The notes under the pieces: generated by a model
What the model was told of the DNA's origin: nothing
What the model saw: only the letters and a program-made list of their open reading frames with translations
The model's database searches: none
Program-made: the position numbers and the translations under genes
Part shown: positions 1-54,263 of the stretch, in pieces
How the letters are laid out: each line of letters starts with the position of its first letter
Position numbering within the stretch: the first letter of the stretch is position 1
Source: Prorocentrum cordatum
Lineage: Eukaryota
NCBI GenBank assembly: GCA_963575745.1
Contig: CAUYUJ010000254.1
Location: 62,001-116,263, forward strand
Direction of reading: 5' to 3'
DNA length: 54,263 nt

Positions 1-1850
1 CCGAGCAAGGGCCACGTTTTTTCACGTGTGTAGGCCATCCAGGTGTGTATCTAACATGGTTGCCCAGACCTGGATCCATTTGTTTTTACATGTCCAGGCC
101 GCCCAAGGGGGTATCTAACGTGGTGGTCCCGCGCTGGAACCATGTGTTTTTATGTGCCCAGGCCTCCCTGGGGGTATCTAACATTGTTGTCCCGAACTGG
201 TACCGCGTGTTTTCACGTGTCCAGGCCACCCAGGAGGGTTTCTCACTTGGTGATCCTGTGCTGGAACCGTGTGATTTTGCGTGTCCAGACCACCCAGGGG
301 GTATCTAACATGGTGGTCCCGAGCAAAGACCAGGTGTTAAACGTATCCAGGCCGCTCATGGGTGCATCTAACACGGTTGTCCCGAGCTGGCACCCGCGTT
401 TTCACGTGTCCAGGCCACCCAGGGGGGGGTATCCAACATGGTTGCCCCGAGCAAGGGCCACGTTTTTTCACGTGTGTAGGCCATCCAGGTGTGTATCTAA
501 CATGGTTGCCCAGACCTGGATCCATTTGTTTTTACATGTCCAGGCCGCCCAAGGGGGTATCTAACGTGGTGGTCCCGCGCTGGAACCATGTGTTTTTACG
601 TGCCCAGGCCTCCCTGGGGGTATCTAACATTGTTGTCCCGAAATGGTACCGAGTGTTTTCACGTGTCCAGGCCACCCAGGAGGGTTTCTCACTTGGTGGT
701 CCTGTGCTGGAACCGTGTGATTTTGCGTGTCCAGACCACCCAGGGGGTATCTAACATGATTGTCCCGAATTGGAACCACGTGTTTTTACGGGTCCAGGCC
801 GCCAAAGGGGGTATCCAACATGGCGTCGGGCCCAATGCCGAATTATCAGGAAACGCACGGAGGGCCGAAAAGCGCTAACTGAACACATATCCTAAAACAG
901 AGCAGTCATGTTTTCTTGCTCTATACAGGGGGTTGCGCTTTGGGGGCCTCTCCAGGGAAGACATTGCGATGATGTCTCGAGCGGGAGCGCGAATTCAGCG
1001 TATCCAAGCCACGCAGGGGGTATCTAACATGGATGTCCCGAGTTGCAACCACATGTTTTTACATGTCCAGGCCACCCAGGGGGATATCTAACATGTTTGT
1101 CCCGAGCTGGAACCACGTGTTTTTACCTGCCCAGGCCACTCTGGGGGGTATCTGACGTAATTGTCCCGACTGACACCACGTGTTTTTACGTGTCCATGCC
1201 ACCCAGGGGGTATCTAACATGGTGGTCCCGAGCAACGACCAGGTGTTTAAACGTATCCAGGCCGCTCATGGGTGCATCTAACACGGTTGTCCCGAGCTGG
1301 CACCCGCGTTTTCACATGTCCAGGCCACCCAGGGGGGTATCCAACATGGTTGCCCCGAGCAAGGGCCACGTTTTTTTCACGTGTGTAGGCCATCCAGGTG
1401 TGTATCTAACATGGTTGCCCAGACCTGGATCCATTTGTTTTTACATGTCCAGGCCGCCCAAGGGGGTATCTAACGTGGTGGTCCCGCGCTGGAACCATGT
1501 GTTTTTACGTGCCCAGGCCTCCCTGGGGGTATCTAACATTGTTGTCCCGAACTGGTACCGCGTGTTTTCACATGTCCAGGCCACCCAGGAGGGTTTCTCA
1601 CTTGGTGGTCCTGTGCTGGAACCGTGTGTTTTTACGTGTCCAGGCCACCCAGGGGGGTATCTAACATAGTTGTCCCGAGCTGGCACCATGTGTTTTTACG
1701 TGTCCAGGCCACCCAGGGGTGTATCTAACATAGTTGTCCCGAGCTGGCACCAACGTTTTTACGTGTCCAGGCCGCCCAGGGGGGTATTCAACATTGCGGA
1801 ACCAGGTGCTTTAACATGTCCAGGCCACCCAGAGGAGGTATCCAACATGG
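1..1850. repeat. Tandem satellite, ~64-bp monomer with 7-mer higher-order repeat (~446 bp)
   Basis: Monomer GTCCAGGCCACCCAGGGGGTATCTAACATGGT.GTCCCGAGCTGGAACC.CGTGTTTTTAC. GTATCTAAC-like anchors at 47, 111, 174, 238, 301, 364 and 429. The variant monomer CCGAGCAAGGGCCACG recurs at 1, 447 and 1355. Interrupted by ~180 bp of non-satellite DNA at ~822-1000. Confidence 0.95.
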
Positions 1851-1969
1851 GCCTCCTGGGGCCTTCCTGGGGGCCTGGAACGGACGTCTAAGATGCAGAT
1901 GTGTTGAGGATGCCTCGAGGGAACCACTTGTTTTCATGTGTCCAGTTCGCCCAGGCGGATGTCTAGCAT

Positions 1970-3130
1970 GAGGTGGCACGTCCATTGGCACGTTCAGTAG
2001 CGCGTCCCCTCGGCACGTCCCGTGGCACGTCCCCTGGCACGTCGCCTGGCGCGTCCTTTGGGACGTTCCGCGGCGCGTCCTCCTGGCATGCTCCCCTGTC
2101 AATTAGCTCTGGGGCAGCTACTATGTGCTGAGGCAGCTCGAGCTTAAGATCCAGATCAGTTCGGCCAGGACTCGGATGCAAAGGAGGACTCGATCCAAAA
2201 CGCTATAGAGGGCAATCGCGGCATGGCACATCGTAATTCAGCACGGCGCAGCACAGCACAACCCTCGGCACGGTACATCAAGATCGATACACTCAGCATT
2301 GCAACCTGGCCCTTGGCACGTTCCGTGGCGCGTCCCGTGGCGAGTCCCCCTGGCACGTCGCGCGGCGCGTTCCCTGGCAAGTCCTGTGGCACGTCCATTG
2401 GCACGTTCCGTAGCACGTCCCCTTGGCACGTCCCGCGGTGCGTCCCCGTGGCACGTCCCCTGGCACGTCGCCTGGCTCGTCCGGACGTTCCGCAGCGCGT
2501 CCTCCGGACATGTCCCCCTGTCAATTAGATCTGAGGCAGCTACTATGTGCTGAGGCAGCGCGAGCTTAAGATCCAGATCAGTTCGGCCAGGACTCGGATG
2601 CAAAGGAGGACTCGATCCACAACGCTATAGAGCACAATCGCGGCATGGCACATCGCAGTTCAGCACGGCGTTGCACAGCACAGCCTTCGGCACGGTACAT
2701 CAAGATCGATACACTCAGCATTGCAACCTGGCACGTTCCTTGGCACGTTCCGTGGCGCGTCCCGTGGCGAGTCCCCCTGACACGTCCCGTGGCACGTCCA
2801 TTGGCACGTTGCGTAGCGCGTCCGCTTGGCACGTCCCGCGGTGCGTCCCCGTGGCACGTCCCCTGGCACGTCGCCTGGCGCGTCCCTTGGGACGTTCTGC
2901 GGCGCGTCCTCCTGGCATGTTCCCCTGTCAATTAGCTCTGGGGCAGCTACTACGTGCTGAGGCAGCTCGAGCTTAAGATCCAGATCAGTTCGGCCAGGAC
3001 TCGGATGCAAAGGAGGACTCGATCCACACCGCTATAGAGCACAATCGCGGCATGGCACATCGCAATTCAGCACGGCGTTGCACAGCACAGCCTTCGGCAC
3101 GGTACATCAAGATCGATACACTCAGCATTG
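1970..3130. repeat. Compound tandem repeat, ~410-420-bp unit x ~3, containing GGCACGTCC sub-repeats
   Basis: The block TCAATTAGCTCTGGGGCAGCTAC...GATCGATACACTCAGCATTGC recurs at ~2099, ~2521 and ~2928, separated by runs of ~12-bp (T)GGCACGTCCC variants. Confidence 0.93.
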
Positions 3131-3317
3131 CGTTTGTCCGTCGCCCAATCAGGTGTCTTTGAAACGTTGCCATGCCTTACATTTTATTCCTTTCCGGGTT
3201 CGTGGGTCGATCATGTTCCCAACCCTCCTTGGTTGGGCATTCGTTTTGACTAATGCATTTTGCTCAGTTCTTCCTCCTGTCCGCCTTCCTCCTGCCTCCT
3301 CCTGTCTTGCCTCGGGG

Positions 3318-4876
3318 GGGGGGGCTGCGATCTGTGAAACTGTCGCCACTTTCGAGGGTTGCTGGGGGTCCAGCACAGTGACGTCCTACGCAGATTCAAA
3401 TGTGACCTCGCCATCCCTGGGGGGGCTGCGATCTGTGAGACGGTCGCCACTTTCGAGGCCTGCTGGGGGGTCCAGCATAGTGGCGTGCTACGCATATTCA
3501 AATTTGACCTCGCCGTCCCCGGAGGGCTGCGATTTGTGAAACCGTCGCCACTTTCGAGGGCTGCTGGGGGGTCCAGCACAGTGACGTCTTACGCAGATTC
3601 AAACGAGACCTCGCCTTCCCTGGGGGGCTGCGATCTGTGAGATGGTCGCCACGTTCGAGGCCTGCGGGGGGGTCCAGCGCAGTGACGTCCTGCACGTATT
3701 CAAATGGGACCTCGCCATCCCTGGTGGGCTGCGATCTGTGAAACTGTCCTTACTTTCGAGGGCTGCTGGGGGGTCCAGCACAGTGACGTCCTACGCAGAT
3801 TCAAATGGGACCTCGCCATCCCTGGTTGGCTGTGATCTGTGAAACTGTCGCCATTTTCGAGGCCTGCTGGGGGGTCCAGCACAGTGACGTCCTACGCAGA
3901 TTCAAACGAGACCTCGCCTTCCCTAGGGGGCTGCGATCTGTGAAACTGTCGCCATTTTCGAGGGTTGCTGGGGCCCAGCACAGTGACGTCCTACGCAGAT
4001 TCAAACGAGACCTCGCCATCCGTGGGGGGCTGCGATCTGTGAAACGGTCGCCGCCACTTGCGAAGGCTGCTGGGGGGTCCAGCACAGTGACGTCCTACGC
4101 AGATGCGGATTCGACCTCGCCATCCCTGGGGAGCTGCTACTTGTGAAACTGTCGCCATTTTCGAGGCCTGCTTGGCGGTCCAGCACAGTGACGTCCTACG
4201 CAGATTCAAATGGGACCTCGCCATCCCTGGTTGGCTGCGATCAGTGAGACGGTCGCCACTTTCGAGGCCTTCTGGGGGGTCCAGCACAGATGCGTCCTAC
4301 GCAGGTTCAAATGGGACCTTGCCGTCCCTGGGGGGCTGCGATCTGTGAAATTGTCGCCACTTTCGAGGCCCTGGGGGGTCCAGCATACTGACGTCCTACG
4401 CAGATTCAAATGGGACCTCGCCATCCCTAGGGGGCTGCGATCTGTGAGATGGTCGCCATTTTCGAGGCCTGCGGGGGGGTCCAGCATAGTGTCGTCTTAC
4501 GCAGGTTCAAGTGGGACCTTGCCGTCCCAGGGGGGCTGCGATCTGTGAAACTTGTCGCCACTTTCGAGGGCTGCTGGGAGGTCCAGCACAGTGACGCCTT
4601 ACGCATATTCAAATCAAACATCGCCATCCCTAGGGGGCTGCGATCTGTGAGACGGTCGCCACTTTCGAGGCCTGCTGGGGGGTCCAGCATAGTGACGTGC
4701 TACGCAGACTCAAATGGGACCTCGCCATCCCTGAGGGGCTGCGATCTGTGAAACTATCGCCACTTTCGAGGGCTGCTGGGGTCCAGCACAGTGACGTCCT
4801 ATGCAGATTCAAATGGGACCTCGCCATCCTTGTTGGGCTGCGATCTGTGAAACAGTCGCCACTTTCCAGGCCTGCT
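3318..4876. repeat. Tandem satellite, ~101-bp unit x ~15
   Basis: Unit GGGGCTGCGATCTGTGAAACTGTCGCCACTTTCGAGGGCTGCTGGGGGTCCAGCACAGTGACGTCCTACGCAGATTCAAATGGGACCTCGCCATCCCT, repeated head to tail. Confidence 0.96.
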
Positions 4877-5270
4877 AGTGGGGCGGGCCAGCATCGTGGG
4901 GCCCCACGGCGGACCCAATTGGGACCTCCCAACTGCTGGTCGCAGAAATACATACGTCCATGTCTCGCCATCACCCCCTTATGACGTCGCCCAAGCTGCT
5001 CATGCCCCGCATTGCGCAGGGGTTGGGTACGTCGCCAGGGTATTTTTTGTTGTATCTTTCTCCCTTGTCCCTCCTCTGCTTGGCGGGGTGGGACACTTGC
5101 AGTACCTGAGCCCTTCGGGACCGATTCGCGTAAGTCGCACATACGCGGGGACGCTCCGCGCTGGAGTCTACCTGAAATTGAGTCCGTGCCCATCTCCGAG
5201 CCGAAACCTGCGCAGCGCCTGTTTCCTCATCACATCGCAAAAGGCTCGCTTCTTCGGGAGGCTTTTATTT

Positions 5271-6143
5271 CGGCAGGGCTTCGCCCCCTGCCGCCGGCCC
5301 CCTCTCTCGGATAATGGGCTATGCAAGAGCTGAATCATGAGGCCTCGGCGCCTCCGTGAAGCAGCATCGGCAAGAGAAATTGAGATTCTGATGATATTGT
5401 TGGAGTCAGTGTTGCATTTTGAACCTGCCCCCGTCTGCTGTGCTCTGAGGTTCCCCACAGAATTTCAGACATGTGGCAAATCCCATGGGTTTTTCGACCC
5501 TGACTCCGCCGATCTGCGTGAGGGGTGCCTCCGAATTTCAGAAATGCGGCAAATCCCGTTGTTTTTTCGACCCTGACCCCGGCGATCTGCGTGAGATTTC
5601 AGAAATGTGGCAAATCCCATGAGTTTTTTGACCCTGACCGCGCCGATCTGAGTGAGGGGTGCCGCGGAATTTCAGAAATGTGGCAAATCCCATGTGTTTT
5701 TCGACCCTGGCTCCGCCGATCTGCGTGAGGGGTGCCTCCGAATTTCAGAAATGTGGCGTATCCCATTGGTTTTTCGACCCCCACTCTGCCGATCTGCGTG
5801 AGGGGCACTGCCGAATTTTAGAACTGTGGCAAGTCCCATCGGTTTTTCGACCCTGACTCCGCTGATCTGCGTGAGGGGTGTCACCGAATTTTGGAAATGT
5901 GGCAAGTCCCATTGATTTTTCGACCCTGACCCCGCCGATCTGCGTGAGGGGTGTCAATTTCGACCCCCCTCAGACATTCTGGGAACCCTCCCCAGAGACG
6001 CTAACCAGGGCACTTTTCTACAACAAGGAACAGGAGCAGCAGAAAGCAATCTTGTTACAGTGGGAACTGGAAACTGGAACTGGCGCAGGGAACAGCAAAC
6101 CCTCGTCCTGCAGCCTGGTGGCCCCACAAGGGGGCCGGCGGAT
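5271..6143 (-). mobile_element. Putative non-autonomous Helentron/DINE-like element A, carrying a 73-bp tandem array
   Basis: Hairpin GGGC-TTC-GCCC at 5276-5286. CCGCCGGCCCCC at 5291-5302 is a perfect 12-bp inverted repeat of GGGGGCCGGCGG at 6130-6141, and the latter also pairs locally with GGCCCC at 6120-6125. T-rich left flank, no target-site duplication seen. Both ends are homologous to element B. Confidence 0.7.
5460..5957. repeat. Tandem repeat, 73-bp unit x ~7 (cargo of element A)
   Basis: GAATTTCAGAAATGTGGCAAATCCCATGGGTTTTTCGACCCTGACTCCGCCGATCTGCGTGAGGGGTGCCTCC; units start at 5460, 5533 and onward. Confidence 0.95.
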
Positions 6144-7264
6144 CCCCCCGCAGTCCTGCCGTTCATCCTCGCCCCCTGGCCGCTGGAAAGGCCCTGCTCG
6201 TGGACCAGGGGGTCGGGGATTTGATTTTCGCGTGGGCTCCCGCGTCCTTGGCCAGCCCTTCCGTCCTTTTACTCGTCCGCTCGCTCCCTTCCACCCTTTT
6301 TCCCCTGATCCTCCTCGTTCCTTCCATGACCAGAATCCATGGCCAGATGACCGATGCGGTTTGCGAGCCACCACGCGGCCCGTGGAAAGCCAATCGGGGC
6401 ACTGTCGCCGCCGAGCGCAAGCTTTCGTCGAGGCGTCGTTGCCAGAGCGGGCCCCGACCTCCCCCGTGAGCCGCGGACTTTCTGTGAGCTTCTGTTGCAG
6501 GTTTCCGCCTGCCAGGCCTGACTGCGCGCAAGAGGGGGCGTCAGCGACGGGGGCGGGCTTCTGAGAAGCCGGGGGGGGGTGCTCCGAGCGCAGAGGCCTC
6601 GTTAGAAAGGGCCTGTTGGCTTCGAAGGCAGTTGCCTGCTCGCGAGCAGCCCCCCCGTGCCGTTCTTTGGAGCCCCCCCGGGTTTTTCCGAAGGCTGCCC
6701 CACTCACGCCACTACCTTTGTACGCGCTGCCCACCTGCCCTCCCGCTCCTTCTCGCCCTCCCCTCCCCTCCCCTCCCCCTCGGCCCCCTCGCCGCCGCGC
6801 TCGTCCTTCTCGCCCCTCGCCCTCCTCTGCCTCGCCTTCTCCCCTCTCCCTCGCCGCGCCTCCCTCGAGCTGCGCCCCGACGTGGCACGGGGGGCGGCGC
6901 GTCCGCGCTGATGCCCCCCCCCTCCCTTCTGTCCAGGTGGGCAAAGACGAGTTTGTGGAGGGCCTGATGCGTGCAGGCGCGGCGTTTGTCGCCTCCACGG
7001 CCGGCCGTACCCCGGGGCGGGCCCCGCGCTCTGGGAACCGAGGGAAGCCGCCCTCGGCAGGGGCCAGCGGAAAACGCTAGCGGGATCCTGCTGAGGTGAG
7101 GCGAGGCCGGTGGGAGCTGGCAGAAGCCAGCGGAGGACCAGCGGTTGGCCGGCTGATGTGAGAAGCGCCTCCCCGAAAGAGGCTTATCGGTGGAACCGGA
7201 ATGGGTACGAAAGCAATTGGCACGACGCTCAGCAACAGTTCTTGTCCATCTTGAACAGGACTCG

Positions 7265-7265
<1 letters not shown>

Positions 7266-7309
<44 letters not shown>

Positions 7310-7359
7310 CGTCCGGCCGGCCGGCCGGCCGGCCGGCCGGCCGGCTGGCCGTCTGTCTA

Positions 7360-7410
<51 letters not shown>

Positions 7411-7432
7411 CTTTGTCTGTCTGTCTGTTTGT
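7266..7432. repeat. (GTCT)n microsatellite with central (GGCC)n core
   Basis: GTCT runs grade through GTCC into palindromic GGCC units at ~7315-7350 and back to GTCT. Confidence 0.95.
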
Positions 7433-7509
7433 TTTTCCCCATATCCTAAGATGGGGTTCTTGTTATTTCTTGGACGCCGCCGACTCAAGAAAACCAGAAC
7501 ACACCTAGA

Positions 7510-7735
7510 ACACAGACTTACTCATACACAGACTTACTCATACTCAGACTTACTCATACCCAGACGTACTCATGCACAGACTTACTCATACCCAATTTTT
7601 CTCATACGCAGACTTACTCATACACAGACTTACTCATACTCAGACTTACTCATACCCAGACGTACTCACACACAGACGTACTCTTACTCAGACCTACTCG
7701 TATTCAGACCTTCTCATAGTCTGAGATACTCAACA
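7510..7735. repeat. 16-bp minisatellite CAGACTTACTCATAC(A/T/C)
   Basis: About 14 degenerate tandem copies. Confidence 0.92.
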
Positions 7736-7740
7736 CACGG

Positions 7741-8962
7741 CAGATTTTGAGGATGTCTCAGGCGGGGCGCTGGCTTCAGCACCCCTAAGGGGAGCCGCCA
7801 GGGGGTGTATCACGGGCCCGTTCGCGGCCAGTTGGTGGGGATGTCTCAGGCGGTTTGCTCGTTTTCATGCCCAACATTCTTTGCTTTCAGAGCCGATTGT
7901 GAGGATGTCTCAGGCGGGGCGCTGGTTTCAGCACCCCTAAGGGGACCCGCAATGGGTGTTCTCACGGGCCCGTTCGCGGCCAGTTTGTGGGGATGTCTCA
8001 GGCGGTTTGCTTGTTTTCATGCCCAACATCCTTTGCTTTCAGAGCAGATTGTGAGGATGTCTCAGGCGGGGCGCTGGTTTCAGCACCCCCAAGGGGAGCC
8101 GCCAGGGGTGTTCTCACAGGCCCGTTCGCGGCCAGTTGGTTGGGATGTCTCAGACGGTTTGCTCGTTTTCATTCCCAACATCCTTTGCTTTCAGAGCAGA
8201 TTGTGAGGATGTCTCAGGCGGGGCGCTGGTTTCAGCACCCCTAAGGGGAGCCGCTAGGGTGTTCTCACAGGCCCGTTCGCGGCCAGTTTGTGGGGATGTC
8301 TCAGGCGGTTTGCTTGTTTTCATGCCCAATATCCTTTGCTTTCAGAGCAGACTGTGAGGATGTCTCAGGCGGGGCGCTGGTTTCAGCACCCCTAATGGGG
8401 ACCCGCAATGGGTGTTCTCACGGGCCCGTTCGCGGCCAGTTGGTGGGGCTGTCTCGGGCGGTTTGCTAGTTTTCATGCTCAACATCCTTTGCTTTCAGAG
8501 CAGATTGTGAGGATGTCTCAGGCGGGGCGCTGGTTTCAGCACCCCCAAGGGGAGCCGCCAGGGGTGTTCTCACGGGCCCGTTCGCGGCCAGTTTGTGGGG
8601 ATGTCTCAGGCGGTTTGCTCGTTTTCATGCCCAACATCTTTTGCTTTCAGAACAGATTGCGAGGATGTCTCAGGCGGGGCGCTGGTTTCAGCACCCCTAA
8701 GGGGAGCTGCCAGGGGTGTTCTCACGGGCCCGTTCGCGGCCAGTTTTTTGGGATGTCTCAGGCGGTTTGCTCGTTTTCATGCCCAACATCCTTTGCTTTC
8801 AGAGCAGATTATGAGGATGTCTCAGGCGGGGCGCTGGTTTCAGCATCCCTAAGGGGAGCCGCCTGGGGTGTTCTCACGGGCCCGTTCGCGGCCAGTTGGT
8901 GGGGATGTCTCAGGCGGTTTATTCGTTTTCATGCCCAACATCCTTGGCTTTCAGAGCAGATT
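7741..8962. repeat. Tandem satellite, 152-bp unit x 8
   Basis: GAGGATGTCTCAGGCGGGGCGC at 7749, 7901, 8053 and onward. Each unit contains GGATGTCTCAGGCGG twice, suggesting an ancestral dimer. Confidence 0.96.
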
Positions 8963-9417
8963 TTGTTGCGTTGTCAGGAGGTCTGTGCACCGAGACCACC
9001 AACGTCATGATTTTCTCAACACGTCGCCTCCCCGAGGTCTCGACGTCTTCCCCAGGACCGGCTTTTCATCCCGAGTTGTTTTCTGAAGGTCCCAGGCCCT
9101 GGGGATGGCCCCGGGAGGACGACAATCGACGAAAACCCACCGTGAAGATTTTTTCACGATGCGAGGGGGTCTGAGGAGGGGCAGGTCTCCATGAGGCCCG
9201 CTCCCAGGGGCCGGGCTTCCGGTCCGGTGCCCCGTCGTCCCTCCCCAGGGGTTCGGGCCGGGGAGGCAGGCCTTGCGTGGCGCGCGCCGAGGACCAGCCC
9301 CGAGACGGGGCCCGCGGAGGCGCAGTGGCGGTGTACGGTCGGGAACCTTGGGTTGCGGCGGTGGCGTTGGTTAAGGAATGTGTCCAGGAGGCCTTAGACC
9401 CTGGAGGTTTCTTTATC

Positions 9418-9665
9418 CACGGCCACTCCACAACCAACTGGAACTCCGCCGGCTTCCAGGCCGTGGATTCCTTATCCAATGGTCCCTTATCTCCCTCTGG
9501 ACGGGGAGCCCTGGCCTGGGCGCGGACCCTGGAAGTTTCCTTATCCGATGAGAGCGTCTGGGATACCCACGGCCAATCCAAAACTGGAGCTCCGCCGGCT
9601 TCCAGGCCGTGGATTCCTCATCCGATGCTCCCTTATCTCCCTCTGGACGGGGAGCCCTGGGCGCG
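9418..9665. repeat. Local direct duplication (~100-bp core, ~146-bp period)
   Basis: AACTGGA.CTCCGCCGGCTTCCAGGCCGTGGATTCCT...CCTTATCTCCCTCTGGACGGGGAGCCCTGG occurs at ~9436-9513 and ~9581-9660. Confidence 0.85.
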
Positions 9666-10004
9666 GCGCGCGCTATCCTGGCGCTCTGTGGGAGCGGGCG
9701 GTGTCTCTCATGCGCCCTCGCGCTCTGGTGGGGCGGGCGGTTCCCGATGCGCTACAAGACAGTCGTATTGTATGCTCGGGGCGGACGCACGCCTCCGAAG
9801 AGGACACGTGGTACGAGCATGTCCAGGTGCGTCCCAGGTCATGCTGCTCAGAAGTGCCCCCCCCACTTGGGTGCCCCCGGCAGCACGGTCGGGGGCATGC
9901 GAGCCGGGGAGGCAGCTCCGAGGTGTGGGGGTGCTGCAGCGCGGCGTGGCCGCAGGTGGTGGTCCGCCAGGAACTCGCGGCTGGCCTGCAGTCCGGGACC
10001 TACA

Positions 10005-10893
10005 CTACACCACGACCACCAGCACCCACCACCACCAGCACCACCACCACCAGCACCCACCACCACCACCTGCACCCACCACCCACCACCACCAGCACCC
10101 ACCACCACCACCACCACCACCACCACCACCACCACCACCACCACCACCACCACCACCACCACCACCACCACCACCACCACCACCACCACCACCACCACCA
10201 CCACCACCACCACCACCACCACCACCACCACCACCACCACCACCACCACCACCACCCACCACCACCACCACCACCACCACGCACCACCACCCACCACCAC
10301 CACCACCACCACACCACCACCACCACCACCACCACCACCACCACCACCACCACCACCACCACCACCACCACCACACCACCCACCCACCACCACCACCACC
10401 ACCAACCACCACCACCACCACCACCACCACCACCACCACCACCACCACCACCACCACCCCACCACCACCACCACACCACCACCCCCACCACCACACCACC
10501 ACCACCACCACCACCACCACCACCACCACCACCACCACCACCACCCACCACCACCACCACCACCACCACCACCACCACCACCACACCACCACCACCACCA
10601 CCACCACCACCACCACCACCACCACCACACCACCACGCACCACCACCACCACCACCACCACCACCACCAACCACCACACCACACCACCACCACCACCACC
10701 AACCACCACCACCACCCCCACCACACCTATCCACCACCACCACACCCCACCACCACCCACCACCACCACCACCACCACCACCACCACCACCACCACCACC
10801 ACCACCACCACCACCACCACCACCACCACCACCACCACCACCACCACCACCACCACCACCACCACCACCACCACCACCACCACCACCACCACC
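10005..10893. repeat. Long (CAC)n trinucleotide tract, ~890 bp
   Basis: Nearly pure CAC repeats with scattered 1-bp indels. This tract generates the poly-P/H/T ORFs. Confidence 0.98.
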
Positions 10894-11129
10894 TCCTTTG
10901 TCCCCTCCCTCTCCCAGGAAGGAGGAGAGGAACAGGAGGATCGGGGAGGAGTGTGGCCGTAGGGGTGGTGAATGTGGTGGTGTATCGAAGACGCCTACGG
11001 CGAATCACCGCCGCCCCCTGCCTTTGTGGAAGCGCCTATGTGGCCGAACGTTGAGGCCAGACCTGCCAAGCCATCGGACCATGTGTTCCCCGAATCGGTT
11101 TGGAAAGCCTTCGGGGAACACGTGAGCGT

Positions 11130-11920
11130 CTTGATGGTCATCGTCGCCGTCTTGGAGGCCTCTTGGGCGATCTTTCGGCGATCTTTGGGGGCTCTTGGGC
11201 CGTGTCGGGCCGTCGGAAGGCCGAAAAAAGGGAAATGCCCAAATCCATCAAAAACCTTTGGAAAATCAGTGATTTTGGCATCTTTTGGCCTTCCTGGAGG
11301 CCCTCTTGGGGGCCTCTTGGGCCCTTTTGGGCCAGCTTCGAGCGAACTTCGGCCATCTTGGTGGGTTCCTGGCACGTCTGACGCCGTCGGGAGCCGTTTT
11401 GGGGGCCTTTCTGGGCCAACGGGGGACCCTCTTGGGGCGCTCCAGGGCCGTCTTGGAGGCCATCTTGGGCGTCTTGGAGGCCATCTTGGGCGTGTTGGAG
11501 GCCTCTTGGGCCCTCTTGGGGCCCTCTAGGGGCCATCTTGGAGGCCACTTGGGCCATCAGGGGGCTCTCTTGGGGGCCTCTTGGGGGATCTTGGGGGCTT
11601 CTTGGGCCGTCTTGAGCCGTCGGAGAGCCGAAAAGGCGCAAATGCCAAAATCCTTCAAAAACCAATGGAAAATCAATGATTTTGGCCTCTTCGGACTCTC
11701 CTGGAGGACCTCTTCGAGGCCTCTTGGGCCGTCTGGGAGGCCTCTGGGGGGCCTCTTGGGCCGTCTTGGGCCGTCTTGGACTCTCTTGGGCCGTCCTGGA
11801 GGCCGTCTTGGACCATCTCGGGCGGACTTGGAGGCCATCTTGGGCTATCTTCGCGATTTTTTGAGGATGTCCCGAGCGAAACGGCCGTTTTTGGGCACGG
11901 TGGCGGGACGGGCCGGATCC
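11130..11920 (-). repeat. Dispersed repeat built from ~11-bp (G/C)TCTTGG(G/A) units
   Basis: Dense CTCTTGGG/GTCTTGGAGGCC units. Related blocks lie at 15640-16160 and 28030-29700, and inverted at 41705-42290. Ends in an inverted element-end motif at 11894-11920. Confidence 0.85.
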
Positions 11921-12219
11921 CACTGGGGAGTTCTTTTGGAAAAAGAACCAAAACCAAAACCTGAAACGTCCAGCACGCCGTGCACCCCTGCAAGCAGGGG
12001 GCGGCGGATCTGATGGCCTCCGGCCCATCCCGCCACCGTGCCTGGGGTGTGGGTCAGAGTTCTGAGGCTTGGAGGATGAAGGAAGGTCCCGAGGGCACGC
12101 CCACGACTCGCCCAGAGGCACGGCGGTGTATATTTCTGCAGCCCGTACACCGTGGCTCGAAGCTGCACGCCTCATCGTCATCGTCATCGTCATCGTCATC
12201 ATCATCTCTGCTGTCCTGC

Positions 12220-12910
12220 CGCTCTTCCCTCCTCTTCCCTTCGTTCTCCTTGTCTTGTCCCTCCCTCCCTCTATCCCTCCCCCTTCTTCTCTCCTCCCCT
12301 CCCCCCCACCTCGCTCTGCCCCCCACCCCCCTCTCTTTGCCATCCTTGCCCCCTTATCCTTCCTTCCTGCCTCCCTCTTCCAGCCCCCCCGCCGCCCCCG
12401 CAGGCTTCGTGCGGGCACGGGAGGAGCGGCGCCCCCTTCTTGCGGCCCGGCCCCTGTCTGCGCGCCGCCCTCGCCCGCCCCCCCTGTCCTTTCCCCTCCC
12501 CTCTTCCCCCCTGTGCCCCTTGCCCCCCCCCCCTCCCCTTCCCCCCCTCCCCCCCCCTTCCCCCCGTCCCTCTCCCTTTCCCTTTCCCGTCTCTCCGCAC
12601 CTCCCCCCCCGCACCTCCCCCCCTTGCCCCCCTCTTCCCCTCTCAATTTGCTCCCCCCCCCCCCCCCTCTCCCCCCCCCCCCCTCCCCCCTCTCCCCCCC
12701 TCCCCCTCCTCCCTCCTTCCCCCCCCCTCCCCCGCCCCCTCTGTTCGGCCGCCCGTTCCCTGGGAGGCGCCACGCCTCGCTGCCTGGGGCGGTTCCCCTT
12801 GCCGACCTCGCCCCTCCGAGTTCTCCTCCCTCCTTTGTTCCCCTTTTCCCCCTCTCCTGCTCCTGCTCCTGCTCTTGCCCCCCCTCCGCCCCTCACCCCG
12901 CCCCCCTTCC
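12220..12910. repeat. C-rich polypyrimidine low-complexity tract
   Basis: Runs of C interspersed with T; G-quadruplex-prone on the minus strand. Confidence 0.9.
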
Positions 12911-13309
12911 CCAACAGAGGTTTGCTTCTTGTCCGAGATCAGTCTGGTCGAGTTCACCTGGGCCGAGCTCGTCCGGGCCGAGTTCAGCCTGGCCGAGTTC
13001 AGCCTGTCGACGTCGGCAGCCTGTCCGAGCTTTTGCCCCCCCTGGCACTCCCCCCTCTGCCTGCACAGGGCCTGGGTCACGTCCGGGCCGACAGCCCGTC
13101 CCATCCCTCAGTCTTTCTGTTTGTTTGCTGGGTTGAATATGGATTATTGAATCAATTTCCCTTCCGTATCCGCTTTGGCGCTCTCGCCTCTGCAGAGGCT
13201 GCGTTTCTGAACCTGAGGCTCGCGCTCAAGCGTTTTGGGGTTCCTCCCAAACCGCCCCCCCCACAACGACAACGACCACGCTCTTGGGCGATATTTCTTG
13301 TCAATTTAT

Positions 13310-13770
13310 TCCGGGAGGCTTTGGCCAGAGAGGGCCCGAACCTCAGGAAAGGCGCTCTCGCGTGAGATTTCCTTGCCAATTGGCACCAGAAGGGGGGTCC
13401 TTTGGAGCAGTGTTGCCGGTATTTGCGGATGCCGGCACGACCGTTTCGCTTCAGACTTCTTCGCGGTTCAACACCACAACGGGGTCATTCGGAACAAGAT
13501 TGCTGTTACTCGCGGATGCCAGAACGATGTTTTCGTTTGAGACTTTTGTTCGATTCGCCATCGCAGGGAAATTATTCACAGCATTCGTGCTGCGAATCGC
13601 GGATACAGGAAGGGCCGTTTCGCCTGAGACTTCTTCGCGATTCATCCGCTACTTGTGGATGCCCCAGGAGGCCCCAGGACGCTCCAGGATATGTGTTCGG
13701 GGAGCGTTTTTCGGCCTTCCGCCCTCGCGAGGCCCCAGGAGGCATTTCCTGCATTTGGGGTGTGTGTCTG
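13310..13770. repeat. Dispersed repeat copy 1 with internal ~65-70-bp subunits
   Basis: GGCCAGAGAGGG...ACCTCAGGAA.GGCGCT.TCGC.TGAGATTTC through GAGGCCCCAGGA.GCATTT aligns with 17150-17630. Followed by (GT)n at 13836-13891. Confidence 0.8.
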
Positions 13771-13831
13771 GGGAGCCGTTTCTGGCTCCCCCGTTCCGAG
13801 GAGGCCGCAGGAGATTTTTTTTGTTTCAGGA

Positions 13832-13893
<62 letters not shown>

Positions 13894-15553
13894 GGGGGCG
13901 GTTTTGCGGCGTCCCCGTCCCCAGGAGGTCCCAGGAGGCCCCAACAAACCGTGGGAAACAATTCTCAGTGTTGGGATCTTTGTTCGGGGAACGATTTTTG
14001 GCCTTCGTGCGCTTCGCTCCTGTAGGCTTCGTTCCTATTGGCTTCGCCGCCCCTCTTTTTGGGCTCGATTGTTTTTGTGTGTTTACGTATGTTGTTGTTT
14101 GATGCCTTTTCGGGGGCTCGAATCCTCAGTGTTTTACGTGCTTTCCTTACTATTGCCCCTCGAGTGGGGGTCGAATCCTTGTACGTTTGCTCCTGTACAT
14201 TCCTCCTCGACTGGGTCTCGAGTTTTTTGTGTTTTACGTATGTTCCTATTGATTGCCCTTCGCCTGGGGCTCGAACTTTTCGTGTGTCCCATCCTTTCCG
14301 TTCCCCAAAGTCGCACTGCTTGTAATGTGTCGTATGAGCTGACAATCTGAATGTGCATCGAAAGAGGTGATGGCTCGACCTCCTTGGGCGGGAGATCGGC
14401 GTATGGGACTGTTGGCACTCTTTTCATCTAGTTCCCCCCAAAAGGAGTGGCAAGAGGATGGATGCATGCGGCATGTGGAAACATGGCGCGTGAGAGTAAC
14501 ATGGTTGTATGCTACTTGGTGGGCAATCATTATTGTTAGACCCCCTGTCTCCGCTTTGGCGCTAATGCCTTTGCGTTGGTTGTTGTTCCTTTGAATTTGT
14601 CGCTCACGTTTGAGCGTTTGGGGGTGCCGCCCAAACCCGTCCCCCAACAACCGCAGCAACAGCAGCACCAGCAGCATTACCAACAGCAGCAGCAACAACA
14701 ACATCAACACCAACAGTACCCATAGCAACAACAACAACAACAACGCAACAGCAGAATCAACACCAACACCACCACGAACAACACCACCAACACTAATTTT
14801 AAGACTGTTTGCTGGAATTCGCTCACGTGCCATCCAACACGTATATCCCAATCCTTCGGTACCCGCCCTCATCGTGTTCGATCGTGCCCCCATTTGGGTT
14901 ATATCGTCCGCGCGTGCGACATGTATTTTGTGCAGTCCCTAAGACAGGGGAAGGGAGGACGGATGGAACGGGGGAGGAAAAGGATGTAACACGAGAAATG
15001 TTAGCAAAAGGGGGGCTAAGAACATAACGCATGTGGTACAACCAGACGAGCAGATCGGGCGGGCAGACCTTGGCGGGCGGGTCGGGAAGGCGGGCTTTGG
15101 CGGCCAGGTCGAGCAGGCGGGTTGTTGAAGCGTGAGTCCTGCATGCGTCGCGAGGAAGTCTAGAGTTCCTGCATGAGTCGTGAGAAAGTCTAGAATGACA
15201 GCGCGATTCCCAAGTAAATCGTTAGAGCAACCAGAGCGAGAGTGTGATTCATGCGTGTCGAGGGCGCAGCGCTTGAATACATTGCGAGGAAATCCCACGC
15301 GAGAGATCGATTCCTGTATACTTTGTGCGGAAGTCTCGCGCGAGAGCGCGATGTCGGAATACATTGTGAGGAAGTGTACGGCGGGAGCCGTTGTTGTTGC
15401 AATCGGGGGGCCCAGGGGTACAGAAAACAGGGTGCGAACCCCGAAGGGCCATCTCAATTGAAAAAGCCCAATGTGCACAAGTGGGAGATCAACAGGATTA
15501 GTTGCGAAGGCCTTACGGCCGTTGCCGCCGACCCTGAAGGGGGACGACGACGA

Positions 15554-15615
<62 letters not shown>

Positions 15616-15639
15616 TGGGTCAGAGTCCTCAGGGATTCT

Positions 15640-16165
15640 GTTTGTGGTCTCTTCGGAGCGCTCTCGGAGGCCCGTGGGGGCAGTTTTGGGGGTCCCTTGG
15701 GAGCATCTTGGAGGCCTCTTGGGAGCCTCTTGGGAGCCTTTTGGGGCTTCCTTGGGGCCTGGGGGCCGCTTGGAACCACTTGGGATCCTCTTGGGGGCCT
15801 TTTGGGGGCCTCTTAGCCTCTCGGGGCAGAGGGCTCGAAATGTCCGTTTTGTTTCTCTGTCTGGGCACCTTCTTGAAGCTTTTTTGAGGGCCTCTTGGGC
15901 CCTCTTCGGGCCCCGTCGGCCAGCTTCGGGACCCTCTTGGAGGCCTATTGGGGCGATCGTTGGAGCCTCTTGGACCGTTTTGGAGCGTCAGGAAATCAAT
16001 GAATTTTGCCTCTTGGGGCTCTTTTGGGAGTGTTCTTCGAGGCCTCTTGGGGCGTCTTCCAGTCCTCTTGGGCCGTCTGGAGGCTGTAAGGATGTCTTGG
16101 ACCGATCGTTCGGCGATTCGGGGTCCTCTTGGACCGATTTGGAGGCCTGGCTCGTCTTGGGACTG
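15640..16165. repeat. CTCTTGG-family dispersed repeat
   Basis: Same ~11-bp units as 11130-11850. Preceded by (GAC)n at 15543-15614 and by a hairpin + CCGCCGACCC end motif at 15509-15534. Confidence 0.8.
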
Positions 16166-16210
16166 AAAACGCAATGTGCACCGGTGGGGGGGGGATCAAC
16201 CAGATTTTAT

Positions 16211-17101
16211 CCGCAAGGGCTTCGCCCCCATGCCGCCGGCCCCCCTCTCCTAGAATGGGACTTGCCAGAGCTGTGTTGGGATGCCTGGACGCTGACGTGA
16301 AGCAATGTTGGGGGTTCACGCGAGGGCCAATATTCATTTACGAGGGTTTATGGCTTCGGTGGCGCGACTATTCGGTAATTTAAAAAGTTTTGTGGCTTCG
16401 GGGACGCGATCACCGGGAAATTTACGAGGGTTTGTGGCCTCGGGGACGCAGAGACCGTGTAATTTATGAGGGTTTATGGCCTTGGGGGCGCAACCATAGC
16501 ATAATTTACGAAGGTTTATGGCCTCGGGGACGCGAATTTTGTATAATTTACAAATGGTTTGTGGCCTCGGGTACGCAAACATAGTATAATTAAAAAAGGC
16601 TTATGGCTTAGGGGATGCGAATCTGGTGTAGTTTTCGAGGGTTTACGGTTTCGAGAGCGCGAGCATGTTGTAATTTACAAAGGTTTATGGTTTTGGGGGC
16701 GCGAACATTGCGTAATGTATTAAGGTTTATGGTTTCGGGGATCTGAATATTGTGTAATTTACAAGGGAAGGGATTCGATTTCGGGAACGCGAACATCGTG
16801 GATGTCGTGTAATTTATGAGGGTTTATGGCTCCGGGGACGCGAATCTGGCATACTTTCTTATGGATTGTGGCTTCAGGGACGCGAATCTCAAGTATTTTT
16901 ACGTGTTCACGACCCCCCGGGAATTCAGACAACGCGATCCAGGGACGCTAACCAGGATGCTTTTCGGCTCCCCTCCTCGCGCGTTCAGTAGCAAAGGAAG
17001 CAGAAAGCACTGTAACAGTGGAAACTGGCAACTGCAGCTGGTACAGGGAGATGCAAGTCTAATCTTCGCAGCCTGATGGCCCCGCAGGGGGGTCTGCGGA
17101 T
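16211..17101 (-). mobile_element. Putative non-autonomous Helentron/DINE-like element B, carrying a 42-bp tandem array
   Basis: Hairpin GGGC-TTC-GCCC at 16217-16227. CCGCCGGCCCCCC at 16233-16245 versus GGGGGGTCTGCGG at 17087-17099 (11/13 inverted match). Flanked by TTTTAT and ATTTT. Shares GACGCTAACCAGG, GCAGAAAGCA, TGGAAACTGG and GCAGCCTG.TGGCCCC with element A. Confidence 0.7.
16335..16902. repeat. Tandem repeat, 42-bp unit x ~13 (cargo of element B)
   Basis: TTTACGAGGGTTTATGGC(C/T)TCGGGGACGCGA + ~8 variable nt + TAA, with a 42-bp period. Confidence 0.92.
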
Positions 17102-17149
17102 TTTAAGAATGAGATTTCAACGTTCCCGTGGGGTTTCCTTACAATTTAG

Positions 17150-17630
17150 TCCGAGAGGTCCTGGCCAGAGAGGGTGCGGACCTCAGGAAGGGCGCTATCG
17201 CCTGAGATTTCTTCGCAATGTAGCTTCACGGGGGGGTCCGTCAGAGCAGCATTGCCGCTACTCTCGGATGTCGGAATGTCGTCAGTTTCGCTTGAGATTT
17301 CGCAATGTAGCATTACATGGGGGTCCTTCAGAACCAGGTTGCTGTTACTTGCGGTGTCGGAACGCCTTTTTCGCTGGAGATTTGTTCGCGATTCAGCACC
17401 ACAGGCGGGTCCTTCAGAGTATTCATGTTTCTATTCGCGAATGCCAGAACACCCGTTTCGCTTGAGCCCTCTTCGTGATTCAAAATCAACCGGGAATCCG
17501 TCAGAGCACTCTTGCCGCTTCTTGCGGAGGCCCCAGGAGTCCCGAGGACGCTCTAGGGATATTTGTTCGGGGAGCGTTTTTCGGCCCTCCCGCCCCCTGC
17601 GAGGCCCCAGGAAGCATTTTCTGGTTGGGA
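17150..17630. repeat. Dispersed repeat copy 2 (homologous to 13310-13770)
   Basis: Colinear similarity by eye, including ATAT.TGTTCGGGGAGCGTTTTTCGGCC.TCC. Confidence 0.8.
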
Positions 17631-18769
17631 TATGTTGAATGATTGGACGTTTCGGGAAACGACCGATCGTTCAAGGTTGAACGATCCCCGCGGTGTAAGA
17701 GACCAAGGGTTGGGGGGCGAGCGAGGGGGGGAAGTGTGGAGGAGGCCTAGAAGGCAGCGGGGCCTCTCAGAAGCTCTCAGGCCTTCCGAGACGCTGTATG
17801 TGTCTTCGGGGAAGGCTTTGTGAACATCTCTGAGAAGGCGGAAGGACTTCCGAGCCTTCCGAGGAGGCCCGCCCCCTCCCACTTCCCCCTCTGGGCTGGC
17901 AGCCAAACGACGACTGTAGCTACAGTGATGTATCGCCACTGCAGCCCTCCCGGGTCCCGAGCCCGTGGCAGGTGCGCGGGGAAGCCTCGCCGCTCTCTAG
18001 GGCGGGTGCTCGCGGCCGCTTGGTGGAGTGCCCGTGTTGGCCTACGGCTGGGGCGGCTTTGAGACGGGATCTGTTGCGGCTTTGATGGCGTGTGGTGGGC
18101 TTATTCTGGCCGTCCTTTCTCCCTCCTCCCTCCCTCCTCCCTCCCTCCCGCCCTCCCCGCTCCCTCCATCCCGCCTGGTCGAATACGCTGAACTCAGCCA
18201 TACCTCCGTTCGACGACGACGAGGACGACGACGACGTCCTCCTCCCCCTCCTCCTCCCCCTCCCCCTCCTCCTCCTCCTTCTCCTCCTCCTCCTCCTCCT
18301 CTTCCTCCTCCTCCTCCTCTTCGATGTATCAACAGTGAGGCGGATGAGTTTGTGGCCTGTGCAGCGATGAGACGAGGCAGAAGCGTGGAGGAACGGGAAA
18401 AGACAAAACCATGCACGGAGGAAGCAAGGGGGAGGCGTGAGATTTGCCAACTAGCGTTCCTGATGGTCCCCTGACCGTGGTGCAGGTCGGGTCCTCCGCG
18501 CCCCCTCCTTCTAGAATGCGTGCGCCCAAATGGGGTGTCCAGAGGGCGGAGGAGCGTGTCTCGCCTGCGCGCAAGCGCACCTCGTCTGCGTCGTCGTTGT
18601 TGGCGTAGTGCGTGCTGCTATGCTCGGGACTCATTTCCACTGCCTTCCTCGAACATCGCCCCTCTGGACATCTCCAGGGATCGGTTTCGGCAATGAGTCA
18701 AGCCGAATCTGGCCGCGGCGACGAGAAGCCCCCCAGCCTAGGCCACAAGGTCACAAACGTCTCGATCCT

Positions 18770-18945
18770 CGAACGTCGAACCCCGCGCCTCGATCCTCCT
18801 TCTCCTGGCCCTGGACCGAGACTCGATCCTCGATCCTCGACCTCGAGCCCCGAGCCTCGACCCTCCTGCTCCCGGCCCCGATCCTCGATCCTCGATCCTC
18901 GATCCTCGATCCTCGAGCCTCGAGCCTCGAGCCTCGCTCCTCGAC
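18770..18945. repeat. Heptamer microsatellite (CCTCGAT/CCTCGAG)n
   Basis: Degenerate tandem copies, pure at 18879-18935. Confidence 0.88.
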
Positions 18946-19426
18946 GCTCCATCCTCCTCCTGGCCTGCTGGGCCCCTCCGCCCTCCGCCGCGCCAGGACG
19001 GGGCCGCGATCTTCGAGCTCCTGGCTGGCGCGGGCTGCTCCAGGCGGCCGCCCCCCCGCGCTCGCCCTCGCGCGCCGAGGCCAGCTTCCCAGACGCGCGC
19101 GCCGTCAATCGTTGAGCTGGCCACGCCCCCCCTACAGGAGGAATGTTCCCAAGTAGTCCAGGAATAGTATGGGGGCGATGTTTTTTGAGTATCGGTTGTA
19201 TTTTTTGTTTTTTCGTCCAAAATCCGCCCGCAGGAGGACATGCCCGACCTAAAGCTGTCCAGACGCGCGCGCAGGTCAATCGGCGAGGAAGGAGAGAGGA
19301 GGGAGGGAGGAGGGAAGGAGGAGGGAGGAGGGAGGAGGGAGGAGGGAAGAGGGAGGAGGAGCAGGAGGAGCAGGAGGAGCAGGAGGAGGAGGAAGAGCAG
19401 GAGGAGCAGGAGGAGCAGGAGGAGCA

Positions 19427-19526
19427 NNNNNNNNNNNNNNNNNNNNNNNNNNNNNNNNNNNNNNNNNNNNNNNNNNNNNNNNNNNNNNNNNNNNNNNNNN
19501 NNNNNNNNNNNNNNNNNNNNNNNNNN
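19427..19526. other. Assembly gap (100 N)
   Basis: Run of N after a (GGA/GCA)n tract. Confidence 1.
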
Positions 19527-20881
19527 ACCTGCGGCCGCCCGCATCTTACCCGTTTCCCCCCAGGGCTCTACCCCGCCTCCTCTGCATCTGCAAAACGGAA
19601 CCGCGTCGACGTCGACTTACCACACCTCGTTGGCTTCGCCTTCGTCGTCGTCGTCGTCGTCGTCGTCTCCCACCTTCCTCGCGTCGTGAAAGAACCCAGA
19701 CAGACGGTTGTGGGCTATTTTCGGCCTCCTGGGGGCCCTCGCCAGGCCCCGGGGCCGCCAACAAACAATGCTCGGGATGAAGAGCTGGTCCTCGGAAAGT
19801 GCTCTAGACCTCCAGGGCTTCACATGGTGAAAGAATCACGACGTCGGGGGTCTGGGTCCCCTCCCCCCTCCCTCCTCCTCCCTCGTCCCCTGTCCCTCCC
19901 CCAAGACCCTCGCCCCACCCACTTGTGCGCGCACAGGGTCGCCTGTTTGAGCGTTCGCGCGTAAGCCTCTTGCGGGATCGAGGCCATCACCGCGTCAGAG
20001 GTCTGGGCTTAAGTCGGGCATGTCCTTCAACAGGAGGAATCTTCAACAATGCAGAAAATGGTCAGGGGGTGTTTTTTTTGACATTTGAGCATGTTTTGTC
20101 TGTTTTGATGTCTTCGTCCCCAATCCGCTGAGGGGGCATGTGCGGTGTGAGTATGGGGCCGTTCGACCTGCCCGACGGGGCGTGGTCACGGGTCAGTGGT
20201 CACGGGTCAGTTTGGGGACCCCTGGGATTTCTCGGCGGCGCAGCGCAAGGCACGGAGATCCTTCGCAGCCATCCTGCCCTTTGAAGAAGCCACCTTCCAG
20301 GCCTCCGAGACCTTCTGAGAATCTCCCCGCCTGAGCAGACCTGCGATGTCCTCTTTTCTCCGTGCGGGGTCCCCAGAAGCCCCGACTCGCTCCCCAGGGC
20401 CGGCTTCTCATCCCGAGATGTTTTTGGTTGACCCTTCTGGGTCCAGCGAGGACCTCCCGGAGGGTAAACATGGCCAACATTTTCCAGTCGCTCAGCATAA
20501 AGACGCGTGCATGTCTGGGTCCTCCGGCGCCGCAGGCCTGTGCTCTGGCATGCACGCACAAGAGCTTGCCGGCGGCTTCCTGGCCCCCTTGTCCGCGCTC
20601 TTCCTGCCCCAGGCTGTGCCCAATCAGGCCCCGCAGTGCTTCTCGGTTGCTTCCGACCGCGGCTTTGATGCCAAGCAGCTGCGACAAAAAACTTGGGTTC
20701 TTACATGGCCCCCCCTCTTGCTGCACCTCCTGCGCGTGGCCTGCCTCGTCCAGCCAGTCGGTGGGCACCTGCGGCCGCCCGCATCTTACCCGTTTCCCCC
20801 CAGGGCTCTACCCCGCCTCCTCTGCATCTGAAAAACGGAACCGCGTCGACGTCGACTTACCACACCTCGTTGGCTTCGCCT

Positions 20882-20913
<32 letters not shown>

Positions 20914-21215
20914 TCCCACCTTCCTCGCGTCGTGAAAGAACCCAGACGGACGGTTGTGGGCTATTTTCGGCCTCCTGGGGGCCCTCGCCAGGCCCCGGGG
21001 CCGCCAACAAACAATGCTCGGGATGAAAAGCTGGTCCTCGGAAAGTGCTCTAGACCTCCAGGGCTTCACATGGTGAAATAATCACGACGTCGGGGGTCTG
21101 GGTCCCCTCCCCCCTCCCTCCTCCCTCCTCCCTCGTCCCCTGTCCCTCCCCCAAGACCCTCGCCCCACCCACTTGTGCGCGCACAGGGTCGCCTGTTTGA
21201 GCGTTCGCGCGTAAG
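19527..21215. repeat. ~440-bp direct duplication (19527-19965 and 20768-21215), third partial copy at ~21500-21585
   Basis: Both copies start ACCTGCGGCCGCCCGCATCTTACC and end GAGCGTTCGCGCGTAAGC. They differ in (GTC)n length and a few SNPs. Confidence 0.93.
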
Positions 21216-21482
21216 CTTCCCGCGTGGGGCCGCGCGTGAGCGCCTTTTTCTCCACGCGGTGTGCCACGCTGGCGGCCCGCGTGCGCCGCGGCGTAAGGTC
21301 GCCATGTCTCCTCGCGTAAGGCCCGTCTCTTTTCGTCGCTCACCTGTCTGCGCCGCCCGCTGGGCGCCGCCGCTGTCCCAGGATGGGGTTCGACGACTTC
21401 GCCCGGATCGGCGCGGTACTCGCCGCCCGCTGTTGCGCTCGCCGTCGTCGTCGTCGTCGTCGGCGGCGTCGTCGTCGGCGTC

Positions 21483-21514
<32 letters not shown>

Positions 21515-21589
21515 TGTCGTCGTCGTCGACTTCTCCCCCCGTCCTCGCGTCGTGAAAGAACTACGACGGACGGTTGTGGGCTATGGGGG

Positions 21590-21651
21590 GCGATGATCGT
21601 GATTGTGATTCTGATGGTGGTGAGGATGAGGATGATGATAATGACACTGTC

Positions 21652-21736
<85 letters not shown>

Positions 21737-21961
21737 CTGCTGATGATGATGATGATCAGGATGATGATGTTTACGATGCTGACGAGGTGGATGAGGAGGA
21801 CGAGGACGAAGAAGATGATAATAATGAGTATGACGGTGACGATGATGACGATGATGACGACGCCGATGAAGCTGATGATGATAATGATGATGATAGTTGT
21901 AACGATCATGGGTGGTGGATGATGTATGTTGGCTGATGGTTGATGGTGGATGGTGGTGGGT

Positions 21962-22011
<50 letters not shown>

Positions 22012-22199
22012 CAGAATAAGAATGATGAGGGTGGTGAATGTGGTGGACATGTAGACGATGCTGCTGATGATGATGTTGATGACAACGGCGACGTTGATGC
22101 TAGTGATTAGTAATAGCATGATGAGGACGAGGAGTAGGGAGACGATCATGATGAATCTGGTGACGACGACCATGCTGATGCTGATGGTGATGATGATGC

Positions 22200-22237
<38 letters not shown>

Positions 22238-22330
22238 GTGACGACGATGCTGACGACGATGCTGACGGTACTGACGACGAGGATGACGGCGACGCCGACG
22301 TCGACGACGCTGATGATGATCAGGATGATC

Positions 22331-22397
<67 letters not shown>

Positions 22398-23281
22398 CGC
22401 TGATGATGCTGATGATGGTGGAGGTGGTGATGATGATGGTGAAGGTGATGATGATGATGATGGTGACTATTATTATTATTATTATTATTATTGTCATTAT
22501 TATTATTGTTGTTGTTATTCTGGATGGTGATGATGCTGATGATGATGCTGATGAGGATGATACTGATGCTGGTGATGATGCTGCTGCTGATGATGATGAG
22601 GATGATCATGAGGATGATGCTGATGATTCTGGTGGTAGTCTGGTGGTGGTGGCGGTGGCGGTGGTGATGATATAATGGTGGGGACGCCGACGATGAGGAT
22701 GAGGATGAGGATGAGGATGAGAATGTGGATGAGGATGAGGATGAGGATGATGATGTTAATGATGATGATGATGATGCTTATGATGGTGATGATGATTATG
22801 ATGACGGCGACGATGATGATGATGCTGATGGTAATGCTGATGATGATGATGATGATGATGAGGATGATGATGAGGATGATGATGACGATGATGTTGATGA
22901 TGATGATGATGATGCTGATGAGGATGATACTGATGCTGATGATGATGATGCTGATGATGATCACGATGATTTTGTTGTCGTTGATGATGATTGTGGTGCT
23001 GATGATGCGTATGACGACGGCGCTGATAATGATACGGATGCTGCTGCTGATGATGCTGCTGATGATGCTGCTGATGATGTTGATGTTGCGGAAGACGACG
23101 ATGCTGATACCGATACTGATGCTGCTGCTGCTGACGAGAATGACGATGATGACAATGATGATGATGATGCTGATGATGATGCTGACGCTGATGCTGATGC
23201 TGATGCTTATGACGCCGCTGTTGATGCCGATGATGCTGCTGCTGCTGATGATGATGATGATGCTGATGATGATGCTGATGT

Positions 23282-23345
<64 letters not shown>

Positions 23346-23439
23346 ACTGATGACGATGATTCTGATGATGATGAGGAGGAGTATATGATGATGATAATGA
23401 TGATGATGCTGATGCTGATGCTGATGCTGATGCTGATGC

Positions 23440-23513
<74 letters not shown>

Positions 23514-23790
23514 TCGAGGTGGGGAAAGGTTGAGGAGGACTAGGAGGGGGATGTTAAGGATGAGGATGAGGAGCATGAATCAGGACGCGGGTGGTGATGC
23601 TGATGATGATGGCAAAGGTGATGATGATGGTGATGAGGAGAAGGAGCGAGGGAGGCAAACGTGAGGAGGGTGAGGAGGAGAAGGAGCAGGAGGAGCAGGA
23701 GGAGGAGGAGGAGGAGGAGGAGGAGGTGGAGGAAGAGGAGCAGGAGGAGGAGGAGGATGAGGAGGAGGTGGACCAGGAGGAGGACTAGGT
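21590..23790. repeat. ~2.2-kb degenerate (GAT)n trinucleotide field with (TAT)n, (GATGAG)n, (GATGCT)n and (GAG)n patches
   Basis: GAT/GCT/GAC/GGT variants with several phase shifts. Confidence 0.97.
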
Positions 23791-24664
23791 GTCAGTGAAG
23801 GGGGAGGGAGGAAGGCCGGGGCAGGAGCGAGGAGGGAGGATCTGCAGAAGGAGGGGGAGCACGGCAATGGTTTTTGAGGTTCCAGCCGGCTATGGCACGT
23901 GTTGGGGGGGCTGGAGAGTCCATGCGTTTCTGCAGAGTTTTTTGATATTCGGAGGGTTTCAGGAAGAGGTACACGAGGAGGAGGAGGAGGACGAGGAGGA
24001 GGACGCTGTCGGGTGATAGCCTCAACACAACCCTGGCCCAAGTGACCCCATCGTTGCAGGCCCAGATGGCCTCGAGCACCCCTCACGAGGCCCAGAGGGC
24101 CCACAATGATTTCCAAGATGGCGCAAAAAGCTGGGAGGACCTTCGGACAGGATCCTCCGCCTCCTCCCTCTCCCTCCTCCCCTTTCCCTCCGTCTTTTTG
24201 TTGTTGTTTGTTTTCTCACACTCTCTCTCTATTGCGCTACTATTTGCGTACCGTCTTGGTATGCAATTTGAATACCCCGTCGCGTCAGACGTTCGGATCG
24301 GATCCCAGTGCCCCTTCGGTCCGTGTGTGTACCACAGGCTGGAGATCCACGCAGCTCGGAAGAAGCACGAACAACCTCCCATAGCACCAACTTGCTAGGA
24401 TGCAACTGCTGTGAGGTTAGGTCAGTCAGCTTGGACCCTGACCAGTGTGTTTCGAGCAATATATGTTCTCGAAAATATGTGGAGTATTCAGTGTGGTGCA
24501 GCCTGCGTGGTGCAATATGTATTGTGCAATCTATGTCGTGCAACATGTATTGTGCAATATCGGTTGTCGAGTCTTAGTTGAGCAGATTATGTGACACAAT
24601 CTATGTGTATATAGAAGTACACATATATACATATATATATATATATATATGTGGTGCAATCTAG

Positions 24665-25306
24665 GTGGTGTCATCAATTTCGAAAAACTGGGAGTTGTCA
24701 ACTCCACAGTTCGCGCGCCCCCGCGGGGGCGGCGAGCGGGCGCGGCGCGCCGCGCGCCCCGCCCTCCCGGCAGTTTCCCGCCGTGGCGCCCGCCGCCCTG
24801 CTCCTGGAGCTCCGCGCGGCCCTGGCGAAGCAGTGACCCCCCCCCCGAAGCCGCAGGGAGGTCGCCGTTGTTTTCCACCCTCTTCCGAAGAAGAAACATG
24901 CGTATGAACATGAACTTTTGGCACTTCGCGCGGATTTCTCGGATCCGCGCTGGGAGCCCCCTGGCGGTGCCTCCGGCGCCGCCCCTGGCGCGCTCCGCGC
25001 GCCAGGGATGGGGGCAAAGCGCGGATTCAAGAAATCCGCGCGGAGTGCCAAACGTTTATTCCCAACCATCCTGTGGTGTTGGGTCTCTCGTTTTGAAGAG
25101 ACAGCGCCCCGCGTTCCTTCCTCCTCCCGCTTCTCTCTCCCCTTCCTCCCTTCTCCCCCTCATTGCCTCTGCTCTCGGCACACCCCTCACACGTTTCGTA
25201 GCCTCATAGGGAGCTCCACCGAAGGTCCCAGTGGCACGGCCCGCATGCGGTTCCCCCACCCAGGGCAGCGTTTCGTGGCCCCTTACCCGCAATTTGATGA
25301 CACAAC
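24665..25306. mobile_element. Possible MITE-like element with nested inverted repeats
   Basis: GTGGTGTCATCAATTT at 24665-24680 versus AATTTGATGACACAAC at 25291-25306 (14/16 inverted). Internal 34-bp inverted repeat at 24917-24950 / 25019-25052. Confidence 0.45.
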
Positions 25307-25732
25307 ACATCTAGGTCGTGAGTGCAGTTACCCATCGGAAGGTGTTCGCGAATATCACATGGCGCAGTGACGCGTGGACCCAGCCCATTCAGATACAGGA
25401 CTCGGGCGGGTAGGTGAAGACGGTGATGACGGGATCGGTGACGACGGTGATGAGGTCTATGGCGGTGGCGATGATGATGAGGGCGGTCACATTGACGATG
25501 ACGATGATGACGACGATGGCAATGATGAGGCTGGTGATGCTGTTAGCGATGCTGATAACGATGGTGCTAATGAGCATGATGCGTATGTGCGCGCAAACAC
25601 ATAACTTTGTTGGCATATCAGGATTTCGCATGAATTTAAACACTTCTATGCTGTATTGCCCAGAGCACGCATATTATTTGAAGGATTCGGGCGTGCGCGC
25701 GCGGAGACGGGGCCCGCAGTGCGTTATTGTAG

Positions 25733-27283
25733 TGGCCTCCGGCCAGTGCCGCCGATCCGGGTTGCTACCGATTCTGCTTGCAACGGATGGCCTTTTTATG
25801 TTTATACGTAGAGCACTCGCTCGAGACATCCTCATAAGATAAAGATGTTGAACTCGCTTGGGCAACCTTCGGATATTCGAAAGTGACGATATCGCGTGAA
25901 CAGCCAAACTCATGGGATGTCCCCTCCCACCGTCGGGCCTGCATGGCGTCAGCCATGGCGTCAGCCCCCCGCCCCCCCCCCGGGCGTGAATGGCGTCAGC
26001 CATGGCGTCGGCCCTCCCCCCCCCCCTCTCCTCTCCCGAGCCTGAATGACGTCAGCCATGGCGTCAGCCCCCCCCCTCGATAGAGTGAAGCTTGAGCGAG
26101 CTCCCCCGTCCCTCCCCCCTCCAGGGCCTGAATGGCGTCAGCCATGGCGTCAGCCCTCTCCCCTCTCTCCCCGACTCTTCCCTCGCGGGCCTGAATGGCG
26201 TCAGCCATGGCGTCACCCCCCCCTCCCCCCTCCCCCCTGCTGGGCCTGAATGGCGTCAGCTATGGCGGCAGCCGCCCCCCCCCCGACAGCGAAGCTTGAG
26301 CGAGCTCCCCCCCCTTCCCCCCCTCCCGGTTCTGAATGGCGTCAGCCATGGGCTTCAGCTCCCCCCCCCCCCTCCGACCCCTCTCCTCCGGGGCCCGAAT
26401 CTCCCCCCCCCCTCTCCCTCCCTTCCTGGGCCTCAATGGCGTCAGCTTGGCGGCAGCCCCTCCCCCCCCGAAGGAGCGAGTTGGAGAGAGCCCCCCCCCC
26501 CTCCCTGTCCCGACTTCCTCCTCGGGTCTGAATGGCGTCAGTCATGGCGTTCCCCCCCCCCCTCCTCTCTTCCCCATGGCGTTCCCCTCCCTCCTCCTCG
26601 CCCCCCTCCTCCCTCCCAGGCATGAATGGCGTCAGCCTCCTCCCCCCGACAGTGCGAAGCCCTCCCCCCCTCCTCCCTCCCGGGCATGAATAGCGTCAGC
26701 TCCCCCCCCCCGGGCCTGAATGGCGTCAGCCCTCCCCCCCCTCCCGACAGAGCGACCCCCCCCCCTCCTCCTTCCCGAGCCTGAATGGCGTCAGCCCCCT
26801 CCCCCCCTCCTCCCTCCCGGGCCTGAAGTGGCGTCAGCTCCCCCCCCCTTCGACAGAGCGAAGCTTGAGGCGAGCCTAAGCCCACCCCCCTCATCCCCAT
26901 TGCGTTCCCCTCCCCCCCGCCCCTCCTCCCTCCCGGATGGCGTCAGCCTCCCCCCCCCCGATAGAGCGGAAGCCCCCTACCCCTCCTCCTTCTGGGCCAG
27001 AATGGCGTCCGCTCCCCCCCCCCTCCTCCCTCCCCGGTGCCTGAATGGCGTCAGCCACCCCCTTCCCGACAGAGCGAAGCTCGCTCCCCCTCCTCCTCCC
27101 GGGCCTGAATGGCGTCTGCCCCCCCCCCCCCTCTTCCCTCAGGGCCGAATGGCGTCAGCCCCCCCCCCCCCCTCCTCCCTCCCGGGCCTGAACGGCGTCA
27201 GCTTCCCCCTCCCCCCCGACAGAGCGAAGCTCGAGCGAGCTCAAGCCAACTCTTTCAGAAACTCACACGCCGGATCGGCGGAT
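25733..27283 (-). mobile_element. Putative non-autonomous Helentron/DINE-like element D, carrying a GCCTGAATGGCGTCAGCC array
   Basis: Hairpin TGGCC-TCC-GGCCA at 25733-25745. CCGCCGATCCGG at 25749-25760 is a perfect 12-bp inverted repeat of CCGGATCGGCGG at 27270-27281, which is preceded by CACG and followed by ATTT. Confidence 0.72.
25935..27245. repeat. Irregular tandem array of GGGCCTGAATGGCGTCAGCC cores separated by C-rich linkers
   Basis: About 20 cores; periodic GACAGAGCGAAGCTTGAGCGAG sub-motif. Confidence 0.92.
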
Positions 27284-27545
27284 TTGCCAGAATCGGCGGG
27301 TGCGTGGAGGTTGTTTGATGTTTCCGATATGCGCGCACGTTCGACCCGCATGGTTTGACTTGGCAGCATTGCCAAACAGCATATTGTTTGGTGCATGTCA
27401 GCAGGTGCGCGCGCAGAGATCTGACAGCAAGGGGTTTGCAAAGCAAGGCTGCTGAAGGGCTGCAGGGAGCGGCCCCGACCTCCGCCCCAGTGGCCCCACT
27501 GGTGGGCGACCCCAGGGCGTTCCGTCGTGAGGGGGCGATGCATGG

Positions 27546-27582
<37 letters not shown>

Positions 27583-27780
27583 CCCCCCCCCGGCGCTCTC
27601 CCCGCCGCAGCTGGCAGCTCTGAGTGGCCGGGCTTCCTCTCTCCCCGTCGCGCCCGGGTTCATCCTCCTCCTCCTCCTCCTGTTCCCGTGCATTGCGGCC
27701 CGAATTTGCATACAGCGTGTCCCCTGTTGCCTATCCGCCAGATCAGTCAGCCTATGCCCAACCGCCGACGCAACAAATGT

Positions 27781-27811
<31 letters not shown>

Positions 27812-27885
27812 GAGCGAGGGCTGCAGCAAAGGGGGCCAGGAGGGCCCCCTCGGGCCTCGCCTTTCTCCACCCCGAATTTATTTAA

Positions 27886-29862
27886 TCGCTTCGCTCATTC
27901 CGCCGGCCCGTATTGGTGCACGGCTGTCGAGTGCCCGTGTGATCGTTGTCAACGGGGTGCTGCTGGGTAGTTTTTTTGTTTACGGATGGCTGGCTTTGGG
28001 TGATTTCGCAGGCGGGAACCATTCTTTGTCTCCATGTTGGGCCCCTCTTGGGCCCCTTTTGGGGTCCTCTTGGACCGTCTTGGGCGCCTCTTGGGCTGTC
28101 GTGGAGCCCTCTTCGGCGGTCGTGGGGCTCTCTTGGAGGCCTCTTGGACCGTCTTGGGGTGGTCTTGGGGGCTTCTTGGGCAGTCTTGGAGCGTCGGAGA
28201 GGCGAAAAGGCGAGGAGGCAAACAATCTCGCAAAATCTAAAGGACATCAATGGTTTTGGCGCTCTGAGGCTTCGTGGACGTTCATTGGGATCTCGTTGGA
28301 TGCCCTCGAGGGCTTCTTGGAGACTCTCGGGAGTCGATGTCGAGCCTCTTGGGGTCTCTTTCGGGCCCCTTGTCGCTTGTTGGGGCCTCTTAGGAGCCTC
28401 TTGGGGCGTCCAGGAGGCCTCTTGGAGCGGAAGGCTCGGATTCTCGGTTCGTGGTCTCCATCTTGGGTCTCTCTTGGGGCCCTCTTGGGGTCTTCTTGGA
28501 CCGTCTTGGGCGCCTCTTGGGCTGTCGTGGGGCTCTCTTGGCGGTCGTGGGCCTCTCTTGGAGGCCTCTTGGGCCGTCTTGGGGTGGTTTTGAAAGCTTC
28601 TTGGGCCGTCTTGGAGCGTCGGAAAGGCGAAAAGGCGAGGAAGCCAAAAACCTTGAAAAACCCAATGGAAATCGATGGTTTTGGCGCTCTGAGGCTTCGT
28701 GGACGTTCATTGGGATCTCGTTGGATGCCTCTGGCTTCTTGGAGACTCTCGGGAGTCGATGTCGAGCCTCTTGGGGTCTCTTTCGGGCCCCTTGTCGCCT
28801 TTTGGGGCCTCTTAGGAGCCTCTTGGGGCGTCCAGGAGGCCTCTTGGAGCGGAAGGCTCGGATTCTCGGTTCGTGGTCTCCATCTTGGGTCTCTCTTGGG
28901 GCCCTCTTGGGGTCCTCTTTTACCGTCTTGGGCGCCTCTTGGGCTGCCGTGGGGCCCTCTCTTGGGCTCTCTTGGAGGCCTCTTGGGCCGTCTTGGGGTG
29001 GTCTTGGAGGCTTTTTGGGCAGTCTTGGAGCCGAGGAGGCAAACAACCTCGCAAAACCTAAAGGACATCAATGGTTTTGGCGCTCTGAGGCTTCGTGGAC
29101 GTTCATTGGGATCTCGTTGGATGCCTCTCGAGGGCTTCTTGGAGACTCTCGGGAGTCGATGTCGAGCCTCTTGGGGTCTCTTTCGGGCCCCTTGTCGCCT
29201 TTTGGGGCCTCTTGGGGGCCTCTTGGAGCCTCCAGGAGGCCTCTTGGAGCGGAAGGCTCGGATTCTCGGTTCGTGGTCTCCATTTTGGGCCCCTCTTGGG
29301 GTCCTCTCGGGGTCCTCTTCGACCGTCTTGGGCGCCTCTTGGGCTGTCGTGGGGCCCTCTTGGGCGGTCTTGGGGCTCTCTTGGAGGCCTCTAGGGCCGT
29401 CTTGGGGTGGTCTTGGAGGCTTCTTGGGCCGTCTTGGAGCGTCGGAAAGGCGAAAAGGCGAGGAAGCCAAAAACCTTGAAAAACCCAATGGAAATCACTG
29501 ATTCTGGCCTCTTGGGGCTCTCTTGGAAAGGGTCGGGGCTCTCTTGGGACGTCTTGGAAGCTTCTTGGGCCGTCTTGAGGCCGTGTTGGGCGTCTTGGGC
29601 CGATCGTTCGGTGATTCGGAACCCCCTTGGACCGTCTTGGATTCTTGTTGGGGCCCTCTTGGAGCGCTCCGGGGAGCGTGGAAGGCCGCACCCAGGAGGA
29701 AAACCAGCTCTGACCTGAGTTTGCCGGGAGTGTCCCGGGACCTTGCCGGGGTACTTTTCGCCCGGGCCCCCCCGGGGGCCGCCCCGCGCGCGCGAACTAG
29801 AAATATTGTTAAGTAGTTACCGGAGATCTTAGCACGCCTCTGGCCCGTTGGGCTGGCGAATT
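27886..29862 (-). mobile_element. Putative element C enclosing CTCTTGG-family higher-order repeats (~410-420-bp period)
   Basis: GC-TTC-GC mini-hairpin at 27888-27894 + CCGCCGGCCC at 27900-27909. Right end GCACGCC..GCCC-GTT-GGGCTGGCGAATT at 29832-29862 (8/10 inverted match). Internal GGTTTTGGCGCTCTGAGGCTTCGTGGACG occurs at ~28252, ~28677 and ~29073. Confidence 0.5.
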
Positions 29863-30648
29863 CGAAGCTACACAAGGGCATCAACATATGTTCTGGGAGC
29901 GTGGGTTTCCCGAAAACAATATGTTTATGCTTTGCTTGGTTCCCCTTTTGCGAGGGCCTTGGGACGGTGCCGCCGACCCTGAAGGGGATGATGACGACGA
30001 CGACGACGGCGATGACGACAACGACAACGACGCTGACGCTCTGGAGCCGAAGCTTCTCCCAGGGAAGGGTCACATTCCTCAGGACACCCCCCCTCCACCT
30101 CCCTCAGCCCCCCGGCGGGGGGCAGGATCAAAGGGAAGGGGTTCCCCTTCCACTCAATGACGACGTTGCTGGGTTTCCCTCTGGCTGGAACGCTGAGGGA
30201 AAGCGACGACGACGACGACTCAAACGGAAAAGCCTCTCACGCACGCCGGGTCTGCGGATGCATGACCCCCCAGTGGGCAACGCCCGAGGTCCCCCCGCCG
30301 GCGGGGGCTCCCTCTTCGCGCGGGGCTTCTGGCCGCGCGCCGCCGCGCGGCGGTGCGGGGCCAGGTACGGGAGCCTGGACGGCGCCTTCGAGGCGGGGGC
30401 GCTCGCGCGCGCGCGTGCGGCCCGCCCTGTGAGGTTCCTCGGGGGAGCACGGGGGGAGGAAGGCACGGGGCGCCGTGCACGCAGCGAAGCTGCTCGTGGA
30501 GGGCGTGGAGGTGCCCGTAGCACCTGTCGATGGTCCACACGCCGCCTGCTCGGGGCGCACTCCCGCTCTCGCGGGACGGGGGCTTCTCCTTTGTAGCCAC
30601 CCACCGGGCGATCGGGGACCTCGGCATGTTGGCCTTCGGGGGAGGACG

Positions 30649-30870
30649 GAGGCCTCCTGGATGGGGTCGGAGTAGGTGGGGTCGGAGGATCGCGCCGCAT
30701 CGCCGATGCATCGGCGATGCGGCTCGATGTGGATCCGACTTTCTCCACGCTGGCGTCGCCGATGCAGCGCCGCCATCGCCGATTCATCGTCGATGCATCG
30801 TCGATGCATGGGCGATGCATCGACGATGTATTGATGACCCCATCTACTCCGACCCCATCTGGGAGGCCTC
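30649..30870. mobile_element. 222-bp fold-back/MITE-like element
   Basis: 35-bp inverted repeats at 30649-30683 / 30836-30870 (32/35). The interior consists of 11-bp CATCG.CGATG palindromic units. Confidence 0.6.
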
Positions 30871-31035
30871 TAGATGAGGGCAGGATCCAGGGAGAGGGGG
30901 TCGGGGGAGAAGTAAACCTCTCACCGAAGGGACAGAGGAGTCTGAAAGAGCTAGCTCCTCAAACCACTTACGCCCGAAGGGCTGGTGGATTTTCTGGGCG
31001 AGTTGCCTTGATCAAGTAAGTGCAGGAATTTACGG

Positions 31036-31057
31036 TCCCTAGCCATTTTGGCTCAAG
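31036..31057 (+). other. Relict dinoflagellate spliced leader (DinoSL), copy 1
   Basis: TCCCTAGCCATTTTGGCTCAAG; 21/22 match to DCCGTAGCCATTTTGGCTCAAG, ending 56 nt before the ATG. Confidence 0.95.
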
Positions 31058-31113
31058 GGCTTCCCTCCAGGGCTCCTTGCACCGGCCAGCAGCTCCCCAG
31101 CGCCCGCGGCGCC

Positions 31114-32223
31114 ATGTCGCTCCGCTATGGGAGCTACGGCGGAGGCCTCAGCGGAGGCGCGGGCGGCCTCGGCGGCGCGTACGGTGCGGGCCGCGGGTAT
31201 GGCGCCAGCGGCCTGTACGGCGCGGGCGGCGCGTACGGCGCGGGCGGCGCGCGCGGCGCGGGGGGCGCGGACTGCGGCACGGCGTGCTGCGCAAGCACCA
31301 CCGCCTGCATGGGCTGCGGCCCCGGCTGCGGCGTGGGCTGTGCCGAGGGCTCGGGCTGCGGCGGCGGCGGCGGCACGATCCTGAGCTACGTGGGCCCAGG
31401 GGGCGACTACGTCCAGGAGACCACGTACAAGTACGTGGGCATGGGCGCGGGCGAGTTCGGGGCGGTCCGCATCCCTGGGCGCGGCCCGAACTTCTGCCTG
31501 ATCTGCCTCGTGCCCCTGGGACTGTCGCTCCTCCTGCTGCCCCTCCTGCTCTTCGCGATGTCGCCTGGCTCGACGACGACCACGACTACTACCACACCCG
31601 TGATCATCACGACCACTCCGCCGCCCGACACCACGACCACGAAGATGACCACCACCACCAAGAAGACCACGACGGCCCCGCCTCCGCCCCCGCCGCCCCC
31701 GCCGCCGCCGCCCCCGCCCCCGCCGCCGCCCCCTCCCCCGCCGCCCACGACTACGGAGAAAAAAATCAATTGCGGCGAGGGCGATGTCGTGTCCTGGGAC
31801 GTGCCCAAGAAGGTATATTGCTGCCTGCACGAGGGCAAGGGCTGCCCGACGACCCCGGCCGCTCCCAGCACCATGCCGGCACCGGTCGTGCCGGTAGTGC
31901 CAGTGGTAACCACGTCCCCATGCCCGATTGATTGCAACGCTGGTTACAACGACCTCGACCCGCTGCAGTGGGTCCGCGGCTGGTCCGGCGAGAAGAAGTT
32001 GTTCTGCTGCAAGACCGCGAACAAGGGCTGCCCGTCGGAGCTGCCCCCACCCTCTGGGGCGCCGCCTTCCAACGCACCCCCGGAGCCGGACAACAGCGTG
32101 TACGACTGCGACGCGGGCTACCACCACTGCATGCATTGTCTCGAGCTGTCGTGGTCTCCCAGGAAGATCGGCTACTGCTGCGAGAACTTCCACAAGGGCT
32201 GCAAGGGCGAGGAGCCGGAGTGA
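31114..32223 (+). CDS. Intronless 369-aa Gly/Thr/Pro/Cys-rich single-pass membrane protein, copy 1
   Basis: GCC-ATG context, strong GC3 bias and an upstream DinoSL. Hydrophobic segment FCLICLVPLGLSLLLLPLLLFAM, Thr stalk, polyPro, three C..W...K...CC.....GC modules. Conserved across copies with largely synonymous changes. Confidence 0.9.
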   Translation: MSLRYGSYGGGLSGGAGGLGGAYGAGRGYGASGLYGAGGAYGAGGARGAGGADCGTACCASTTACMGCGPGCGVGCAEGSGCGGGGGTILSYVGPGGDYVQETTYKYVGMGAGEFGAVRIPGRGPNFCLICLVPLGLSLLLLPLLLFAMSPGSTTTTTTTTPVIITTTPPPDTTTTKMTTTTKKTTTAPPPPPPPPPPPPPPPPPPPPPPPTTTEKKINCGEGDVVSWDVPKKVYCCLHEGKGCPTTPAAPSTMPAPVVPVVPVVTTSPCPIDCNAGYNDLDPLQWVRGWSGEKKLFCCKTANKGCPSELPPPSGAPPSNAPPEPDNSVYDCDAGYHHCMHCLELSWSPRKIGYCCENFHKGCKGEEPE

Positions 32224-34566
32224 GAAGCCCCTCCAGCGCGCCTCCGCCGATCGGGGCCCGGGTGCAGGTGTCACCTTTTTTTGGTTTGGAGCCCGCCAGG
32301 CGGGTTGGCAAAGCTACACCCGCCCGCGGGCGGCTTCCGCGCCTCTCCTCGCTCCCTCCTGCCTCCCTCCCTCCTCACATCACTCGTGGGCAGAAAACAG
32401 AACATCCGTATCCACGGCCTCGCGGGCCGGGCCCACGGGCCGTGACCCCTATGGAAACCGGATGTTTTTTCATGGCTCTATACCGTCTCCCTCCAGCAGA
32501 AGGTGCGTCCCACGCCGGGCGGGTTGGCAAAGCTACACTCGCCGCGGCCCTGCATGCCATGGGGCTCCCTCGCACGTGCACCGGAGCGGGCATGCTTCCT
32601 CTGGCGGCCGCACGGCCAGCGAGCTGTTCCAACAGAAACGAAGACAAGTCACAAAGAGTGAATTATTGCATTGCGGAGGTGAATCATATGCTGTGTAATG
32701 TGTGTGTGTGGTGTCAGCTATGTGGTGGAGGCTACGCATTGTACGCTGTGTGGTGTAATCAGCACAGCTAAGTTGTGAAAGCTATGTGCTGTTAGCAACC
32801 TGGTGTGAGCTATGCTGTGCAAGCTTCGTGGTGTTCAGCGCACGGGGCGCCCACGGAGCGCCCACGAGCGGGCACGGGCGCGAAACCTCGGGAAACCCAC
32901 CCAGCGTCCTGGAGGCCTTCGGGGCCTTTGTGGGCCGATCCGTCTTTGGGCGCCGTTGGTGGCTTTCGGGGCCGTCTTGGAGCCCTTCTGGGCGCGTCAT
33001 GGGGCACCCTTCGGTCTTTTTGGGGCTGTGTTGACGCTTCAGGAGCCCAGTAGTAGCGAAAGCAAGCGAGAAGTCAAATGATCTCAGCCTCCCAAGGGTA
33101 TCCTGGGGAGGCTTCGCAGCCCCTTCGAGGCTCCTTCGCCATGTTGACCCATCTTGTGGGCCATCTTGGGCTGTCTGGGGACCCTGGAGGTATCTTGGGC
33201 TCAGGCGGACCTCCTGACACATCAGACCCCCGTTCCAGACCCAGGCAAGAATGCAACCGCAGGCGAACCCCTCCAGTCATCGCCTGGCGAGGGTACCAGC
33301 GTGCCCGTCTGTCCGAGTCGGCCCAAGACGCTCCCAAGACGGCCGAGGACGACGAGACAAGACGCGACGAGACAAGTCGAGACGAGACGATACCAGGCAA
33401 GACCAGACCAGACGAGATGAGTACCAAGGATCGTCGCGCAGGTATTCTTGAGACGTCAGCCAGCTCATGGACAGCTCTTGACGCTTCGCGTGACCCCAAC
33501 AGCCTGTTGAGCACATATCGAAGACGCCCATGACGAATCACCGCCGCCCCCTGCTTTTTGGAAGCGCCTGTGTGACCGAACGTTGTGACCAGAGCTCGGC
33601 CACGCTACCGGACTTTGTCCCCCCCCCAGCCGTTGTGGGAACCCTTCGGGGAACACTGGGGGTAGGAAGAAGACGAGGACCAAAGGGAGGAAAAAGGAGA
33701 AGGAGGAGGACAACTGTAAACCAGAGTCCTCGACCGTGCAAAAAACAAAACCATGTCGGAACACCATTATGCGGGACGTCAACCATGATAATCCGTTACG
33801 TGGTTGTGAACATTTGAGACGAATGTGCGCGGCGCGAAGGCGAGAGCCATATTTTGAACACGAGCCGCCCTCAGTCCGATAAGCTCTTGCACACCTTTGA
33901 GAATAATATGCGCGGCGCTACGGCGAGAGCCACATTTTGGAAACCATCCGCCTTCCACCCGTGAAACGCTTGTGACTTTTCAAAACGACTGTGCGCGGCG
34001 TTACGGCGAGATCCATTGTGAAAAGACGGCCCAGCGTCCATCTGTTAGAATCTCGCAAACTTTTGAGACGAATGTGCGCGGTGCTAGGGCGAGAGTTTCA
34101 GGTTGAAAACCACCCGAGAACCGTATGTTGAAAACCACCCGCCCTCCATGCGTGAAACGCATGCACACTTTGAAGACGAATGTGCGCGGTGGTAAGGCGA
34201 GGACAACATTTTGAAAAGGAGCCGCCCTCCATCCGTGAAGCTCTTGCATTTGTTATGACACATGTGCGCGGCGCTAAGGCGAGAGCCACATTTTGGAAGC
34301 GACCCACCCTCCATCTGTGAAGCCCTTGCCAGTTCGTAAGCTTCAGGATCGAAGAGTGGCAAGGAGGTCTTCGGCGAAACGCCAGGGCCGACTGGCCTCG
34401 GGGTGCGACAGGGAGGCGTTATGTATAAGAACAACGAATGGAGGAGGAGTATGGAGAATGGGAGGGGGAGGAGGGCGGAGGATGGAGGAGGAATAGGCGG
34501 TTGAGGGGGTTGGGGAGCATGAGGAGGAGGAAAATGAGGAGGAGGAAGAGGAGGAGGAGGAGGAGG
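32224..34566 (+). repeat. 3' UTR and intergenic spacer of array unit 1, with ~70-bp sub-repeats at 33820-34330
   Basis: Near-identical to 46515-49050 and 51199-54263. Sub-repeat ATGTGCGCGGCGCTAAGGCGAGAGCCACATTTTG. Confidence 0.93.
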
Positions 34567-34666
34567 NNNNNNNNNNNNNNNNNNNNNNNNNNNNNNNNNN
34601 NNNNNNNNNNNNNNNNNNNNNNNNNNNNNNNNNNNNNNNNNNNNNNNNNNNNNNNNNNNNNNNNNN
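34567..34666. other. Assembly gap (100 N)
   Basis: Run of N within a (GGA)n tract of the spacer. Confidence 1.
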
Positions 34667-34699
34667 CGATCGATTCGGCTCCGTCGCCTTTGCCAGGTG

Positions 34700-35513
34700 G
34701 GGCGCTGCCTTCTGAGGGCCTGGGGGGGCGTTCGTGGCCCCTGCCTTGCCCTCGCCACTCCCCCCGCTTCCCTCCTCCGGAGGTGGGGTGGGGCGGTTGC
34801 CGACGCCCCCTCTCCCCTCGACGCCCGCCGCTTCGGGAGAAACCGCGGGGCAGCTTCGGGGGGCCTGCGGGCTCGAGCTTGAGTCCTGCAAGGAAGATTC
34901 CCTGCGTGAGTGGCGCCAGACGCTGCGGGCGTGGGGGCCCGAAGCAGCCCGGGTGGCTGCGAGGGCGACGCGGGCCCTTCAGGCGCCGCTCTCTTTCGGC
35001 GCCCGCGACGCGCGGGCCGACTGGGGGGCGCGGTGGTGCCCGGCGCCTGGCAGCGACGGTCGCCCGGGCCGTCCTTCCCGCGGAGAGGCTTGGGAGGAGC
35101 TGGCCGCAGAGGCTGGCCTGGCCCGCCGCCCCCTGTAGCCTTGGGCGCCTCCTTCCATGAATGTGTTTTTGAATGCCTGCTCCGAGGCGCATGGGGCTCG
35201 CGGCCTGGGCGGGCGGGCGGCGACGGAGCTGAAGGGCATGGCCGAGCGCGCGCCCTGGCTTCTGAGCGACCTCCTTGGGGTCCTCGTCGCGGCCCATGAG
35301 GGGCCGCCCATCTCGTCGGATGATTCTGATTGGGCCTTCCGGCCCTTCTTCGGGCCCGTCTGGCGCTTTCCGGGGCCGACTTTAGCTTTCCGTGTTGCGG
35401 CGCTTCCCGAGAGAGGGGCCAGGGCCCCCGGCCGATCTGCGCGGCGAACGTGCTCTCGCGAGCCCGGCGCGGTGCCTTGACCGCCGCTCTCCCCGCCCCT
35501 CCCCCGCAGCAGT

Positions 35514-35589
<76 letters not shown>

Positions 35590-36190
35590 GGGTCGGGGTG
35601 GCCCCTTCCGCTGCCCAGTGGGCTGCCCCCGCGCCCCCCGCGGGGGCCTCGGCCGGGGGCGAGTGCGACCTCGCTGAAGCTTTCGACGCGATCCGACATG
35701 ACGTGGCTGAGGGGTGTCTTGAGTTCCACGGCGCCCCGGCCCCTGTCATCTCCTCGTTGCGTGGGGGCTGGGGCGCGCCTCGTTTTTGCGCGGTTGGCGG
35801 GGGGGTGGCCCCTGCCATCTGGCCCTCCGTGGGAGTGCCTCCTGGTGACCCCCCCCCGTGTCTCGAGTCTCGTGCTTCTCCCCTGGCGCCCCCTTGTTGA
35901 GAGAGCCGCCGACGGCGCGACCCGATTGCGATCGTCGGCTTACGTTGATGACCGCTCCTTGCGGGCGGACGGGTCCTCGGTCGATACTGCCGCCGCTGCG
36001 GTCGAGGCTGCTTTGGCTACCGTCCAGCGTTTTGACGGCGCCCTGGGGCTTTCCGAAAACAGGGGGAGGCGCCAGCGATGGCAGGGTGGGGGGGTGCGTG
36101 AGCACCTTGGCATCGTGGCCGCTCCGGCGTCGCCTGGCCCTGAGCTGCCTATTCCGAGGGGCGGGTGGGGCAACGCCTTGTTTTCTGCCG
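34700..36190 (+). pseudogene. Degenerate non-LTR (LINE-like) retrotransposon reverse transcriptase
   Basis: RT motifs in the correct order across shifting frames: GARGLGG (~35190), RPICAANVLSR (35429), DLAEAFD (35667-35687), GVPPGDP (35832), AYVDD (YVDD 35941-35952), GLSEN (~36045), EHLGI (36100). Disabled by frameshifts, a stop at 35136-35138 and a (GT)n insertion at 35515-35586. Confidence 0.85.
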
Positions 36191-36192
36191 GG

Positions 36193-38585
36193 CGCTTCAG
36201 GGCCCCCCCCCCCGGTCGAAAGCAAGCGAGAAGGCCAAATGATCTCAGCCTCCCAGGGGTGTCCTGGGGAGGCTTCGCAGCCCCATCTTGTGGGCCATAT
36301 TGGGCTGTCTGGGGGCCCTGGAGGTATCTTGGGCTCAGGCGGACCCCCCAGCGAACCCCTCCAGTCATCGCCTGGCGAGGGCACCAGCACGCCCGTCTGT
36401 CCGAGTCGGCCCGAGACGCTCCCAAGGCGGCCGAGGACGACGAGACGAGACGCGACGAGAAGTCGAGACGAGACGATACTAGGCAATACCAGACCAGACG
36501 AGATGAGTGTCAAGCATCGTCGCGCAGGTATTGTTGAGACGTCAGCCAGCTCATGGGCGCAGATCATGACGCTTCGCGTGCCCCCAACAGCCTGTTGAGC
36601 ACATATCGCAGGCGCCTGTGACGAATCACGCCGCCCCCTGCTTTTTGGAAACGCCTGTGTGACCGAACGTTGTGACCCGAGCTCGGCCGCGCTACCGGAT
36701 TTTGCCCCCCCCCCCCCCCCGGCCGTTGTGGGAACCCTTCGTGGAACACTGGGGGGAGAAAGAAGACGAGGACCAAAGGGGGGGGGAAAAGGAGGAGGGT
36801 GAGGAGGATGGCCATTGTAGACCCAAGACGGACTAGGTGGAGGAATCAGAGGAGGAACAGGGTGACCAGTTTAAACCCAAGACGCATCGCAGATGTTGCA
36901 ATGAAACCCCCCTCCAAGTCCTCTCGTCGTATGTCCTTGCAAGAATTTGTTTGCGCTGCTGGAAGTGCCCCGTTGGAGGACAACCGTCGTGGAGTCCTCG
37001 ACCGTGCAAAAACAAAACCATGTCGGAACGCCCATTCTGCGGGGCGTCAGCCGTGATAATCCGTTACGTGGTTGCGAGCTTTGAGACGAAAGTACGCGGC
37101 GCTAAGGCGAGAACCACATTTTGAACAGGAGCCGCCCTCAATCCGATAAGCTCTTTCACACTTTTGAACATACTATGCGCGGCGCTACGGCGAGAACCAC
37201 ATTTTGGAAACCATCCGCCCTCCATCCGCGAAGCGCTTGCGACCTTTCAAGACGACTGTGCGCGGCGCTAAGGCGATATCCATCCTGAAAAGGTGGCCCC
37301 GCGTCCATGTGTTAAAATCTCGCAAACATTTGAAGCGGATGTGCGCGGTGCTAGGGCGAGAGTCACATGTTGAGAACCATCCGCTTCCTTCCTGGTGAAA
37401 CTCTTGAATGTGCGCGGCGCTAAGGCGAGAACCACATGTTGAAAACCATCCCGCCCTTCCATACGTGAAGCGCATGCACACTTTAAAGACGAATGTGCGC
37501 GGTGTTAAGGCGAAAGCAGCATCTTGAACAGGAGCCGCCCTCCATCCGTGAAGCTCTTGTATTTGTTATGCCACATGTGCGCGGCGTTAGGGCGATAACC
37601 ACATTTTGGACGTGAGCCGCGCTCCATCTGTGAAGCTCTTGCCAGTTCGTAAACTTCAGGATCGAAGCGCGGCAAGGAGGTCTTCGGCGAAACGTCAGGG
37701 CCGCCCTTCCGACTGGCCTCGGCGTGCGACAGGGGGGAGTTATGCAGAAGAACAACGGATGGAGGAGGAGCAGGGATAGTGGGTGGGGGAGGAGGGAGGA
37801 GGACGGAGGAGGAATAGGAGGGATGAGGTGGGTTGAGGGGCATGAGGAGGAGAGGAATATGAGGACGGGCAGGAGAGGAGGAGGAGGAGAGGAGGAGGCA
37901 GGGAGGGAGGAGGAGGAGGAGGAGGAGGAGGAGGAGGAGGAGGAGGAGGAGGAGGAGGAGGAGGAGGAGGAGGAGGAGGAGGGGGAGGAGGAGGAGGAGG
38001 AGGAGGAGGAGGAGGAAGAGGAGGTAAGAGGAGGAGAATACAAGGAGGAGGAGGCAGCGAGGAGGAAGGAGGGAGGGGAGGAGGACGGAGGAGGCGGAAG
38101 AGGAGGAGGATGAGGAGGAGGAGGAGACCGAGGGCGAGCAAAAGGGCCAACAGCCTCTTGGATGCCTCTCGGAATATTTTCGGATTTCTTCCAAGAGTTT
38201 CTGGAAATCCTCTTGGGGCGTCTTGGGGGTCTCTTGGCGGTCCCAGGGGCCTCTTGGGGGGTCTTGGGTGCCTCTAGGAGGCTTCCAACGGCCTCTAATG
38301 GGTCTCTTGGGAGCCGTTTGGGGGCATCTTGGGACTTCCTGGGCACTTCTTGGGGGCGCCTTGGGGCACCCTTGAGAGCCTCGGGGGCCATCTTGGGGTC
38401 ATCTTGGAGGGGATCGATCATAAGGAAGGGCTGTAGTACATTCGACACCCGCCCCCAGGAGGCCAACATGTGGCCAAACCCTTAGATCATCACCGATTTT
38501 CTACCATTTCGCCGAGGTCTAAAAAATGCCCTGACACCTCGCGCCACCCCTCCAGACCCAGGCGGAAGAGGTAGGGAGAGGGGTC
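36193..38585 (+). repeat. Diverged copy of the array intergenic spacer with no gene directly upstream
   Basis: Colinear with 47370-49630, starting CGAAAGCAAGCGAGAAG..AAATGATCTCAGCC. Expanded (GGA)n at 37870-38125. Confidence 0.9.
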
Positions 38586-38717
38586 AAGACTCCTTCCCCG
38601 CCCGCAAGCCGTCTCGCTCACTCCCACCCGCCCTCCCGACACATACGTAGCAACCGAGCGTGGCCCGAGGCGCAGCACATTCAGCAGCCGTCTTTGGATG
38701 GGCAGCTGATGGGGGCG

Positions 38718-39064
38718 AATCCGCCGTCGCCGCCGCCGCCTCCGCCGCCGCCGCCGCCCGCCGCCGCCGTTGCTGCTGCGCCGCCGCCGCCGCCGCCGTC
38801 CGCCGCCGCCGCCGCCGCGCCGCACGCCGCCGCCGCCGCCTCCGCCGCCGCCGCGCCGCCGCCGTCGCCCCCCTGGGCCGACGAATCGCCGCCCGCATGC
38901 AGCGCTGCCGCCGCAGCCGCTGCGCCACCGCTGCCGCCGCCGCCCGCACCGCCGCCGCCGCCGCGCCGCCGCCACCGCCGCCGCCACCGCCGCAGCCGCG
39001 CAGCCGCTGCCACCGCCGCGCCGCCGCCGCCGCCGCCGCCAGTTTTTTTTGTTGTTGTTTTTTT

Positions 39065-39109
<45 letters not shown>

Positions 39110-39390
39110 TTTTTTGCAGGATGGTGTGTGGTGTGGTGTGTGTGTGTGTGGTGTGTGTTTGGGGGGGTGCGATCGGAGTCGCTGCGCAAATGCTCAGAAA
39201 TTGGGAGGCATTTTTGTTTTATATATGAAACATAATATATATATTATATATATATATATATATAATATATAATATATATATATATGTATTTTATATATAT
39301 ATAGCTATTATTATTATATTATTATTATTATTGTTATTATTATTGTTATTATTATTATTATTTTTTATTATTATTGTTATTATTATTATA
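38718..39390. repeat. Compound simple-sequence block: (GCC)n, poly-T, (GT)n, (TA)n, (TAT)n
   Basis: (GCC)n at 38720-39040, T-tract at 39043-39115, (TA)n at 39220-39302, (TAT)n at 39306-39390. Confidence 0.95.
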
Positions 39391-39781
39391 TAGGGAGCAA
39401 TGATAAACCCATCCCCGAAGGGGAAGAACGGGGTTCGAAAAGGAAACTCCTTAAACCAGTCACGCACTAATGGGTTGGTTGGAATTAGCACCCTAGGTGT
39501 TTTTTTGGGGACTCTTTGGCCACATTCACCAGTCTTGCAGCGGTCTTGGAGCCTCTGGGAGCATTTTGGAAACCATCTCGAACCATTTTGGTATATCTTG
39601 AGTCATCTTGGAAACCATCTTGGGCTCTCTGAGGCTCTCTTGGCTCATTTTGGACGTTCTGAGGCTCTTCTGGGCCATCTTGTCCAGACCCAGGGGAGGG
39701 CCGAATAAGGGAGACAAGGTGTCGGAAGAGGGAGACAAATTCGTGATAAACCTCCACCCAGAGGGCTGGTGGGCATTATGG

Positions 39782-39803
39782 TTCGTAGCCATTTTGGCTC
39801 AAT
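39782..39803 (+). other. Relict DinoSL, copy 2
   Basis: TTCGTAGCCATTTTGGCTCAAT; 20/22 match. Confidence 0.9.
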
Positions 39804-39863
39804 GGCTTCCCTCCAAGGACACTTTCTTGCGCCAGCCAGCAGCTCCCCACCGCCCGCGGCGCC

Positions 39864-40613
39864 ATGTCGTTCCGCTATGGGGGCTACGGCGGAGGCCTCA
39901 GCGGAGGCGCGGGCGGCATCGGCGGCGCGTGCGGTGTGGGCCGCGGGTATGGCGCCAGCGGCCTGTACGGCGCGGGCGGCGCGTACGGCGCGGGCGGCGC
40001 GCACGGCGCGGGGGGCGCGGACTGCAGCACGGTGTGCTGCGCGAGCGCTACCGCCTGCATGGGCTGCGGCCCCGGTTGCGGCGTGGCCTGTGCCGAGGGC
40101 TCGGGCTGCGGCGGCGGCGGCGGCACAGTTCTGAGCTACGTGGGCCCAGGTGGTGATTACGTCCAGGAGGCCACGTACAAGTACGTGGGCACGGGCGCGG
40201 GCGAGTTCGGGGCGGTCCGCATCCCTGGGCGCGGCCCGAATTTCTGCCTGATCTGCCTCGTGCCCCTGGGACTGTCGATCCTCCTGCTGCCCCTCCTGCT
40301 CTTCGCGATGTCGCCGGGTTCGACGACGACCGCGAGTACTACCACGCCTGTGATCATCACGACCACTCCGCCGCCCGACACCACGACCACGAAGAAAACC
40401 ACCACCACCAAGAAGACCACGACGGCTCCGCCTCCGCCCCCGCCGCCCCCGCCGCCGCCGCCCCCTTCCCCGCCGCCGCCCCCTCCCCCGCCGCTGCTTA
40501 CAGCCGTGCCAAGCGGCAGGCGAGGACGTCAGAACAGAGGGCAACTGATAACGCGGCCCTCCGGGCCAAGTGGATGGCCAAACCCGAGGCGGTGCGGAAG
40601 GCCTTGTCTGTGA
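39864..40613 (+). pseudogene. 3'-truncated gene copy 2 (homology ends at ~40494; the ORF reads on into unrelated DNA to 40613)
   Basis: Matches copy 1 through the polyPro tract, then lacks all three Cys modules. Carries more amino-acid changes than the other copies. Confidence 0.82.
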
Positions 40614-41704
40614 AACGTCAGGAGAGGTACGCCCGCCAACGCGAGGCCGTCAACTCCAGACGCCGCCAACGGCAGGCCGTTCTTAAGCGGCCTTCGGCGG
40701 CGCCCCCCCTCTTGACTAGGGACGGGCGTGCGGGTTCGCCCGTCCGCCCCGTCTCTTGCCTTCGATCCGCTCTGGGGGGGTGCCTCGACCGCCCCTGGCC
40801 CGCTGCCTTCGGTGTCGTCGTCGTTGTCGTCCTGTCCGCCCCTGCGTGGGACTGTCGCGTCTTCTCCTGCGTCGCCGTCGTCGTGTTCGTCGTCGTCGTC
40901 GTCGTCGTCGTCGTCCCTGTCTGGCTCGTCGTCGGGCCCGTCGGCCGGTTCGTCGCCTCGTCCTCCTGCCTCGTCTGGAACCCGGCGCCCTTGGCGGAAA
41001 AGCCGGCGGGGCGTCGCTGCGTGGGGAACCCGGCGCCCTTGGCGGAGAAGCCGGCGGAACGTCGCTGCGTTGGGGGTTCCCCGGGCTTTTACTTTGAATG
41101 TGACCCTTCTCGCGAGAGATCGCCTCCGGGCGTCGCTTCGCTTGGCTGCTAGCCACGGGTGTCATTTGATCCTTCTCCAGGAGGCCCGACGCCCGCGCGG
41201 TGGCCGCAGTTGGGCCCCCGAGGTGCTCATGGCCGCGGGCTGGTGCGCTCGGTGGTCCTCCTCGCCCCCCCCCCCGCGGGTGAGCCGGGGCCGCCGGGCG
41301 GCTGCGGCGGCCGACCCTGCCCCGCGGCAGCGGGGCGCGACGTCTGGATGCCTTCTTAGGCGTCATGGCTCGATCTTTCGGCGACTCGGGGCCATCTTGG
41401 ACCGTCGCGTGGGCCCGTTTGTGCTCTTCTGGCCCATTTTGGGGCCCTCTGCTCCCCCATGGCGCCTTCGGCGGTGGATGGGCCGGGGCCGGGGGGGGGT
41501 CAAATCTTTCGTTTAGGGCCCCTGGGGGGGGGTATGGGGGGGGGGCTATCTCGCGCGCCCAGAGACCCACGATGGGGTTGGCGGATTCAACGCCCGTGTG
41601 ACGGGAAGCGCGTGCGAGGGGAGAGGGGCGCGGGCCGTTTTTCCAAGAGAATTCTTTGTGTGAGGCTCCGCGCTGCACTTCGGCCAAGCGTCGGCGGATG
41701 ACGG

Positions 41705-42290
41705 GAAAGGCCCGTTTCGCTCGAGACATCCTTCGAAAATCGGCCCTGGAGACCCACGATGTTCCCGAGAGAGGTCCACGAGGGCTCCAAGACGGCCTCA
41801 GTTGCTCCCGAGACGGTCCAAGAGGCCCCGAAGACGTCCGAGGGTGGCTCCAATGCGGCCCGAGAGGCTCGGAGCGCGCTCCGACAGCGCCCGGGGAGAA
41901 CGCCGGAGAGGCAAACGTTATCGAATGCCCATGGGAAAATGTACATTTTACCATGTCCGCTTTTTCTTTTGTTACGCGGTCCTGGACACGCCAGGAGGCC
42001 CCCTAAATCGGCCCAGGACGTCCTCAGCGGCCCCCAAGATGGCCGCGAGACCGCCCGAGAGAACCCCCAGACGGCCCAAGACGACCCCCAATCGGCCTTA
42101 GAGAACTCAAGACGGCCCCGAGAGAGCTCCAAGAGGGCCCCCAGAAGCTTCCAAAGAGAGCCCCGGGGAGCCCCCAAGAGAGCTCCAAAACGATCCAAGG
42201 CGTCCAAGACGCTCCGAAACGGCCAAAAAGGGCTCCAAGACGTCCCAAAAAGGGCCCAAAGGGCCCCCAAAAGAACCCCGCGAGACCCCC
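41705..42290 (+). repeat. Inverted copy of the CTCTTGG-family dispersed repeat (CCAAGA units)
   Basis: CCGTTTCGCTCGAGACATCCT..AAAATC at 41712-41740 is the reverse complement of 11855-11885. Confidence 0.8.
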
Positions 42291-42589
42291 GCCGAGGAGG
42301 AGGCGGAGCCTCCGTGGCCAGAGGTAACCCTCTCCGAGTGTCGTTTTGGCACGGCACGCTTGCGCCACCTCGGCGCGGCGGCGATGTTGGCGCGGGCGCT
42401 CCGGGCTAAACGCCCTCTCCGGTGGAGGGCTCGTTTCGGGCCCCGGGGGGCGGAAGCTGGAGAGGGGGGCGACGGCGACGCGGCCATCGCATCCGCAGTT
42501 CCAACGCCAAGGGGTCGACCCGCGCAGAATGCTCACACCAGCGCCCGCGAATGAACAAACATAATCGCTTCCCGTTCTTGTCCCGTCAG

Positions 42590-45319
42590 GTTCCCCACCT
42601 TGACCTTCCAAACGAGGGATGGCTGCCGCCTTATCAGTAGTGCATCCTTTTTCCGTATCTTGTCAGGTGAGCTGCAGCGCCTTCCGCAAGTGCGACGCGA
42701 TGGTCTTCGTGGGCTCTTCGGGGGCCTTCCTGGAGGCCTTCGGGGCCTTTGTGGGCCGATCCAGGAGAGCATCGACGAAAAATCAGCCAGAGGGTGAAAC
42801 ATCGGCTCTGGGTGCTGTCTTTGGGCGCCGTTGGGGGCGTTCGGGGCCGTCTTGGAGCCCTTCCGGGTCCGTCATCGGGCACCCTTCGGTCTTTTTGGGG
42901 CTATGTTGACGCTTCAGGAGCCCATAGTAACGAAAGCAAGCGAGAAGTCAAATGATCTCGGCCGCCCAGGGGTATCCTGGGGAGGCTTCGCAGCCCCTTC
43001 GAGGCTTCTTCGCCATGTTGACCCATCTTGTGTGCCATCGTGGGCTGTCTGGGGACCCTGGAGGTATCTTCGGCTCAGGCGGACCTCCTGACACATCAGA
43101 CCCCCGTTCCAGACCCAGGAAAGAGTGCAACCGCAGGCGAACCCTTCCAGTCATCGCCTGGCGAGAATACCAGCATGTCCGTCTGTCCGAGTCGACCCGA
43201 GACGCTCTCGAGACGGCCGAGGACGACGAGACAAAACGCGACGAGACAAGTCGAGACGAGACGATACCAGGCAAGACCAGACCAGACGCTCGGCCACGCT
43301 GCCGGAGTCTGTCCCCCCCAGCCGTTGTGGGAACCCTTCGTGGAACACTGGTGGGAGGAAGGAGACGAGGACCAAAGGGAGGAAAAAGGAAGAGGATGAC
43401 CACTGTAAGCCCAAGACGGACCGGGTGGCGGAAGAATATGAGGAACAGGGTGACCAGTAAACACCCAAGACGCATCACAGATGTTGCAATGAACCGTCCC
43501 TTCAAGTCCCCTCTTCGTATGTCCTTACAAGAATTTGTTTACTCTGCTGTAAGTGCCCCGTTGGACGTCAACCGTCTTGGAGTCCTCGGCCGTGCAAAAA
43601 GCAAAACCATGTCGGAACACCATTATGCGGGACGTCAGCCATGATAATCCGTTGCGCGGTTGTGAATTTTTGAAACGTATGTGCGCGGCGCCAAGGCGAG
43701 AGCCACATTTTGAACATGAGCCGCCGTCAATCCGATAAGCTCATGCACGCTTTTGAGAATAATATGCGCGGCGCTAATTTCGGCGAGAGCCACATTTTGG
43801 AAACCATCCGCTTTCCACCCGTGAAACGCTTGTGACCTTTCAAGACGATTGTGCGCGGCGTTACGGCGAGATCCATTATGGAAATACGGCCCAGCGTCCA
43901 TCTGTTAGATTCTCGCAAACTTTTGAGACGGATGTGCGCGATGCTAGGGCGACAGCCACATGTTGAAAACCATCCGCTTCCCTCCTGGTGAAACTCCGGA
44001 ATGTGCGCGATGTTAAGGCGAGAACCATTTGTTGAAAACCACCCGCCCTCCATGCGTGAAACGCATTTACACTTTAAAGACGAATGTGCGCGGTGTTAAG
44101 GCGAGACCAACATTTTGAAACGGAGCCGCCCTCCATCCGTGAATCTCTTGCATTTGTTATGCCACATGTGCGCGGCGCTAAGGCGAGAGCCGCATTTTGG
44201 AAATGACCCGTTCTCCATCTGCTAAGCTTTTGCCAGTTCGTAAGGTTCAGGATCGAAACGTGGCAAGGAGGTCTTCGGCGAAACGTCAGGGCCGCCCTTC
44301 CGACTGGCCTCGGGGTGCGACAGGGAGGAGTTATGTATAAGAAATTCGAATGGAGGAGGAGTAGGGATAATGGGAAGGGGGAGGAGGGAGGAGGACGGAG
44401 GAGGAATAGGCGGATGAGGGGGTTGAGGGGCATGAGGAGGAAGATGAGGAGGAGGAGGAGGAAGAGGAGGAGGAGGAGGATAAGTAGGAGGAGGAGGATG
44501 CAGAGGGCGAGCAGAAAAACCAGCAGCCTCTTGGATGCCCCTCGGAATCTCATCGGATTTCTTCCAAGAGCTTCTTGGAGTCCTCTTTGGGCGTCTTGGG
44601 GGTCTCTTGGCGGTCCCAAGGGCCTCTTGGGGCGTCTTGGGTGCCTCTGGGAGGCTTCCAAGGGCCTCCAAAGGGTCTTTTGGGAACCGCTTGGGGGCAT
44701 CTTGGGGGACTGTTGGGACTTCCTGGGCACCTCTTGGGGACGTCTTGGGGCACCCTTGAGAGCCTCGGGGGCCACCTTGGGGTTGTAGTACATTGGCACA
44801 CGCCCCCCGGAGGCCAACATGTGGCCCAACCCTTAGTAACATCACTGATTCTGGCCCTTCTCGCCGAGGCCCAAAATGATGCTCTGACACCTCGCGCCCC
44901 CCCCCTCGTCCAGCCCCAGGAGGAGGAGGTAGGGGGATGGGTAAACCCATCCCCGAAGGGGAAGAAGGGGGTCCGAAGAGGAAACTCCTTAAACCACTCA
45001 CGCCCTAAAGGGTTGGTGGGTGTGGCATCCTGGGTGTCTTCTTGGGGGGCTCCGTGGCCACATTGGCCCGTCTTGAAGCGGTATTGGAGCCCCTTGAAGA
45101 CTTTTGGAAGCCATCTTGAGCCATTTCGGGACATCTTGAACCATCTTGGAAGCCATCTTGGGCTCTCTGAGGCTCTGTTGGGCCATCTTGGACGTTCTGA
45201 CCGCTCGCGGCCCCCCCTGTCCAGACCCAGGGGAGGGCCGAACAGGGGAAGGAGGGTGTCGGAAGAGGGAAACAAATTTGACACACAACCTCCACCCAGA
45301 GGGCTGGTGGGCATTCTGG
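42590..45319 (+). repeat. Intergenic spacer preceding gene copy 3
   Basis: Colinear with 52197-54263 and 47240-50007. Confidence 0.92.
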
Positions 45320-45341
45320 TCTGTAGCCATTTGGGCTCAAG
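45320..45341 (+). other. Relict DinoSL, copy 3
   Basis: TCTGTAGCCATTTGGGCTCAAG; 20/22 match. Confidence 0.9.
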
Positions 45342-45403
45342 GGCTTCCTTCCAAGGACGTACCTCCCTGCGTCGGCCAGCAGCTCCCCAGCGCCCGCGGC
45401 GCC

Positions 45404-46514
45404 ATGTCGCTCCGCTATGGGAGCTACGGCGGAGGCCTCAGCGGAGGCGCGGGCGGCCTCGGCGGCGCGTACGGAGCGGGCCGCGGGTATGGCGCCAGCG
45501 GCCTGTACGGCGCGGGCGGCGCGTACGGCGCGGGCGGCGCGCGTGGCGCGGGGGGTGCGGACTGCGGCACGGCGTGCTGCGCAAGCACCACCGCCTGCAT
45601 GGGCTGCGGCCCCGGCTGCGGCGTGGCCTGTGCCGAGGGCTCGGGCTGCGGCGGCGGCGGCGGCACGATTCTGAGCTACGTGGGCCCAGGGGGCGACTAC
45701 GTCCAGGAGACCACGTACAAGTACGTGGGCATGGGCGCGGGCGAGTTCGGGGCGGTCCGCATCCCTGGGCGCGGCCCGAACTTCTGCCTGATCTGCCTCG
45801 TGCCCCTGGGACTGTCGCTCCTCCTGCTGCCCCTCCTGCTCTTCGCGATGTCGCCGGGCTCGACGACGACCACGACTACTACCACACCCGTGATCATCAC
45901 GACCACTCCGCCGCCCGACACCACGACCACGGAAGAAGACCACCACCACCAAGAAGACCACGACGGCCCCGCCTCCGCCCCCGCCGCCCCCGCCGCCGCC
46001 GCCCCCGCCCCCGCCGCCGCCCCCTCCCCCGCCGCCCACGACCACGGAGAAAAAGATCAATTGCGGCGAGGGCGATGTCGTGTCCTGGGACGTGCCCAAG
46101 AAGGTATATTGCTGCCTGCACGAGGGCAAGGGCTGCCCGACGACCCCGGCCGCTCCCAGCACCATGCCGGCACCGGTCGTGCCGGTAGTGCCAGTGGTAA
46201 CCACGTCCCCATGCCCGATTGATTGCAACGCTGGTTACAACGACCTCGACCCGCTGCAGTGGGTCCGCGGCTGGTCCGGCGAGAAGAAGTTGTTCTGCTG
46301 CAAGACCGCGAACAAGGGCTGCCCGTCGGAGCTGCCCCCACCCTCCGGGGCGCCGCCTTCCAACGCACCCCCGGAACCGGACAACAGCGTGTACGACTGC
46401 GACGCGGGCTACCACCACTGCATGCATTGTCTCGAGCTGTCGTGGTCTCCCAAGAAGATCGGCTACTGCTGCGAGAACTTCCACAAGGGCTGCAAGGGCG
46501 AGGAGCCGGAGTGA
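45404..46514 (+). pseudogene. Gene copy 3 with a single +1 frameshift (extra G at 45931-45932); true pseudogene or sequencing error
   Basis: ACCACGGAAGAAGACC here versus ACCACGAAGAAGACC in copy 4. Otherwise nearly identical to copies 1 and 4 through to the TGA at 46512-46514. Confidence 0.8.
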
Positions 46515-49500
46515 GAAGCCCCTCCAGCGCGCCTCCGCCGATCGGGGCCCGGGTGCAGGTGTCCCCTTTTTTTGGTTTGGAGCCCGCCAGGCGGGTTGGC
46601 AAAGCTACACCCGCCCGCGGGCGGCTTCCGCGCCTCTCCTCGCTCCCTCCTGCCTCCCTCCCTCCTCACATCACTCGTGGGCAGAAAACAGAACATCCGT
46701 ATCCACGGCCTCGCGGGCCGGGCCCACGGGCCGTGACCCCTATGGAAACCGGATGTTTTTTCATGGCTCCACCGTCTCCCTCCAGCAGAAGGTGCGTCCC
46801 ACGCCGGGCGGGTTGGCAAAGCTACACTCGCCGCGGCCCTGCATGCCATGGGGCTCCCTCGCACGTGCACCGGAGCGGGCATGCTTCCTCGGGCGGCCGC
46901 ACGGCCAGCGAGCTGTTCCAACAGAAACGAAGACAAGTCATGTTAGTCAGCGTGGGCCCCAAAGAGTGAATTATTGCACTGAGGGAGGTGAATCATCTGC
47001 TGTGTAAGTAATATGCGTGTGGTGTCAGCTATGTGGTGGAGGCTACGCAGTGTACGCTGTGTGGTGTAATCAGCAGAGCTCAGTCGTGAAAGCTATGTGC
47101 TGTTAGCAACCTGGTGTGAGCTATGCAATGCGATGCAATGCAAGCTGTGTGGTGCAAGCTTCGTGGTGTTCAGCGCACGGGGCGCCCACGGAGCGCCCAC
47201 GAGCGGGCACGGGCGCGAAACCTCGGGAAACCCACCCAGCGTCCTGGAGGCCTTCGGGGCCTTTGTGGGCCGATCCGTCTTTGGGCGCCGTTGGTGGCTT
47301 TCGGGGCCGTCTTGGAGCCCTTCTGGGCGCGTCATGGGGCACCCTTCGGTCTTTTTGGGGTTGTGTTGACGCTTCAGGAGCCCAGTAGTAGCGAAAGCAA
47401 GCGAGAAGTCAAATGATCTCAGCCTCCCAGGGGTATCCTGGGGAGGCTTCGCAGCCCCTTCGAGGCTCCTTCGCCATGTTGACCCATCTTGTGGGCCATC
47501 TTGGGCTGTCTGGGGACCCTGGAGGTATCTTGGGCTCAGGCGGACCTCCTGACACATCAGACCCCCGCTCCAGACCCAGGAAAGAATGTAACCGCAGGCG
47601 AACCCCTCCAGTCATCGCCTGGCGAGGGTACCAGCGTGCCCGTCTGTCCGAGTCGGCCCAAGACGCTCCCAAGACGGCCGAGGACGACGAGACAAGACGC
47701 GACGAGACAAGTCGAGACGAGACGATACCAGGCAAGACCAGACCAGACGAGATGAGCATCAAGGATCGTCGCGCAGGTATTGTTGAGACGTCAGCCAGCT
47801 CATGGGCACAGCTCTTGACGCTTCGCGTGCCCCCAACAGCCTGTTGAGCACATATCGCAGACGCCTATGACGAATCACCGCCGCCCCCTGCTTTTTGGAA
47901 GCGCCTGTGTGACCGAACGTTGTGACCAGAGCTCGGCCACGCTACCGGACTTTGTCCCCCCCCCCCCCCACACCCGTTGTGGGAACCCTTCGGGGAACAC
48001 TGGGGGTAGGAAGAAGACGAGGACCAAAGGGAGGAAAAAGGAGAAGGAGGAGGACCATTGTAAACCCAAGACGGACCAGGTGGAGGAAGAAGAGGAGGAA
48101 CAGGGTGACCAGTTTACACCCAAGACGCATCACAGATGTTGCAATGAACCCTCCCTCCAAGTCCCCTCTTCGTATGTCCTTACAAGAATTTGTTTACTCT
48201 GCTGTAAGTGCCCCGTTGGAAGTCAACCGTCTTGGAGTCCTCGGCCGTGCAAAAAGCAAAACCATGTCGGAACACCATTATGCGGGACGTCAACCATGAT
48301 AATCCGTTACGTGGTTGTGAACTTTTGAGACGAATGTGTGCGGCGCGAAGGCGAGAGTCATATTTTGAACACGAGCCGCCCTCAGTCCGATAAGCTCTTG
48401 CACACCTTTGAGAATAATATGCGCGGCGCTACGGCGAGAGCCACATTTTGGAAACCATCCGCCTTCCACCCGTGAAACGCTTGCGACTTTTCAAAACGAC
48501 TGTGCGCGGCGTTACGGCGAGATCCATTATGAAAAGACGGCCCAGCGTCCATCTGTTAGAATCTCGCAAACTTTTGAGACGAATGTGCGCGGTGCCAGGG
48601 CGAGAGTTACAGGTGGAAAACCACCCGAGAACCATATGTTGAAAGCCACCCGCCCTCCATGCGTGAAACGCATGCACACTTTGAAGACGAATGTGCGCGG
48701 TGGTAAGGCGAGGACAACATTTTGAAAAGGAGCCGCCCGCCATCCGTGAAGCTCTTGCATTTGTTATGCCACATGTGCGCGGCGCTAAGGCGAGAGCCAC
48801 ATTTTGGAAGCGACCCACCCTCCATCTGTGAAGCCCTTGCCAGTTCGTAAGCTTCAGGATCGAAGCGTGGCAAGGAGGTCTTCGGCGAAACGCCAGGGCC
48901 GACTGGCCTCGGGAGGCGTTATGTATAAGAAAAACGAATGGAGGAGGAATATGGAGAATGGGAGGGGGAGGAGGGAGGAGGATGGAGGAGGAATAGGCGG
49001 TTGAGGGGGTTGAGGAGCATGAGGAGGAGGAGGAAGATGAGGAGGAGGAAGAGGAGGAGGAGGAGGAGGAGAAGGAGGAGGAGGAAAAGGAGGAGCAGGA
49101 GGAGGAGGAGAGGTAGGAGGAGGAGGAGGAGGAGAAGGAGGAGGAGGAGGAGGAGCAGGAGGAGGAGGATGCAGAGGGCGAGCAGAAAAGCCAGCAGCCT
49201 CTTGGATGCCTCTCGGAATCTCTTCGGATTTCTTCCAAGAGCTTCTTGGAGTCCCCTTTGGGCGTCTTGGGGGTCTCTTGGCGGTCCCAGGGGCCTCTCG
49301 GGGCGTCTTGGGTGCCTCTGGGAGGCTTCCAAGGGCCTCTAAGGGGTCTCTTGGGAGCCGCTTGGGGGCATCTTGGGGGACTTTTGGGACTTCCTGGGCA
49401 CCTCTTGGGGACGTCTTGGGGCACCCTTGAGAGCCTCGGGGGCCATCTTGGGGTCATCTGGGAGGAGATCGATCAAAGGAGGGGCTGTAGTACATTAGGC

Positions 49501-50007
49501 ACCCGCCCCCAGGAGGCCAACATGTGGTAACATTACTGATTTTGGCTCTTCTCGCCGAGGCCCAAAAAGATGCTCTGACACCTCGCGCCCCCCCCTCCAG
49601 ACCCAGGCGGAGGAGGTAGGGGGAGGGGTAAACCCATCCCTGAAGGGGAAGAAGGGGGTTCGAAGAGGAAACTCCTTAAACCACTCACGCCCTAAAGGGT
49701 AGGTGGGATTTGGCATCCTGGGTGTCTTCTTGGGGGGCTCCGTGGCCACATTGACCTGTCTTGAAGCGGTTTTGGAGCCCCTTGGAGCATTTTGGAACCC
49801 ATCTTGAGCCATTTCGGGATATCTTGAACCATCTTGGAAGCCATCTTGGGATCTCTGAGGCTCTCTTGGGCCATCTTGGACGTTCTGACCGCTGGCGGCC
49901 CCCCCTGTCCAGACCCAGGGGAGGGCCGAGTAGGGGAAGGAGGGTGTCGGAAGAGGGAAACACATTCGTGATACAACCTCCACTCAGAGGGCTGGTAGGC
50001 ATTACGG
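46515..50007 (+). repeat. Complete 3' UTR + intergenic spacer; array period copy 3 to copy 4 = 4688 bp
   Basis: ATG 45404 to ATG 50092. Confidence 0.93.
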
Positions 50008-50029
50008 TCCGTAGCCATTTTGGCTCAAG
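50008..50029 (+). other. Perfect genomic DinoSL, copy 4
   Basis: TCCGTAGCCATTTTGGCTCAAG, 22/22. It is followed by 5' UTR rather than the GT-starting SL-RNA intron. Confidence 0.97.
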
Positions 50030-50091
50030 GGCTTCCCTCCAGGGACACACCTCCCTGCGTCGGCCAGCAGCTCCCCAGCGCCCGCGGCGCC

Positions 50092-51198
50092 ATGTCGCTC
50101 CGCTATGGGAGCTACGGCGGAGGCCTCAGCGGAGGCGCGGGCGGCCTCGGCGGCGCGTGCGGTGCGGGCCGCGGGTATGGCGCCAGCGGCCTGTACGGCG
50201 CGGGCGGCGCGTACGGCGCGGGCGGCGCGCGTGGCGCGGGGGGCGCGGACTGCGGCACGGCGTGCTGCGCAAGCACCACCGCCTGCATGGGCTGCGGCCC
50301 CGGCTGCGGCGTGGCCTGTGCCGAGGGCTCGGGCTGCGGCGGCGGCGGCACGATTCTGAGCTACGTGGGCCCAGGGGGCGACTACGTCCAGGAGACCACG
50401 TACAAGTACGTAGGCATGGGCGCGGGCGAGTTCGGGGCGGTCCGCATCCCTGGGCGCGGCCCGAACTTCTGCCTGATCTGCCTCGTGCCCCTGGGACTGT
50501 CGCTCCTCCTGCTGCCCCTCCTGCTCTTCGCGATGTCGCCAGGCTCGACGACGACCACGACTACTACCACACCCGTGATCATCACGACCACTCCGCCGCC
50601 CGACACCACGACCACGAAGAAGACCACCACCACCAAGAAGACCACGACGGCCCCGCCTCCGCCCCCACCGCCCCCGCCGCCGCCGCCCCCGCCCCCGCCG
50701 CCGCCCCCTCCCCCGCCGCCCACGACCACGGAGAAAAAGATCAACTGCGGCGAGGGCGACGTCGTGTCCTGGGACGTGCCCAAGAAGGTATATTGCTGCC
50801 TGCACGAGGGCAAGGGCTGCCCGACGACCCCGGCCGCTCCCAGCACCATGCCGGCACCGGTGGTGCCGGTAGTGCCAGTGGTGACCACGTCCCCATGCCC
50901 GATTGATTGCAACGCAGGTTACAACGACCTCGACCCGCTGCAGTGGGTCCGCGGCTGGTCCGGCGAGAAGAAGTTGTTCTGCTGCAAGACCGCGAACAAG
51001 GGCTGCCCGTCGGAGCTGCCCCCACCCTCCGGGGCGCCGCCTTCCAACGCACCCCCGGAGCCGGACAACAGCGTGTACGACTGCGACGCGGGCTACCACC
51101 ACTGCATGCATTGTCTCGAGCTGTCGTGGTCCCCCAAGAAGATCGGCTACTGCTGCGAGAACTTCCACAAGGGCTGCAAGGGCGAGGAGCCGGAGTGA
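50092..51198 (+). CDS. Intronless 368-aa Gly/Thr/Pro/Cys-rich single-pass membrane protein, copy 4
   Basis: Intact ORF, one Gly shorter than copy 1, with a few substitutions (Y/C, G/A, M/K, R/K). Confidence 0.9.
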   Translation: MSLRYGSYGGGLSGGAGGLGGACGAGRGYGASGLYGAGGAYGAGGARGAGGADCGTACCASTTACMGCGPGCGVACAEGSGCGGGGTILSYVGPGGDYVQETTYKYVGMGAGEFGAVRIPGRGPNFCLICLVPLGLSLLLLPLLLFAMSPGSTTTTTTTTPVIITTTPPPDTTTTKKTTTTKKTTTAPPPPPPPPPPPPPPPPPPPPPPPTTTEKKINCGEGDVVSWDVPKKVYCCLHEGKGCPTTPAAPSTMPAPVVPVVPVVTTSPCPIDCNAGYNDLDPLQWVRGWSGEKKLFCCKTANKGCPSELPPPSGAPPSNAPPEPDNSVYDCDAGYHHCMHCLELSWSPKKIGYCCENFHKGCKGEEPE

Positions 51199-54100
51199 GA
51201 AGCCCCTCCAGCGCGCCTCCGCCGATCGGGGCCCGGGCGCAGGTGTCCCCTTTCTTTGGTCTGGAGCCCGCCAGGCGGGTTGGCAAAGCTACACCCGCCC
51301 GCGGGCGGCTCCCGCGCCTCTCCTCGCTCCTCCCTGCCTCCCTGCCTCCCTCCCTCCTCACATCACTCGTGGGCAGAAAACAGAACATCCGTATCCACGG
51401 CCTCGCGGGCCGGGCCCACGGGCCGTGACCCCTATGGATACCGGATGTTTTTCCATGGCTCTATATACCGTCTCCCTCCAGCAGAAGGTGCGTCCCACGC
51501 CGGGCGGGTTGGCAAAGCTACACTCGCCGCGGCCCTGCATGCCGTGGGGCTCCCTCGCACGTGCACCGGAGCGGGCATGCTTCCTCGGGCGGCCGCACGG
51601 CCAGCGAGCTGTTCCAACAGAAACGAAGACAAGTCATGTTAGTCGGCGTGGGCCCCGAAGAGTGAGTTATTGCAATGAGGGAGGTGAATCATCTGCTGTG
51701 TAATGTGTGTGTGTGTGTGTGGTGTCAGCTATGTGGTGGAGGCTACGCCGTGTACGCTGTGTGGTGTAATCAGCACAGCTAAGTTGTGAAAGCTATGTGC
51801 TGTTGGCACCTGGTGTGAGCCTATGTTGTGCAAGCTTCGTGGTGTTCAGCGCACGGGGCGCCCACGGAGCGCCCACGAGCGGGCACGGGCGCGAAACCTC
51901 GGGAAACCCACCCAGCGCACGTGGCCCCACGCGCCCGCGAGCGGGCACGGGCGCCCACGAGGCGAAACGTCGTGAAGCCCACCCAGCGAACGGGGCGCCC
52001 ACGAGGCGCCCGCGAGCAGGCATTGAAGGGGGCAGCGTCCGGGGCGATAGGCTCAGGGGGGGGATGCACCGGCCCCCAATGGCCCCATGATCGGCGATAG
52101 GGGGCCTGATAGCCCACCCGGCCCAGGACCGTGCGCATTTGTCATCGGGGGCCTATCGCCGATCCATCGGCGATGTAGTGTCGATTCGACGCCCATGTTT
52201 CCCACCCTGACCTTCCAAACGAGGGATGGCAGCCGCCCTATCAGTAGTGCATCCTTTTTCCGTGTCTTGTCAGGTGAGCTGCAGCGCTTCCCACAGGTCC
52301 GACGCGATGGCCTTCGGGGGATCTTCCGGGGCCTTCCTGGAGGCCTTCGGGGCCTTTGTGGGCCGATCCGGGAGAGCACCGACGAAACATCAGCCAGAGG
52401 CCGAAACATCGGCTCTGGGTGCCGTCTTTAGGCGCCGTTGGGGGCTTTCGGGGCCGTCTTGGAGCCCTTCTGGGCGCGTCATGGGGCACCCTTCGGTCTT
52501 TTTGGGGCTATGTTGACGCTTCAGGAGCTCAGTAGTAGCGAAAGCAAGCGAGAAGTCAAATGATCTCGGCCTCCCAGGGGTATCCTGGGGAGGCTTCGCA
52601 GCCCCTTCGAGGCTTCTTCGCCATGTTGACCCATCTTGTGGGCCATCTTGGGCTGTCTGGGGACCCTGAAGGTATCTTGGGCTCAGGCGGACCTCCTGAC
52701 ACATCAGACCCCCGCTCCAGACCCAGGAAAGAATGTAACCGCAGGCGAACCCCTCCAGTCATCGCCTGGCGAGGGTACCAGCGTGCCCGTCTGTCCGAGT
52801 CGGCCCAAGACGCTCCCAATACGGCCGAGGACGACGAGACAAGACGCGACGAGACAAGTCGAGACGAGACGATACCAGGCAAGACCAGACCAGACGAGAT
52901 GAGCATCAAGGATCGTCGCGCAGGTATTGTTGAGACGTCAGCCAGCTCATGGGCACAGCTCTTGACGCTTCGCGTGCCCCCAACAGCCTGTTGAGCACAT
53001 ATCGCAGACGCCTATGACGAATCACCACCGCCCCCTGCTTTCTGGAAGCGCCTGTGTGACCGAACGTTGTGACCAGAGCTCGGCCACGCTACCGGACTTT
53101 GTCCCCCCCCAGCCGTTGTGGGAACCCTTCGGGGAACACAGGGGGTAGGAAGAAGACGAGGACCAAAGGGAGGAAAAAGGAGAAGGAGGAGGACCACTGT
53201 TAACCCAAGACGGACCAGGTGGAGGAAGAAGAGGAAGACCAGGGTGACCAGTTTACACCCAAGACGCATCACAGATGTTGCAATGAACCCTCCCTCCAAG
53301 TCCCCTCTTCGTATGTCCTTACAAGAATTTGTTTACACTGCTGGAAGGGCCCCGTTGGAAGTCAACCGTCTTGGAGTCCTCGACCGTGCAGAAACAAAAC
53401 CATGTCGGAACACCATTCTGCGGGACGTCAACCATGATAATCCGTTACGTGGTTGTGAACTTTTGAGACGAATGTGCGCGGCGCTAAGGCGAGAGCCATA
53501 TTTTGAACAGGAGCCGCCCTCAATCCGATAAACTCTTGCACACTTTTGAGAACAATATGCGCGCGCCACATTTTGGAAACCATCCGCCTTCCATCCGTGA
53601 AACGCTTGCGACTTTTCAAGACGACTGTGCGCGGCGTTACGGCGAGATCCATTATGAAAAGACGGCCCAGCGTCCATCTGTTAGAATCTCGCAAACTTTT
53701 GAGACGGATGTGCGCGGTGCTAGGGCGAGAGTCACATGTTGAAAACCACCCGCTTCCCTCCTGGTGAAACTCTTGAATGTGCGCGGTGCTAAGGCGAGAA
53801 CCATATGTTGAAAGCCACCCGCCCTCCATGCGTGAAACGCATGCGCACTTTGAAGACGAATGTGCGCGGTGGTAAGGCGAGGACAACATATTGAAAAGGA
53901 GCCGCCCTCCATCCGTGAAGCTCTTGCATTTGTTATGACACATGTGCGCGGCGCTAAGGCGAGAACCACATTTTGGAAGCGACCCACCCTTCATCTGTGA
54001 ACATCTTGCCAGTTCATAAGCTTCAGGATCGAAGCGTGGCAAGGAGGTCATCGGCGAAACGTCAGGGCCGCCCTTCCGACTGGCCTCGGGGTGCGGCAGG

Positions 54101-54263
54101 GAGGAGTTATGCATAAGAAAAACGAATGGAGGAGGAGTATGTAGAGTGGGAGGGGGAGGAGGGAGGAGGACGGAGGAGGAGTAGGCGGATGAGGGGGTTG
54201 AGGAACATGAGGAGGAGCAAGATAAGGAGGAGGAAGAGAAGGAGGAGGAAGAGGAGGAGAAAC
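51199..54263 (+). repeat. 3' UTR + intergenic spacer of unit 4, running off the window end
   Basis: Colinear with 46515-49050, plus an extra 417 bp at 51918-52334. Confidence 0.93.

Follow-up and report, generated by a model that had tools for sequence, protein, structure and literature searches.

Probable non-autonomous Helitron2/Helentron-type elements with satellite cargo in a dinoflagellate nuclear genome

Elements with paired ends in the analysed window

The window analysed here, a stretch of 54,263 nucleotides from Prorocentrum cordatum contig CAUYUJ010000254.1, harbours the elements and the doubtful interval listed in Table 1, the coordinates of which were verified by string search. 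An earlier note on this DNA had recognised four intervals (A, B, C and D) sharing one grammar of ends; this was borne out for A, B and D and is weak for C, and two copies absent from that list, the full copy E and the mini copy F, were added. Both ends of A and B are genuinely homologous, whilst the satellites of these two elements differ (a 73-mer versus a 42-mer). The arms of interval C match at about 8/10 positions, its ends are mismatched in class (A-type-looking on the left, CACGCC class on the right), and its left ‘hairpin’ does not fold (-1.1 kcal/mol, z +2.1). The 3' repeat directly upstream of a palindrome is not seen in C. A complete spliced-leader relic of 22 nt (50008-50029), with further copies at 31043, 39789 and 45327, confirmed that the host is a dinoflagellate, as had been proposed.

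Table 1. Coordinates of the elements and their component features in the window
Feature	Position	Strand	Remark
Element A	5269-6143	-	complete copy, A type; Helitron sense on the minus strand
A, outer left AT	5267-5268
A, 3' hairpin GGGCttcGCCC	5276-5286
A, left arm (3' inverted repeat) CCGCCGGCCCCCT	5291-5303
A, 73-bp satellite	5460-5953
A, short (ACTGGA)-like run	~6065-6090
A, CAGCC	6111-6115
A, 5' inverted repeat with nested hairpin	6120-6141
A, right arm AGGGGGCCGGCGG+AT	6129-6143		arms 13/13; AT is 6142-6143
Element E	10986-12009	-	newly found full copy, CACGCC class
E, hairpin CGCCtacGGCG	10992-11002
E, left arm CCGCCGCCCCCTGC	11008-11021
E, interior			CTCTTGG-type arrays
Motif inside E	11894-11917	+	left end of adjacent F in reverse complement, one mismatch
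E, CACGCC	11974-11979
E, right arm GCAGGGGGCGGCGG+AT	11994-12009		arms 14/14
Element F	12010-12131	-	probable satellite-free mini copy
F, left end	12010-12042		abuts E at a single AT
F, hairpin	12015-12025
F, left arm CCGCCACCGTGCC	12030-12042
F, CACGCC	12097-12102
F, probable degenerate right arm + AT	12117-12131		10/13; right end tentative
Element B	16211-17101	-	subfamily of A at both ends, other satellite
B, hairpin, same as GGGCttcGCCC of A	16217-16227
B, left arm CCGCCGGCCCCCC	16233-16245
B, 42-bp satellite	16336-16767
B, right arm GGGGGGTCTGCGG+AT	17087-17101		arms 11/13
Element D	25728-27283	-	complete, CACGCC class
D, hairpin	25733-25745
D, left arm CCGCCGATCCGG	25749-25760
D, C-rich arrays, ~55/108 bp	25934-27217
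D, CACGCC	27266-27271
D, right arm CCGGATCGGCGG+AT	27270-27283		arms 12/12
Interval C	27882-29862	-	doubtful as a single element
C, degenerate left end, A-type-like, CCGCCGGCCC	27900-27909
C, 422-bp higher-order array	28028-29512
C, right end, CACGCC class	29833-29838 (CACGCC); 29855-29861 (GGCGAAT)

The paired ends exceed chance expectation and covary

The control grammar required an exact pair of 12-mers (CCGCC..../....GGCGG) no more than 3 kb apart, the right arm being followed by AT and the left arm preceded, at 3-5 nt, by a hairpin with a 3-nt loop. This full grammar occurred three times on the plus strand of the window and not at all on the minus strand, and was found in none of 1000 composition-matched resamples (first-order Markov, 2-kb blocks), in which bare pairs averaged 0.145; the grammar thus lies far beyond chance, in line with the expectation of the earlier note. 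As the grammar had been derived from A and D, element E represents an independent hit. When the CCGCC requirement was dropped, the scan returned only the same three pairs in the window and a further 13 in the marine metagenome loci described below, with an orientation bias of 16 versus 0, and the right ends in the metagenome loci were likewise co-oriented (32 versus 0). The covariation of the oligomer from element to element, an observation of the earlier note, also stood: across five arm types, each arm was complementary to its own partner at 12/12 positions and to the partners of the others at 7-10/12.

The asymmetry of the ends was upheld, whilst the end originally termed ‘left’ corresponds, on a Helitron reading, to the 3' end. 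When A, B, D and E were folded to minimum energy, the terminal arm paired with the 5-7 nt that follow it, giving a 5' hairpin in which the partner shifts along with the arm (A, GGCCCC/GGGGCC; E, CCCCTGC/GCAGGGG; D, CGCCG/CGGCG). The minus-strand arm, CCGCC(N7-9), starts 1-2 nt past the boundary (..GGCGG|AT on the plus strand) in the window elements A, B, D and E, as well as in 13 complete copies from the loci. At the opposite end, the 3' arm lies 20 nt (A-type consensus and F), 21 nt (D) or 22 nt (E) from the AT, the interval holding a stem of 4-5 bp with a 3-nt loop, and the last bases before the AT read ..TTAGG, ..TTAAG, ..TCTTCG or ..ACTACA. The folding energies of the short hairpins, taken alone, were no better than those of shuffled sequences (z -0.3 to -2.6); the support for the hairpins lies in position and covariation, not in energy.

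A dispersed family with sharp boundaries

A 28-nt probe from the left end of A and B matched 55 contigs from marine metagenomes; 49 distinct flanks lay upstream of the matches, and at least 32 different interiors were counted. The spliced-leader relic was absent from all 55 contigs, and the Atlas gave no taxa. Copies that were 94-98% identical occupied unrelated sites, including L020 and L032 (97.8% identity over 1397 nt) and L009 and L011 (94% over 898 nt); in both pairs the flanks were unrelated, and the homology gave out at AT|CCTAAGGGC at one end and past GGCGGAT(AT/TT) at the other. Similarity between such copies is lost exactly at the end motifs, and the boundaries first drawn were substantiated. 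Several copies sit in (AT)n microsatellites, insertion was also found inside the satellite of another element (L051), and end-to-end neighbours were present at 21 of the 49 sites, in addition to the E|F junction in the window. The intervals belong to a genuine and widespread family of mobile elements, small in size and non-coding.

A non-mobile account would take the motifs as conserved sequences at the junctions of satellite blocks, or as structural parts of such blocks, dispersed through segmental duplication or gene conversion; in its favour, one-third of the window is tandem repeat throughout and several of its flanking segments are duplicated. This account is largely refuted, and retains a negligible probability, in the face of the 49 unrelated flanks, the sharp two-sided boundaries, the insertions within microsatellites and a foreign satellite, and the unrelated interiors enclosed by the same ends.

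Target sites

AT lay just outside the left end at all 49 distinct loci, and every right end was followed by AT, so that each copy is formally bordered by a 2-bp direct repeat and the lack of target site duplications stated in the earlier note is not established. These flanks fit an insertion between A and T by an element with T...A termini, a 2-bp AT duplication or an insertion inside ATAT. Empty sites were looked for and none was found. The T-rich insertion site that the earlier note lists for Helentrons did not apply: no T-rich, TT or TTTT preference was seen, the target being instead AT or (AT)n, with flanks that read ..(T/A)AT at one end and AT(A/T)T at the other.

This pattern invites comparison with DDE cut-and-paste transposons, of which the copies could be MITE-like derivatives (ISL2EU-like) that duplicate a 2-bp AT target and utilize the 12-14-mers as transposase binding sites. 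ISL2EU indeed has a 2-bp target site duplication, typically AT, and prefers AT-rich targets (PMC4122938), and inverted repeats do exist here. Nevertheless, the ends are not terminal inverted repeats, since CCTAAGGGC on the left and CCGCCGGCC on the right (reverse complement) agree at only 5/9 positions with the outer AT excluded; the left repeat is set 20-22 nt inward behind a hairpin whilst the right repeat is terminal, and this asymmetric hairpin architecture is constant and strand-specific, as the orientation counts attest. No DDE domain was found in the window and loci frames searched, and we regard a DDE origin as improbable.

Movement as a single strand under a different HUH enzyme, such as a Y1 transposase of IS200/IS605 type that inserts 3' of ..AT and binds the end hairpins, would account for the hairpins at both ends, a duplication that never exceeds 2 bp, the strict orientation bias and the insertion right after the ..GGAT end of another element, as expected of such elements. 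To our knowledge, long-range complementary 12-14-mers have not been described for IS200/IS605. With compensatory change, such repeats are a Helitron2/Helentron hallmark (PMC3627910); furthermore, the literature searched gives no such transposase for dinoflagellates, and neither TnpA nor TnpB domains were found in the window and loci frames searched. An enzyme of this type is a very improbable agent.

Rolling-circle reading and proposed mechanism

The layout that best accommodates these ends is that of Helitron2 and the HINEs, which the minus strand of the window reproduces, and the earlier proposal of non-autonomous rolling-circle elements is thereby supported. We consider the elements likely to be non-autonomous and HINE-like, belonging to the Helitron2/Helentron branch and residing in the nuclear genome of a dinoflagellate, with the minus strand of the window as their sense strand; the rolling-circle mechanism itself we infer solely from anatomy.

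Each element begins 1-2 nt after a host A or AT with T-CCGCC(N7), the putative 5' asymmetric terminal inverted repeat, which is predicted to fold onto the next 6-8 nt as the 5' hairpin and is followed by GGCGTG or GGCTG. The centre is variable, usually with tandem repeats, and the 3' end comprises the complement of the same 12-14-mer, a spacer of 3-5 nt, a hairpin (4-5 bp stem, 3-nt loop), a further 4-7 nt and the host AT. A RepHel protein (HUH nuclease and Pif1-like helicase), presumably supplied in trans, would nick at the 5' T and peel off the sense strand until the 3' repeat and hairpin were reached, with pairing of the two repeats marking where to stop, in keeping with the proposal of Bao and Jurka for Helitron2 (PMC3627910). 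The freed single strand may then be inserted at an AT or (AT)n site. Searches of 150 of the 157 window frames of at least 150 aa, of 28 window ORFs and of 32 of the 67 frames (at least 150 aa) in the metagenome loci revealed neither a Rep/helicase nor any transposase domain. An AP endonuclease in the partner is the defining feature of Helentrons.

Satellite cargo

Tandem arrays had been reported from every interval, and they were present in all five window intervals (33-78% of length), but the rest of the window is itself 32% tandem repeat. Among 19 complete copies examined, 17 contained at least one TRF array and two (L043 and L055up) none, with coverage ranging from 0 to 78%. Near-identical copies differ by whole repeat units. 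The proposal that the elements spread satellites gained support from metagenome contig L025, which has its ends and 42-mer array in common with B and lies at a different site. Internal arrays move with the element, whole units being gained or lost in place, and unrelated mini-satellites would be scattered through the genome in this way.

Dinoflagellate genomes are huge and their repeats mostly unclassified. A high-copy, recognisable family of rolling-circle type offers a concrete source of some of this repeat load and of dispersed satellite arrays, and would extend to alveolates the pattern of satellite spread by Helentrons and HINEs seen in insects and molluscs. The short invariant end (AT-CCTAAGGGCTTCGCCCCCTGCCGCCGGCCCCC) also offers a convenient probe with which such genomes can be annotated and contigs of dinoflagellate type recognised in ocean metagenomes.

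Docking-like inverted copies in CACGCC-class elements

Elements of the CACGCC class (‘E-like’) harbour, approximately 75-130 nt inside their own 5' end, an inverted copy of an A- or F-type 3' end, comprising the repeat and part of the hairpin, and A/F-type elements were found inserted exactly at the CACGCC-class 5' end. A CACGCC-class end adjoins 21 of the 49 distinct A-type sites, whilst none of 11 A-type right ends was directly followed by another element. The inverted copy was present in 14 of 24 CACGCC-class neighbours tested versus 0 of 17 free-flank controls. In the window, the inverted copy in E fits its neighbour F (24 nt with one mismatch, taking in part of the hairpin of F) and not the A type. 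That insertion is guided by base pairing to a docking sequence borne by a second element class is a tentative idea that we hold to be rather unlikely; if true, a eukaryotic rolling-circle transposon would select its target through DNA-DNA complementarity between a resident element and the single strand that arrives. Another possibility is that one family parasitises the termination signal of another. If confirmed, the AT target and the docking-like copies would be new biology for this transposon group.

Comparison with known systems

Dinoflagellate introner-like elements (Roy et al., preprint 10.1101/2020.10.14.339549) are similarly short and non-autonomous with inverted repeats, and one class ending in TAAG/TAGG resembles the 3' ends found here (..CCCTTAGG / ..TTAAG). 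They differ in having target site duplications of 3-8 nt, none of which was seen here, and in carrying or recruiting splice sites, the comparison being one of published description.

Canonical Helitron1 elements (5'-TC ... CTRR-3', with a 3' hairpin only) share with the present family an A|T-compatible insertion, a 5' end that would here read TC, a 3' hairpin and the occurrence of different families directly side by side (PMC4067079). The family nonetheless departs from Helitron1 in that its 3' ends are not CTRR and in its 5' hairpin and paired subterminal repeats, which Helitron1 lacks (PMC3627910).

Helitron2 elements start with T and carry a 5' asymmetric terminal inverted repeat (ATIR), set 0-2 bp inside the terminus, that makes up a 5' hairpin; their 3' ATIR is found approximately 20-30 bp from the terminus with a hairpin immediately downstream, compensatory changes occur, and non-autonomous copies span 0.5-1.6 kb (PMC3627910). 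The present elements are alike in all of these respects; they differ in their AT/(AT)n target, as opposed to insertion after TTTT in the Chlamydomonas families described in that source, in the AT on both sides and in carrying satellites as regular cargo.

The HINEs, including DINE-1, those of mites and the oyster Cg_HINE, are described as having an inverted repeat that lies within the 5' subTIR, a palindrome at the 3' end and tandem repeats in the centre (PMC4067079, PMC7492417). Likenesses extend to subTIRs of 11-15 bp, an inverted repeat complementary to the 5' subTIR a few nt apart, a 3' subTIR with a palindrome after it, a satellite-like array in the centre that differs between families, a fixed orientation of modules and, within the 5' module, a short run of microsatellite character, which in A and B is ACTGGA-like. 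In contrast to the T-rich/TT sites of HINEs (PMC4067079, PMC7492417), the sites here are AT, and the 3' subTIR lies 20-22 nt from the end as against 38-60 bp in mite HINEs (PMC4067079).

Whilst the earlier note knew of no such elements in dinoflagellates, this must be qualified, as a Helitron2-like RepHel of Symbiodinium microadriaticum is already in print and places the Helitron2/Helentron lineage in dinoflagellates (Heringer and Kuhn 2021, PMC8788227). That source covers the RepHel protein and its phylogeny; a RepHel of the Symbiodinium type is a plausible kind of autonomous partner for the family.

Elements in the window

The four intervals listed in the earlier note (A to D) were inspected in the sequence, and all motif coordinates were confirmed by string search. 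They had been said to share one grammar, in which a 3-nt-loop hairpin, a short spacer and an inverted-repeat arm at the left are answered at the right by the reverse complement of that arm and AT; this was upheld for A, B and D, and C is the weakest interval, of doubtful status as an element, given that its left 'hairpin' does not fold, its arms agree at ~8/10 positions, and its ends are mixed, the left resembling a decayed A-type end (the type of A and B, with CAGCC at the right) and the right belonging to the CACGCC class. The left ends of A and B are 87% identical over 60 nt and their right ends align at ~70% over ~190 nt, with homology beginning at TTTTAT and ending at GCGGAT, and the interiors hold unrelated satellites, a 73-mer in A and a 42-mer in B.

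Elements, dispersed repeats and relict leaders in the window
Feature	Position	Strand	Remarks
Element A	5269-6143	-	Both ends homologous to B
Element B	16211-17101	-	Both ends homologous to A
Element D	25728-27283	-	Layout as in A and B, sequences different
Element E	10986-12009	-	Not in the earlier list; from the scan for CCGCC-12-mers with reverse complement within 6 kb
CTCTTGGGCC-type satellite	11140-11845, 15649-16143, 28028-29640, 41341-41406, 44582-44679; also L025 1-60
Duplicated flank segments	13302-13459 vs 17142-17301; 15502-15588 vs 29948-30032; 16011-16143 vs 29510-29641
Relict spliced leaders	31043-31057, 39789-39803, 45327-45341	+	15-mer, 0-1 mismatch

The 12-mer scan recovered A and D and added E, in which the hairpin CGCCtacGGCG and a 5-nt spacer precede an inverted repeat that agrees at 14/14 positions; at the right it has CACGCC, then a local hairpin, and GGCGG with AT after it. 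Directly after this AT starts the left end of a further copy, F (hairpin GGCCtccGGCC, catc, CCGCCACCGTGCC), with a degenerate partner arm 90 nt downstream that is preceded by CACGCC and followed by AT. This points to F as a mini copy of ~122 bp, a tentative reading because 3-mismatch hits are expected by chance.

The full grammar was taken to be an exact pair of 12-mers whose left arm comes after a hairpin and whose right arm is followed by AT. It was matched three times on the plus strand of the window and never on the minus strand, and it was absent from all 1000 first-order Markov resamples of 2-kb blocks, in which bare pairs averaged 0.145. As A and D had served to define the grammar, the independent confirmation comes from E. 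A looser scan (hairpin, gap, any 11-mer, the reverse complement of that 11-mer, AT) returned the same three window elements and another 13 in metagenome loci, all 16 in one orientation and 0 in the other. The observation in A, B, D and E is genuine and has solid statistics behind it. Hairpin folding energy was dropped as a line of evidence, as its z-scores were weak.

Rfam yielded 0 matches at gathering thresholds across the whole window, which includes two assembly gaps of 100 N each (19427-19526 and 34567-34666). Directly upstream of A lies a terminator-like inverted repeat (AAAAGGCTC...GAGGCTTTT then AT, 5229-5268), the AT at its foot being the insertion site of A.

Dispersed relatives and element boundaries

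The A/B left end, used as a probe (AGGGCTTCGCCCCC, 2-3 nt, CCGCCGGCCCCC), matched 55 marine metagenome contigs (the loci, given below by L numbers) under ~33 record-name prefixes, and had 0 matches each in prokaryote genome contigs and viral contigs. The window itself had shares of at most 0.15 among sequencing runs, mostly marine metagenomes, with no RNA run among those listed. Upstream of the probe, homology ended 2-6 nt before AGGGC (consensus ..AT/CCTA-AGGGC, the slash marking the boundary), with AT outside the left end at 49/49 distinct sites; downstream of the arm, the contigs diverged immediately, with at least 32 interiors unrelated to one another. Complete A-type copies were present in 11 contigs, with 0.47-1.56 kb between the arms, and all 11 had the right end ..CAGCC-hairpin-GGGG(G)CCGGCGG followed by AT. 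Two more complete copies in the loci had arm sequences other than A-type.

Two pairs of near-identical copies, L020/L032 (97.8% identity over 1397 nt) and L009/L011 (94% over 898 nt), have unrelated flanks, and in both the homology is lost exactly at AT/CCTAAGGGC and past GGCGGAT(AT or TT). The earlier note had made its family depend on boundaries that coincide with the motifs, and in both pairs they do. Its claim that the arm oligomer co-varies from element to element was likewise confirmed: among five arm sequences (A-type, E, D and those of the upstream copies in L010 and L055), complementarity is 12/12 within every pair and 7-10/12 between an arm and the partners of the other four, and in the L055 upstream copy even the outermost base covaries (TCGCC.../...GGCGA).

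One contig, L051, holds three A-type left ends within 1.3 kb, the second of them midway through an uninterrupted (TTGATTAT)n array, and this second end is therefore either an insertion into the satellite of another copy or a duplicated end. A 32-bp terminal inverted repeat between a left end of L051 and an internal inverted copy was rejected as the element boundary, because no AT follows the inverted copy and the short-form ends of these subfamilies are sharp.

The AT at both ends

AT lies outside both ends in every copy, and the flanks are often (AT)n microsatellites (for instance in L008, L018, L026, L035 and L036) or ..(T/A)AT. A Helitron-like insertion between A and T, with the sense strand reading 5'-TCCGCC...TTAGGA-3' and a 5' TC, would fit this arrangement, as would insertion between the two ATs of an ATAT site. 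The constant AT could also be read as a 2-bp duplication made by a DDE transposase, as excerpts of PMC4122938 describe for ISL2EU transposons; this explanation is less likely, as the ends do not form terminal inverted repeats (5/9 terminal bases agree) and are asymmetric in a strictly strand-specific way. The family may produce no target site duplication (TSD). The ATTTTA that flanks B on both sides was rejected as such a duplication, the repeat being present in no other copy. No pairs of empty and filled sites were found among the window and loci; L025 and window 29790-29815 appeared promising, but their right flanks fail to match.

Satellites carried by the elements

At least one TRF array was detected in 17 of the 19 complete copies, the exceptions being L043 and the upstream copy in L055, and the arrays differ from subfamily to subfamily. 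Arrays lie within the intervals of the earlier note, as it stated, yet an enclosed array is weak evidence alone, since tandem repeats also make up 32% of the rest of the window and the grammar was not found at the edges of the large arrays at 12-1794, 1973-3130 and 3319-4876. B and L025 have the same ends and the same 42-mer array (78-80% identity) at different sites, and near-identical pairs differ mainly by whole repeat units, with a 176-nt indel within the 90-mer array of L009 and L011, and 21-nt and 103-nt indels within the 21-mer and 103-mer arrays of L020 and L032. The elements therefore carry arrays, which grow and shrink in place. As to the suggestion that they seed or spread satellites, spreading is supported, and growth was observed in place only, not into large classical satellites.

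Several other repeats were present. A dispersed satellite of 10-11-nt CTCTTGGGCC-type units, mixed with an A-rich unit (..aaaacc..atcaatgattttggc..), occurs within E and C, beside B and outside recognised elements. A 152-bp satellite (7740-8962) has units with CCCCyaaGGGG-ag-CCGCCAGGGG (matches at 7795, 8099 and 8555), that is, a 3-nt-loop hairpin then CCGCC, and may derive from an element end or owe this likeness to chance. Flank segments of B and C are repeated elsewhere in the window at 76-85% identity, 13400-13650 is a repeat of ~95 bp (..gagacttcttcgcg..), and there are long trinucleotide arrays of (TGA)n (~630 copies, 21612-23513) and (CAC)n (~290 copies, 10008-10893).

Neighbouring elements and the inverted copy

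A-type left ends lie directly against the right end of a second element at 21 of the 49 distinct sites, separated from it by AT alone, and all of these neighbours are of the CACGCC/CACGGC class; A-type right ends were directly followed by another element in 0/11 cases. Inside these neighbours, ~75-130 nt ahead of the right end, stands an inverted (reverse-complement) copy of the left end that adjoins them, comprising arm, spacer and some of the hairpin. Local alignment scores of at least 24 were obtained for 10 of 17 neighbours in one set and 4 of 7 in a second, some loci being the same site twice; 17 free-flank controls scored no higher than 16 and shuffled queries no higher than 23. The inverted copy in E (11894-11917; 24 nt, 1 mismatch) fits its neighbour F and not the A type. 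L003 has an F-type copy beside an A-type neighbour, which assigns the copy to the CACGCC-class element. The copy in L011 is more diverged than the recently inserted neighbour, and hence older than that insertion.

Excerpts of PMC4067079 record Helitrons of different families lying next to each other, and tandem arrays that arise via terminator bypass; no mention of an inverted copy was found in them. The copy could possibly be a docking site that recruits an incoming single strand, could interfere with the termination signal of the neighbour and give co-mobilisation, or might be left over from an old rearrangement and have been carried along by the family.

Host sequence

The window has a G+C content of ~60%, which is high for the phylum. 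Retroposed genes with a relict spliced leader at the 5' end are a hallmark of dinoflagellates. A 15-nt spliced-leader motif had four matches in the window, each at the head of a repeated segment of ~5-9 kb (leader then ..GCCATGTCGCTC..), and the full 22-nt leader is present in the DNA at 50008-50029. These segments resemble several retroposed copies of a single gene, arranged in tandem on the plus strand; no Pfam domains were found in their frames. No spliced-leader relic was found in the 55 metagenome loci. The dinoflagellate spliced leader is described in PMC11453091.

Comparison with known rolling-circle elements

According to excerpts of PMC3627910, the terminal inverted repeats of Helitron2 elements are asymmetric and 8-15 bp long. 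The 5' repeat is placed 0-2 bp from the end and forms a hairpin with downstream bases, and the 3' repeat is placed ~20-30 bp from the end, immediately upstream of the 3' hairpin; the 5' base is T, and pairing is maintained by compensatory mutations. In HINE/DINE-1 and the oyster Cg_HINE, as portrayed in parts of PMC4067079 and PMC7492417, the subterminal inverted repeats (subTIRs) measure 11-15 bp, and a few nt from the 5' subTIR stands a further inverted repeat that is its complement; the 3' end has a palindrome, the centre holds tandem repeats, targets are TT or T-rich, and there is no TSD.

On the minus strand of the window, the structural hallmarks of Helitron2/HINE elements are all found. 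The 5' end reads (A)T-CCGCC(N7-9), folding on the next bases in A, B, D and E, and continues with GGCGTG or GGCTG; after the interior follow the complementary arm, a 3-5-nt spacer, a hairpin (stem 4-5 bp, loop 3 nt), a further 4-7 nt and then AT, the distance from the 3' arm to AT being 20-22 nt. What the earlier note called the 'left' end thus corresponds to the 3' end of a Helitron, and its 'right' end to the 5' end, so that the structures it described stand with their polarity reversed.

No RepHel or other transposase domain was found by Pfam in the frames searched (150 of 157 window frames of at least 150 aa plus a set of 28 window ORFs; 32 of 67 locus frames of at least 150 aa), the only hits being unrelated flanking domains in L012, L020 and L021 and sub-threshold noise. 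A Helitron2-like RepHel without endonuclease is recorded for Symbiodinium microadriaticum in excerpts of PMC8788227, and the enzyme class therefore exists in the phylum. Within the full-text literature of one library, no non-autonomous Helitron2/HINE-type or satellite-carrying elements were found described for dinoflagellates, and the words Helitron, rolling and satellite are absent from a 2024 dinoflagellate genomics review.

Anatomy, boundaries, covariation and dispersal thus support the central proposal of the earlier note, that these are non-autonomous rolling-circle elements of the Helitron2/Helentron type that would spread satellites in a dinoflagellate, with rolling-circle transposition itself inferred from the anatomy. 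The T-rich insertion sites that it cited for Helentrons are not shared; whereas HINE/DINE-1 and Cg_HINE target TT or T-rich sequence, the family in the window uses AT or (AT)n. The family joins a known kind, in which its AT target is unusual and its pairing with neighbours possibly a new feature.

Follow-up and report, generated by a model that had tools for sequence, protein, structure and literature searches.

Shared ends around unrelated tandem arrays in a dinoflagellate contig: two candidate Helentron/Helitron2-type non-autonomous elements

The very large genomes of dinoflagellates are rich in repeats, most of which are unclassified. In the stretch of DNA analyzed here, a window of 54,263 nucleotides in which tandem arrays make up 35% of the bases and segmental repeats the right half, two short elements (A and B, Table 1) raise the question of how related ends can come to enclose tandem arrays of different kinds. 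A preliminary description of this DNA had proposed a fixed shell of common ends, nearly constant in overall length, in which the central repeats are either swapped or generated anew.

Shared ends and unrelated central arrays

The boundaries of A and B were set by eye, from where the homology between the two begins and ends. Within these limits the elements have a common left block of ~108 bp and a common right block of ~185 bp, each ~78% identical; counted over the aligned columns of a global alignment, the left block (108 nt) came to 78.1% identity and the right block (~185 nt) to 78.3%. When the elements were searched against the window using blastn, only two pieces were found to be common to A and B, one pairing 5275-5363 with 16216-16304 (78% identity over 90 nt) and the other pairing 6038-6143 with 16999-17101 (76% over 107 nt), and a MAFFT alignment showed the right block to reach back to CGACCCCCC at 5961/16909. 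The common ends of the preliminary description are thus borne out by blastn, MAFFT and global alignment alike, and the near-equal length it had noted holds as well, at 881 bp for A and ~897-898 bp for B; the constraint on total length that it proposed from this has these two copies behind it. Beyond the block limits the flanks of A do not match those of B, and neither end block was found a third time within the 54-kb window. The copies seen are two full ones with unrelated flanks in 54 kb and one related 3' end, which is located in a public contig referred to here as L001.

Table 1. Positions of the features of elements A and B in the window
Feature	Positions	Strand	Basis
Element A, whole, 881 bp	5263..6143	-	Extent of A/B homology; minus strand proposed from end anatomy
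A left block (3' block on minus strand)	5263..5372	-	78.1% identity to 16206-16313
A 3' stem-loop, between subTIR and end	5271..5293	-	8-bp stem, -10.2 kcal/mol, z = -2.0
A 3' subterminal inverted repeat (subTIR), AGGGGGCCGGCGG on minus strand	5291..5303	-	28 nt from element end; conserved in B and L001
A central array, 7 units of ~73 bp	5460..5953	.	TRF period 73, 6.9 copies
A right block (5' block on minus strand)	5961..6143	-	78.3% identity to 16909-17103
A microsatellite-like (AACTGG)x3 within conserved 5' block	6063..6083	-	Read by eye; degenerate in B
A palindrome GGCCCC/GGGGCC, 5' arm nested in 5' subTIR	6120..6136	-	Six-bp stem, centroid fold
A 5' subTIR, CCGCCGGCCCCCT on minus strand	6129..6141	-	Perfect 13 nt with 5291-5303; 2 nt from element end
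ATTTTA at B left boundary, recurring at 17100-17105 on the right	16204..16209	+	Read by eye
Element B, whole, ~897 bp	16205..17101	-	Extent of A/B homology
B left block (conserved 3' block, with 3' subTIR and stem-loop)	16205..16313	-	Alignments with A
B stem-loop, GCGAAGC on minus strand	16213-16233	-	Only GGGC/GCCC stem
B 3' subTIR	16233-16246	-	Partner of 17086..17099
B central array, 13 units of ~42 bp (one of 55)	16336..16890	.	TRF period 42
B right block (conserved 5' block)	16909..17101	-	Alignments with A
B palindrome CCGCAG/CTGCGG enclosing 5' subTIR	17082-17099	-	Fold -8.8 kcal/mol, z = -2.1
B 5' subTIR	17086..17099	-	12/14 (86%) complementary to 16233-16246; 2 nt from end

Between the blocks, the units of the A array measure 73, 62, 72, 73, 73, 73 and 68 nt and have a mean pairwise identity of 87.7%, while the mean pairwise identity of the B units is 74.6%. 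The consensus units were doubled and aligned locally using five scoring schemes, and on neither strand did the units of A and B show any similarity above that of shuffles: the observed score was equalled by 952/1000 and 225/1000 shuffles with the first scheme, by 178-451 of 500 with three further schemes, and by 331/500 and 192/500 with the fifth. Profile HMMs of the two kinds of units match their own array only, with a top cross hit at E = 2.8. The array units of A and B are mutually unrelated, as the preliminary description had it, with no common monomer found on either strand. Random 450-bp segments of the window fell at least 90% inside long-period arrays in only 456 of 5000 cases.

A shell identity of 78% predicts that the monomers would still be recognizable if the arrays had merely diverged together with the shells; we infer, therefore, that the two arrays arose or were replaced independently once the shells had split. 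Since the B units differ from one another about as much as the two shells do (74.6% against 78%), compared with 87.7% among the A units, the B array is probably old and the A array a later gain or replacement.

The anatomy of the ends and a third 3' terminus

The ends of the elements read TTTTAT...GCGGAT on the plus strand, which is ATCCGC...ATAAAA on the minus strand. From the anatomy of these ends, the minus strand is proposed as the one on which A and B are read. The window is nuclear DNA of a dinoflagellate, and its best protein matches are to Prorocentrum cordatum. The 5' terminus was placed, from two copies only, where the A/B homology stops. One member of a subTIR pair lies next to this terminus and is accompanied by a palindrome; its partner lies in the 3' block and is followed by a stem-loop ~8-10 nt from the element end and by a ~10-nt A-rich tail that closes the block on the minus strand. 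The core of the loop in A is GCGAAGC on the minus strand (5278-5284), and GGGGGCGAAGCCCT is identical throughout A, B and L001. This anatomy is conserved in A and B, and in L001 for the 3' end. The combination of an asymmetric inverted repeat with a hairpin points to the Helentron/Helitron2 kind, and we lean toward reading A and B as two copies of a non-autonomous DNA transposon that have diverged and probably belong to different subfamilies. Transposons of this kind are mobilized by rolling-circle transposases of the Helitron2/Helentron type and are known in animals as HINE or DINE-1-like.

When 880-bp segments were drawn at random from the window, a perfect inverted repeat of at least 13 nt linked their 60-nt ends in just 13 of 20000 trials, which puts the pair in A beyond chance. 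At 12 nt and with up to one mismatch allowed, however, such repeats surround 17% of random segments of this GC-rich DNA, a frequency that counts against the Helentron/HINE reading. The DNA fold of the 3' stem-loop of A was equalled by 8 of 200 shuffles, whereas the 3' hairpins of B and L001 have a 4-bp GGGC/GCCC stem only and fold no better than shuffles (z = +0.15 and -0.11, respectively). The whole fold holding the GGCCCC/GGGGCC stem of A is also no better than shuffles (z = +0.9), and the (AACTGG)x3 run of its 5' block was not called by TRF. A passage in PMC13037366 describes GCGNAGC as an extraordinarily stable DNA mini-hairpin; the hairpin of the shell matches this form on the minus strand alone.

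The ends could also be taken for those of a cut-and-paste MITE (a non-autonomous TIR transposon) with internal tandem repeats and a 5-6-bp target-site duplication, and a MITE-like element carrying tandem repeats is indeed the older label for such elements of molluscs and insects (PMC4067079). The ATTTTA on both sides of B could stem either from a T-rich target or from duplication of the target site, and TCCGCA is found inverted at the extreme ends of B. However, A has no direct repeat at its ends, only a T run at one of them, so that a flanking repeat is seen in just one of the two copies; the two arms of the strong inverted repeat are placed asymmetrically, at 28 nt and 2 nt from their respective ends; and the truly terminal inverted match comes to merely 6 nt in B and ~5/9 in A. 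The homology of A, B and L001, moreover, continues beyond the left repeat, across the hairpin and into the ..ATAAAA tail. Because this stretch outside the repeat is conserved in all three, hairpin and tail belong to the element, which is not how a plain terminal inverted repeat would behave. With a terminal match that is 6 nt long in B and weak in A, and a direct repeat in B only, we consider a TIR MITE unlikely.

The third 3' terminus was the single match of a pattern scan across 596 Gb of prokaryote-labelled genomes. L001 has the 40-nt 3' terminus of A and B, with 37 of the 40 nt identical to the B end, 24 of these being preset by the search pattern. An array of 78-bp units (5.8 copies) ends 195 bp upstream of this terminus and is oriented toward it as the arrays of A and B are. 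The end block thus adjoins a tandem array in three instances out of three (A, B and L001), and end blocks without arrays as the usual state, which the preliminary description had named as the finding that would speak against it, were not seen. On the other hand, neither a 5' subTIR at three or fewer mismatches nor homology to the 5' block was found in L001, and this counts against the Helentron/HINE reading. The contig is binned as a bacterial MAG; on the speculative extension given below, its 40-nt terminus would point either to contamination from an alga or to a signal that travels between very different hosts.

L001 also bears on whether the elements are mobile at all. A and B could instead descend from a single minisatellite locus that was duplicated locally long ago, with arrays turned over by unequal exchange past recognition. 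The two copies are 10 kb apart and on one strand, in a window as rich in tandem arrays and segmental repeats as described above, and no clean empty site was found for either of them. This explanation nonetheless sits poorly with homology that ends sharply on both sides between unrelated flanks, with periods of 42 and 73 nt that have no residual similarity while the flanking blocks are still 78% identical, with subTIR and hairpin anatomy, which is not expected at a plain duplicated locus, and with the recurrence of the 40-nt terminus beside a different array in an unrelated contig. We regard it as very unlikely.

Possible mechanism and the origin of the arrays

In the Helentron/Helitron2 reading, the shell would be the cis-acting part of the element, made up of the 5' subTIR with its nested palindrome, the 5' block with its hexanucleotide run, and a 3' block ending in the partner repeat, a GC-rich stem-loop with the GCGAAGC core and the A-rich tail. 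A Rep/helicase encoded elsewhere would nick the ends of the element and peel one strand off, with the 3' hairpin serving as its stop signal. The middle of the element, where the tandem array sits, would be free of the constraint on the shell. No Rep/helicase or other transposase domain was found in the window: the 188 ORFs of at least 110 aa that passed a complexity filter, out of 269, gave no match past the Pfam cut-off, which counts against this reading.

If A and B move by some other mechanism, or by one not yet known, they could be either introners of the dinoflagellate type or foldback-like elements in which the units copy the element's own end in inverted form. For the latter, the A unit, taken as its reverse complement, is weakly similar to the left shell, at a level reached by 11-31 of 2000 shuffles for A and 11-145 of 2000 for B, uncorrected for many tests; but this likeness is lost after correction for ~20 comparisons, and a profile search gave a non-significant E = 2.8. 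As for the former, the relevant passages of PMC10666404 define introners as intronic, with inverted repeats of 8-20 nt and direct repeats of 3-5 nt within 30 nt of the intron ends, and describe the introns of P. cordatum as enriched in them, while a passage in PMC12130899 derives dinoflagellate introners from many types of transposons. A and B, however, have no splice-site-like ends in common, and the ORF and Pfam screen of the window gave no sign of either lying within a gene. A mechanism of this kind is, in our view, quite unlikely. What stands of the original proposal is a bounded shell in which arrays are independently gained or replaced; they may have come by swapping or by origin in situ, the likeness of unit and shell being weak.

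If the shell is a working non-autonomous element of the Helitron2/Helentron type, its 40-nt terminus would be searchable and would offer a handle for annotating one class of dinoflagellate repeats, and would help to ask how the minisatellite arrays of these genomes originate and spread. The arrays could then be linked to the Helitron2-like transposase seen in Symbiodinium, and the "same flanks, different satellite" behavior of HINEs would be extended from animals to alveolates. One may go further and picture a dinoflagellate-specific Helitron2-like lineage in which a short terminal signal (subTIR plus GCGAAGC mini-hairpin) is common to otherwise unrelated families, each seeding or capturing its own minisatellite, and which would be a main engine making and scattering the arrays that occupy about a third of the window and a large part of these genomes, which are several gigabases in size. 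This extension is speculative and, we think, improbable.

Comparison with known systems

Helitron2 was reportedly first described by Bao and Jurka in 2013. The Helitron2 of Chlamydomonas resembles the shell in its asymmetric terminal inverted repeats and its palindromes at both ends (PMC4067079), a likeness drawn from descriptions; both it and the Helitron2-like RepHel element of Symbiodinium microadriaticum differ from the shell in being autonomous, with a Rep/helicase gene. Canonical Helitrons also have a hairpin near the 3' end, at about 11 nt from it, derivatives without coding capacity and possibly no target duplication, but they lack the subterminal inverted repeats of the shell. A and B do not fit a canonical Helitron, as 5'-TC, 3'-CTRR and insertion between A and T are absent on both strands. 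Foldback elements and tandem-repeat MITEs are likewise short and non-coding, with internal tandem arrays; their terminal repeats are symmetric and come with target duplications, in contrast to the asymmetric repeat of the shell.

The closest likeness is to the HINE/DINE-1-like elements of Drosophila, mite, mosquito and bivalves, the hallmarks of which were checked against the descriptions in PMC4067079 and PMC7492417. The 12-15-nt subTIR pair of HINEs has its counterpart in a pair matching at 13/13 positions in A and 12/14 in B; the 5' subTIR, 2-4 nt from the 5' terminus in HINEs, is 2 nt from it in both; a short inverted repeat lies in or beside it (GGCCCC/GGGGCC in A, CCGCAG/CTGCGG in B); and central tandem repeats are present (73 bp x 7, 42 bp x 13, and 78 bp x 5.8 in L001), taking up about half of the element, as in HINEs. 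A short microsatellite-like run, a stem-loop after the 3' subTIR and the lack of coding capacity complete the resemblance. There are differences as well. The host is a dinoflagellate, and no similarity in sequence was found to the animal elements open to comparison. HINEs have T runs on the strand of the 5' subTIR, where the shell has A runs, with none in the 5' flank of A. The 3' subTIR is 38-60 nt from the end in the mite elements and 28 nt in the shell. Where HINEs have a 3' palindrome or stem-loop 8-35 nt from the end, the shell has its stem-loop at ~8-10 nt, with a strong fold in A only. Oyster HINEs have units of 140-180 bp, compared with 42-78 bp here. HINEs use a T-rich site without target-site duplication; of the two copies here, A has no flanking repeat and B has ATTTTA on both sides.

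The combination of related flanks with completely unrelated central repeats has its nearest parallel in oyster Cg_HINE group 2 (Cg_HINE_3 versus Cg_HINE_6), and DINE-1 shows the same between Drosophila species (PMC7492417). This behavior is therefore already known from animal HINEs and is not new. A host range of Helitron2-like elements that includes dinoflagellates is plausible by analogy, as a passage in PMC8788227 describes a Helitron2-like RepHel element from the dinoflagellate Symbiodinium microadriaticum.

Shared ends and unrelated arrays

The preliminary description had elements A and B sharing their left and right ends around different tandem repeats, and alignment of one to the other bears this out: two bounded blocks match, and they are all that the elements have in common. 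By blastn, 5275-5363 pairs with 16216-16304 (78% over 90 nt) and 6038-6143 pairs with 16999-17101 (76% over 107 nt). With MAFFT the right block reaches back to 5961/16909, and in the global alignment the left block is 78.1% identical (108 nt) and the right block 78.3% (about 185 nt). The homology runs from TTTTAT (5263 in A; 16205 in B) to GCGGAT (6143; 17101), which gives element lengths of 881 bp for A and about 897 bp for B. The flanks of A show no relationship to those of B, and the window holds no further copy of the shell, as we call these conserved end blocks.

Arrays, tracts and other located features of the window
Feature	Position	Make-up	Mean pairwise identity of units
Array of A	5460-5953	7 units of about 73 bp	87.7%
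Array of B	16336-16890	13 units of about 42 bp	74.6%
Large arrays without the A/B shell	12-1794; 3319-4876; 7740-8962; 28028-29512	64-, 101-, 152-, 422-bp units	
CTCTTGGGGCC-like minisatellite	11423-11845; 15649-16143; 28028-29600; 38209-38407; others	11/21-bp repeats	
(TGA)n tract	21612-23513	about 1.9 kb, 73% purity	
(CAC)n tract	10008-10893	about 0.9 kb	
Assembly gaps	19427-19526; 34567-34666	each a run of exactly 100 N	
Segmental-repeat unit starts	near 31030, 39776 (partial), 45318, 50002	glycine-, proline- and cysteine-rich gene in each	
CCNTAGCCATTTTGGCTCAAGG	31034-31058; 50006-50030 (+)	about 55-60 nt 5' of ATG	

To compare the units of the two arrays, their consensus sequences were doubled and aligned locally in both orientations, with five scoring schemes and shuffled controls. 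The score of the A unit against the B unit was equalled by 952 and 225 of 1000 shuffles under the first scheme, by 178-451 of 500 under further schemes, and by 331 and 192 of 500 under the fifth. Profile HMMs of 7 A units, 13 B units and 5 units of L001 (a public contig with the same 40-nt 3' terminus) match their own arrays only, the best cross match having E = 2.8. A common ancestral monomer for the A and B units is therefore rejected, since neither the alignments on both strands nor the profiles rise above the shuffles, and the central units are unrelated, as had been claimed. No solitary A or B unit was found elsewhere in the window. We regard the observation of one shell around unrelated arrays as confirmed.

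Anatomy of the shell and a third instance

In element A the segments 5291-5303 and 6129-6141 form an inverted repeat of 13 nt without a mismatch; the corresponding pair in B (16233-16246 and 17086-17099) agrees at 12 of 14 positions. The repeat is placed asymmetrically, 28 nt from the left end and 2 nt from the right, and conservation extends over the bases that separate the left repeat from the left end. In A these bases form a stem-loop (GGCAGGG..CCCTGCC, -10.2 kcal/mol, z = -2.0); the hairpins of B and L001 are weak. The core of the stem-loop, GGGGGCGAAGCCCT when read on the minus strand, does not vary among the three sequences. A DNA mini-hairpin of unusual stability has been described for GCGNAGC (PMC13037366), and as this form occurs on the minus strand only, it makes a small argument for the minus strand being handled as single-stranded DNA. 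In the minus-strand orientation proposed from the ends, the element begins with 2 nt, the 5' subterminal inverted repeat (subTIR), a nested palindrome and a conserved block with (CCAGTT)x3, which leads into the array; on the 3' side of the array follow a variable spacer (87 nt in A, 22 nt in B), a conserved block, the 3' subTIR, the stem-loop and a terminal tail of some 10 nt whose last bases are A's.

Perfect inverted repeats of at least 13 nt were found in 13 of 20000 random 880-bp segments of the window, with 60-nt ends searched, and looser ones (12 nt, at most one mismatch, 260-nt flanks) in 17% of random placements. Because the looser repeats are so common by chance, the weight of the argument lies on the perfection of the repeat in A, its position, and its conservation in B and L001.

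The hexamer ATTTTA stands on both sides of B and might be a target duplication; none is present around A. As for empty sites, each flank of B has a paralogue in the window, at 29490-29641 for the upstream flank and at 13294-13751 for the downstream one, but neither offers a junction bracketing the insertion, and no empty site was found. The CTCTTGGGGCC-like minisatellite, which recurs at many loci, also lies directly upstream of B.

A scan of genome contigs (prokaryote genomes only) with a 24-base pattern of the left end returned a single match, L001 (contig DASCNA010000309.1, 3070 bp, labelled as a Victivallales MAG). It agrees with B at 37 of 40 nt spanning the subTIR, the hairpin and the tail, and its own array (5.8 copies of 78 bp, 850-1305) ends 195 bp upstream of the terminus in the same orientation as in A and B. 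Within the 2127 of its 3070 nt examined, no 5' subTIR with up to 3 mismatches was found upstream of the array, nor any homology to the 5' block. Outside the array L001 has no ORF longer than 136 aa, and it holds several minisatellites; this non-coding look and these minisatellites suggest that the bacterial label of the contig may be wrong. Each 78-bp unit (e.g., 971-1005) contains a palindrome with 17-nt arms, CCGCAGCAAAATCGCAA/TTGCAATTTTGTTGCGG. The score of the B unit against the L001 unit was reached by 8 of 500 shuffles, which is not significant over 20 tests, and the match faces the wrong way with respect to the terminus. The preliminary description had asked whether the end blocks usually occur without arrays; this was not seen, as the terminus adjoins a tandem array in all three instances, each time of a different unit. 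As a background for such a neighborhood, when 450-bp segments were drawn at random from the window, 456 of 5000 lay at least 90% inside long-period arrays.

The surrounding window

Tandem arrays cover 35% of the window bases (203 TRF rows), and G+C is 55-69% in most 2-kb bins and 0.47 at the (TGA)n tract. None of the 64-, 101-, 152-, 422-, 16-, 83- and 82-bp arrays shows homology to the A/B shell, and the units of the four large ones (64, 101, 152 and 422 bp) are unrelated to those of A and B among the pairs tested. Inverted repeats flank 1 of 8 other arrays in the window, not above the 17% background.

Rfam gave no match at the gathering score across the whole window, and thus no structured RNA gene. 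Of 269 ORFs of at least 110 aa, 188 were left after a complexity filter, and none of these passed the Pfam cut-off, so that no transposase and no coding element was found; a sub-threshold OAD_gamma match in a low-complexity ORF was discarded. The ORFs at 31012-32220 and 49999-51195 are paralogues with a third-position G+C of 0.87-0.88, and their best protein matches, which cover 26% of the query at 82% identity, are unnamed proteins of Prorocentrum cordatum. These matches place the window in a dinoflagellate, probably a Prorocentrum. In the protein P0001 (31114-32220, +), a head rich in Gly, Ala and Tyr is accompanied by a hydrophobic stretch, runs of Thr/Pro and three copies of the motif C..W....K...CC.....GC; the protein has no Pfam family, and its 59 relatives come mostly from marine metagenomes or transcriptomes. 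Both Prorocentrum-like gene copies are preceded by CCNTAGCCATTTTGGCTCAAGG, which looks like a relic of the dinoflagellate spliced leader; if so, these genes would be copies made from mRNA. Segmental repeats of 82-97% identity make up the right half of the window (about 31030-54260), which looks like a tandem gene array of a type common in dinoflagellates.

Origin of the arrays and comparison with known elements

With the shells still 78% alike, arrays that had diverged along with them would stay recognizable; the arrays of A and B thus appear to have been gained or replaced independently. Two models are offered for such elements (PMC7492417): they may capture a satellite from outside, or their own sequence may be duplicated in tandem. 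Among 16 comparisons of units with the shell (2 units, 4 shell parts, 2 strands), one lead emerged: the A unit, reverse-complemented, aligns to the left shell (CGGC-CCCCTC..GGAT / AATGGG..TGC.A.A..CTGAA). On re-testing, 11-31 of 2000 dinucleotide shuffles scored at least as high with the A shell and 11-145 of 2000 with the B shell, and a profile search gave E = 2.8. The derivation of the A units from the left shell is only a lead, not robust to multiple testing. The earlier interpretation, a shell that swaps its cargo or generates new repeats in place, was right in part: the bounded common shell and the unrelated arrays hold. The units of B are as different from one another (74.6%) as the two shells are (78%), and those of A are closer (87.7%). 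Under equal rates, the B array would be about as old as the split of the shells and the A array younger, a later gain or replacement.

Non-autonomous partners of Helentron/Helitron2-type rolling-circle transposons, known as HINEs or DINE-1-like elements, are described as non-coding, with repeats in the center; their subTIRs measure 12-15 nt, that on the 5' side lying 2-4 nt from the terminus, and a palindrome is found close to the 3' end (PMC4067079; PMC7492417). The minus-strand order of A and B largely follows this layout. There are differences: HINEs are bounded by T runs on the strand of the 5' subTIR, whereas the A/B element has A runs on that strand (none in the 5' flank of A), and the 3' subTIR lies nearer the end in the A/B shell than in mite HINE families. 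The dinoflagellate Symbiodinium microadriaticum is reported to harbor a RepHel element that resembles Helitron2 (PMC8788227). In a literature judged mostly from titles and abstracts, we found no tandem-repeat-carrying, non-autonomous elements of Helitron type for dinoflagellates, and the word Helitron is absent from the main text of the P. cordatum genome paper, whose supplements may list repeat classes. A and B are most likely a dinoflagellate member, so far undescribed, of this known kind of element. Their difference in arrays also has its counterparts: among oyster Cg_HINE elements, those of group 2 have related flanks and completely unrelated central repeats, and unrelated central repeats within related flanks were likewise noted for DINE-1 between Drosophila species (PMC7492417).
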